DNA of 64,000 nucleotides from Kudoa neothunni (GCA_964304625.1 OZ199839.1:9405779-9469778); one strand, 5' to 3'. Positions 1 to 64,000 are shown, counted from the first letter of the stretch. Made by a program: numbers and translations. The notes: generated by a model from the sequence alone, not told the origin.

Positions 1-920
1 CTGGGTTAAATGTCCATGAGAGACTATAATATTACTATATAACGAATACACTCATAAATTAAATTACATAAATTAAGAGGCATTTTTGTCCACATAAAAT
101 GGCTCATTGAAATATCTAAAATAAAATATATTTACATAACATCTAACAAACAATAGTTCTAATATATTAATAATAATTAATTATTAAATAATTATGACGT
201 TTGCATTAGGCATTTTGATAATGTTTAATGATTTGATTCGATTCTTAAATAAATTATAATTCAAATATTGGAACTAATAGGAGCCCATTTTAACTACTGT
301 TGTTTTAAATTAATCAAACCCATATATTCTCACCATAGAATACTTCATTGGATATGTCCCTGTACGAACCTGTAAGAAAAATTTAGTGTATTTCTCAACT
401 GGTATATATATATATATATATTTTATTTCATATACTGTCGAAAAATACGGTTAGCGCTGGTGAGCAATAAGTCCTCTTTAATGCTATATTCACAAAACAA
501 GTTCCAAAAATGCCAACAAATACGACAATATTCTGATGGAGATAGTAGACGATAGTTGATGAAAACGCTGCCATACTGAATAATACCACAGCATAGGATA
601 TTAGCCATATTCCAATCGCTCCGAAAATACGTGCAGTCTCCATGGTTAACTCGTAATCTGCCTAAAAGTAACAAGTTATTATATGAGTACAGATATAAAA
701 TGATTCATTCAAACACCTACTGTTTTGAGTAATTCAAATTCAGGTATAATTAGTTCTGTAACACACATATATTTCCAACGTATGCGAATTATTTCCACAA
801 TTTTTCTATTCTTAAAAAATATCCATATTTAACGCATACAAACACAGAAGGTCTCCTTACTGTTATACCTCCAGCTACTAGACACCAAAAATTATGTTTC
901 CTAATGCTTCTTCTAATATG
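1..920 (-). CDS. 5' part of a spliced gene encoding a hydrophobic, probably multi-pass membrane protein (unidentified, runs off the left edge)
   Basis: Short GT-AG introns join ...RKHNFWCLVAGGITVRRPSVF / NRKIVEIIRIRWKYMCVTELIIPEFELLKT / ADYELTMETARIFGAIGIWLISYAVVLFSMAAF... in frame. Two hydrophobic stretches in ORF 428-643. Start and boundaries uncertain. Confidence 0.45.
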
Positions 921-1695
921 ATTTAAAAATAGATTTTTATGATTTCATTAAATGAATAGAATTTTGATTAATTACAATTTTGTAATATAATAATTCTAAA
1001 TACATATTTCTGTGCTTTCTTCTATGTATTAATTTATTTACTTATTATTATTGGCCTTTATAACGCAAAATATGCTTGTTTTCTGGAAATTTTGGTGTGT
1101 TTAATGTAGTTATTATAATATGACGGAAAATTGTTATCAAACTGAAAAATATAGAGTTTTTGATAAAGAATGGACAGATTTTTTTTCTCAACATAAAATA
1201 ATGTACCCTACAGATAATCATACGATGAATTGTCCATTGTTTATTATCCTTCTTTATATATATATATATATATAATAGGTATCTATCTGTATTTCCTCAA
1301 AGTGTGCATTTACGAAAATATCTTAACATTATACAAGAATCCTTGACACGTTTAACCATTTTTTTATTTTACAACTTTTTATCGTCAATGTAGAACCTCC
1401 TATAAATGTTATAGGTCCTTTATTGACGAAGATATAATGGCTTTATTCCGATGGCCTAATCAGCGGAGGATAAATTATTGTTATCGATTACCTTAAGAAA
1501 TCAAAATTGAGGGTTCATAAATGTGATTTCAATAATTTAGAGAATTATAATGTTTCGGTTATTATATGAACCTTATAATTTAAGCGTAAATTAATCTATC
1601 ATAATGATATAAGTTTACAACTGTTTGAACTATAAATTTATAGGTTTCTAATTATAATTTCTAGTCAATAATTCTTTTCAGTATCATTTTATATG

Positions 1696-2395
1696 CAGTA
1701 AGTAACCAACTTCACGCACTTTTTAAAATCCTATTTGGTTAGAATACTGATTTGTCATTGGTTATATAATATGTTTCTTATAATATTTCAATCAAAATTT
1801 TTATAAAAATTATTTCAAAAAGTTGCTAAATAACTTGACTACAAAGTCACGCGATTGGCCAATTCTACGCTCTTTTTTCGGGTACTTCTTGTTTATTATT
1901 TAGTTAAGTCAATATTTAATGCCATAAAACTGCCAATGTATAGAATTTTTAAATATTTATTATCTTGACTCCTAATGACATTCTAGAGATGAAAAATAAA
2001 ATAATCAAAACCTATAAATGTTTGCAGAATCTAAAGATAGAAATTATTTCCGTGCAGGACAATTTAATTCTGTTTATGAAGATGTATACGAGCGGATCGG
2101 GTGGACACAAAGCAGAAAAATTGTAGTAAGCGTTGTTACGAGAATCATCCAGAGAAATCAATTAGCCAAAGAAATAGGTTTATCTTCATGTTCAATTCGT
2201 GGAGGATTTCAGTGTAATAAAAAAGATCCATATTTAAATATCTAATTTTATTAATTATTCTGCTGATGCTAAGCCTGAAACTACTTCAGAGTGGATCAAT
2301 CAAATCAGAACATTTTTTGAAATATACTCCGAAAATTCTATTTAAAATGAAGACGAAACAGCTTATTCTACCGATAGCAACAAGAAGAGTATTAT
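1696..2395 (+). mobile_element. Degenerate pogo/Tigger transposon 5' remnant
   Basis: End sequence CAGTAAGTAACCAACTTCACGCACTTTTTAAAATC resembles the TIR at 39616. Broken reading frame gives ...ETTSEWINQIRTFFEIYSENSI*NEDETA (DET catalytic motif). Truncated where the SINE begins. Confidence 0.65.
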
Positions 2396-2402
2396 TAGCC
2401 GT

Positions 2403-2848
2403 GGACAAATAGCACATCGGTGTGACGCTCGGACTCATTATCTTGAGGTAATGGGTTCGAATCCGCCAGTGGTCAGACTACTGCTTCCGTGTCGGTGGAT
2501 GTCTATCCCATATTTGGGAGCTGTGGTTAAAGTGTACGCTCGCTGTAGAGTGGAATGTACTGTCAGCCAGATTTTCGTGAGGTGGGGTGAGCGTGAATAG
2601 GAGTTTGAATTTCCGGAACCCGTCGAAGGGTAAAATAATTTGCAGTTCCCACAGAGCCAACGCCCTTAAAGAGATAGGGTTTGGGATGGTGGTTGCTCCA
2701 AAACGAGGATGTTAGTTTAGCGGGTTAAAATCCCACATTACCGCCTAAACGTAAGTCGTCATATTATGGGAAGGGCCTAACCAGCCCAATTTCACAACCT
2801 AACAAGTTTTGACAGGGGTTTGGTCCAGTAAAACAAAAAAAATAAAAA
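2403..2848 (+). mobile_element. tRNA-derived SINE (tRNA-Met-like head)
   Basis: GC-rich island. Pol III A-box TAGCACATCGG (2410-2420), anticodon-like CTCATTA (CAT 2436-2438), B-box GGTTCGAATCC (2454-2464), about 350 bp non-tRNA body and an A-rich tail. Acceptor stem pairs poorly. Confidence 0.75.
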
Positions 2849-3406
2849 TTATAACTCAACAAAATATTATTTTAATTTTTTCTATTGGTTTACTATATGT
2901 ATTATTACATATTTTAATATTTTTTATCGAAATGTTCTACAGCCTCAGTAAAGTTAGGAATTCATTTGTTTACAAAAATATTCCAGTTACACCTTTTTAT
3001 TTTAAAATACTTTATCAAGTAATCACTTTATAAATTTTGAATAATTTTTTATTATTCTATGAAAAATTTTGAATCTAGTGCTAATGACATTGTTTGTTTT
3101 ATTTTATATCTAATCGAAAATTCATTAAGTCGTGTCATAATTATTTGAGCCATACATTTGAAACAATAAATAAAGATTATAAAATTAATAAAATCCAGTA
3201 ATAAGTTCGATACGCAATTAAAAATTTAAACTTAAGGAATAAAAATACGAGAAATTAAAATTTAAGTCCCATTTTAAACGCATAAACACGAGAATAATAT
3301 AATTATCATAGCAAACAATACAAAATATACTTTTCAAATTAATATTTAGATCAGTATATTTAACATCAGAAATATAGACCATTTTCAGTCATTTTAAAAT
3401 TTTTGA

Positions 3407-6221
3407 TTATATGAAACGCTTCTTCCGATAATTGACGGTCAAATAAATAAATGGAGAATAATATGACCAAAGTTAATAAAATTGCGATAACCCTAAACGA
3501 AATTTAAATATATATATTAAATATGATACTTTGCGTGCGTGTCGCTAACAAATTGAATTATTATACTTTGACAAAGTAAATTTACTTTTTTTTGGAATGA
3601 CCCACTTTACTACCTGAAATAGTTAAAAATGAAATTCACGTAATGTAATTAACAATATAAAATAGTTTTATTACCCTCCTCAATTTCAGCAACACCATAA
3701 ATTGAAGAATCGCTTTCCAAAATAACTTGCAAGTGATAGTCAGATTTGTTGGAAACAGGCGAAATGTTAAAATGAAGACACAAAGGAATCTGAACACATC
3801 CAGTCATGTTGATGGGAGTACATCGTTTAACAATATTTCTAATATCAATGGTATCCAAATCTGTAAGATACCACAAACATTTTGCTTTATTTTGATCAAC
3901 CCCAGGAGGGAGTGTTGTTTCCACCTCGAATAAATTTCCATTTCTCGTTATTTTTAATGTCAATTAATTTTGAAGCATCACTGATGAGCGGAGGTAAAGT
4001 TCCTAATAAACGTTTTTATTATACAAGACGCCAAAAACCGTAAAGTATCAATATTATTACTTGGACTCACGGTAATATTTTGTTTGTAGGAATATTGGAA
4101 CGATTTTACTTCAACAAAGTACTCTTCTGATGGTTTATAGTGGTGTGTAAAGACGATATTTGAGCAAAGAGGAATAATGGCACAGTGACCAACATCCTCA
4201 TTAATATCAGGACCATCATTCTCAGACATTTTAAACGAATAATTCATTTGTAACGGACAAATGAAAACCGGAAAATAGTTTCCAGCTGTAATTAGCCATA
4301 CTTTGTAAAAGCACTTGGCTTGTCGTAACTGAATATGTGACTCCTCTTCTGCCTTCAGCATGAAACCATTATCCGTGTATGTTTTTTTAAAATTAATATC
4401 ATTGTTTTCTAAATGTTATACTATTTATCCTATGGAAACATAATCGGGATAATACTTGTTTTAAATTTGAAAATGTGTAACCCGAAATAGTCAGAAGCAA
4501 CTACTTTTAGGTCATATTCGGTTGCTTCTTCGAGTGAATAGAGCAATGTCAACGTAGAGCATGGTTTCCTGCATGGATTCCCCAAATAACATACAGCTTC
4601 ATAATAAATATCTTTATTAGCTGGGCTGAGATAATAAGTGCATGATAAAGAAAACTCAGATATAGCAAAGTGAGGTTTAATATCAACGACTGCTTCGTTA
4701 TAATTTGTCAGAGCCACTTCAGATTCAACCATATAATTTATTATTGTGTCTAAAAAATTACTACATCAAACTAAATATTTGTTGTTATTACTTGTTCTAA
4801 TAAATAATTTCTCCGTAAATTCGAACCCCATTTTCTCGGTAACATTGAGAGCAATTATATATGGTCTCCCTGGATATAATTTAGTTAAATATTTAATACT
4901 GTAGCATTCTGTATCACAAACACCACCATAGCTACAAGTGGGTGGCTCTAATGTATCTAATAAAGGTGTGGGTTTGTCTGCTTCATATATCATTAATTCA
5001 CAACGAAAAAATTGGTCATCCCAAATAAAACCTTTTCAGGAGGGTGAAATTAATTTTTACATGAACAGACGATGAATCAAGGAATAGATTGTTTTGGGTT
5101 TGAAATGTTTTGATAATCACTAAAAACAAAAATCGAAGCTCAAATCTAATTAGAACATCAAATTAGTAGCATACCCAGCTTTGATTGACTAAACCCTCCC
5201 AAATTGTATCTAGTTCTTATCAAAACATCCACGATTGGCATATAACCTGCCATGAATAAGGTGACGTCATTACAGTAGCTGTAACATTTTCTGTCCTTTT
5301 TATTTCCACAATTTGACTGGTACATATATTTTTTGCTAGGAGACGCATCGCTTCCTTTTCTAATATTGAACTCACATATTTCTGGTTCGACTTGGTTGGA
5401 GAACTTCAAGCTATATCCATCTCTGTTCGTTCCGGATGTGTATTCTACGTGAAACTGTCGCTGAAACACATCAATATGATTTCTCATATATGTGTTTGGC
5501 ATTATATAAAAGAAAAGGTGGATAGAGATTGCAATTAATTTTATAACGTGGGACCATAACGTGAAAATCAAGTATGATTCTTCTGTTTTTCTCAACCTCA
5601 TTGAAACCATAACATTTCAACGAATTACAAGAAACGTTACAAGAAGTGTCCAATTTTGAAATTTTTATTACTAAATTTGATTTTTTTAGTTCCTACTTTA
5701 TATTTTGGGTTAATAATTAAAGCTAAATATAGTTGATAACAGATATGTAGCATTCGTTTAGCATACGGATTGAAAACACCAAAAACAACACCAATGGTTT
5801 GGGGGTTGTGTTTTTTTCGTTTGGATAATCAATTTCTCTAACCAGTATATACTTGATCCTAGGGAGAAACTTTCTTATTTTTAAGGAAAATTTGTCTGAT
5901 TGGCATTTCGTGATACACATGTCATTTGGAGAAAGTGAATCATCCTCACAATTGGCATCATTATTAAACGTCCTTATTTTTTCGTCGACCACAGACAAAA
6001 AGCAATAATTTTCAAATATTTTTACATTCAGCTTTAATCTAAATTGATAATTAACAGACAGCATATACTTTATTGAGCCCGTAGATGAAAGTTTTTTTGG
6101 ACTTTGCAAGCAATAAAAAGTTCGTAATGGAACCTTAAAATAAATATTCTCATACAATTAAGAATATAAAATTACATAAAATAAAATATATGAAAATATA
6201 TATTCAAACTCGGATGAACAT
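3407..6221 (-). CDS. Cys-rich FN3-like type I membrane protein, paralogue A (10 exons; several 1-nt frameshifts and a TGA in exon 1 as assembled, so pseudogene or assembly error)
   Basis: ORFs 5723-6157, 5158-5653, 4766-4993, 4430-4732, 3978-4361 and 3649-3963 are colinear with paralogues B-D. Micro-exon 3530-3544. TM VIAILLTLVILFSIYL followed by RKKRF after a 1-nt frame correction. Confidence 0.8.
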
Positions 6222-7767
6222 TATTAATTATATCGACAAATAAGATTATTTGGATAATACTTATATTAATAATTTAATATGGATAAATGACACAACGTGA
6301 ATTTGCCATTAAGTGAAAATAATGTCGGTTTATATTAACTTAAAAAATTACATTTAAGTCTATTGATTAAATTCTTAAATAAATATACCACCTATTATTT
6401 TCAGTCTTATATTTTAAAATTCTACATTATTTAAAGTTTTATTTTATTCTATATATACACTTGAATGTTAGTTATGAAATATTTTGAAAAAATAATATTA
6501 ATTTGAGAATACATTTAATTTAAAATATAAAGATATGTTTCTATAAATGTATCGTTTTCTTTACAAAAATTCGTCTAATTAGTCTCAATTAAAAACGTAT
6601 TATATTTAGTTACTAATTTAATTCTTTGTTTATTATATTTTTAACCGGAATTTAAATATATATATACATATAATTCCTATATTATTTTTTGATATTTTTT
6701 CATTGATAAAATATTATAATTAAAAAATTAAAAATTATACTCATTTGGATAAATATACTCACGTTTTCTTGCGATTAAGGCCGAATCAGTAAAAAAACTA
6801 TACTTTGACTGTAACTACAGTCGACAACGCCTAGGTCACTTTCGAGAGAATGAATTGAATGGGCCAATCCAATTGGATTAAATTTAATCATTTCAATGCC
6901 TGATATGTGTGAGCAATATAAATTAATTCTTTGATGATTTACGATTTTTTGGTTTGAATAAAACAATAAAATGTCAGTTATATTTTAAAATAATACTGGT
7001 ACATGTTTAAGTATATAAATTTTGACATTAATTCAAATATTAATGGAAAACGTAGATATTTACCTATATGTGGTTTCCTCTTTGTATGTAAAACATTGAA
7101 TACAAAAGATTTGTAAAAAAGTCTAAATTTAAGTAAAATAATTTTATATACATTAAAATTTATTAAAAATCAATAATTTTTTTGTTCCATTATTTTATTC
7201 ACAATCCTATAAAATAAATGAATCCATATTATTTATATTATTATAACGATACTTTTATTTATATTCTTAAAAAAATAACTTTTATTATTTTAATGATAAA
7301 TAATATATTTTTTCTATAACTATTAACTGGCTAAAATCAATGAAATAATTTATTAAAAATATTAACGTATATTAATATTCGGTTTTATTTCAAAACTTTT
7401 TCCTCACTTTTTTTACTCGTTATCAGTATTTTAAATAATTTGGATCCAATTTTTTCAAAATAATGTTGTTTCTTATTTTTTACTATAAAATTGTGGATTA
7501 ATATATATATATATAAATATTGAAATGAGTTAAAAATTAAATAATTTAATAAAAATGAATAAAACAAAATTTATCTTAATGATCATCTAATGATTTTAGA
7601 TTTTGGGGTAAATTTTACTTCAAGCCGATTTTGTATTCATTATATCTTTTTAATTCGTCTATTAAATATCACGAGATTTTCAATACTCCTAGATCTTGTA
7701 ATGATTTACTCTCACAAAATAAATTCAAAAAGAACTAATGAAAATAAAAAGTTTTACTGAAATATTA

Positions 7768-9143
7768 TCCTCTAGTGTTTTTTTGGGTAAAATTTACCTT
7801 ATTGTTTTATTATTGTAGTAAAAAGAGGATTATGTAAATAATCAAATGTTACATTATTAGTTAAATCACACGAGTAGATTTGACGAAAACAATGAACAAA
7901 ATCACTAGTTGGGACAATGCGCATGTGCAAGTAGCGCATAATTCTAGTGAATGGCGCGAGTGATTTCATTAAAGAATATACCCCGCATGGAAACGAATAT
8001 GACGATCAAGTTATTTATAAAAGTGATATAACAGGCGACGAAATAGATATTAATTATAATAATTTAAAACGTAAAAGTGGAATTATTTGGAGCTTATCAA
8101 AGTCATCTACGAGAAAACCCTGTGCATACAACATAATGAGTTTCATCCGTGATGTCATTTCGTATGTTGTATCCAAAATAAAATCATTTATTCATTGGTT
8201 TTTGTTATCCTTTATCTCAAAAATAGATAGTATTATCATAAAGTATGCAAAAATATGCTTGGAAATCATTATTTCAATGATGATCGACAAGATGCCAATG
8301 AAACTGAATTTAAAGGTTATGTAGACCATCTAATACTAACAGCTATTCATAAGGATAGACAAGTACCACTGACAATACTGTCATTGATGCGTCTAAAAAT
8401 TTAAAACCTCATACGACAATGCGTTACAAAGCAACCAAAGATGGGATTGATAATGTGGATAGAATGTTGGCATAAATTTCTACCCAGATGTTTAAAAGAA
8501 GATAGCCGTTTATCGTCTTTTCGACATGAGTGAAATTTCGTTGAATAATGCGTTTGCATAATTAAATGACATACTTAATTCAGAGAAAAAATTAAGGAGA
8601 AACTTTTTGAAAGAGATTTCTAATAAATGTACAATCAATTGTAAACTGAATCTCCAGAAAAGTTATCAAAAAAAATTTAAATAAATCTGATATTCGTATA
8701 ATGATCCAATTTTAAATAAAAAACACGCTGAGATTATTGTGAAAGATAAATGATCAGAGAAACTCTAAATGGTGTCATAATTGTTGCAGGTTTTATTTCT
8801 TCACTCACGTGTCGAAATTCTTTTGAATTGCCAAGGTTAATTGCTGTTCTTATTTTTGTCTCTTGTAATTTTTTTATGAGTCTTTTATTAGCCGATAACA
8901 TTACTTTTATTTTGTAACTGCTTAGGAAAAACGTCGATATATCCCAGAAATGTCATTATTGAGATTAGTTTGAGATTACTTGGCGTACTACATTAAATAT
9001 TCCAATGATTCTACCCCTTGAAATTTAACAATATTTTGTATCCTCCATTTAATTATTATTTACACACATCGGAGCAATATAAAAGTGGTGTAATTTTTAT
9101 CCAAAAAATGTTACAGGGGTACCTTTTTGAGATAGTTAGAGGG
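7768..9143 (+). mobile_element. Internally deleted, degenerate piggyBac element
   Basis: Right end TTAGAGGG|TTAA and degenerate left end TTAT-CCTCTAGTG. ORF 7947-8324 resembles a piggyBac N-terminus. Downstream remnant reads TKDGIDNVDRML...KRR*P (TKGGVD..D...RRWP motif). Confidence 0.75.
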
Positions 9144-9311
9144 TTAATAACCTAACATATATATATATATATATATAGCTACTAAAAATAGAGATTTGAT
9201 AAAATACAAATATTAGCCAACAAAAAATAATTTGAATATTGAATTTTTTTTAGGATTAGCACTAATGACGTAGAAGTAATGTAACGTTGATTTTTTCGCC
9301 CAACTAATTAA

Positions 9312-12107
9312 TTAATGGTTGGGCAAAATCATACGTTTCCTCCAAATTAACATTAAATACGTAATCGAAAAGAGTAGAACGAATGTGAATAAAATTACGA
9401 TTATCCTAAAAATAATTTTAAAATTCAAAAATAAAAAAAGTACCTCAAATTCTTATTCCTATATAAAAAAATTAATGATTACGAAGGAAGGAAAATTTAC
9501 CCAGCATTTGAAGCTGCAAATTTATTATCTATATTATTACATAAAGGTCGTGTAAAAATAACCGGTGCTGAAATTACCTATTATTATTATTTCGGCAATA
9601 CCATAAATTGAAGGATCCTTTGCCAGAATAACTTGCAGGTGATAGTCAGTTTGCGTTGGAAACGGAGGAAATATTAAATTGTTCGCATGTCGGGATCTGT
9701 ATGCAACCAGTTATGTTGTCCATTGTACATCGCTGAGTTATTTTTCTTGTGCCAATCGCATTCAAATCGCTTAGATTACCACCAGCAATCTCGATTTAGT
9801 AGAATCCAGCCCAGGAGGAAGTTTTGATCCTACTATCAATGTATCTCCATATCTATTAATTGAAACTTCAATTATTTTTGTTTTATCGGTTTGCAATTGT
9901 GGGAACGATTCTAATTTAATTTTAAGTAATAAAAGGCCAAATATTAACAGATATAATATTCTATATTTCTACTTGGATCTACCGTAAGATTTTGTTCGTA
10001 TGAAATTTGAAATGGTAGTATTGCTATAAAATATTCTTCCGTAGGATCGTATTGATGGGTGAAGGTAATATTATTACAGTGAGATACAAAAGAACAATTT
10101 TTTACATCGTCCATGTTTAATACATCTTTTTCCATTATTTTAAAAGCATGGTCGATAACAGACGGACATCTGTAAACTAGCACAAAAATTTCACCTTTCT
10201 TTTTCCAAATTTTGTAGTAACATTGTTTTTGTAGTAAATCAGGACTTGTATTATTGATTTCTGCATAAATCATAAAGCCATTATCAATAAATACTTGTTT
10301 AAACTTGATATTATAGGCCTCTATTAAATATGAACGTAAAATATAACAGTTATTCTTGTATTTACTGGTTTTAAAGTTGAAGGTATGTACACCAAAACTA
10401 TTAGAAGATATAACTTTTAAATCATAATTAGTTGCTGGTTGGAGCGACAACATATAAGTCAACGTAGAACATGGTTTTCTGCATGGATTAGCGAAATAAA
10501 CATTCTGCCTCATAAAAAACTATCCTCACTTGCCCTACTGAGATAATACGAGCAAGTTAATGAGAAATGGCTTGTCAAAATATTCGGCTCAATATAAAAT
10601 ATTCCTTCGTTTAGATTAATGGAGGCTATTTCTAACTTGGGTTGTAATTTTTCCACAGGAGCTATCAAAACTATACAAAAATTTTAAAATAACAATTACT
10701 TGTTCTAAAAAATATTGTTTCTATGAAAGTGAAATTGGTTTTCTCAGTAACATTTAAGGCAATTATATATGGTCTTCCAGGTGATAGGTTAATTAAATAT
10801 TTTCGTTGATAACAATCAGTATCACAAGGAGAATTATCATTACAAATAGCCTCTATAAACGACGTAGGTGAGGGTTTGTCCGCTTCGTGTATCATTATGT
10901 TACAACAAGATAAATGACTATCTTGAAAAAAACTTCTCACTAGGGTCAAATCTAGTTTAACCCCAAATGAAGAAGGTTCTATCAATGGCTCTCTATATGT
11001 GTCGAAATTTCGGAAAATCACTAAAAATATATTATTTATGTAATTTCGATAAATACTAGATAGTATGGCGATTTACCTACTTTAGATAAATTAATTCCAT
11101 GATACTTACGTCTATTTTTAATCGTAATCTCAACAATAGGAGTATAACCTCTCATAAACAACGATACTCGATTACACGGAGCATAACATTCGCCCGCCTC
11201 ACTGTTACCACAATTTGATTCATATTGATATTTGTTGTGGTGGGATGTGTCGCTTCCGTTCCTAATACTGAATTCACATATTTCTGGTTCAGCTTTGTTG
11301 GAAAATTTCAGTTGATACTCTGCTTTATCAACTCCGGGTTTATATTCTACGTGGAATTGTGGCTGAAAAACAGCTATATTTTTTCGCATATACATATTTG
11401 GCATGTGGTAATAGAAGGGTGGATGTTCAATGCAACTCATTTTGTAATACGTTATTAACATACTGAAGTCCAGTTCGAATGTGTCAAAATCGTAAGTCCC
11501 GTTCAAACCATAGCATTTCAAAGAAGCACAAGAAACTGAACAAGTGTATTGTTTTTTAGTTATTTTCAGCATCAATGATGACTTTTTTGTATTTATTTTA
11601 AATCGTGGATAGATCAAAATGGCTAAAAAAGTATTATATACAACATAATTAATCATGGTTACGGATAGTCAGACCGAAAACGATTGCACCCTGCACTGTT
11701 GAATCAGCGGAATTTATATTATCAATTCCCTGGGTTAAAATGTATTTTAATCTTGGATACATTTTTGAAATGCCCAGTGAATAACTTTGTCCTTGGCAGT
11801 TCGTAGCACATATATCCCTTTGATGAACTGATTTATCGCTGCAGATATTTTCCTCCGAAAACCTCATTTGATTTTCATTCGCCATGCTCAACTGACAAAT
11901 AGATTGTTTTATCCCAATTCTAATGTTTAGTCTCAGTTTCAGCCTGGAACCAGTGCATTTATATTCAAGCACATCTTTAGCTTCTTCGTTCTGATTAGTT
12001 ACCATATGAATGCATATAAAAATAAAATCTAATATACAAGAACAATTAGTTAAACATTAAATTAAGTTCTTACAGACTACAATGAATTGGTAATATGTAA
12101 AAATCAT
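9312..12107 (-). CDS. Cys-rich FN3-like type I membrane protein, paralogue B (frameshifts near 10500-10540 and 9650-9800 as assembled)
   Basis: Spliced signal peptide MIFTYYQFIVVYFIFICIHMVTN. ORFs 11649-12005, 11036-11656, 10671-11021, 9944-10513. Micro-exon 9444-9458. TM and tail IIVILFTFVLLFSITYLMLIWRKRMILPNH*. Confidence 0.85.
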
Positions 12108-12460
12108 TAATATTAATTAATTGTTAATAATAATATTATATAAATTAAATATACTTATTGCCTTAATAATAAGCGTCGTGATTAATCATAATAAATCTAA
12201 CCAAATATAGTCATTAATCCTAGTAATTATTTTAATCACATTATATGTAATTCTTTATTAATTTGTTAGTTTAAAAATGGTGTCACAATAACAATAATAA
12301 ATTATAGAATAATAAAATTAGCTTAAAATAAGAAATATTAAGAATACTTCCTATTAGAAAAAATAATAGTAAAATTAAAGATAAATATTTTATTTTCATG
12401 GTAATTAATTTTATCACAGGCTTGTTTACCTTTGAATATCAAAATTATAATGTTTTGTCA

Positions 12461-13462
12461 ACCGTCTAATGTATTAAAAATCGACTGTACTCCGACGAAT
12501 TTGGGGAAAAAAATTACCCCAGTTTTATATTTCACCATTCGTGCCATAAAAAATATTTTATTTCAGAAAATAAAAAAAAGGCATAATTCCATTGTTAGAT
12601 TCAGCTGTAAAACAATTAACATCCTAGTAGTAATCCTCATAATCCTAGGAAAACTGTATTCGTTAAAATCCGCAATGACAATTTTTGATTAAAACTTAAT
12701 GTTTGAGTAAATTTCACATTTTTAGCATTAAATAAATATTTTAATTATTATTTGCGCAACAAAATAGAATATTGATCATTCATTTGATATACTGAGTTAT
12801 AACAGAATAGATAAGATTGAACTCTTAGGATTTTGGGCATTAATGTAGTTCCTTTTAATTAATGTAAACATATAGTAACTTCATCATATTTTAAAAACTT
12901 TTCTCATACCATATTATCTCACAAGTTTTTTTGTAACTGAAATATGCATTTATAAATAATGCATCCATAAAAAGGAGAAACACCACCATTGGGCGTCATT
13001 ATTGATTACCGATTGTGGATTGACCCGAATTCTCAAAATTTTCAATCTCGTCAGATTCTCACGGCATATCAGTTGTAAAGTATCCATAATCACTTTAAAC
13101 GAATTTAATTCTTAATTTTAGTTATTATCGGTGAAATCCATCTCAATTATAGCAATGTTAAAAATAAATAAGGACGTCACGTGATCATTAGCATAGGTAA
13201 TAACCGTATAACTACAAATTTATCTATCATATCAACCTACAATTAGACTTACATAATAATTATTACATTATCTATCAATTGAGTTGAAAAAAATCTGGAG
13301 TAATTTTTTACCTCAAAAATTCATTGGTGTAATCATGTTATAATTTTTCTGATTTTATAATTTTAATCATAATATTTTAAAATCTTATATCAATAATTTT
13401 TTTGGATGATTACAAACAAATTCGAATCGTATGAAAAACAAACAAATCACATATACAACCAT
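12461..13462. mobile_element. Non-autonomous piggyBac derivative lacking its right TIR; copy of 20759-21892
   Basis: Colinear, same-orientation similarity to 20759-21846 along its length. Degenerate left TIR CCGTCTAATGTA. Confidence 0.8.
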
Positions 13463-14839
13463 AATGTACTTCTAATCACATTAACTTAAATAATAAAATC
13501 CTTTATTGACAAAAGTCGGTGTTAGCCAAAAAATCGATTCACTTATTATTAATGTGCATTTCAATAGTAATTGCAAAATAATAATTAAAGAAATTATATT
13601 TAATTCACTATAAGTCTAACTTGTTTCTGCCTCGACGTATTTTACTAGAATTTATTAGTCTCTATGGTTAGGTTTGTTATTTTGGGAATAATTAATATAT
13701 ACAAATGATATATTAACTCATTATCTTCAATTTATAATACCAAAGTTATGCTCTTCGACAAGTTTATTTGAAATCAAATTTAGCATCACAGGAATTATTG
13801 TTTTATTTTTAATAAATTTAATTGGATTATATAAAATGTCCCTCAGATAAATATTTTTAATCCCCAGGTAGTAATTTTTTACAATAAAATTAATTTTGAA
13901 ATATTACTAAAATAAATATATATATATATATATCCGCCATATAAATTTTATAAACATTATTAAAGCATTTGTGAATTTCATGCGAGTTAACATATGCTTA
14001 ATTTTAAGTATAAAAAGTAGAATTCGAATATTTATGATAAACTGTATTGTTTGAAATAATAAACAATTTAAATCATATACGCATAGTTGAGCTAGTTAAT
14101 AATGCAGTATTTACGATATTTAAAGTAGACATGAATAAAATATGCGAAACTTTGTCATAAAAATTTTATTTATTTTTTCGTTATTAAAAATTCTTTTTTA
14201 GTATATTTTGAATGTTTTATTTAAACAAACTTAGTTCTTAATTATTTTATAATAAAATTTAAACAAATAATACACTTAATTAATGCTGCTGAGGATTATC
14301 GAAGCATAACAAAGCTTTTCTGTCTTTGACATGAGTTTTAATGCAATTATATTAAATATTTATTTCATATTACTTAAATAAAAATATTTTTAAATTATTT
14401 TAATCATAAAATTGTATTAGCACTAAATTTTTCTATTTTTAAGTGGAATAATTGAATTTAGACAACTTTTTTTTGTATTTTCACAGTTAAAATTTTGTTT
14501 GTTTTACTTTAATATAAGAAATAATTATCATGAATTTTTCTATTTTTCAGCAAAATTTCTAAATTATTTATTTTTAGCTTTTTTATGAACATAATAGTTC
14601 ATAAAAATATATTCAGGGATCTTTAGGTAAATTAAACTGTAAATAATCATTATGAGTTTTCTTAGTAAAATATTAAGCAATCTTAAACAAAACCGTTTTG
14701 ATAAAATTAAATACTAAATTTTACGCTCAACATCTTCAAGTAAACAAAATAATATAGAGAAATTGATAAGAATATAATAATTTAAATAGTTAAAATCGAA
14801 GCACTTATGTATCTTCGAAAAATACTTTCATCTTGTTGG

Positions 14840-17610
14840 TTATTTGAATCGTTTTCGCAAAACTACCACCAAACATATTGTTGAGACGAGAAAAAAAAGT
14901 GGGATTAATATTAAAATTAACCTAAAACTTTTTTTAATAATATCAAAAAATATATTACATTGAATTTTTTTTTCTAGTAATAAAATAATAGAATGCACAT
15001 TAAAATAAAAATACTTAATGTTGGACTTTGCAAATTTTTGACCTACAAATAATAATAAATTACGTGAAATAAAGGTAATAGATATAAAATTGCCCTTATA
15101 TATTTCTACAGTACCATAAATTGAAGGATCTCTTTCCAAAATAACTTGCAGATGATAGTCAGTTGTATCAAATACGGAAGAGATGTTAAATTGATTACAT
15201 TTTGATATTTGACCGCATCCAGTTATGTTGTCTACTGTGCATCGTTTAAGAATCCTTCTCGTACCAGTCGCATTCAAGTCGCTTAGATACCAGAAGCATT
15301 TCGAATTGATGATATCTATTCCGCGTGGAAGACTGGATTCCACCATAAAAGTATTTTCAATTCTGGTAACTGTAATTCCAATAATGTTTGATATATCTGT
15401 GGGAATGGGAGGAAACGACTCTATTTTAATTCCAAATAATTATTAATCAAATTATACCTGAAATAATGTAATACAATTATACTTGGATCAACCGTTAAGC
15501 TTTGTTCATACGAATTTTGAAATGGTAATACTACGATCAAATATTCTTCGGATGGATCATATCTATGAGTGAAGGTGATATTTTTACAAGGAGGAACTTG
15601 AATGCACGATCCTGCGACTTCCACGTTTAACACTTCGTTATCCATAGTTTTAAATTCAATAGCGTTAGAAGAGGGACATCCGTACACGAGGAGATTACTT
15701 CCACCCTTTTTAACCCACACTTTGTAATAACATTCTGCTTGCTTTAAATCAAGACTTGATGTGTCTTCTGCATAAATCATGAAGCCACTGTCGATATATT
15801 TTTGTCGAAACGTAATATTATGAGATTCTACATGATGTGATGATTAAATGATTAATCAAAGAATTATTCACTCGTTTTAAACCTAAAAATATGCTCACCA
15901 AACTCATCAGAAGTAACCACTTTCAAACTGTAGTCTGTTGCCGGTTGGAGCGACACAAAATAAGTCAATGTAGAACATGGTTTTCTGCATGGATTGGCCG
16001 AATAACAAACGGCCTCATAAAAATTGTCTTCGTTGGCCAAACTGATATAATAGGAGCATGTGATGGAAAAATCAGTGACTAACACATTGGGCTCAATGTA
16101 AATCAAACTTCCATAATGATTTCTCAAAATTTCTTTAGCTTCGGGGTGCACATGTATTCCAAAAGCTATCACAACAGTGAAATCGTTTTATAATAGAAAT
16201 TACTTGTTCTAAAAAATAGTTTTTCAGTGAATCTGAAGTTATTTTTATCGGTAACATTGATGAGAACAATATAAGGTCTACCCGATGGTAAATTTACTAA
16301 ATATTTTATGTTGTCGCATTCATTATCACAGGCAAGGTTTTTGAGACATCTGGCTATCTCTAACGCTTCTATTGATGGACTAGGTTTGTCGGCCTCGTAT
16401 ATCATGAAATTGCAATAAACAAAATGGATATCTTGATACAATCGTTTCAGTAGAGTCAAATTAAATTTAACATAATTTGACGAAGGTTCTAACAATGGGT
16501 ATCCATAAGTCTCGAAATCCTTCAAAATTACTAAAAAAATATAACTTTGAGTTAATAGTTATTTGAATTCAATTTATATACCAAACTTAGTTCGATTGTC
16601 TACATTGTCATTATGTCGGGTTTTAATCAAAATATCCACTATCGGACTATAACCTTCCAAAAATAATGAAACGTCTTTGCATGGAGCTAAACATTTCCTA
16701 TCCTTGTTATTACCGCAATTTGACTCATACACATTGTCGCCAGATGTGTCACCTCCCTTTCTAATACTGAATTCACATATTTCTGGTTCAATCTTGTTTG
16801 AGAATCTCAGTCGGTATTCGTTGTTTTCATTCTTATTCATATATTCTACGTGGAATTGTGATTGATAAGCGTCAATGTGTCTTCGCATATACAAATTTGG
16901 CATGTAATAAAAGAGTGACGGTTGTTGACGGCACTTTATTTCATAATAGATAGCCATTATATGAAAGTCAAGTTCAAAATTGGTTCTATCCGAAGTAGAC
17001 CCCAGACCGTAACATTTTAGCGAATTACATAAAACCGAGCAAGACATTGGAATTTTTTTAACTTTTATTATTAAATTTGAATTTTTGGTTCCAACCTGAT
17101 ATTGAGGATATATTAATGTTGCTAAACATTTTTGTAAATGACGAATAATTATTTATGTTTACGCAGAGGTAGACCATAAACGGATCCAACATTGGTGATA
17201 TGACTGGTAATGTTTAGATTGTCAGTTTCTTCTATCAACATATACTTTATTCTTGGATACAATCTTGAAATTTCCAGTGTAAAACTCGATGATTTGCACT
17301 TTGTTGCACATATTTCACTCTGAAATACTGATTGATCTTGGCAAATATTCCTCTTAGAGAATTCGTTCTTATTCTCTTTTGAAAAATATAACTGGCAAAC
17401 AGTTTTTGCTACTTCGATATTCATATTTACTCGCAACCTTAGCTTATAACCGGAATATTTGTACTCTACTTCACCTTTTGCTTCACCATTCTGGCTGTTT
17501 ATCCATAAAGTGGATTGTGTAATATAGTCTAAAATGTTTCTTTATAGAAGAAAGAAAATAAAATTTATAAACTTACATAATAAAATATGTAGGGAATATG
17601 AAGATATCAT
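14840..17610 (-). CDS. Cys-rich FN3-like type I membrane protein, paralogue C; intact 10-exon model, 785 aa
   Basis: Exons 17610-17577, 17528-17163, 17121-16582, 16530-16204, 16165-15872, 15827-15483, 15420-15094, 15042-15015, 14973-14959, 14921-14840 sum to 2358 nt (786 codons including stop). N-terminus MISSYSLHILLYYITQS; C-terminus MLILILIPLFFLVSTICLVVVLRKRFK*. Confidence 0.9.
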
Positions 17611-18439
17611 TAAAAAACATTACAAATTATTATTTTTAATAGGATTAAGTTAATTAAGTTTTATTAATGTTACCAATGGGTAAAAGTATTAAATATAATT
17701 AATTTTTATATATTTACGAACTTTCCGTATTACATTAAAACACTTTTAACGAATTACATTCATATCTTTTAAAATAATAATCCATATTCAAAAAATATAA
17801 ATAGGAAAATTCAGGAAAAGTATATTAACAAATATTTAATTGAGAAAAATGGAGAATAGGGTAAACTTTCCAATCATACACTTCCGTTAATTAAAGTGAT
17901 CTTTGTAAATATTCGCCAAATTCCCTTACTCTATACTAAGAATATAAACCTTTTAGTATAATAAATCAACTCGATTACTAATGAATTTATGTCATACAAT
18001 AGGAAAGGAATAAATTATATTTTTAATTATTAAATATTTATTTTCTCAGTAATAACATACTTTAAACAACTAATCAAATGCGGTATATTTAATTTTTAAT
18101 TCAACAAAATATTAGATTCCATAACTAATTAAAAAATGTTGTGGAAGGCACGATTTTTATATAATCGTATAGATTATACAAAACCTTTAAAACATGCACT
18201 TAAAATTTATTATGCTTTAATAAAATAAAGGATTAAAAGAAATCTTAAACTAAGATACATTCAAATTCATAATATAAACAATATCATTTTTTATACAATC
18301 TTATTAGGTGACATTTTGTGTGTAATTTTTTTCATTGATAACTATTCTACAGATAAAATTATTGTTATTTAATATATTGAGAAACATATCAATTTATAAT
18401 AATTTAAAATAATAATTTTATTGAAAACAATTGTTATTT

Positions 18440-19700
18440 ATCGGGTAAATCTCTAAGTCTGACTGTGTTTGTAGCATCCTAAAATTTGCTACTTTTAGCC
18501 ATATTTTCCAATTTTTTATGATGAAACTTTTAAAGCGTTTATTATTCATACGAATAAGATTGTGAGTTTTTCATTACGATAGTAAATGGAAAAATCTTCC
18601 TTCAGCGAAATCTGAATTATATATATGTTTATCTTTAAATACAAAAATGGAGTCACTAAGAAAAATGTGTACCTTGAATTAATTATGCGATATATTTCTT
18701 AGAGTTATTACACTAGAATAGTCCTATTCAAAAAAATAGAAGTCCTTACTTTGGTGACTATGAGACGAGAAATCGAATGTTTTGCCTTTTAACTAATGTT
18801 TTCAACTGATGGAAAATTTAATACCGATGTGTTTAGTTCCTTTTGTTACTCTTACTGTCGATGAAACACATAGTTACATTCAGAGGAGAGTGTCCCTTTA
18901 AGCAGTATGTGCCCTCTAATCCTGTATTTATTAAATTAAATTTTTTTTTCCAGACCTTCAAAACAACTATACATAAGATTTCTGTTTACCATAGAAGAAA
19001 TAATAACCAAATCACAAAGTTAAATGTATTTGTGAAACATTATCTGATAATTTTTCATTTCGGTTCCGTTAGCGAACAAAAATCTTAACTGTCAACACTC
19101 CGAGGGACTATTTGGAATCATGTACTAGGTATCTTACAAATTCTTTAAGCTAGTGAATCAAAGGCGAATATTAGTTCAATTTTCCTTTTACATGATAGGA
19201 AAATGATGATGTCGCATGTTCAAAAAAACGACAAGTGGTCATTTTATGGGCTAGATTATTACACAATGTAAATTAATGTCAAGTTCCGTCAAAAAAAGCT
19301 TCCGATTATCATCGCAATAAACAAAAATAAGGGTGATATGGTTACGGTAAATCTTGTTTTGTCTATTGAAAGTGTAAAAAGAATCGTTGTAAATAGTTAA
19401 CATAATAAAAATAATACTTTATAATATGGTTGAAATAAGTTTACTTAATTCATTTTATTTATATATAAGTTAAGTAAATCAAACCAATATTCGTAGAAAC
19501 AATTATTTATAGTAGCTTGTGGAGTCGTGAGTAAATCCTACTTAATATAACTATGCTGATTTCTGCGAATAAAATCTTAAATTCTATGACGGAAAAAAGA
19601 TGCAGCTCATGCATCGATTCTTCTATGTAAAATTAAAGAACAAATCGTATGATTTCTTCAAATGTTATAACAATAAATATTTCAGAAATATTCGTTACGA
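18440..19700 (+). mobile_element. Highly degenerate piggyBac transposase remnant
   Basis: VDE..IVTFRGECPFKQYVPSNP (piggyBac VDEQLVxFRGRCPFxQYxPSKP motif) at about 18855-18925, and a degenerate NKNKGDMVTV (NxxKGGVD) near 19320. Boundaries approximate. Confidence 0.7.
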
Positions 19701-20758
19701 ATACGTAAGAAAAAAATGTGAATTAAAATTTAACTATTTGAATATTATATTTTCTTAATTAATTTTTATCATTTCTAAAAAAATTAATATTAATTCATTG
19801 ATAAATAATTACGAATCCATATTTTATTACAAATAATTGATATGTGTGCTAGCCTAATCATCCATGTGCCTGATTATTTTAATATTTATAACAATATTAG
19901 TTTAAGTATATAATATTTTAAATTATTTTAAAATCCAATGAATAATTTTTACAATAAAAAAATCAGATTCGTGTTGTTTCAAGATAACATATGTATTTTC
20001 ATTTATTATTATTAGTTTAATTTCCTCTGTCATCCTAAAGAGTTCTGGATAATACTTAAAAAACATCAAAAGATACATTAAGAAATAATTTTATTATTAT
20101 GTAAATACTGCATACTCCAAAATAAACGATCGAACGGTTTTCAGTTATTTTCGCCTGGTAGATTAATTAGGATGTTGTTGTTAATCGGTTTGAAAAAACT
20201 CCCCTACGAGCGAAATAATATTTAATAATATTTTCTATCAAAATATATAAGAATTTAGAGTTCCCCTTTATTCTAAATCTCCAAATACTTCAGGATGTAC
20301 AGTCGTTTTGGGGATATTTGAATGGTTAAAGTGCAAAATGATATCACCCTTATTTAGATAAATATGGACCGATCAGAAAAATTCTCCATTAATAATTTAA
20401 ATTTAATTACTATTAACATATCAATTATAAATTCGGATCCGCTTAATTTCCAAAAAAAATTGATGAGATAGGAAATATGAGAATCTTTTGTTTATCTCCT
20501 TAATTTATTTCATAGATTATCTTAAATTATCACAGCAAAATAAAATTTATTAAATTAAACAAATATTTATGTTCTTTATTTTGTGTAATGAGAGAAAATT
20601 CATAAAAAATAATCCATCCCTTCTAATATATATTATAAAATCATTTTTTTAATTATAATAATAACTCTGTATACGATTATTTATATAAAAGTCCTAATCA
20701 GTAGTCGGCAGTTTAAAACAATATGCAACAATATTTCCATAAAAAATATGAACATTAA

Positions 20759-21892
20759 CCCTCTAATGTACCAAAAAATCGACTGCACTCCGATAAATTA
20801 GGAGCAAATAAGTACCCCAGTTTTTTATTTCTCCATTCGTGTCATAAAAATTATTTTATTTCAGACAATAAAAACAGGCATAATTCCATTGCTAGATTCT
20901 GCTCTGAAACAATTAACATCCGAGTAGTAATCCGCAATGGACTATTTTTTATTAACGCTTAATGCTTGATTAGATTTCATATTTATATCATGTAATCAAT
21001 ATTTTAATTATTATTTATACAATAAATAGAATATTTAATGAGAATAGATTTCATAAACACTCAGAATGAATTTTGCGACAATTAAGTATATCTGAAACAA
21101 GCAGTAGCGGGTTACCTATCTCTTTTCCGTAAAAAACATTCAAACCTTAAAAATACTGTTCATTTTTTTGGTGTGCTGAATTATAACGGAATAGATAAGG
21201 TTGAGCTCCTAGGATTTTGGACTTCAAGGATGTTTCTTCACATTAATGGAAAAAAATAGTAACTTCACCATATTTTAAAAAAACTTTCTCATATATTATC
21301 TCACAAATTTTTGTTGTAACTGGAACATGTATTTATAAATAACAAATACAAAAAAATAGGAAAACACCAACATAGGGCGTCATTATTGATTACCGATTGT
21401 AGATTGAGCCGAATTCTCTAAATTTTCAATCTCATCAGATTCGTATGACATATCAGTTGTAAATTATTAGTAATCACTCTAAAATAATTTTATTCTTCAT
21501 TTTTATTAGTATCGGTAAAATCCATATCAATTATGACAATGTTAAAAATAAATAAGGACGTCACGTGATCATTAGCATAGGTAATAACCGTATAACTACA
21601 AATTTATCTATCATATCAACCTACAATTAGACTTACATAATAATTATTACATTATCTATCAATTGAGTTGAAAAAAATCTGGAGTAATTTTTTTACCTCA
21701 AAAATTCATTGGTGTAATCATGTTATAATTTTTCTGATATTATAATTTTAATCATAATATTTTAAAACCTTAAATCAATAATTTTTTTGGATGATTAGAA
21801 ACAAATTCGAATCGTATGAAAAACAGACAAATCACATATACAACCATTAACTTCTCGCCGGGGTAAAAATTTACCCCATATTCATTAGAGGG
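20759..21892. mobile_element. Complete non-autonomous piggyBac element (about 1.13 kb)
   Basis: TTAA|CCCTCTAATG ... CATTAGAGGG|TTAA: perfect 10-bp TIR and TTAA TSD on both sides. Subterminal palindrome GGGGTAAAAATTTACCCC. Confidence 0.9.
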
Positions 21893-22085
21893 TTAAATAT
21901 ATTCACCGCACTTTTTTAATAAAAATTATATTAATCGTATTTAATTAATTTAAGTGGATTTTAATAAACTTCATTGCAATAAGACATTCTCTACCAATAA
22001 ATGTGTGAAAAACAAGATGAGTGAACGATGTTATTTCGTAATTAAAATAATAGTTTTAATCTTATTATTTCGATCCTCAAAAATT

Positions 22086-24874
22086 TTAATGGCGTTTTTT
22101 ACACCAACAACAGAGTATTACAACAACACAAATAATAACAGCAATCCCGACGGCGCCAATTATTCTAAACCAAAAATTATTTCACTCGCACATTACATCC
22201 AATACATGTAGGTTTTAGAACTATAATAATAATAATAATAATATAAATTATAAAAACAAGTAAATCAAAAAATGCGATACCCAAGCAACCTAAAAAATTC
22301 TCCACCTGATATATAATTAATCAGCAACGTATTATATTAACTAAACTCACCATTTACAATTTCTATCACACCATAAATTGAAGGAGTTTTCTCCAAAAAC
22401 ACATGTAAATGATATTCAACACTTTTTTGTCAATTGTGTAATATTGAATTTTTCGCATGGCAGTGAATCCGCACATTCCATTCTATTGTCAGAAGTACAT
22501 CTTTTGATTATATTTCTATCAGCAGTGTTCAGCAAACTCAGATACCACAAGCATCTAGAGTTTTTGTTCACTTCAGGGGGCAGCTTAATTTTCTACACGC
22601 AGAGTAGTGTCTTCACGTTTAACTTTAATATGTATTTTCTTTGAATTATCTGTTGGAGTTGGAGGTAGTTTCTCTAATTATTTATATGTTCAAAGTGTTA
22701 CAGACGATAAAAATTCTTACTTGGGTCTATTGTGAATAGTTGATCGTAAAAATGATGGAACGATACTACTGCTATTAAATACTCTTCCAAAGGGGTTATA
22801 GTTGTGTGTATAAGTGATATGTGAGCACATTGACACTTGAGTACAACTAGGTGTGGTCTCATGAATTTTTTATTTCTTCGTTCTCTACCGCTTTAAAACA
22901 GTGAGTCCAATCCCGACGGACAACTATAAACAGACACATTTTTCCCAGCTGTTTTAAGCCATACTTTGTATTGACACAAGGCTGTATCGGCGTTGAAAGT
23001 AGTTCTATAAGGTGTTCGTAACTGGAATCCGCCGTCGACAAAGGTTTTTCGAAATTCAACTTTATACGGGGCTATAAAAGTTATTTCTATTGCGTCATTG
23101 AAAAGAATACGATATATTACGTGTTCGGAACTTTTTCAAGTGTATACCATTGTCATCAGCAGAAATCACTTTCAAATCATATTCGGTTGCCGCTCTCGTG
23201 GTGAATATCCTGGTTTGTGTATTGCAAAGTTTTCTACAAATATTACCCTCTTGACAACCAGTCTCCACAAACATATCTTTGTCTGCCAGACTGATGTAAT
23301 AGGCACATGAGCGCGACACATTTTTAGTTATATGATGTGATCTAGTCGTCAATGTTACGGCTTCACTAGTGACATAGAAAAATTCAATAGATAAAAATCC
23401 ATTAGGATGACTGTCTATAAAGAATACAATAAAATCACAAAAGGTTTAAACATTACTGGTTCTAAAGAAAAGTTTCTCAGTGAAGTTATAATTGTTTCCT
23501 AATTTAATTTTCAGGGAGATTATGTATGGTCTTCCGGGTAATAAACCAGGAATCCTCTTAACATTGTCGCATCGTTTATCGCAAACAACGTCGTTGTTGC
23601 AATAAACAGTAGTTAACGACTCCAGAGATGGAGGGGGCTTGTCAGCCTCATACAATCTTATATCACACTCAACAAATAAATTGTCAAATTCGACTTTTCT
23701 CAACAAACTCAAATCAAGTTGAACACTATTATATGTGGGTTTAATTAATAAAATTTTGCTAGAGTCATTCTCGTTAAAAATCACTATAAAATATTCACTT
23801 AAATAACAATTATAAATATTGTACCAAGTTTTGTTTGTTTAAATCCGCTGAGGTTGTTTTTTGTTTTTATTAGAATTTCTACGATAGGAACATGCCCAGA
23901 CATGTACAATGTGACGTCCTGGCATGGAGCATAGCAGGTTTTATCGTCTTCATTCCCGCATTTTGATTCATATATGGAGTAATTTTTTCGGACAGGTTTA
24001 CTTACATCTCTAATACTAAATCCACATATTTCTGGTGCTGCTTTGTTGGAGAACTTTAGCGTGTATTCAGCACGCTCATTTCTACGCGTGTATTCCACAT
24101 GAAACTGGGGTTGGAAAACGTCAATCTTATTTCTCATGTACTGATTAGGCATGTGATATAAGATTGGAGGAAGTCTTAGACAACTTAAAAGATAGAAAGG
24201 AGCCATAATATGTAAATCAAGTTGAATATTGTGATAATCTGCAATTTCACCTTCACCAGAGTAAACACCATTGTAAACCACCTGGCACGAAAGGCCTTCC
24301 AACTCCGAAATTCCTATTACAAGAGCTGTATTACTTATGTTTATTTTAAAGCAGGGAGACAATAGCAACGCTAACAAATGGTAATATACATCAACAACAA
24401 CGTAGTCATACGAATATGTAATCCATAAACTTGGCTATTGATGGGAGAAGCTTCAATATTAGATGTTGGCTCATCCAACGTTTGTACGTATGTATATTTT
24501 GTGTTCGTTGAATATGTCTCAAGCATAAAATTTGTACCGACCTCTTCACATTGACGAATACACCTTCTATCGGAAGAATCTAACTTATTTGTACAAATAG
24601 TTTCCTCATAGCCGTTTTTATCTTGATTGCCTATTCTTAGGTAACAGTATTTGTTGGAGGGATAATTGTTTCCATGTAATTTCAATTCCATGACGTAATT
24701 CATGAGATTGTAGACGAGAGTGTTATTTTGTGAATGCAAGTTAGTGCTCACATAAGTCAAAAATCCACAAAGCAACCCTTCAAATATTTGCATTTATTAG
24801 TTGTCATAATTCAATTATCGAAACTTACATATATTAAAATATTTTGAGTATGTCTTAATCACCCCAAAGCTCAT
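22086..24874 (-). CDS. Cys-rich FN3-like type I membrane protein, paralogue D (most divergent; frameshifts at 22550-23070 as assembled)
   Basis: Exon 1 MSFGVIKTYSKYFNI splices to WLLCGFLTYVS. ORFs 24371-24793, 23799-24377, 23446-23784, 23095-23352. Micro-exon 22206-22220. TM and tail IIIGAVGIAVIICVVVILCCWCKKRH*. Confidence 0.85.
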
Positions 24875-25966
24875 ATTTATTTATTCAAGGACCGTAGATT
24901 GGATTATCTCAAATTAATGATTTCCACGTTATAATCTAATATGTTTATCAATATAAATAATATTATCCCGCGTATTATATTGGAATAATATTTTCGAAAA
25001 TTTAGGATTTGATTATCGAGTAGATAATGTATGTCATAATGTCAATAAGAATTAATTTTCATCATAAATTATTCAATTAAGACAATATAAATAAATCGAA
25101 CTAAAATTATCAAAGATTTATGATTTTTATCTTAAATATTATTTAGATTCTTATAACAAAAACTTAATATTTTTAATTTCTTCGATTTATTTCTTTAAAA
25201 ATAATAATAAATAATGTCGGTATAAACGCCGAAAACTATAGCACGCTATAAATTATGCAAGTATTTACGTCTAAATCCCCTTCTTAAAATTGTACAGATA
25301 AAGAGCCTGTCTCAAACTTATAATCTAAGTGAGTGTTTATATAGTTATTTTAAACATCCTAACATGCTTTTCTCTTATTCTATTGTATAAAAATTAATCT
25401 GTGAAAATAGTGATAAGATTATTGATCTAATGTTAATATAATGATTGTATATATAATAAATTGTAAAAACTAGTTTATCAAATAATATAACCAAGCTATA
25501 AGTGTTACTCAATTATCAGAATACTTTTGTTATGAAATTTTCGATTTTTTCAGATCAGATTACCTGAACTGTATGTGATAAAAATCCGAATAAGGGCCGA
25601 CCCAATAAATAGTTAAGAAAAATATTTTACTCACACCACAATAAGTACTACACCTTATTTTTATTAATTTAAATATATCAATCTCTCATATGGTAGGTTC
25701 AATGCATTTAAAAACAGATAAAAAACAATAAATTAAACCCATTCAGGGTTTTCGTTGCGTTTCCGCAACATTTGTAATCCTACGTATCTTGTCAAGGAGG
25801 TGAAATTTTCAATTTTTTTTTTAAATAAATAATAATATAGTTAGTTTTAATTATTATTACAATCTTACTAAAATAAAAAATTCATCTCAGTCACATGAAA
25901 GAAATCGTAATTAAATATCTTCTCGTTTTTATTCTTTTTATTTAATCACTTTTGACTTCATGTCAA

Positions 25967-25967
<1 letters not shown>

Positions 25968-26006
<39 letters not shown>
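25968..26006. repeat. (TA)n microsatellite
   Basis: Direct reading. Confidence 0.9.
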
Positions 26007-26010
<4 letters not shown>

Positions 26011-26979
26011 TTGAGGAATGGATCATCAAATATATAAAATGTAATTTTCAATTAATCATTTAAATATGAATATTAATACATAAATGAGACCGAAACTATC
26101 ATATATTCCTGATCTGAAAAGTGTTATGTCATATACGTAATTTTCTTTAATATTTTTAGCAATTTTGCCGAATTATAAATATATAAATACATAAATCTCA
26201 AATATCTCGGTCTTTATGACATTCGTATTATAATTTTCATCTATCATATATATAATCATAAATTTTTCGTGAAAAATCCTGAAAAAATAAAAATTTTAGA
26301 TATTCTTTTTGTTTCACGATTTTTAATAGTTTGACGGCGCAGTTTAAGATGATAATTTTTCGTAGTACACAGTTAGAAGAAATTTATGAAATATAAAATT
26401 AAAAAATATGACTAAATTAATTATCAGTCGTAAAAATTGGACATGAATTTTATATATAGACAATAGAATATATTCTGTGATTTTAATATTTTTATCTGTA
26501 TTATTTAATGATTAATGTTTTATTTTTTTTCAAAGAAAAAGATCTGCCTAAAAATATTATTTATTCTTTAGTAATTTTCGCACATGCGCACTAATTTATT
26601 TTACCAAAAAAGAAAATAGAAACAAATCTAATAATTGCATAAGCAAAATTAAATTGTTATTTCTAATGTTATGAAGACATAATGTGAACATATTTCTTCA
26701 CTCCGTCGAAAACTATATTTTTCATAAGTTTAATTAGAAATATGAGTCATAAAAATGAATTCATGGTTTGCTTAGGACGTAAAAACGTCATATATTTTCA
26801 CCTGCTAATTTTCACACAGAAGAATCCGACAAAATGTATCGCACTTTTTAAAACAAGTCGTAGAATAGCTATTGAGACTAGCATAAACAGATTGTTGAAG
26901 ATTTCGAATCGTAAATTAATTCCTTATTAAAATGTTGATGTAGAACAATTTTTAATGGATTATTCTAGTTGGCGCGGAA

Positions 26980-28350
26980 TTAGGGGTATATGATATTCAG
27001 TGGAGTGTAATACAGCAACACTTCCAGCGTGTTCTGTACACCTTTTTTAATTTCTTTGTTGTTCAACAATTCTGTTATAGACATATTCTGTGAAAATTGT
27101 TCCATTAAATTTACCAATGGCCACATATAATTTTCTACAAAAGCGTCTCCGCAATATTCCTCAAACTGGTGACATCTTATTAGCTGTCTAATATTGGAGT
27201 TGAATGAGTTGTCGCTATCGTTACACAGTATTCCAGGACCCAGAATAAATAATTTTTGAGGGCATTGTTTAGCTGTGCAAAACTTGACTACATTTTTAAC
27301 GGCATTATAAATTTCATCAGGTGAATATCCTTCATCCAATCTATGGTTTAAATAGAGTATCCCCTCTCTGGATAATCCAATCAACATATAATAGCGATGG
27401 TTCTCTAATTTAAAGTTCCTGGTTCTAGTGTCTTTGATTCTTTTGGGGTGATTGGAGATTTTGGTTCTTGTAGCGATATCCACAATAACCAACCCAAACA
27501 CAATCACATTTCGATGATAGCGTAGTTCATAATTATTATGTCTTAATACATCTTCCGGGTAGCTGTATAAGAATCGACGTTAAGAAAGTAAAATATCGAA
27601 TTTATTATTACTCGTTATAATTGATTTGAAATGCGTATGGGTCTGATTCAGGATCACCATTACCAATAGAAAATGATACATTGTAATAAAAGTTTTCTAA
27701 AAACTCTTCTATTTTCTTCTGTTTTATGCTTATATTAAAATTATATCTAATAAAGGTTTGCAATTCTCGCATATTATATCCAACATTATTTTGGATGAAC
27801 AAGGCTAGTAAATGTTTAATTTGGTGATCGTAAAGTAAGACTTCATGGAGAGCGTGTTTAGAATGGATAGTATTATAACCGTCGTAGTTATTTTCCACTA
27901 GCGCGTAATACAAATTCTCCAATATATCATTCTTGTTGACAGTATTTTCATCGGTTTCTGTAACTGTGATGATAGTTTCTATAGTCCCAACTGGCAGTTG
28001 GACTACCATGGAAATATCTTCATTGCTTACTTTTTTCTAAAACAATTAGCAAAAACTAATTTCAAAATGTTTATAATTCACAAAATCATTACACTGTACA
28101 GTTCAGCAACCTTGTCAATCATAGTTACATCAACTCGATGGTAAGTAACGCTCATACTCTTAATTTTACAGTGTACTCCTGCAAGCAATATCCAGATAGT
28201 TTACTAGCTAACGAAAATCTCGGCCTTATATATTTGATTTAATGATAATTAACACCTCAGATAATTCTTTGTTAGTTTGTAAAACTAAGAGCACTAATTG
28301 ATATTGATACATAACTTCACACATATTCGATGCGTTGTTTACATGTGTGG
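26980..28350 (-). CDS. Hypothetical spliced orphan protein (>300 aa)
   Basis: Two long ORFs (27608-28009, 26980-27507) in very AT-rich DNA, separated by a short intron-like gap. Further GT-AG-bounded exons upstream to about 28350. No family recognised; 5' end uncertain. Confidence 0.6.
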
Positions 28351-28599
28351 AAAATTTAATCAAATAATATAGTATGATAGTATGGGAAAGAATTTGAGAG
28401 TTTTAGAGTTTTAGTCCAAGCCTGATTTTCCTTAAATTATTGAACCGGGCAAATTCCTTTCTAATTTTTTGAAATTTTTGCCGAACTAATTTTTTAGTCA
28501 GAATAATTATAATCTTAAAACAAAATTAAAACATTCGTACAATAAAAAATGTACAAACAAACACATTTTGATAATTGGTATTTAATGTTGCATGCTTAA

Positions 28600-29580
28600 C
28601 CCTTTCACCTCCAAATTTTTCGTATGTCGTCCGAAGATATTTAACGTATAAATTGTTTATTATATTTATTTGAAAACTTAGATAGCTAACTATATTTAAT
28701 CAGCGATTATCATCAAATCAGAGAAAAAATGGAAATTTAATAAAAGTATTATTCTTATGAGGTGTATCCACATGAAACTTTCACATTTTCTTTAAAATGC
28801 ATTGAATATTTTTTTGGTATCTAATTCGTAAACAACTGCTTAATATACTCAACATGCGTCCATCGATTAATTGTTTTGTGCATGCGCAACAATTTTTGTA
28901 TCAACTTCTCATTTTCTTAATTATTCAATATCAAAAATTTTTCAAAGCTAAAGTTCCAATATTTTTTACGGCAGGTCGAGTTTTTGTGTATATATCCACC
29001 CCTGAAGTGAATATATTATATAATTAAAAATAGTGACAAATATGATTTATAAGATAACACAGAGCAATAAACCCTGTATAACTTTTTTGAATTATTCTCC
29101 TAACTTTTTAAATGTATATGTGAATTTTTTTTGGTATGGTCAGAGCCCCGACTACACTGCGCATGCGGATTTGTTTTTTATAAATTATTTTGGGGTATTT
29201 GACTTGTTATAACTCATATTAACTATTTGATTATTTTTTATTTTAAAATAATATTTTGCTCTTTTTGATGACAGATGTAAAAAAACAAGAATGTATTATA
29301 AATATAAAAACAGAGGTAGGGGGATAAATTCTTCTATAATGTTAATTTTTATATAAATGACCACATACCTAATTAAAACAAATATTGAAGATATTAAAAC
29401 TTTGCTAGTAACGGAAGACTTATCAGTTCACTTAAAAGAAATATTTTTTTCAAGAATGGTGCGACCATAGCCACATTGTTAGGTCTTATGATATTGAATC
29501 GGCTATTATTAACGATATAATTAAAAATGTGGATTAACTATATATAATATTCAGCTAGTAGGGTCGACCCAAATGTAAAC
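28600..29580 (-). mobile_element. Degenerate piggyBac remnant
   Basis: TTAA|CCCTTTC end at 28596-28606. Minus-strand GVD...TCRKKYW-like and Cys-rich C-terminal remnants. Right boundary uncertain. Confidence 0.5.
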
Positions 29581-29934
29581 TGAAATATTTTTATCAACTA
29601 AACGCATAGAATCCTAATAAATACCATTGTAAAAAGAAAATATCAAATGAATAACAGAAAACAATAATGAATTTTATTCTAAATTTTAGTTGGAATCATT
29701 ATCTAAAAAGTACAATTAAACATGATAATAATTTCATATCATAATGTTATTTTGCTGTAAAACTTGTGTTTATTATTACTTGTGGCCGAGCGATATTTTT
29801 AAATAATGGTAAATTGTATTATAACAGAAATTGTATCCTGAATATTTTTATATTTAGCATAAAAATAAATTTAATAGTTTAAAATGGCACTATTGTATAT
29901 TTTTGAAGATGTATTCTAATGTTATAATTCATTA

Positions 29935-31260
29935 CAGTAAACTCTCGATATGCGCTAGTGGGAATTACGTAATTCGTTATATTTTAACATATTTTCTGAT
30001 AATTTTATTTTTATAATGAAGAAGATAATAATAATAATAAACATGTTGTCAGAAACCCATTTTTAATTGTTTTGTCTTATATGAGGCTTGGAAAAATTAA
30101 TGTTCTTGCTATTGCGTAATTAAAATTGTTTATTTAAATCCTTTTAGTTTAGAAAATACTTTACAATCAAAACCGACAATGACTCGTTCTCAAAGAAATA
30201 TTGATGATCAACACAAAATAAACAAACATAAAAATGTAATGAATAGTCGCGGGCAGGGTTCTAACTCTCGGGTCATGTCTTAAAGGGGGTGGTGCTATAT
30301 CGCTCTGCTGCTGATTGATTATATTTAGGATATTCAATTTTTCGACGCTTTTAAGCATAAGGGAGATTATACACAGATCTCCGCAAACATCTCTATGACG
30401 CAACAAAAACAAATTATCATTTTATATAATATAACAGAATTATATTTTAATTTTACTATTTTAATATAATTATAATATCATCGAAATTTTTTCTCTCGAA
30501 AGAACATAACAAATATCCACAACAAATTTAATTTCGAATGAAGACAACAGTATGTTTAAAAAATATTGTTGGAAAAGTTGACATTGCTATAATCTTTTCT
30601 CAAATAATATAGGTAAATGCTTACCAATGGAAATTTTAAGACTAGAAAGTGAGTGTAATGAAAGACTATATTTTTTGGAAAAACTTCCAGATCTTGTGAG
30701 ATTATCTATTATTTTAAATGGTAATCCATCTTACACGTCATCTGAAACAAGATAAATCTTTATTTTTTGATTTTTATGATCTCATAATAACGAAGGAAAC
30801 TAGAAGAGATGTGCTTTAACGATTCTATCCTTCAAACATGCTTCAATAATGCAAAATGTTTCTGCATATGGTTTGGTTTTTTAGGTAACTTTTACTTGCG
30901 ACATTTGTAACCAAATTCATTTTATATAATTTTTAAATCATCTAAATCCTCAATAAAATGCTCCATATCACAACTTTTCTGCCCATTCTTATTAAGGCGC
31001 TCTTTTCGAAACACTCCGAAAAAAAAAGTCGAGCCATCATGATAAAATGGATTTAATTTCATGCCCTAATTATATGTATATTTTGGTGACGATCTTTATA
31101 ATCATTCATTACAATTAATAGAAAAAATCCTTGGAAACCTACAAAAATTAACGAATATTAAAAAAAAATATTTGTATAGTAAAGCATGTGAGTTTCTGGA
31201 TTGTGTAATTTCTACCTTTTACGTAATTTTCCTTCGTCCAAAAAATACGCTATATCAAAT
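29935..31260 (-). mobile_element. Degenerate pogo/Tigger remnant
   Basis: TA|CAGTAAACTCTCGATA end typical of pogo/Tigger TIRs, plus weak transposase-like fragments. Extent approximate. Confidence 0.45.
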
Positions 31261-31457
31261 ATTTGGTATGTTATTATTTTTGAAATTTTTGGAGCAGATA
31301 AAAATCGTTGACATTTAAAATTATTTAGGAGAATATATTCAAAATAGAACATCATGAAGGTGCAATTTTTTCCCTTGTTTATTTAAAATTTAAACGCACA
31401 TTTGGCACGGAAGGGCTAAATTAAGAAATTTAGTAATCTACCAATATTTCAATTTAA

Positions 31458-33946
31458 CCTTATGAGCATACCAAAACCGCCTATACATTAAGAGTTTTGG
31501 GGGTAGAATGTACCCCATGTTTTTATTCATTTATTCCGTGTAAAATATTTTATAAAGAAATTTTACAGTTTTTAAAAAAATTCTATCGTAAAGAAAAGAT
31601 TATAATTGTAAAATACTGCGTTTCCGATGTACACCGGAAATTAACTATCAACAATTACGATTTATTTTAGTTATATTCTCTATTTTAGTTCGATTAAATC
31701 GATTTGTATAATAAAAAATTTTATATATAAATTATCATTAGAAAAAATTTAACAAAGATATACTTAAAATTCAGCTGATACAATTTTAATGAATTATGTT
31801 ATTAGAATTTATTTCATTAGTTTCGGATTATTTCTAATATAAAACGTTCTTTAAGTTATAAATATAGTTACAACATGTTTCAAACTTTTTATATCTATCG
31901 TCTCAGATATAATAATCACAACGACACTTAATTTTGGTGACATTGGCTATTCGGAGACAAATGTTGCATTATGATCTACTGCAATTTTACATTTATGATT
32001 AAAGAATGCATCAGTAAGAACAAAGTAATAAACAAAACAGATATATAGATTAATTTTTAGGTTGATCTACACGGTTACAACAAATGATTTTTGAATGGTT
32101 ATTGCAGCAACGTTTCGAGCACTTATAACAGCGTGTTTTTGTTTTTTTATCAGATAACCTAGAACAAATGTTACATCTTTCTTCGATTCAGAGAGAATAT
32201 TTTCATCGAATGGAATAGACTCCTCGCCGCCAACAAAAGGTTTGATTAATAAATCTGTCAACTGTTCCGAATACTGATTTTTTGAGATACTGAGGTACTT
32301 GAAAATGACTTTGTATAAGTAATAGGAATTTACCAGGCTCATATCAATCATGTTGTAAAAAATCACCATTGGCCACCTTTTGGTATATCATTTTACGCTC
32401 GTTATTGACAATATTCGATCGATCGTATCCACGCCTCCTTTGGTTTTATTGTAGGCCAGAATAACTTTAGGTTTTTTTGTTTTATCATTTGTAATATTTG
32501 TGTTGTTGGAAGATGTAGCTAGTAAAATAATTTCCATATTCTTTTTGGTGTATATGATAATAACATATTTTTTCCATTGAATACAATAATAAAAATAGAG
32601 GAAAAAACCTCTCTTGATTTTCGGGGCTTTAAAATAGGCGGGATGTTTCTTTTATTATGTCTGAGTGTTCCTAACAATGTTAAATTTAGATCAAGAAGTT
32701 TCTTCCCTAACGAAAGAGATGTGAAAAGTTATCACATACGATGTTTCGATCGGTTTCTTTTAAATAAGAATAAAAATATAAAACGACATTTTCTCCGACA
32801 TTTTTTGCTCTTTGGGCATTTTTATTTCTACTGTGATAGACACATATATTGTGGGTAAAATTGGTGATTGGGTTTATTAGAAGAAAAAACTTTGTGTCAT
32901 ACACAGCTGGTTTGGAAGGCATATACTGTTTAAATGAACATCTATCACGAAACGCAACTAGTTGTTCATCAACAGTTAGATCATCATGCGGAATTAAATA
33001 CATGGGTAAAATATTTTTCCATTTTTCAAATACATCCCTTATGTAACAGAATTTGTCGTTTACCTTACACATTCCTCTAGTGGCATAGTCATCAAAATGG
33101 AGACTTCTGTTAATCTGTGTAAACCTTGCCAATGGCATAACATTTCGGAAAATCTCAAGCTCTTTATCAATACTCCATAATTGTTTGAGGGATTCCATTT
33201 TGTATTTGAATATTGACATGTGAATTAAAATGCCAAGATATAATTTAAATTAAATAATATTTAATATCTTTCATTTTTCACAGTAATGAAAAGCTCCATA
33301 TTTGTTAGTATTTGCAATGACGGTTTGATCAAACTCATCATTAGAGAATAAAGTAAAACAATCAACAGTATTACAAATCCGTGAGTTTGCATATGCAGTT
33401 ATGCCCAGCTTTTTCGTCATCATATTTTCATTTTTAGTTTTTGTAGTGGTTGGGATAGCGGATGTCCACAACACATTTATATCCACGTATAAATTGTTGT
33501 GATCAAAATCATCCAAATAATCATCTTCAAGTTTGCTGAAATCAGATTCATCGGTAGTTGGAAATTGGCGGTCAATCTCTTCCATTTCAAAGCAAGGATG
33601 CAACCGGGTGAAATCACACACCTACGGAAACCAACAAACTCGAATTTTCTAATAGATTGCAACGATAGAAATTTTTATAAACTTGCAATTTTTCTTTACA
33701 TAATTTTAGAATTTATTATAAGAAAAAAAAATTGGGGTTCATTCGACCCCATAAAATGCCAGGTGTATATAATTGATATAAAATCTCGATAAGAGAGAAA
33801 TCTCAAATGATTAAAAAATATTTAAAAAACTTATTAAATTTTTGAGGAATAATGATGGTAAAGTCGACTTTTTAGACAACGGATGATCCGCAAAACCACC
33901 TCGACTTATTGCTGAGGTCCAATGGACCCCTAAAATGCTCTAAAGG
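31458..33946 (-). mobile_element. Near full-length piggyBac transposon with disrupted transposase
   Basis: TTAA|CCTTATGAGCAT ... ATGCTCTAAAGG|TTAT. ORFs 33271-33621, 32707-33219 (TVDEQLVAFRDRCSFKQYMPSKP, CDNF) and 32067-32369, plus YNKTKGGVDTIDR near 32415-32455. Confidence 0.92.
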
Positions 33947-34010
33947 TTATGGATCATTAAAATAATAATGTATGCATGATTAGTAAGGACTTTATTAACA
34001 GCCTATGGTA

Positions 34011-34607
34011 GAGGGGTTCTCAGCTGTTTTTTAAATTTACCACCTTAACTTGGAAGCCAAATTCATATTTAATTTAAGATTTTATACTGGTTCAACAATG
34101 GCAGAGGTTATTTGATAGGTAAATTCTTGTTTTAAATAGCGCGTACGCTTTCATAATAACAATTTTTTCTCCCATCAACTCTTAACTCACATGCTGTCTA
34201 CAAATTTTATTTTTTAGATGCTACTAAATTGAATTATATCTATATATCTATCCCAATCCCTCACTCTGGGGTTAGACATAATTAAAAGCAGTCAAAACTA
34301 ACGATAAACTTTAATATTATTTACCATGTAAGTAGTCATTTTATGTATTACTATTATAAGCTACACTACTGAAAATAAACGAACCAATAAGGAAGAGGCC
34401 GATTATAGTTTTGTTAATAGTCGTTAAATATTTATTCCTGAAAACATTTTATGCATTTATGCCGACTCCTTATTGAGTTTAATGGCCATGAAAAATATAA
34501 TTCCTTAGAAATCCTTATGTACGTCACAAACCCACAATCCAAAACTTTAACTTTTCTAATTTTGATGTTACTTAATTTACTTCCGGTTGAGAGGTTGAGA
34601 ACCCCTG
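34011..34607. mobile_element. hAT-type (Charlie/Buster-like) MITE
   Basis: TIRs GAGGGGTTCTCAGCT and AGGTTGAGAACCCCTG (consensus CAGGGGTTCTCAACCT). Degenerate 8-bp TSD CTATGGTA / CTTTAGTA. Confidence 0.75.
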
Positions 34608-34774
34608 CTTTAGTAGATTTCGTACGAACAGTTAATTCGCGAACAATAGATAGATAACAAAGAAACAGGGTTTGTGTGGTTAAACATTGTGCGTACTCAA
34701 AAAAGGAGAATTATTAATAGACAAGAAAATCCATTACGACAATGTGGTTAACAAATCTTCATAACTAATGTATA

Positions 34775-35665
34775 TCAGTTATTATCCTTAAGATGAACGA
34801 ACTTTTCGCCAATCTTGATTTTGCTACCCAAATTTCGTAGATGTTTACGGAACGAATCACATAGAGGTTGATCATCAAAAACCTCAGAATGAATATCAAT
34901 CTTATGAATTTGGCCATATTTGCTCAATACCTATAAGCAGAGAGATAAATCAAACAATTCAACGTGCAATTCATACATCTGCCTCAAGTTTTTCTAGTTT
35001 TAATCGATGGTTTTCGGTATTGGAAAGACAGTCCACAATACATTGTTTCCAATCGAAATCGCTGTCACCAGCAGATTCCATCCCAGAAGAATTAACCACA
35101 CTGGAAGAGGGGTTATTCTTGTAACTTTTATCGAGAACAGCCCACAGTTTTTGTCTTGTTTCACTATCATTTATCTTTACACAACTTTTACAAAAATTCT
35201 ACAAGTACAAAATATAAAAATCAAGATAACAACAATATCAAATCAATATGATCTACATCAAATTTGGTCTTTGTTTGCGGAATATTTTTCATTTTAGCCA
35301 ACACCTTCAAATACCCCTTAATCTCAGGGTCGATTACTCCCTCGTTTCGAATGTATGTACCATGGGAAATATTTTGAATATGCTAAAACGATTCAATAAA
35401 CTTCAAAAAGCAACTCAAACTCACATTTAACCAAGAGTTTTGTTTGATATCACCTCGGGTAACCTTATTATGAGTGGACCTTGGTGTATACTTTTTCTTC
35501 TCTACCAAACAACGTTGATGCTTTAACGCCAACTCCAAGGTAAACTCATTATCGCAGTCTATACAAGAGAAATTATCACCTTCTGTGCAATTGAATTCAA
35601 CATGAGCTGGCAATTTGTTTTTTGCGTAAAACATCCCCACAATAATTGCACACAAACTGTGCCAT
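34775..35665 (-). CDS. LYAR: Cell growth-regulating nucleolar protein LYAR (C2HC zinc fingers), 4 exons, one 1-nt frameshift near 35610
   Basis: MAQFVCNYCGDVLRKKQI..HVEFNC...FSCIDCDNEF...KHQRCLVEKKKY...KQNSWL / KNIPQTKTKF / FDWKQCI matches LYAR motifs F.C..CG..KK.Q...H..C..SCIDC...F...H..C..E..KY, KQ.AW, NVPRKKAKF, FNWK.TI. Confidence 0.88.
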
Positions 35666-37470
35666 CACTTAAGTTGTTTTGGGTGATATGCGCAACCACG
35701 TGCCATTTTCTTGTATGATCCGATATTGAAAAAGCTATACACTGATAGCCCTCAATGTAGATCAAGCAAAAAATCACCATTACGATAAGTAAAATTATTT
35801 AAAGGTGCTAATAAATGACAATGAAAACCAACAGAAATCAAATGTTTCGCTATCACCCCATGAAATCCCTTTTATTATAAAGTGGTATGTGGAACGATAT
35901 GTACACAGACACTGCACACAACTACACCTTTTACTATGTTGAATATCCTAATACGGTTGTTCTAATATCTGATTTAATATTGGTATTCTGTTAGCACGAA
36001 TTTTGAAGTAATACTCTTGCTGGGTTAATATTATAGGTGAATACCATTAAAACCTGATTTTGACATTAAATATTGGACCATTAAAAATATAACCAAGTGT
36101 TATAAATTAATACCAATAGCTAATTTTTAACTTGCATTGATATATTTCACTCAATATCATCATTTTTCGTTCACTGATCGAACTACAATGTCAAGTGTAA
36201 TGTGTGTGATTATCCCAAAGAGAGTATCAATGACACTCACACTAAAGTTAAAATCCAATCGATGTGATATTTCAATCAGACGTTACTTATAATATTGGGT
36301 ATTAGATAATTGTTCCAATGAAAGAAAGAGCTAGGAATTCCATGCCTGAGCAATTGTGGATTCCATTTGGTTAATGGTATAGTTTCTGCGGGTCTCACGT
36401 CACACGCGTGACATTCATCGCGTATCACGCCGTATCTCACGTAGAAGTCTTATATGAGATTGATGTGTTAACATAAATCAATTATATTTCATTAAAGGTG
36501 TGTACTGATATATAATTGATTGTAAAAAGAAAACATTACTACATGTTTTAAAAAGCGAGAGAATCGATATATAAAAAACTATTCAAGGATTATTGTTTTT
36601 CATCCAACAATATCTCATTGTTATAACAAAAAAAATTACTGGATATGCTCCAACAACAAAAATTAAATAAAAAATTAATTTGTAGCATCTCAAGTAAAAA
36701 ACTATAACCTCCATCATTATTAAATATGGAATAATATCTATAATACAAATTTTGTTATGTGATTCAGGTGAAATAAAACTGATCCGTATACAAATTACAG
36801 TTCTATTAAGATTAAACTGTCAAGTCAACTACATAAGTTCTCAATACTTACTATGTTCAACAAAAAATTTATACGATGTCATGGAATATATGAATAGCAA
36901 TTTTTATTAAATTTCATGATAACTATTGAAACATCAATTTTAGCCTCAAAACTTATGATTGGTTCTAACGAAACATCCTCAAGTAATGTAATAACTCAAG
37001 ACCGCACAAAATAAATTTGGACTCAACAGGGCTGAGGAAGTCTGAGAAATTCTAATGTTAAGTTTTTTGAAGCAACTATTAGGTGTAAAAATCTGTTTAA
37101 AATATGTCATGTTATATTATTTCACAGCACTGATATAATTTCCAGAAAATTCAATATAAACAGTTTTCTAGTTAAATTAGACCTTCACCGAACTTTCTGA
37201 TTCTAACTAAACATTTGCAACTAATTTCTTATAAAAAGGTAAGAGAAGCGCATTATTAACTGTAGTCCTTTTCTCTGAATACCCTTTTTGGTCTAAAATC
37301 CGAATATCACGTCACAAATCTGTCTTAGACAATATTGTTTGATGTTGTCTACGATTTTACAACACACTATATCGAGCGAAAATAGAAACAAGTTGACTAA
37401 AAATTGTACTCTACAACACACCAAGTGCGTATTTACATAAAAAGTAATTACTAACACGATTATAATACAT

Positions 37471-40400
37471 TCAGGAATCAAGACTAGGAAGATCTTGTTT
37501 GATGAGGGGTTTAATGGAGATATCGCGCACAGTTCGGTATTTACCAATGTTGTTGAGATGTTCATTTTCAACCCGAAAAAAGTTCCAAACCCATCGTCTA
37601 CAAACAACAACATAAATCGAACGATACAACAAAAATCATACCTAAGTGCGTCAAACACTTCGAAAGACGTATCAAGTATGAATCTGTCAAGAGTTGAGTA
37701 GGTGGTTCGAACATAACGGAAAATCCATAAGTAACGTACAATTACATTAAAAATCAATGCCAACACATAAATCCACTAGAGAAGGAACAATTAGTATTAA
37801 TCAGAATTTAATCAAATCACATTGTTCTTATATATACGCTTCTTTCGCCATTTAAATCTATGTTTAGGCCTCGAATATACAATCAAACTCCAATCTACAC
37901 ATATATCCCAAATGGTAAGGTAAATCGTAGCCAATAGTTTTGGGATGATGACCATATATACATGTTTTCCAACTTCTAAAATGTAGTCATTACAAAAACT
38001 TAGCCTATAATTCGGATTTGAAGAAAAGCACAGAAATTAGGTCGGGTTTCTTTCTCATCAATATCATGTTCAACCATTAATTAAATGAAAAAGCGAAATG
38101 TCAAAATAAATTATGAAAATTAATATTTCAATGTATGCTGGCTTATCTAATAATATATGGAGAAATCAATAATATACCAATATAAACTCTATGGAACGCA
38201 TAGAATATTTCCACAACGACACATGAAAGATATTTGGCCATATTATACAAGTGAACGTTATCTTTCGTGTTCCAGTAACGTCGGATGCACTGTAGAGCTC
38301 GAATAAAAAAAGGAGCAGCTCCAACTATGTAAATAGTGGGCATTTTAGGCGAATCACATTCCACTATAAACAGTTGTTATTGAATTCGTCAAAAGAGTTC
38401 GGTTGATACCTCCATAAGTGCTTAAAATTAATGAGCAAGCCATAAAATTCACATCTTTCAGAGGTCCAACCAAACTAGTCATTTGATCGCCCAGCCAGAA
38501 ATCAGCAAATCGAACAAACACAAATCCAGCCAAAATATTGTTCATCTAAGTTAATAAAAGGTTAAAATAGTAGATTAAGCTCAGACAGATTAATAATCAT
38601 AAATAACAATAGATTTAAAATAATTACCAACGCCTTCAAGAAGAAATATCGAGAGGATCTGTAGAACATTTTCAGTGGATTTACCGTTAAACCAATAATT
38701 GTTAACGACGAAACCAATGGGAACACTGTGGGTAATATACCCAACTCTTTGTGGAACATATAGCCACACATGCCTACAAAAACTATGGCCACAAATACTA
38801 AACCAATCTAAAATGAACAAATTTAATTAATAAGTTAAAAGCAACTAAACACATTATTTTCCATTTTTAACAATATAACCATTAAAAATAATAATTTATG
38901 AAAATAAATGTACATTACCGAGAGTGCTTCTGCAAATCCAATATGATGGCGGGGATCTATTTCAAATATCAACACATGGTTCACACCACAGTGCCGCCAG
39001 GTGTAAATATTCAAACTCACCAAAACAACAAATATCGAAATAATAAGCTGCCCCCGAAACATTATTAATATTGCTTCCATGTTATCGGGGGGACTATAAA
39101 AATCTAACGAAAGTCACACAAAATCAACCCAAAACTCAACTCACATTTCGCTATGATAATTGCCAACAAAAGTACAATTGTAGAAAAAGATGCTCCCATT
39201 ACAAATGAGGGGTAGCTGACTTTCTAAAAAAACAAGATTATTATTCATCTAACAAATATTTTCGCTATTTGACCTTAGCGCACCAAACTTAGGCTACTTT
39301 TATTAATTAATATTAATCAAATAATTAAATATATTTATATATTTAATCAATCAATCAATCAATCAATTAATTAATTATTAATACTGGTCTAAATATCCAA
39401 ACATTGTTCGAGTTTTTTACTTAGAGAAATTTGGATTTTCTCAAAAATTGAATTTTATTTGAATCGTTATTGAATGAGTTTAACCCTCTCGTTCCCATTG
39501 TCCACTTTAGTGAACAAAAAATTAATTCGCTTAAATATTTATGCTCACTGATTATTAAAGAATACGTTATGAATATGATAAACATAAGTTTATATTCTAT
39601 ACATTAAATGAGATACTGCCAGTGACCAGTTTTACGCACTTTTAAAAATCGCATTTATTTTACAAAATCTATGATGAAAAAATAAATAATATATCTAATA
39701 ACACATTTATTTATAAATTACAATGAAAAAAATTTTATATGATCCTAAATTTTGCGATACAGATATTGCGTGATTTACCAATTTTACGCACCTTTTCTGA
39801 CCCAATTTGGTTTATAGTTTTGATAAAAATGACGTAAATGATTAATAAAAATAAATCTAAGAATCAAACAATTGAAGAGAAATATAAAATTATAATATAT
39901 TTTCATGGTATTACCTCAAGAGATGCAAAGATTGCTACTATTAAGCATTTTAATGTATCAACAATATCCACTCATAATGATATTTTAAAAAATGAAGAGA
40001 AAATTATAGATGTGTTTGAGGGGAGATTGGTTTGTAAAAATAGGATAAATCTAAATGATGGCACCAATATTTCCCTCGGTGAATGTGTCTATAATTGGAT
40101 ATGCTGGATGCGATCCAAAAAAATTGAATTAACTGCCACAGACATCATTGATAAGAGAAACGAAATTACCAAAGAAAAGAATTTACCATCAAATGCAACA
40201 TACGGTTGTTTTCGATGTTTTAAATCGAGATTCAATCTCTAAAAAATAAATTTCCATGGCGAAGCGGCTGACATTGAACCATGTGCAAGTTCTGAATGGC
40301 TTTCTCAACTTTAAAATTTATGTGAAGGATATAATGATGATTGCATCTATAATATAGATGAGGTCGATTTGTTTTATTAGCAACAACGAGGTATATATTT

Positions 40401-43400
40401 TCATTTGTCATAACTGCAGATTTTATACAGGAAAAAGTTATGTAAGCTCCATAGAGAGTCATACAAAGGACACAAAAAAGTCTAAAAAACGAATGACCGT
40501 TTTATTCAGTACATCACTCCGCGGAGAAAAACCTGAATCTTTGGTTATTGGACCTAGTCGAATGCCCAGATGATTTAAAAACATAAACAACCTTCGAGTT
40601 TTATATGAATCCAACAATAAGTTTTGGATGACTAGTAAAATCTACCTAAGATATCTGTCTAAAATCAATTCTGTGTTTACGAACAAAAAAACAAAAATCT
40701 CACCAAAAGAAAATCATTCAGTAAAATTAAGCTGATCTTTTTACCAAAAAATACCACTAGTTTATTGCTACCCCTAGATCAAGAGATTATTCATTCATTC
40801 AAATGTGCATAAAAATGATGAAAAAATACACTTCGTGTACTGAGGTGGGATTAGAACCAACTCCCCCAACTATTTTAGATGCGACGGTGTTTAATAAGCA
40901 GGCGCGAGAGTGTGTAAGCGTACCCACCATCATGAATTGTTTTAAAAAAGTGGGGTATTCATCTCGGCAACCTGACCCTGTACCAGCTGACAGCATTTTG
41001 ATATCACCAGACAAAGGGTTCAGTGAAATATGTGACACAACTCATCCTAATACATTACAAGAAGAAATTGAGGATATGATTGCTGAGGGAGATGCAATGC
41101 AATAGAGAATACCAATAGGTTTAAAGCCCTAAATTTTGAAAAATTCGATGAGTCTTCAGTTATAGGTAAAAAATATTCAAGTTGATTTATATTAACTTTA
41201 TGTAGAGAGCGATGATCATAATGAAGATGAAGCGAATTGTGAAAAAATTGACATTTTGTAAAGAAATCCAATATCATGTCAGAAGGCTTTGATTTATTTT
41301 AAGGGGTAAAAAATATTCTACAAGTTTTATAAAGATGATCGATCAGCCATCTTAGCATCGTTAGAAGAAGATACACTCAATCAAAAATAACTAATTACTT
41401 CCATTTAAAAAATGATTAAACACTATATTGTCTCAAATTTGCGCATTCTAATTATGCTATTTAATAAATAATTGAATATTTTCGTGCAGACGCGCTCGCA
41501 TAAAGTACGTAAAACCGGTTACTGGCTGTAATATATTAATAAATGTTTGATGGTCATTTTCATTTGTGATACAACCTTCTCTTTTTATAACGCGTAAATA
41601 ATCTAAAACATTTGGAGAAATAAGTATCAATAAATCATAAAATGTTATTGAAAAGGATTAATTTTGTAAAAAATGAATATTTAATTAATTTGGGATTTAA
41701 ATTACCGAAAAACACACAAATCTCAGCGTGGGTATTATAATGGACATTGGGGCTTCGATAGTATATTCTAAATTCTAAAGGACCACGATATTCGTTTTAT
41801 TTAGAAAGAAAATGGAAAAACCATCACAAAAGAAGTAATTGTATTTCCGGATGTGATGGTAGATAAGTAGGACTATCCTATCACTCACAATAACGTGGCA
41901 GAATTGGGTGATGAAACATATCAAGATTCCAGTGATTCCGATGACTATAAAATTTTAAAATATAAATGGGAAAAGAATCAGAGTGTTCCAAGTCCATCCG
42001 AAAATTTAGAAATCAATGAGACAATTTTTAGCAACTGACATGACCTCATATTGCCCATTGAGTATTTCAAATTTTTTTCAAGTATGAGTTGACATCAATT
42101 ATTGCATATGAATCAAATCTATACACTACTCAACGAAACGAAAATTTCAAAACTGATATTAAGGAAATAAAAAAACAACTGGGGGTTTTGATTATTACGG
42201 GGATGTTAAGAATGGCGTGGCATCGATGTTATTGGTCGAAACTTATGAACTATCCCCTCGTTCCCGAGACTTTCTCAGGGAACCGTTTTGAGCAAATATA
42301 TAAATACTTGCACCTCGCGGATAATTCTAAAATAATCGTGGATCCCTAATTCGCTCAAATGCGACAAATTCACTAAGATTAGACCTTTGTTAGATTCTGT
42401 TAGAGAATCGTATCTAAAGATTGAGACCCAACGAAACCACACAATTGGCGAACAGATTATCTCGTTTAAAGGAAAATGTGAAGCCAAGGAATACGTCCCT
42501 AATAAACAAACAAAATGGGGGGTTTAAAATGTTTGCGAGATGTGGCGTTAGTGGTTTGGTTTACGATTTTCATCCTTACGATGGACGAAAACCTGCCGTC
42601 AGCAAACGCTTTGGTCTTGTGTCTGGCCATTTTGTCATAAAGCTGTGAGAAAGTCTATCATTGAGCGAATCGTATTTCACTTATTTCGACAACTGGTTTA
42701 AATTGATCCCGCTCTAAATCTTCTTAAAACGAAGAAATATCTATTCTGTTGCTACGATACGTATTAACAAAGATTTAAAAAAAGAAGGACGTGGCTCGTA
42801 TGATTCTGCACATGACTCTGGCAATGAAATATCAATAACAAAATGGTTTGATGGGGCAGTCTCAAAGTCAAAAAGATTCGTTAGGTCTAAGAAAAAAATG
42901 GTAGAAATTCCTTGTCCAACTGTTTGTTAAGGAATATAACCACAATATGGGTGGGGCTGACCTATCCGATATGCTTATGCCACGTTATGTTACGAAACAT
43001 AAGTGCATAAGGTAATGATTTAGTGTCTTTTTTGGGCTCTAAAAACATTCATGGTTAACGCTTGGCTACTTTATAAACTAAATTGTTCGGTGAGACGTAC
43101 CGATAAGAATGAAGTAATGGATTCGTTGGATTTTTCTTTAAAAGTTAATGAAAGTCTTATCTACCATCAAGCAATGACTACTCAAACGAAACGCGGTAGA
43201 CCCTCACTTAATCAAACTGATAACGGAAAAAGTTACGCCAACATCGATATATTGGGGTGAAATAATGAGGTTTACTTTCTCAAGATATTATCTACTGCGA
43301 GATTCATTTTAATTCGATACGTCTATAAACTAGGTCAAATATGGGGAACATTGACCTAAAATTAATTATAGGGGAGATTAAAATAATATATTTTATGAAA

Positions 43401-46400
43401 AATATGCGGAAAAAATAATTTAAATTCATAAATTTATACTCGATTTACCATATATCATTTAAACTCGGGGAGTTCAAAAGTATCAACGAAAGGTTAACTA
43501 AATTATTTTTGGAAACCATCGGTTAAAATAAAGGCGGATAACTTTATCCGTGGGCCGTACGGAGATAATACGTTAAGACAAAGTGTCACAACATTCAAAA
43601 ATAGCCCTCTATATTAGATACTTGCCTTAAAATACAAATCGAACAATAATTTGTTATTTCAAATTAATTCATTTCAAATCGAATAGGCGCCATCATTTGA
43701 GAAAATATTTTTTAACGAAATGAGTATAAAATTTTGCTATAATTCGGATGAAAGAGCTCGCGGGTCGTAGTTTTCCCACCCTTTAGTTATGTGGAATTAC
43801 GAAACAAATGAAGCATTAACCCTTAACGGCTAACCATTGGATTCGCGCGTCCACCTCCCTATTATTTTGTTGTAAACCCTGTTATAATTTGTGTAATTTC
43901 GCCGAACCATTAACTTATTTTATTATGTCGGTCGGTAGATAATGGTTTTTTAAAAATGTAGATGAAATTCTGACGAATATGCACAAAATATAACATGCAT
44001 AATAACAAAATTTATAGGGTTTCCCGATCTAACTCGGCACTTTTGCAATGTAATCAAACACATTCTTTTAATAATACGCAAAAAAGTACACTTTAATACT
44101 CAAACCCATAATTATTATCATCACTGTTATTTATTCTAATATAAACTCTCTTCGAGAAGACCTTGTGATATAGCCGAGCATTATTCGATAGAACCCATCA
44201 CAATGTGCATGTGTTATTTCGTCGAAACATTAAACAATAGCTAATTTCAGCTCTTTCTCGTCTTTACACTGTCTCCTTATTATTAAGTTTTTCTAGACAG
44301 AAAAAACGTTCTCAATAGGGTTGAAAAAGAGCGAATATGGAGGCAGGTATTTTAGGGCCAAATTTTCTGCATCAATTATGTCCTGAAGACCCCTATAGTG
44401 ATTGATTTTTGCGTTATCCATAATAAATATTGGATCAAGGATCCCATTATTAAAACAGCTAGTTTTAAGCTCCAACAAGCAAGCAAGCTTTAAAGTCTTC
44501 GCCGGTTACGGCCTTATCATGTATTTTATTATAAATCACTTGATTGTTATTGACTGCAGCAACCACAGAAATGTTCCTACTTCTAGCGACCGACGCAAAA
44601 CAATACGCTGACTTGCCTCTCAATGAGCGTCCTCTCTTAGGTCGGGTAACTACAGAAAATCCCACTTCGTCCAAAAATATCAGGCTTTCATGCATTGACG
44701 TGATTTCTAGTTCCCGAAACATGTCCGCATATCGGAACCGCTTTTCTATTGTTGTAGAACAATTCCTTCTTTCAGGAACCCTTACAACAGACTTGAGAGT
44801 GTAATGGAATTCTCCGATTACTCTATCTACTGTACTGAGGGATACGGTAACTCCAAACTCGTCCTGGAGCTTTTGTTTTAATTCTTTTAAAGAGATTAAT
44901 GAGTTTTCATCAATCCAACTGATTATTTTTTCTTTCTGATCAATCGAAAGAAGTGATCGTTTGTTTCCCCTCTAGGTTTTGGTTTGGAGCAAGAGTTCCA
45001 TTGCTTCTAAACTTAGACAATATCGACCAAACCGTGGATCTCGGTAACCTCATTTCCGAAGCGATATATCTATCCGTTTTTCCACCCAAGCAAAAATTGC
45101 ATATTTGCTCCCTTAAACCGGCAGAGATGATTTTTCTTTGTTTCCTTTTAGGTTGCGTATTTGATGTCGATCTAGCCGAATCAAATTGTTCTGAAACTAT
45201 ACATTCTGAGTCACTTGAAACTCCGCACATATTTAAATTCAATTAAATTAACAAAAATTTGTTCAAAATCAATGCTTAGCGTTAATCGAGAATGCGCGTT
45301 GAAACCTATATCTTGATTGTATAAGTGCCGCGTTTGATTGTAAAAGTGCCGAGTTAGATCGGGAAACCCTATATAAACAAAATAATATAAAGATGGGCGC
45401 ATGGAACTGAAGGTTATCCTTTAAGGGTTAAGGAGTACGCCGCCATATTTAATTGAATTATATTTAATTGAATTATATTTAATTGAATTATATTTAATTG
45501 AGTTAAACAAATTTTATAATAGGCGTTAAGCGCGATAATTTAAATTATAATTATCAAATGAGAAAAATAAGAATCCGACAATTAACCGATTGCATTATTA
45601 CAATAATGTTCAATATTCATAACAATTGCCTTAAACTATTCACACACCGCCAAGCGCACTTGTAAACTTACACGGACAATAGAATTAATTGATTACCAAT
45701 GTAGCGTGACAAAAACAATTACAAATTCCATAGTAATAAGTAATTATGGCACCCCCTATTAATAATTAAGCAGCCTAAATTGTTCATAACAAAACATTAT
45801 TTAAAAGAGGTAACTAAGAGTGGCTGTGTGTAATCATGACATTGTAAGACAATAATTTACCGAGTCCAATTCAGACAAAGGAGGAACCCTTAGCTCGCTC
45901 ATGCCTTTTGAACGGTCACCATCTGCGAATTCTTTTATATACAGCTCCTAGTAAAGTAATTGAGTCCAACTATACAACAACACAATTATAATCACTTCAA
46001 TATCAAGGAGAATTTTCTGAGCATTGGAGTCCACATGGAATTGGGCTTGATTGATCTTGTTGATAAAGAATGCATTTCCACTAGTTACATTCCAATTTTT
46101 GTCATGTTTTTTAAGGATTTTTCGAAATCCAGTGTAGTTAAGGTGCTAATGGGCAATATTAAATAAATAAACAAATCTAATCTACCTGATAGTTAACAAG
46201 AATGACTACTGACAAGTAGAATTCAGTATAACAATAGGCCAGTGATTTCATTCGCTTTCTGTAGTTAATTTTTGATGGTTGAATATTCAACTCGAGAGGA
46301 CCTTCAGACTCATGCCCCAAGTGGGTGAATGTTTCTAGTTGAGATTGAGTTAACAGTGTAATCGCTCTCCATCAAAAAATATCAAACTTCTAAGAGTCCC

Positions 46401-46861
46401 TTGAGAGCTTTTGGATTTCATTTCTGCAGCTAATTGTTTTAGTAGTCGAAGTTCGCGGGTTAGCTCGGCATATTTTCTAGTGGCCTCTGCTAGCTTTTCT
46501 AATACAATCGTATAAACATAAAAACACTCAATAATAGCGTCGACTCACCATTGTAAAAATTGTTTATTTTCTCCAATTCATTTCCAATTATTTCGTAGAA
46601 CTCCTTCTCCGATTTATCCAAAATTTCCGCAAATTGAGTCGAATCTGATCCCGCCAAAACGTCAGCTGTTTATTATTAGATTAAAAAATGTGTGCACTTA
46701 CATTATAGATACTGTGTCGATAAATGACCTTTTTAAGCATCTATAATTTTAGATTAAGTGTAATGTTGAGAGACTGATTGAAAAACAATCACTTTGTAGG
46801 ATAGGTATTGAGTTTTCCATTCTGGTGCTAGAGAGCTGGCCAACGTTTCTTCGAATTTCAT
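37471..46861 (-). CDS. XPR1: XPR1/SYG1/PHO1-family phosphate exporter (SPX + EXS), multi-exon with a 6.6-kb intron
   Basis: Start [23 protein letters not shown]; ELEKINNFY; [15 protein letters not shown]; LRVPPL; [19 protein letters not shown]; [15 protein letters not shown]; LQCIRRY...HLYNMAKY; [25 protein letters not shown]. The exact 3' end may extend slightly. Confidence 0.95.
39484..43493 (+). mobile_element. piggyBac element (degenerate transposase about 41811-43260) in the XPR1 intron, interrupted by a Tigger
   Basis: TTAA|CCCTCTCGTT ... AACGAAAGG|TTAA. Remnants [63 protein letters not shown]. Confidence 0.88.
39616..41528 (+). mobile_element. pogo/Tigger transposon (disrupted) nested in the piggyBac
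   Basis: TA|CTGCCAGTGACCAGTTTTACG ... CGTAAAACCGGTTACTGGCTG|TA. CENP-B HTH-like ORF 39838-40242, [25 protein letters not shown]-terminal QSKITNYF. Confidence 0.9.
43820..45427. mobile_element. Short piggyBac-type MITE (about 250 bp of own sequence) split by a Tc1/IS630 insertion
   Basis: TTAA|CCCTTAACGGCTAACC ... GGTTATCCTTTAAGGG|TTAA. Confidence 0.8.
44015..45371 (-). mobile_element. Tc1/IS630-like DD34E transposon with near-perfect TIRs and a lightly disrupted transposase
   Basis: 30-bp identical TIR TAGGGTTTCCCGATCTAACTCGGCACTTTT and TA TSD. HTH ([16 protein letters not shown]), [29 protein letters not shown]; 34 residues between D and E. Confidence 0.93.
45445..45504. repeat. 15-bp tandem repeat x4 (ATATTTAATTGAATT)
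   Basis: Direct reading; the last unit has one mismatch. Confidence 0.9.
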
Positions 46862-47937
46862 TTAGAAAACCTGGTTCCCTCGGGCAAATGAGACTAGTGG
46901 TGTAACTTCCAGCCTTCGCTTACACAGGCGCATGCTCCACTTTATTAAACCCTCACTAATGTGTTGGTATCGACTAGACAACTATAAACCAAATTTTTAT
47001 AATTTCCCGAATTGTTTCACCGCAATCTTTAAAAATTAGGATCATTTTTATTGAATTTGGTAAGCTCATCCACAATTATGCTGCATTTTAATGATCTAGC
47101 TGTAAGCTGGTATTTGTTTCTGAATTATAAACCTTAGTATAGATACTTGTTTTGCTGAGAAATAGTTTTATTTTATGGAATAATTTCGAGGCGGTTTTCA
47201 TTATTTATCGCTAATAGCGAAATCATGATTAGTGCTAATACACTAGTTTTAAATTGAAGCATAATCGACAAAGTAGTTAATTTAAAAAATCAACTTTTCC
47301 ATAATTATAAAATAGTTCGAAATTGTTTTGTGTGATTGGATAAGATTGATTTGAAATCACATGATGAATTTGTCACTAGGATTGGTGTGGGAAATTGCAC
47401 AATTAGATTAACTATATACGTGCAACAACACATATCCTACGTGGATTCAAGAATGAATACTACTCATTAATCAAAATATTTGCTTCATTCATTAAGGATT
47501 AAATAATCAAGATTCAATTATTTATGCGTAGTGCAATATTCTTAATTTAATTTACTGAGAGAAAAATATTCTGCATGGATTGATCAATAAATATCACGAT
47601 ATTTAATGTATTTATTAGCATGTTAAAATCTAATTTTATCATTGCATATTAAACACTGCAAGACATGCTTCCTCCATTAAGGCAAATTCCTCCGTCCATT
47701 ATTGTTGATATTTCCGATAATCCTCATCTCTATTTCTTTTAATCATCTTCTCAAAAGGTTTTCTAAATTAACTAGCTGACAGCGCTATTAAATCAAATAA
47801 CGCTTGTTCCCAGATCTCAATACTAAACGTTGTGTTAACTCTTTTGCATACACGCACATCGACCGCTATTTTTAACATAAAATTTGAAATTTTCATTTCA
47901 ACATTATCTCATCTGCGTTGCCTATGACAATTAATAA

Positions 47938-47995
47938 ATAGATAGATGATAGCTAGATAGATAGATAAATAGATAGATAGATAGATAGAAAATAG

Positions 47996-48060
<65 letters not shown>

Positions 48061-48112
48061 AAATAGATAGATAGAAAATAGATAGATAGATAGATAGATA
48101 GAAAATAGATAG

Positions 48113-48165
<53 letters not shown>

Positions 48166-48175
48166 AAATAGATAG

Positions 48176-48206
<31 letters not shown>

Positions 48207-48233
48207 GATAAATAGATAGATAGATAGATAGAT
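47938..48233. repeat. (GATA)n microsatellite with GAAAATA / GATAAATA interruptions
   Basis: Direct reading; produces the spurious YLSI-repeat ORFs. Confidence 0.97.
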
Positions 48234-48538
48234 TGTTGGAACAAAATTCTCCTCGGTAATATACAACAGGTATCATAACAATAAATCTAAAAGACCCTAG
48301 AAAAATAAGGTAATGCAATTGAAATTAATATAAAATATTGAAAAAGTAATAATGTTCCTTAACGATTGAGTATTGAGTCATTGTTAACCAATTGATTGGC
48401 TAACAATAATTATGCTTTAACTAGTGGTGAAATTTTAGTCAAACTTGTTTTCTTTTTTGTTCAGATAATAGTTTACTGTTAGAAAAACAACAAATACAAC
48501 TGTTGCAAATGCCATAATTATTATCCTAGAAATCCACC

Positions 48539-48543
<5 letters not shown>

Positions 48544-48578
<35 letters not shown>
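48544..48578. repeat. (TA)n microsatellite, followed by a solitary hAT-like TIR (AGTTTGAGAATCACTG, about 48602-48617)
   Basis: Direct reading. Confidence 0.8.
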
Positions 48579-48582
<4 letters not shown>

Positions 48583-49038
48583 AAGAGTTCGATTGCAAAA
48601 AAGTTTGAGAATCACTGCTTTAGGTTACTGAATATTTGTGTTTTTAATCGATTTGTATTAAGCATTAAATATAAGAGTTATAGTAAGTCATTTTCTATTA
48701 CCATAATATGTAACGCAAATTTAAAAATACTCATTAATTTTCTTTATATTCTAACAGAAAATCGAGGCATATTTTAATTAACGTAATTGAATAAACTTAA
48801 AAACGAATTTATGAAAGAAATAAAATTCTGAAGCTTATAATGGACTATAAAAATATATAATTTAGCTTGAGATATATCCATTTAAATTTAAAATACAACT
48901 AAAACTTGAAAAATTCTCTCACTCATTGCTAAAAAAATTGCGATTCTGCGCCAGCTGGTTATAAATAAAAACAAAATCATGACTAAAATTATCAACTACG
49001 CAACATATACAAATTCTACAATGCTCAAAAAGAGTGAA

Positions 49039-50751
49039 TTATCTTTTTAAAGTTTTGAGTGGATTTTTTCGTCGAATCTTTTTGAAGGTATGAGCTTTAC
49101 CTATTCCCTTGACAAGTCTGGCGCTTGGAATGGTGGAAGCATTAGCTTTAAGAGGTTCAGGTATCAAATAATCAGGCACAAATCCCATGCTATGAAGTGA
49201 GCTTTTGGTAGGAACATTAAAATCGTGTTTGATAGCTATTCTATCACTAGGATTTTTCTTGAAATGCTCGTTGAGATACTTTGAGTTGAGTAATTCACGT
49301 TTTATTTCAGCCCGCCTTGCAGCTGTGATCTTGCTTTTGTTTAACGAAAACAAAGCATCGTTCACCCTGTAACGGAAACCTTCCACAATGTCCACCTTAA
49401 AACTAAATGGTTTCAATGATTGGTTGGCGTTATCACTGAGATATTTTTCCACAGCTTCTAGCAACTGCTTTTCTTGCGGGGAAACCAACGATAAAGCGAT
49501 TCCAGTTTCATTGGCACGGGCAGTACGACCCACACGATGAATGTATGAGGTGATCGTGGCGGGAAAGTTAAAATTGATGATATTGTCTACTTTTACAAAG
49601 TCTATACCACGACTGCTGCTGTATTCGTTATCAGAGTTTGCTTTTTTGGCAGAAGAGTTCATCGCTTTCACGTTTGTAGATTGGTCGGTAGCAATCAATA
49701 TATCCAATTTTCCAGAATTGAAATATTCCACTATATGATAACGAGAGTTGAATGGCAATTCGTTATTCAATACGCATGAATATATATTAAATTTTTCTAG
49801 AAATAGTTTCAATTTGAATGCTGTTTGAATATCATCGGCAAATATTATAAATCTTCCCTTTAGAAGTGAGAGCTTGATAAGTGAATATAAAATTAGAAAT
49901 TTGTCGCTCTTCTCACACCTAAAACAACAAAACCTTTAGAATCGTTCCACACAAATCTACAATCAAAATACCTACCTAACTACATATTGCGAAAGTTGTA
50001 ATTCTGAAGGCAATGGAGACTCATCCGGTTCAACAGATATTGGGTCATCCAAAATCTGTTCGCACAACTCATTAACGTTAGAATTTAAAGTTGCAGAAAC
50101 AATAATAGTTTGGCTTTTATGGTTGTTGCCGCTGGAGAGAATACCAACAAGTTGTTTGATTTCTTCTTCGTAACCGTATCCAAATAATAAATCAGCTTCA
50201 TCAAATACAACCTGCTTCAAATTAGTCAACAACTTTAGGGTCGGTATCGCGTTCAGATAACTCACCATACGACTTGGTGTCCCAATAACAATATCAAAGG
50301 TAGTTTGTTGTTTGGTTGCATTTTTAAGATACTCCTCGAACAGAGTATCATCAACCAAATTGATTAACGATACGTAACGTCTGCTGAATTGAGACAACTC
50401 ATACAAACAGTTGTACACTTGAGCACATAATTCTCGACTTGGAACTACGACAATTGAATGAATATTAGACGATTCGGCTCGGTATTCTTCAGTAGTGGCT
50501 CTTCGCAACAAACATTCCAACGTAGAAATAGCATACATTGCGGTTTTACCGGATCCAGTTTTGGATTTAATCAGCAGATCTTTACCCTTGAGTGCCTTAG
50601 GTAATGCTTCCTTTTGAACTGTGGTAGGGTTAGACCAGCCGACCTTTTTCAGTGCTTTCAAAATGCGACTATCCACTGAAAATTCTTCAAACCCCATGCC
50701 GTAACAAACGTTGTATTCCTCGGGTATTTTCGTTGTTGTATCGGAGTACAT
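49039..50751 (-). CDS. DDX56: DEAD-box RNA helicase DDX56/Dbp9, 2 exons (57-nt intron 49975-49919)
   Basis: Q motif PTTVQ, KTGSGKT, DEAD, SAT, HRVGRTAR. DDX56-specific DKFLILYSLIKLSLLKG, VLNNELPFNSRYHIV, SRGIDF, VEGFRYR, AR..EIKRELLNS, VPDYLIP. Confidence 0.95.
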
Positions 50752-52162
50752 TCGAATTGAGGTGCTCCCCCCATCTTCATTTACTCAGCTATTTTTTGTG
50801 AATGATTTTGTATTTTAAAATATTATAAATTTTTGTTTGAAAATTTTTATTAAAATATTTAATAATAAGAAAACTGTAATCTACAGTGAAGCCTCGGATT
50901 ATCAAACATCCTTGGATTTTTTTTGTGATTGATTTTTGAATTATTTTCATTCGAAAAAGAGATTAACTTCATTTATGCATAACGGCTGACGACAAAATAT
51001 TAATTAACGAAATTTGTCACCGTTATTTGGTTCCTTTATTCCAAGTAAATTACTGAGTGTTGAAAGCACGTAATATTACAACTTCTGATTAGAACTATCG
51101 ATATAGACAATCTCTCAGGCGATAATATTCCAAATACAGTACAGTCTCTGAGTTCGATCAAAAATTTTGAGTCAGAAACACTTTTGCGTTTGAACACATA
51201 TAAAGGGTATTCAGAACAAATCCATTCACCGCGAAAAATAAAGAAGCAAAGAAATTCTAGAAGGAGATTCACTCAATAAAATTGTGCTAATGTCATCGAA
51301 AGAACACCCTTTATAATCTATCGTACGAGGACCGATAAATATTTATCCTAAGTAGCATGTGGATTAAATAAAGGGTTGTAACCCTCCAATGTTACGTGCG
51401 ATCGAGAACAGAGCGTTATGGCACCACAGCCTTTTGATGCTAACAACGCAGGCTCGAATCAAAATTCAAAGATTGTGTTACATCGTATATCCCATTTTGA
51501 TTATTTTATACAGTAGGTGACGGCTCTTGCGCGTTACCTATCACTCGTGGACACCTGCCGTGATTTAATGACTTACACAATTCTGTTACTAATTAAAGTA
51601 GATCGAATAAAAGCATAACAATTATACGAAATTATTAAAACCTTAGTTTTTGTTTTAATTCACATTAACTAAGAATTAGCTCAAATTTACGACTCGTGGG
51701 CACCTGGAGAGAACTAAGCAGTTTAGTACTTTGAAAGAAAAATTTAATATAATGTCAAATTATCAAAAATATCGAATGGAAATATCAGAATAACTAATAT
51801 CCTCAATTATTTTAATTTCAAATCCGTTTCCTCTTTAAATAAAATTTTGGGTAATAAAGAATCCATTCAGAAGGCTCCTAATGCAATGAGAACTACATAA
51901 AACCGTAAAAAATTAAAAACAATTACGATTTCTATGAATAACGCTCTAATTTATTTAAGTAACATGTACAAATTTTTCCGAAAAAGAAATTATCTACGGC
52001 CATAGATCTAGAAACGACTATTCATGGTATAAGAGAGTCAAAATTATACCAGTAAATATTAATAACGTTTCCAACCTAAAAATCAAATAATAAATGTGAT
52101 AAAACTTTGTAGTTATATTATACTATATATATCGTTTAATTATATGCAATTTACACATATCA

Positions 52163-52406
52163 TCTATCTATGAATTCTTCTACTATATAAAGTAGTAGTA
52201 GTGTACGTGTGGGTGTGCAAATTATAATCTTACACAGAAATTTTTTTATACTTTTTTCCTACTGGCGATACTTATAAAAATGTATTTAGGATTAAAAAAT
52301 AAAATAATTTTAATATTCCTTAAATTAGTTGTTATTTTAGATGTATACATTTTTTGGGCAGATTAACTAGCGCAATAACCGGATTATTCATGGTTAATCT
52401 ATTTAC
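52163..52406 (+). mobile_element. Degenerate short Helitron-like element
   Basis: 5' region CTACTATATAAAGTAGTAGTAGTGTACGTGTG...CTTACACAGAAAT duplicates the start of the element at 52486. 3' end degenerate. Confidence 0.5.
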
Positions 52407-52515
52407 CTAATCAACGATCGAAAACTATTTATCGAATAATACAGTTCTCAGAATCTAAATTTTTCTATTTTTGGTTTTATTAATATCTGTCCTACTATAT
52501 AAAGTAGCAGTGCCC

Positions 52516-52546
<31 letters not shown>

Positions 52547-52745
52547 CACAAACTTTCTCCTTATACAGAAACTTTTTAGATTATTTGATTTTCGTAGTAT
52601 ACTTTAAAAAATATAAAATTAATTACAAAAGAACCACGGGATTGTCTACTTTCTAACAAAGCACAAGACGAATTTTCGTCTGAGGCAAAAATGCATAATC
52701 ACTAACCAAATAATAAGTTCTATAATGAAATTAAAATTACCAATC

Positions 52746-54111
52746 TTAACCCAACTTCCAATTATAAGTTTTTGAGATCGCTTCTAAGTAAAATGTACCA
52801 TAATACTGATCTTATTTTTGGCAGATACATCTTAAATTTTCTAATTTTAAAGGAGTCTTCTTATCTGAGGATTGGGAAATAGGATTACACATCTGGTACA
52901 TTATATCATGCTCGACGGAACCTTGATACTCTTTTAATTTCTCTATGAATGTCACAAGACTAGGATGTGGCTGTTCGAAACAAGAACGGAAATGTCGGTT
53001 GAAATTTTCTGCTGGATACTTTCTAGTGTTCTTGAATATGCCTTCCAACATTCTAATGGATACTTTGTGCTATTTATGAAGTTTTTTTCAAAATACTCTA
53101 AAAAATGAGTCAAATTGAGGTTTTTAAAGTCAGAAGATTTTTTTTTCAATTTCTCATATTCGTCTTAAACATTATTATTTAATGGGACGAATGCCAAAGA
53201 TATAAAGCATTTTATAAAAAGCATAAAATCAGCATTATTTTGATATTCTTTTGATAATCCCAAGTTCTGTATTTTTCGATATACGCATTGCCCGAAATGG
53301 AACAAGCAAAAATATATATTTGATTTTGATGCTTTTTTAAAAGCATTAAAAGAACCAACTTCAAAGTCGAGTACTATATTTTCAGGAAATTCCATAAATT
53401 CTTGATTTTTGATAATTTGAAGGATCTTTTCGTATGTTTACTCATATTTACTTGGCATCAAAACATATATTAGAGGAAAAACTCTTTCAAAACTTTTACC
53501 ATGAATGGTGTAAAGTTGGTAAAATTCTCTTGGTGCAACTTGAAAGGTTCCATCAGTAATCCAACAATGAGAATTTTTCAGATGGGCCAAATTATTGTTT
53601 GTTCCGAAAATAATTATTCTATTTGCGCCAGAAGATTCTGTATCGTAAATGCAAAAATTGTCGTTTCGTAATGTGGTTAGGTAACCACAAAGGTTTGTTT
53701 CAGGATTTATTTGAATATTTCTCCTTTTCCGTATGTTTTGGATATTTTTATAAATATGGAATTTTTTCACCACAGGCACGTCGTTGATATTTTGACTATT
53801 AGAGGCAATACTATATACTTCACTGGTGAAGTAAGATGTACTCTCAACCAATTTTCGTATTTTGTCCTGAAAAAACCCATATTTTTTTATCTTCCGATAT
53901 ATTATGATTATGAAAGTTAATTTTTTCAATATTCCGAGTTTCCGAAGAATCAGTTCTTAATCTCCCACGGCACATCCTATTTTGACACTTCAAATATTGA
54001 TATGTATTTGTAGAATAATCTATCATGTAAAAATAATCTTCAAACAACAGCAAATATTTATTTCTTTTTGTTTTTAACATAGTATAGTTTTTTTTTCTTG
54101 TTGCCGCTCAT
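52746..54111 (-). mobile_element. MULE (Mutator-like) transposase with FLYWCH-like N-terminal zinc finger, frameshifted
   Basis: YLKCQNRMCRGRL...HNH; WITDGTFQVAPREFYQLYTIHG; IVLDFE; CLFHFGQC; ENFNRHF...HPSL. TIRs not confidently located. Confidence 0.9.
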
Positions 54112-54458
54112 TTTTTAACGATTTTTACGAACTCGCATCTAGCGCATGCGCGCTCTGAGGTTCTCCTCGCGAATTTTCCTCATGCCTTTATATACAACTG
54201 AAACTTTGAAAGTCTACTCTTTTCTACTTTTGAACGTACTTAAGACGAATTACAACATTAGTTTGTGCGTAGGCGGGCTTTCGATGCAAACAAAGATTTG
54301 TTGCTTAAACGGGAAATTATTAAATTAATACGCATGAATATATTATTTACTTTGCGCGTTTAGTTAAAGTTAAAAAGTTTTTTATTTTTTTTAATAAACA
54401 TAAAATTATGTTAGAACGTTATGATTAAGTAAAACATTGTTAACAAACTTTTAGATTA

Positions 54459-56506
54459 CAGTCGAGATTGGATATTGCGTGGGTTTCTGGGACCAACAAA
54501 AACCCACGCAATAAAAAATTTTTACGCAATATCCAGACCTTTGCGTGCGCATTGTACTATAAAATATGATTTTTTCGTGTTTACGTCCGATGCCAATTAG
54601 TGAAAATCAAATTTTTATATATAAATATATTATTTAATTAAATGAAATGTGATTTATCAAATTTTGTCGAAAAAGCTTGTAATTTTAGTTTGTCGGAATC
54701 TTTCTCTTGATATTTTTAAAACTCGGTCCATTATGGGATGTAAATCAAACAATCCCCTCGGATCCTCTTTAATAAAAGCTTCCCTCAGAACGTTCACTGC
54801 ATTTTTCATTTGATTAATTGAAACTTTGATGTCTTCAATGATTGATTCGCTATCGTCAGATTCGTCACTTATGGGCAATAAGTCCTCATTATTTTCTTCC
54901 TCGCATGTTGCTTCATAATCGTCATCAAACATATTTTCTGAATCTTCGATTTCATCTAGAAAAAATTAATTACGTATACGTTAAATATTACCTTGAGAAC
55001 AGTTGCTGATTTGAGGTATCTCACTCACATCTTCTTGGTCTATAAACTGATAATAACTTTATTGTCGTAATTTTATTTAATACCTCCAAATATTTTTGAT
55101 TTTTTAAAGCAATTAATAATAATTTGCGGCGGAATACTTTCCCAACATTTAGCTAATGTTATCATTGAGTCAAGCAATGTATATTTTTTTATGATAGAAT
55201 CTTCGCATAAAACCATTCGCTCGGTCATTGAACTTTTGTACCTGCTTTTAAGGCAGCGAATGATGCCTCCTAAATCAAGGGGTTGTAAAATACTAGTTGT
55301 ATTTTTAGGTAAGAACAAAAATTTGATATTTTCAAAGCAATCAATATTTTTTGGATGGCCTGGACATTGGTCCAACAAAATTAAGACTTTTCTATTCTGA
55401 TTTATCATCCTTCGGTTAAACTTTTTCATTATTTCGATAAATATACTAGAAGTCATCCATGCACTTTTTTGTGCATAATATTCACAAGGGAGGTGTTTGA
55501 CTCTTTTAAAACATCTAGGATTTTGAAATTTCCCGATAACAACTAATGGGAACTTATCCCCATTTAAAGCTGAGGACAGTAAAACAGTCACCCTTTTTTT
55601 GGATAATTTTTTCCCCTTAATCCCGACTTCCTCCTTTAAAACGTAACTACTATTTTGTAACTGCTCATAATAAAGAGCAGTTTCGTCGATGTTAATAACG
55701 TCTTTTGGATTATATGCTCTAATCAAATCAATGTTCTCAATAATCCATGAGTCGACAGATGCAACATCTGCACTCGCAGCCTCGCCATGGAACTTTTTGA
55801 AAACTATCCCATATCTTGACTTGAACCCTGCAAGCCATCCCTTGCTGGCTTTAAAATTGGAAACTTTGTTTTCATTTGCAATATAAGAAGCTTTTTTGAT
55901 AATGGCATCTCCTGACAGAACGTTACCATTCGACCGTTGTTTAACAAACCAATCATACACTTCATCGTCTATATTTTTGAATCTGCCTGCCGAATGTCTC
56001 TTCCTTTTACTTTCAATATCTGTATTTTTGAATTTATCTTCGTGCGAAAGAATTCTATCAAGTGTTGAATGACCTTAAATGTGATTTTACAATACTATTC
56101 ATTAGAAGACTACTATACCACTCAATTTAAACTTGGAAATTGTCATTGATTTCGCACCCTTCAACGTTTTTATTGAATTGTAGTAATGGATGATTTCCAT
56201 TTTCTCTGAAATATTGCGTTGTTCACGGGACATAATGAAAAAACACTATCTGAATTAAACCAATTGACCACAAAAAACCACGCAATAACGAGTCACGCTG
56301 CGCCTAACAACCACGCAATAAAAAATTTCCACGCAATAACGAGACTTTTTGTATTAATAAATTTTTTTAAATTTTTTGTTAACAAATATTTTTACATTAC
56401 AATAAGATAATAACAATTTGAAAAAACTAAATTTCTCTCTTTAAAGGATAACTTTAAAAATCTCTAATTACGCAATATCCAGTCACGCAATATCCAATCT
56501 CGACTG
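54459..56506 (-). mobile_element. Young pogo/Tigger transposon with perfect TIRs
   Basis: TA|CAGTCGAGATTGGATATTGCGTG ... CACGCAATATCCAATCTCGACTG|TA (23-bp perfect TIR). Repeated subterminal (C)ACGCAATA motifs at both ends. Confidence 0.95.
54657..56233 (-). CDS. Intron-containing pogo/Tigger transposase (CENP-B HTH + DDE_1, C-terminal PIP box)
   Basis: MSREQRNISEKMEII..., 45-nt intron 56118-56074, ORF 55073-55960 (FKASKGWL, NIDETAL, LDQCPGH, LPKNTTSILQPLD), two further short introns, then QTKITSFF. Confidence 0.88.
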
Positions 56507-56836
56507 TAGTTAGTTCACCGACGGGCTGCGTAAAGCGATTAATACGCCTCATGATTTGTAAGAGCTTATGATTTCTTAATGAAAATAAGGTCCAATAACG
56601 TAGAAAGTGAGGATGATCGGGCCATAGCTGTTTATTTCGATCATGACTGTTATAGAAAGGTCGATAAGATAATTATAATTGACTTTGAACATAAAATGAC
56701 CTTGGTCTATTCCAAACCAAAGTCAGCGTGGTCGGGAAAGGAAACCCAAGCGAAGCGGGGTTTTTGCGCTAGTATGATATAAATTAAAAATGTTTACAAT
56801 CTTAATACTAAATTCTCCAGTTTAATTTACTTTTGG

Positions 56837-57384
56837 GGTTAAAATGTAGAATAGTGGCCACATTTTCCGATTAAAGATTATAATTGGTTCGTAGATTAAT
56901 CCGGAATTTTTTATAACACCTTAGCATGAAATATGTTGAACATTAATGGTAGGTATGAGTGGATTAATTACAATAAAATATTTTTGATCTTAGCGTTATG
57001 CATTTGATACACTGTAACACCTAATGCGTGCAGATAATACTAATTTCTTATTCTTATAGACATAGAATTAGTAATAGGCAATCGCTAATGATGAAATATG
57101 ATAATCAATAAAAAATCATAGTTGTCACAATCAAATTTTAGGATAAAACAAAGCATGCTTTACTCCATCGATTAAATCGTATGTCCTGTGGAAATAACTA
57201 CGAGGGGCTAGCAGTTATTTAGAGAACATATTATAAAAAGTATTATCGATAACAAATACAATGCCGAAAATAACCTACTGGTGGTGTGAAACAATGATAA
57301 ATACAAAAAATTAGAATAATCAACAGGTTCGATTTTTATCATGGTCGCCGATTTGGATTACGGCTACTATTCTACATTTTAACC
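56837..57384. mobile_element. Merlin-type MITE
   Basis: TIR GGTTAAAATGTAGAATAGT(G/A)GCC at both ends. Perfect 8-bp TSD ACTTTTGG (56829-56836 and 57385-57392). Confidence 0.88.
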
Positions 57385-57482
57385 ACTTTTGGTTTTCTAT
57401 ATAAGTCTATTCAATACGTGGTAGTCAAAATAATGGGTTTTTCACTACAGTGAACAATGGGACCGAAAGGGTTGATAAATGC

Positions 57483-58566
57483 GGCTAAAATACGACATAG
57501 CGATGAAAGTCGGTGGCAATCGTATCTCTTCGTCGTGCTAAAAAATAGATTATTCTACGGTCGAAATCGATGATATCCTCATAGAAGTCGTCTTCAACCT
57601 AATTAAGGATCAACCCAAATTAGTATTCTTATCACAGAGATTTGATTTACTGCCAAAAATTCGCCCGTGTGAATCTTGCAATTCAGATATGCTGCTACTC
57701 AGACCATTTTTGCAATATTGGCTCATTTATATTCCGTTGTTATAAATGTAATAAAAAAACACCAGGTAAAAATGCAGAATAGGGACGTTTTTTTGAAGGG
57801 GCGATGTTTACGTTATTGCAAATTTTTTATATATAATTTTTGCGAACCTTAACAATACACATATACGAATTACAATACAGTTTTGAGGCAATTAAAGATC
57901 TACTCAAGAGAAACACTTTTCAACTGGAAGAATTATATACTTGAAATCTATATGGAGTATCATAATATCGAAAGTACTTCAAATGGTGGTTCAGATATTA
58001 TTGTGCAAATTGATGAATCCCATGTAAGCAAACGCAAATACCATCGCGGTAGAGTGCTTGTGAATCAAAAATGTGTGGGAAATTGGAGCAATCGATGAAG
58101 GTGGAAGCATATTTCAAATCTTAACTGAGGTTAGGAATCAAGCCACACTGGAGACGATTATCTCCCAATATGTGTTGGTGGGATCCACCGCCTGGACCGA
58201 TTTATGGGGTGGCTACAAAAATCTAAACATGGTAGGCTATCATCATGATAAGGTTAACCATAGTATTAAATTTCGAACGTCGGATGCAGTCCATATAAAC
58301 AGAATTGGGGCCATTTGGGGTGCCATCAAGCGCAAGTTCCGCTATATAACTAACAAATAACTAACAAAAAATCGGAATTAATGGGTTCTTCCTTGATCGA
58401 ATATCAATTTAAAAAAACAGTTAAAAATGATAAAATTTCAAAATATATATCTTTTATTAACCAAATTTATTTACATTGACAAATACACGGTTTTTTGTGT
58501 GTTACGAATTTCGCGCCGAATGTTCACGAAATGTAACGACTTTCGTCGCTCTATCGTACTTTAGCC
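57483..58566 (+). mobile_element. Merlin (IS1595/ISXO2-like) transposon with disrupted transposase
   Basis: TIRs GGCTAAAATACGACATAGCGATGAAAGTCG and CGACTTTCGTCGCTCTATCGTACTTTAGCC. VQIDESHVSKRKYHRGR, TDLWGGY, HDKVNHS, VHINRIGAIW. Confidence 0.92.
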
Positions 58567-59480
58567 AAAAATAGCATAATCAGTGGCCATTATGGCGTCA
58601 ATACTTTCGAGAATTAAAGTTTTTTAGCGTGATACTCATTTCTCGGCCGCTGTCTGGCCTTTACCGAAACTGTCCGTATTGTGTAGTTTAATCAAAATTT
58701 TAATATTCACTGTTGAATTTCTGAAGGAATAGAGAGAGTTTTGTGAGATATCTATAGAAAATGAATATAGAATAAATTTCATTTCAAGACAATGATAGTT
58801 GCCGATTGAAGCATGTTATAGATGCACATAAGTAAGATTTTTTGGCAAAAATATAAAGAAATGTTATTAATATTGCGTTAAAAAATGAATAAGAAATAAA
58901 ATAGTATTTATAATTTTTAAGAATGGGTCATTCACCAAATTTTATCCTAATGGAAAAGGGGCATAAATATTTTTTCAACCAAATAATCTTACTAATATTT
59001 TTTTTTATTCTATTTAAATAAACGGTGTCATGCCCATGCCGAAAAATAAGTAAAACACACAATCGGCTGCGCACGCACATTAGGTGCAATATTATCGGTT
59101 GAATACTGTGTATACAGTAATTATTGTCATTTATATAAACTTTGTTGACATTTTTTAATTGAACTTATGATATAAAAATAACTTTTTACAACCAATGATA
59201 AAAGATTGTTTGCAATTATTAATTTGTTTTATTATTCGCAACATACTTCATGAATATCATGTAGTTTCCGAAAACTTTATCCATTAAATATCGATTAATT
59301 AAAAAATTGAAGTTTTAGGAAACTAAACAGCATCCGAATTGGATATAAAATAAGACTTATACAGACTTTTAACTGAAATAGTTTATATGTGAATTAATAA
59401 TAGTTAAAACAACTTTCGGTCTCAACTATGAATATCATTCGTTTAAATCCAGATAATTGTCGCGTTGAATTAAGGTTTAT

Positions 59481-62400
59481 ATGACATTATTATTGTCAAT
59501 GAGTTACATACCAAACATACTTCTGCTGATTTTAGGAGGTAGTAGTTTATGAAAAATTTATAAAAAATATTTCTTTATTAGTTATTCATGAAAACCACGT
59601 TTCTTCTATTGAGATTGATAATAATCTGATGACTTTGAAATTCTCGAACCTAGAAAATAAATACTCTATTTCGATTTCTGGATACGATATCGAAAATAGC
59701 CAAAGGAAATGTGCCTTACAATATTATGATACGACGGGACCATTATTAAAAAGTATTCCTACTTGCAATAGTGATATTGGAAATGGAATTGGAGATGAAA
59801 AAAGCACAAATGTGCATTTACACATGTAAACAAGTACAACTAAAAATCTCTGGATTACAATTTAAAACCATTAAATACATAAAATGGTGTCAAGGAAAGG
59901 ATAATGAAAGTGTTAAAACATGTCAAGATAAGAGAGTTTACAAGATTAAAGGTAAGCTAAATTTTTTTAATACTATTATAATTACGATTTTAGATATTTA
60001 TTTAAAAAGCGAGTTTTCGGCATCGAAAATCAATGATGAATTTACTGTTTCCATTAAAAACAAAGTAAATGGTGGCTTCTCCGCCATGGGTTGATCTTAA
60101 AAAAGAAACTACAGTGGCTTCGGGTAATGACTTTTTTACAACTAAAAGTATTAATATGAATACAAAATTATATAAACCCCATTACATTATTGAATTCATC
60201 GATAAATCTCCCGAAATATTTCTAAACCCTCAAAAACCTGTCAATGATTGGTTTATTGCGACTGGCTCAAAACATATAGACAGCTCGAAATATTATTACA
60301 CAATTAAACTCGAAAATCCGGAACCTTCGAAGATTTGTTATTTTGGAATAAAAGGAAATAAATGAATCTCATTTTACTTCATATTGTTCAGTCTACAATA
60401 AGGCGGGCCCATGTTTTCAACCTTGTTTCAAGGCGACATTATATCATCACTCAAATTTAAATTTTGCTCAAATTATGGTCATACCCTACAACAATTTGAC
60501 ATCTAAAGAGTTTTTTCAAATTGTCACCTGTAATAAAGAAAACTTAATATTTTGTTAATTAAATTTTTAGTTGGGCAACCATCAAACAACTGTTAATCCT
60601 AGTAAAGATCGGATTACTGTTGATCTAAACAACTTGAATAAAAATGTGGGGTCCAATGATGCTGTTAGCTCCGCAGCTATATCAGAAATTAAATTAATTA
60701 AAAAATACATTGGAATTGAAGCTGTTGGTGAAAATCTTACATGCAGTAGCACTGAAGAATGTCTTAGTTTTGGTTCAAAAACTGTGACACAACTAGCACC
60801 ATTACCGAGTATATTATAAAGGTCAAAATAACCGGACTTACAACCGTTGATTCTCCTGAAGTTAACCATTACCATAAATACATATATTTCAAAACAAAAG
60901 GTGAAATTAACTAATAATAATTTTTTTAATGTTAATAGGAGAACAATTTTGAAGCAACTAGAAATATTACACCGGAAACTGTATCAGGTCAACATACGCA
61001 ATTAACCCTTCAACCAAAAGATCTTTTCCTGCCTGGAAAAAATTTAAATGCAAAATGTGAACTTTATTATTCAATTGGGGATGAGGCTTCAAAATATCCA
61101 GCTACGTGTCGAATAGGTGATACTAACAAATTTTGTTCGGATGCATGCAACAAAAGCTTTACTATTGTTAACCTGGATCCTAAAACGAGTTACAAGATTA
61201 CAGTCTGTTCCAAAGGATATACGTGCGAACAAAGCAATCCAGAAACAGAAAGTAATTTTTATATTCCTGAATAAAAATTTATTATTATAAATAGCCGGAG
61301 GAAACATCATTCACGATTTCTACAAATGACGTGGGTTGAAAGTAAGAGGACTACTGTCACTATGGCTCCTTCGAGTTCTGAAAGTTTAGGGAATTCGTGG
61401 GCATACGTTCTATTTGAAAGACTGTCTAAGAAAATAATTATTGATTGTTTGAATGGTCCCTGCGTTCCTACCATATCGGCATCAAATATATTAGATATTT
61501 CCTGGGATATTATCGACGCAGAAATAGCATACGAAATAGTTGTGATAAATATTGCTACAAGCAAACCTCTGGCGAAAGATATAAAAAGTTTTTAATTGTG
61601 TAAAAAAATTGGTCTACTTTTTTTAGGAAGCATTGTGGAAGGTAGTGATCGGATGATTTTAAGATACGATACGACGAATAATAATTATAAAATAAAATTT
61701 AAGGACGACTTTACAACACTAAAGCATGAACAATGTACAGTAAAAAAATCAAAAGACGATTTATCTGATTATGAGGATGCCGGTGAAAATAATGGAATTA
61801 TTAAAAAAAGTTGCAACACACTTGATATAGAATCAACCATCATTCTTAATGATAAATATAAGCTCAATTATATTTCTTATACTTATCAATATTCTAAGGA
61901 AGAAACTGTTGATTCATCATCTGGACTTGCGAAACCAGAGGAAGAGAGACTCGAAAGTGGTACGGAAAAATCACCAGAACCAACAGCACAAAGAAAAAAA
62001 AACGATCTCATACCCAAAAGGAAAAGTTTATTCATATTTCATGGGTAATTTATAATTGAAATATAAATATAATTCTTTCAAGATGATTACGAGGAAATAA
62101 CTTATGCTGCATCCCTTCATGATGATAAAATAAAATTAGGATCAAATAAATGTTCGTTAAACTGCGAAGCATATAAGGACAATCAAAAACAAGACGGATT
62201 AACACAAAATGAAGTTAATCCATGCTCCAATTTTGAGAGTTATTCAATTCAATTCGATGAGTTGGTTAAGGATTATCATATCCGCTGCCCAAAACATTTT
62301 GACTTCCATTACTTTTACGACAACGATTTCGTGAAAAATAATGCACCAGTTTTTAGTAGATTTTACTACGAATTAACTAATGACTACACAAATAAAAGGT

Positions 62401-64000
62401 TTACAATAAAATTGGTAAATGAAAACCCTTCTGAAATGTGTACGTTTGAATGGTTGGACGCAACTGCGTCTTCTTCAAATAATTTTTTTTTCTAATAAGT
62501 GTGAAAATAAAAGAAACTGTTTATACAGTATGTGTAATAATGTGATTTTTGGAAATATAACAGAGAGCGTAAAAGCGGTAAAAATTCGTGTCTTAAAATT
62601 AGGAATGCAACCTACTCCTGGTTATCAAAGCAACATCTACATATGTATTATGTTAATCATCTACAAAATAGTAATTGTATTATTTAGTGAAGCATGGACA
62701 GGATGTACCTGTGACAACTTCAAACAACGACATAAAAATTGATATTGGTACTAAAAATAAATATGAAGGAGGCGAACATGTTACTGAACCCTCCTCTGCT
62801 ACATGTTCGTTGAGTTATTGGAATGCGTATGCACCACTTGTTAATGAAAATGGAAGAAAATCCCCCACCTCTTCAACCTGTAATTTCGGTGAGCTGGGAA
62901 ATAACACCAGATCCAAACCACTTACATAATGATGTTATGGTGAAAATATCAAATATACCAGGTTATTCTCCACGAAAATACTTTTATTACAAGACAAGTA
63001 ATTATTTTGAATATATATTTTTTAATAAATTTTATTAAGCTCAATCGACCGTACTTTCAACTGGAGAAGTAGCGGTTACATCAACTGAAGATGGATTTTC
63101 TTTCATCCTTAATATATCAGTGTCATCCACCACATGCACTATTTATGTAAAAGAAAAAGATTCAACGAATGGTTATTACCCGGCTATGTGTACCGGAAAA
63201 GTATTGTGTGTCAATACTTGCAACACACAATTTACCCTAATTGGACTTTATTCTGGCGCTAGCTACGATATTAAAATTGTACCCAGTGGGAATTATGAAA
63301 TGTTAGAAGTAAAAAACAAACAAACAAGTAGTATAATTGATCTAAATTTTAACAAATGTATAATAGATGGCAGTAAAGTTGATTTCAAATTTCTGGAGGG
63401 ACTACAAAAGATAACCTTATAATTACTCCTAAAGTCATTATTAATAACGCTGATAATACTGAATGTTATTATCAATTATATAGACATGAAACGAATGAAT
63501 GTAATAAGTTCTTTCATATTATTTTATTTATTTGATGTAGTTTCACACACGAATATACAAAAATCATGCATAAGATGTACCGGAAGTGATCTTAAACAAT
63601 GCAATGAGATCCAATTCGATCAAAATTCATATAGTAATAAGTACAACTACAGATTAATGATATACGTGGATAGAAAGTCGCCACCAGTCAAAATCCCCAT
63701 TCCAGGTATAATGGTATATTTCTTCTTACATTATTTAATATGTATTTGTAGCTTTTTCCAGACACGGTAAACTACAACAAAAATTTGTGCCCGCAAGTGG
63801 TGAAAATATTGAGAAATTCTCTATTTCACTTACCGAATTTCCCGATAGCAGTAAATGCGTGATAAAATTAACAAGTTTTGGTGAAACACCGATATTCAAT
63901 AAACCAGCTTGCTCTATTATCACAGATAGAGATTACTGCACTGTTGATTGTCCGACATCTAGGCCCGTTGAGATTGATTATTTAAATTCAAAAATTGATC
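59481..64000 (+). CDS. Long, internally duplicated, divergent member (E) of the Cys-rich FN3-like family; 3' end beyond the window; several 1-nt frameshifts as assembled
   Basis: Signal exon MTLLLSMSYIPNILLLILG with a phase-1 intron spliced in frame to ORF 59629. Family motifs occur twice: YTIKLENPEPSKICYFGI / FTIKLVNENPSEMCTF, and YPATCRIG..CSDACNK..NLDPKTSYKITV / YPAMCTGKVLCVNTCNT..GLYSGASYDIKIV. Confidence 0.8.

What the first reader, a model, noticed from the sequence alone, without database searches (positions are those of the whole stretch)
3407..24874. Tandem array of an unrecognised family of Cys-rich, FN3-like single-pass surface proteins: candidate variant-surface-antigen locus
Seen: four head-to-tail paralogues (A-D) share a 10-exon plan, signal peptide, about seven Cys-containing modules, one TM helix and a tail of 10 aa or less. 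Copy C reconstructs as an intact 785-aa protein. Cys positions and motifs (QFHVEY, FSN..PEIC.F.IR, YEADKP, PGRPYI, C.KPC.T) are fixed while the loops between them differ heavily. Knowledge: L.P.T.Y.(L/V)KV..G is the FN3 F-strand signature, and expanded, divergent Cys-rich surface families with tiny tails underlie antigenic variation or host binding in other parasites (e.g. Giardia VSPs, Ichthyophthirius i-antigens). Inference: a lineage-specific surface antigen, adhesin or decoy repertoire in a probable myxozoan. I recognise no named family.
Basis: partly seen in the sequence, partly recalled or inferred. Interest (0 to 1): 0.88.

Follow-up and report, generated by a model that had tools for sequence, protein, structure and literature searches.

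The report
Huge FN3-like surface-protein family in Kudoa
The four tandem genes are real but three are broken, and they are a side branch of an undescribed family of at least about 210 membrane-anchored, fibronectin-III-like proteins in the tuna muscle parasite Kudoa neothunni, whose role at the parasite surface is plausible but untested.

Summary
Four head-to-tail minus-strand paralogues (32-57% amino-acid identity) share a 10-exon plan: signal exon, six domain exons with phase-1 introns, two micro-exons, and a TM exon with a 4-9 residue basic tail.

- **Intactness:** only copy C is intact (792 aa in my model). A, B and D each carry at least two frameshifts or stops.
- **Family size:** the genome holds at least about 210 copies on all three chromosomes. 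30 of 40 sampled loci have all seven modules in open frames.
- **Fold:** the exon-5 module is FN3 by Pfam, PDB profile and AF2 fold searches. Exon 3 folds as two beta-sandwiches. Each module has four fixed Cys.
- **Cys content:** the protein is not Cys-rich (3.7% Cys, no CXXC).
- **Relatives:** the exon-3 profile finds only 19 unnamed ORF fragments among 1.84 billion proteins.
- **Organism:** almost certainly Kudoa neothunni, which supports the myxozoan guess.
- **Selection:** dN/dS is 0.17-0.51 (loops 0.30, strands 0.18), so no diversifying selection was detected.
- **Mosaicism:** recent paralogues differ far more in their 5' halves than their 3' halves, suggesting gene conversion.
- **Expression:** no RNA data could test it.

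Other first-stage notes of this scan saw the same family elsewhere in this genome. The variant-antigen reading remains possible but unsupported.

The parts
14840..17620 (-). Copy C: the only intact gene of the array. It has 10 exons and a 792-aa type I membrane protein in my model.
   Evidence: The spliced model has no stops. Its nine introns are 37-62 nt, eight GT-AG and one GC-AG.
17577..17620 (-). C exon 1: start codon and a putative signal peptide (14 aa plus 2 nt)
   Evidence: An ATG is followed by a hydrophobic stretch and a GTAAGT donor, with a 37-nt intron joining the exon-2 frame. This is an inferred signal peptide; no predictor was run.
17163..17539 (-). C exon 2: module 1 (4 Cys; an 'LSPRxKYIYV'-type strand in the wider family)
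   Evidence: Module HMM hit at 6.7e-38. The module is conserved across the family. Two of 12 members give a weak Pfam NDNF Fn(III) hit.
16582..17121 (-). C exon 3: modules 2 and 3, two tandem beta-sandwiches with 8 Cys. It carries the QFHVEY and PEICEFSIR motifs.
   Evidence: AF2 model with pLDDT 69. Foldseek finds basigin, IL-17R and cytokine-receptor tandem domains at E 1e-4 to 1e-2. The own-genome search gives 150 scored hits (E 6e-108 to 2e-24).
16204..16530 (-). C exon 4: module 4, the most variable module (YEADKP and GRPYI motifs)
   Evidence: hhalign to module 5 gives probability 90.6%, E 1.3e-6. Family mean column identity is 41%. It has the highest dN in most recent pairs where it was compared.
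15872..16165 (-). C exon 5: module 5, an FN3 domain (CRKPC and 'LQPATDYSLKV' motifs)
   Evidence: 28 of 37 paralogues hit Pfam fn3, best E 1e-5. The PDB profile finds titin, fibronectin and Dscam. AF2 pLDDT is 72. VIA-align's top 50 are nearly all FN3, with Z 6.2-7.3.
15483..15827 (-). C exon 6: module 6 (4 Cys)
   Evidence: Module HMM hits. hhalign to module 7 gives probability 48%, E 1.8e-4. There is no Pfam or PDB sequence match.
15094..15420 (-). C exon 7: module 7, the membrane-proximal module and one of the two most conserved. It is followed by a GC donor at 15093-15092.
   Evidence: HMM hit at 7.4e-34. Family mean column identity is 54%.
15015..15042 (-). C exon 8: a 28-nt micro-exon
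   Evidence: It has AG/GT flanks and its phase fits. The homologous micro-exon is 22 nt in the wider family.
14959..14973 (-). C exon 9: a 15-nt micro-exon
   Evidence: It has AG/GT flanks. Equivalent 15-nt exons lie in A (3530-3544), B (9444-9458) and D (22206-22220). In other members it is 15-18 nt.
14840..14921 (-). C exon 10: TM helix, 5-aa basic tail (RKRFK) and stop
   Evidence: The highest Kyte-Doolittle 19-residue window in the protein is here (3.09). TM and tail are shown.
3407..6157 (-). Copy A: a pseudogene with all seven modules. There are frame breaks in exon 3 (about 5504-5514), in exon 4 (about 5025-5035) and in the TM exon.
   Evidence: HSPs are split between frames. The TM helix and the ancestral tail lie in different frames.
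9312..12035 (-). Copy B: a pseudogene. There is one frame break in exon 5 (about 10510-10520) and two in exon 7 (about 9650-9660 and 9753-9798).
   Evidence: HSPs and HMM hits are split between frames.
22086..24793 (-). Copy D: a pseudogene. There is a frame break in exon 6 (about 22863-22908), an in-frame stop near 22590, and a frame break near 22425 in exon 7.
   Evidence: The ORF list shows exon 6 in two different frames.
60282..63317 (+). A fifth, very divergent family member on the other strand with a duplicated module set
   Evidence: Module HMM hits for ex3b, ex4/5, ex3a, ex3b and ex4/5 (E 6e-13 to 4e-3). There is also a weak tblastn hit.

Best explanation
The locus is a small, old and mostly decayed branch (one intact gene, three pseudogenes) of a very large family specific to the Kudoa lineage.

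Shown:
- Each gene encodes a type I membrane glycoprotein: signal peptide, seven beta-sandwich modules, two micro-exon-encoded juxtamembrane segments, one TM helix, and a basic tail of only 3-9 residues.
- At least one module is a true FN3 domain. Every module has four fixed Cys, which would allow two disulfides each.
- The family has at least about 210 copies, in many tandem arrays on all three chromosomes, and most sampled copies are intact.
- The coding sequence is under moderate purifying selection.
- Recent paralogues are mosaics. The part encoding modules 1-4 differs much more than the part encoding modules 5-7 and the anchor, at synonymous and intronic sites too.

Inferred:
- With no cytoplasmic domain, the protein can act only through its roughly 25-nm glycosylated ectodomain, as a coat or binding molecule on the parasite plasma membrane.
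- The repertoire grows by tandem and inter-chromosomal duplication, gene death, and segmental exchange that recombines variable distal halves with a conserved stalk.
- I take the most likely role to be a diversified host-facing adhesin or coat repertoire of the plasmodium or sporoplasm. I make no claim of programmed switching.
For: - **Architecture:**. About 30 of the 35 sampled loci with an exon-7 hit show a TM helix 145-195 nt after exon 7 and a 3-6 aa basic tail.
- **Fold:**
- **Family size and spread:** 150 scored hits (all but the self-match at 1e-52 to 2e-24) out of 450 candidates; 366 candidates for exon 5; the CYAPC-coding pattern matches 222 times against 12 in the control.
- **Intactness:** 30 of 40 sampled loci have all seven modules in open frames.
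- **Selection:** NG86 dN/dS is 0.17-0.51 in 19 pairs; loops 0.30 against strands 0.18. Loops are more variable than strands, with column entropy 1.9 against 1.5 and 1.8 against 1.3.
- **Mosaicism:** in several pairs, including inter-chromosomal ones, the 5' half is mostly 58-93% identical and the 3' half mostly 90-100%. The switch lies near the exon 4/5 boundary and dS differs between exons.
- **Local origin:** A-D plus the neighbour L001 form a clade with 100/98 support on a long branch.
- **Lineage restriction:**
- **Organism:**
Against: - There is no expression, localisation or binding evidence. RNA runs under the same species label gave zero reads, which is no test. The source paper says very few transcriptomic reads mapped to the parasite.
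- Three of the four window copies are dead, so this array contributes at most one protein.
- About nine of the roughly 30 sampled tails end in a KKxx-type di-lysine pattern. In other eukaryotes that pattern retrieves membrane proteins to the ER.
- The AF2 models are of moderate confidence (pLDDT 69-72).
- Modules 1, 6 and 7 have no sequence-level match to any known domain.
- The mosaic pattern could partly reflect different constraint rather than gene conversion.
Confidence: 0.55

Rival explanations
1. This is a true antigenic-variation system. One or a few of the hundreds of genes would be expressed at a time on the parasite surface. Pseudogenes and segmental gene conversion would supply new variants to evade fish antibodies.
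For: - The repertoire is large.
- Pseudogenes lie within arrays.
- Recent paralogues are mosaic.
- The distal modules and loops are variable.
- There is a tiny conserved basic tail, as in other variant coats.
- Antigenic variation has been reported for other myxozoans, according to the S. molnari preprint.
- On chromosome 1, 17 of 40 hits lie in the last 0.85 Mb (my tally).
Against: - dN/dS is 0.17-0.51 and loop dN/dS is 0.30, so no diversifying selection shows at this resolution.
- The window pseudogenes are only 32-57% identical to C, too far to serve as conversion donors.
- As general knowledge, not tested here: Kudoa plasmodia grow inside muscle fibres, largely shielded from antibody.
- There are no expression data.
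Confidence: 0.15
2. These are parasite-intrinsic cell-cell adhesion or recognition molecules. The diversified ectodomains would mediate homophilic or heterophilic contacts between the parasite's own cells: primary and secondary cells, valvogenic, capsulogenic and sporoplasm cells. Alternatively they would mediate self/non-self recognition between plasmodia. Clustered IgSF and FN3 families do this in other animals, including the cnidarian Hydractinia Alr genes.
For: - The domain-per-exon, phase-1 FN3/Ig-like architecture is typical of animal adhesion molecules.
- Purifying selection is predominant.
- Modules 2-3 and 7 are strongly conserved, suggesting a conserved interaction surface.
- Myxozoans are cnidarians.
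Against: - Hundreds of copies seem excessive for an organism with very few cell types.
- The 3-5 residue tail gives no link to cytoskeleton or signalling.
- No relative was found in free-living cnidarians for the exon-3 unit.
Confidence: 0.2
3. These are ER or secretory-pathway residents, or GPI-anchored proteins released from the cell, rather than stable transmembrane surface proteins. The KKxx-like tails would retrieve the proteins to the ER, or the C-terminal hydrophobic stretch would be a GPI signal.
For: About nine of the roughly 30 sampled tails fit K at position -3 plus K at -4 or -5. Small residues encoded by the micro-exons precede the hydrophobic stretch.
Against: - Most tails (RKRN, KNKN, KKNKS, and RKRFK in copy C) do not fit the di-lysine rule.
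- A charged tail after a 20-29 residue hydrophobic stretch is typical of stop-transfer anchors, not GPI signals (general knowledge).
- A highly diversified ectodomain is hard to reconcile with an ER-resident role.
Confidence: 0.06
4. This is non-functional repeated DNA: a dead or selfish multicopy element whose open frames are relics.
For: Three of the four window copies are broken. The published genome is 45.6% repeats. Close copies lie on different chromosomes.
Against: - 30 of 40 sampled loci keep all seven modules open.
- dN/dS is well below 1.
- Cys, splice sites and intron phases are conserved.
- No transposase or terminal repeats were seen within the units.
Confidence: 0.03

Closest known systems
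Animal multi-FN3 type I membrane proteins (LAR/PTP-delta ectodomains, DCC, contactins, cytokine receptors, titin-type FN3)
   Same: Module 5 matches Pfam fn3 and FN3 structures. The plan is one domain per exon with phase-1 introns. The overall layout is a tandem beta-sandwich rod on a single TM helix.
   Different: - Each module has four fixed Cys, whereas classical FN3 has none.
- There is no cytoplasmic domain, only 3-9 residues.
- Modules 1, 2, 3, 6 and 7 are unrecognisable by sequence.
- There are at least about 210 copies rather than a few.
- No orthologue was detected outside Kudoa-like sequences.
Hydractinia Alr allorecognition family (Huene et al. 2022, PMC9546547; cited in PMC11792419; features recalled from knowledge)
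   Same: Both are cnidarian clustered families of single-pass proteins with divergent Ig-like domains that sequence searches barely detect. Both clusters contain many pseudogenes.
   Different: Alr proteins have 2-3 domains and long signalling tails with ITAM or ITIM motifs. There are about 41 Alr genes in one complex. Homology was neither detected nor specifically tested here.
Giardia variant-specific surface proteins (VSPs) and the VSP-like genes reported in Sphaerospora molnari (bioRxiv 10.64898/2026.02.11.705288)
   Same: Both are large families of type I proteins with a variable ectodomain, one TM helix and a very short conserved basic C-terminus. The S. molnari motif is [KR]X[KR]XK[KR]; here the tails are RKRN, KKKN or RKRFK. 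The parasites in both cases infect fish or are myxozoans.
   Different: VSPs have more than 10% Cys (per the S. molnari preprint; its own screen used at least 5%) and many CXXC motifs. Copy C has 3.7% Cys and no CXXC or CXC motif. The fold here is FN3-like beta-sandwich. S. molnari has 18 such genes. The sequence relation to the S. molnari genes could not be tested.
Ichthyophthirius i-antigens and Tetrahymena Ser proteins
   Same: Both are fish-parasite or ciliate surface coat families with periodic Cys-containing repeats.
   Different: Those are GPI-anchored and built of CX2C repeats, not FN3-like modules. No sequence or fold relation was seen.
Clustered adhesion-receptor repertoires (chelicerate sDscam, clustered protocadherins)
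   Same: Both are tandem arrays that generate many FN3/Ig-type ectodomains. sDscam FN3 domains appear among the structural matches.
   Different: Those use alternative first exons spliced to shared constant exons. Here each copy is a complete gene with its own anchor.

Membership tests
FN3 domain (Pfam PF00041) | Significant sequence match to the fn3 profile | tested here: met
   For module 5, 28 of 37 paralogues match fn3 with best E 1e-5, and the PDB profile's top hits are titin, fibronectin and Dscam. Copy C's own exon 5 gives no hit on its own. Module 4 is linked only through hhalign to module 5 (probability 90.6%).
FN3 domain (Pfam PF00041) | Seven-strand beta-sandwich with FN3 topology | tested here: met
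   The AF2 model of exon 5 has pLDDT 72 and six predicted strands of 3 or more residues. VIA-align's top 50 are nearly all FN3, with Z 6.2-7.3 and rmsd about 3 A over 70-80 residues. Foldseek gives probability 0.99-1.0 but E of only 0.02-0.1. Confidence is moderate.
FN3 domain (Pfam PF00041) | All seven modules are FN3 | tested here: inconclusive
   Exon 3 folds as two beta-sandwiches resembling Ig or cytokine-receptor tandems.
Giardia-type VSP | At least 10% Cys with many CXXC motifs | tested here: not met
   Copy C has 29 Cys in 787 aa (9-exon model; 792 aa in the final model), which is 3.7%. It has 0 CXXC, 0 CXC and 5 CXXXC.
Giardia-type VSP | Conserved CRGKA-type five-residue tail after the TM helix | tested here: not met
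   The tails are 3-6 basic residues (RKRN, KKKN, KKNKS, RKRFK). They are similar in length but not in sequence.
Variant surface antigen system (functional class) | Large diversified repertoire | tested here: met
   At least 150 scored hits, 450 candidates, and 222 pattern matches against 12 in the control. Family column identity is 41-54%.
Variant surface antigen system (functional class) | Diversifying selection on exposed loops | tested here: not met
   NG86 dN/dS is 0.17-0.51 for whole genes. Pooled loops give 0.30 and strands 0.18. Site-level models were not run.
Variant surface antigen system (functional class) | Mutually exclusive or switching expression, and surface exposure | not testable with these tools
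   No RNA run contained the organism: zero reads were laid.
Variant surface antigen system (functional class) | Segmental gene conversion among members | tested here: inconclusive
   Six recent pairs show a divergent 5' half and a near-identical 3' half, including introns. No formal recombination test was run.
Conserved low-copy animal ectodomain (RPTP, usherin and the like) | Detectable orthologues in other animals | tested here: not met
   The exon-3 profile against 1.84 billion representatives found 19 hits. All are ORF fragments of 479 aa or less. The 10 looked up are unnamed singletons, and the 14 whose source was checked all come from Logan or ENA contigs.
Hydractinia Alr family | Long cytoplasmic tail with ITAM or ITIM motifs and 2-3 V/I-set-like domains | tested here: not met
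   The tail is 3-9 residues and there are seven modules. Direct sequence or structure comparison with Alr proteins was not done.

The most novel reading that the evidence does not exclude
These genes would be the largest gene family of Kudoa, several per cent of its gene number, and possibly under-represented in the homology-guided published annotation. The family would form a variant surface coat whose diversity is produced by shuffling a variable distal cassette (modules 1-4) onto a conserved stalk (modules 5-7 plus anchor). That would be an antigenic-diversity system in an animal parasite, built from FN3 domains and convergent with protozoan VSG, var and VSP systems.
Probability: 0.15. Interest if true: 0.85.

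Novelty: new variant of a known kind. Interest (0 to 1): 0.64.

Why it matters
Myxozoans are extremely reduced cnidarian parasites of commercial fish. Kudoa neothunni is associated with post-harvest softening of tuna muscle. How these parasites interact with host cells, and whether they evade immunity, is poorly understood.

A family of at least about 210 membrane-anchored FN3-like glycoproteins is large for a 40-Mb genome with 5,316 annotated proteins. The genome paper I read does not mention such a family: the words 'surface' and 'fibronectin' do not occur in it.

If the family is expressed at the surface, it gives concrete candidates for host-binding molecules, diagnostics or vaccine antigens. 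It would also offer a natural case of FN3 domains stabilised by two disulfides. The apparent variable-head, constant-stalk mosaicism would make the mechanism of repertoire diversification directly testable.

Tried and rejected
- **Pfam on copy C:** the six exon pieces gave nothing above noise.
- **Exon-3 unit:** the PDB sequence profile gave nothing. The ESM Atlas shape search gave only generic beta-sandwiches with TM below 0.5. The language-model look-alike search gave no usable hit.
- **Modules 1, 4, 6 and 7:** Pfam and PDB profile searches gave only weak fn3 or titin hints for module 4 and NDNF Fn(III) for module 1. Weak EFF-AFF hits for module 7 (2 of 31 members, E 0.037) were treated as noise.
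- **hhalign between modules:** only 4-5 (probability 90.6%) and 6-7 (48%) are related; the other pairs are not significant.
- **RNA evidence:** three raw metatranscriptome runs and one contig set under the host's species label gave zero reads. This is no test.
- **9-exon model of copy C:** replaced by a 10-exon model after family comparison.
- **Assembly error as the cause of the frameshifts:** some breaks lie beside T or A runs. However, the published QV is 48.5. Seven or more breaks fall in about 8 kb of A, B and D, against breaks in only about 10 of 40 other loci, so I read them as real.
- **Subtelomeric location of this array:** rejected. The window lies 2.6 Mb from the only assembled telomere.
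- **Relatives' contigs as evidence of transcription:** rejected. L042 still contains a 38-nt phase-1 intron and L041 has inter-ORF gaps, so both are genomic.
- **Not done:** the joined (spliced) protein of copy C was built only inside scripts, for length, Cys and sequon counts. It was not sent to any search or fold tool. All searches and folds were done exon by exon, by reference.

Full report
**The sequence**

The window is AT-rich (21-35% GC). It is G000:C2:9405779-9469778 of a 40.26-Mb genome in four contigs of 17.15, 12.04 and 11.05 Mb plus about 18 kb.

tblastn with the open-frame pieces of copy C finds four minus-strand copies with the same order of pieces. Identity is 32-57% and E-values run from 1e-14 to 1e-63. 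There is also one weak plus-strand hit near 63.1 kb. HMMs built from family alignments recover modules ex2, ex3a, ex3b, ex4, ex5, ex6 and ex7 in order in all four copies. They also show a fifth, very divergent member with duplicated modules at 60.3-63.3 kb on the plus strand.

**Gene model**

Reading the DNA of copy C gives a start exon and six domain exons, all joined by phase-1 introns of 37-62 nt. One donor is GC (15093).

My first model had a single 28-nt micro-exon and a 93-nt last intron. Aligning the stretch between exon 7 and the TM exon from 14 other members showed two conserved micro-exons. All four window copies have an AG/GT-flanked 15-nt exon at the expected place.

It has 29 Cys (3.7%), exactly four per module, with no CXXC or CXC motif and nine N-x-S/T sequons. 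The only strongly hydrophobic segment lies at the C-terminus and is followed by RKRFK.

The joined protein was handled only inside scripts. Every search and fold used single exons by reference.

**Intactness**

A, B and D are broken.
- A changes frame inside exon 3, inside exon 4 and in the TM exon.
- B changes frame in exon 5 and twice in exon 7.
- D changes frame in exon 6 and exon 7 and has an in-frame stop.

Some breaks lie next to T or A runs. The published assembly QV is 48.5. Among 40 other loci sampled across the genome, 30 keep all seven modules in single open frames. I therefore read the breaks as real pseudogenisation, not checked against reads.

**Family size**

Copy C's exon-3 domain gives 150 scored matches in the own genome, out of 450 first-look candidates. 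Apart from the self-match, they have E-values of 1e-52 to 2e-24. Exon 5 gives 150 scored of 366 candidates.

A degenerate DNA pattern for the nearly invariant CYAPC in module 3 matches 222 times, against 12 for the reversed control. Copies A and C themselves lack that exact motif, so about 210 is a lower bound.

Hits lie on all three chromosomes, mostly in tandem arrays. By my tally, 17 of the 40 chromosome-1 hits lie in its last 0.85 Mb. This window, however, is 2.6 Mb from the chromosome end.

Across sampled loci the TM helix follows exon 7 by 145-195 nt, and the tail is 3-6 basic residues such as RKRN, KKKN or KKNKS. Clear signal peptides precede exon 2 in several members.

In a maximum-likelihood tree of the exon-3 unit, A-D plus the neighbour 27 kb upstream (L001) form a clade with 100/98 support on a long branch. 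The other 38 sequences fall into subclades whose members sit on different chromosomes.

**Fold**

No exon of copy C hits Pfam. However, 28 of 37 paralogous exon-5 modules hit fn3, with best E 1e-5. A profile of them finds titin, fibronectin, Dscam, contactin and tenascin FN3 domains in the PDB.

AlphaFold2 with the paralogue alignment gives pLDDT 72 for exon 5. Foldseek's best matches are FN3 domains, with probability 0.99-1.0 but E 0.02-0.1. An exhaustive VIA-align search returns almost only FN3 domains in its top 50, with Z 6.2-7.3.

Exon 3 (pLDDT 69) folds as two beta-sandwiches. Its best matches are two-domain Ig and cytokine-receptor ectodomains: basigin, IL-17R and others.

hhalign links module 4 to module 5 (probability 90.6%) and weakly links 6 to 7. 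The remaining modules share the four-Cys spacing and an F-strand-like motif but have no significant sequence match. The description 'seven FN3-like modules' is therefore shown for one module, supported for three more, and inferred for the rest.

**Relatives and organism**

A profile of the exon-3 unit was searched against 1.84 billion representative proteins. It finds only 19 hits, none longer than 479 aa. The 10 that I looked up are unnamed singletons, and the 14 whose source I checked all come from Logan or ENA contigs. The four contigs I fetched come from other samples. The two I compared with this genome gave only about 70-80% nucleotide identity over a short conserved stretch in one case, and no match at all in the other. 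One still carries a 38-nt phase-1 intron. The family therefore exists in related species but nowhere recognisable beyond them.

The genome matches the Kudoa neothunni assembly recovered from yellowfin tuna HiFi data (Weber, Paulini and Blaxter 2025, PMC12239612). The matching features are:
- a span of 40.2 Mb;
- a scaffold N50 of 12.0 Mb;
- three chromosomes plus a circular mitochondrial genome;
- 30.4% GC;
- a median intron of 49 bp;
- a (TAAACC)n telomere at one chromosome end only.

I find that repeat only at the end of C2. The sequencing runs that hold the window carry a label shared with large WGS, RAD-seq and metatranscriptome projects, which fits a host-fish label. That paper annotated 5,316 proteins from protein hints. 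The words 'surface' and 'fibronectin' do not occur in it. Literature searches found no description of this family.

**Evolution**

Nei-Gojobori dN/dS for the 19 paralogue pairs with dS below 0.8 is 0.17-0.51. Pooling exon-3 and exon-5 codons by predicted secondary structure gives 0.30 for loops and 0.18 for strands. Column entropy is higher in loops.

In six recent pairs, including inter-chromosomal ones, nucleotide identity in the 5' part (exons 2-4) is mostly 58-93%. In the 3' part (exon 5 to the anchor) it is mostly 90-100%. The switch lies near the exon 4/5 boundary. It is seen in introns and in dS as well as dN. Segmental gene conversion or recombination is the simplest reading. Module 4 is the most variable module family-wide, at 41% column identity. 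Modules 2-3 and 7 are the most conserved, at 54%.

**Interpretation**

A tail of 3-9 residues cannot signal, so the protein must work through its ectodomain. Seven beta-sandwich modules with two probable disulfides each, plus nine glycosylation sequons, would form a stiff rod on the membrane.

A diversified host-facing adhesin or coat repertoire is my best explanation (0.55). Parasite cell-cell recognition (0.20) and a true switching antigen system (0.15) are the main rivals. About nine of the roughly 30 sampled tails fit a KKxx ER-retrieval pattern, which is an unresolved caveat.

RNA runs under the same species label gave no reads at all, so expression is untested.

**Verdict**

The family is real, unnamed, FN3-based, very large and myxozoan. 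However, this particular array is mostly dead, the protein is not Cys-rich in the VSP sense, and nothing yet shows antigenic variation. Other first-stage notes of this scan describe the same family on other stretches of this genome.

Noticed in passing
window 14843-15439 (-): In copy C the whole stretch from exon 7 to the stop codon is one open frame of 199 aa, covering three introns and two micro-exons. The introns total a multiple of three and contain no stops. Retention of all three would therefore still give a membrane-anchored protein. Intron 7 has a GC donor.
   Followed up: partly
L002/L003, L008/L013, L004/L006, L011/L013, L026/L033, L031/L037 (other loci of the genome): Recent paralogue pairs switch from roughly 58-93% identity to roughly 90-100% identity near the exon 4/5 boundary. 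This suggests a recurrent recombination or conversion breakpoint between a variable head and a conserved stalk.
   Followed up: partly
sampled loci L001-L040, C-terminal exon: About nine of the roughly 30 cytoplasmic tails (KKKN, KKKK, KKRN, KKKSD, KKKRD) fit the di-lysine KKxx ER-retrieval rule. The others (RKRN, KNKN, KKNKS) do not.
   Followed up: no
window 49039-50751 (-): A DEAD-box RNA helicase gene in two open-frame pieces (Pfam DEAD 5e-33, Helicase_C 5e-14). It is the only conserved housekeeping gene I identified in the window.
   Followed up: partly
window 55073-55960 (-), 32707-33219 (-), 58073-58360 (+), 26980-28009 (-): Transposase remnants flank the array. They are pogo/Tc5-type DDE_1 with HTH_Tnp_Tc5 (1e-35), piggyBac-type DDE_Tnp_1_7 (6e-26), and an IS1595-like DDE (7e-12). 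Another first-stage note calls a fourth ORF Tc1-like, but it gave no Pfam hit here.
   Followed up: partly
window 47909-48318: A simple tandem repeat reads as long IYLS-type ORFs in several frames. It is not a gene.
   Followed up: no
G000:C2:12039536-12040069: (TAAACC)n occurs only at the end of chromosome 2, as 85 overlapping matches all on one strand and none elsewhere. The published K. neothunni assembly also has a single telomere.
   Followed up: yes
L042 (Logan contig of another sample), 63-1502: A relative from another species encodes four modules in a single 479-aa exon, followed by a 38-nt phase-1 intron. Intron positions therefore differ between species or subfamilies.
   Followed up: partly
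L015 (G000:C2:10199164-10202880): This locus holds an intact exon 2-3 unit. About 1.7 kb downstream lies a second exon-3 unit, split over three reading frames. It looks like a truncated copy next to a decayed one.
   Followed up: no
exon-7 module alignment A4: Two of 31 members give weak Pfam hits (E 0.037) to EFF-AFF cell-cell fusogens. This is probably noise, but the membrane-proximal module was not folded.
   Followed up: no
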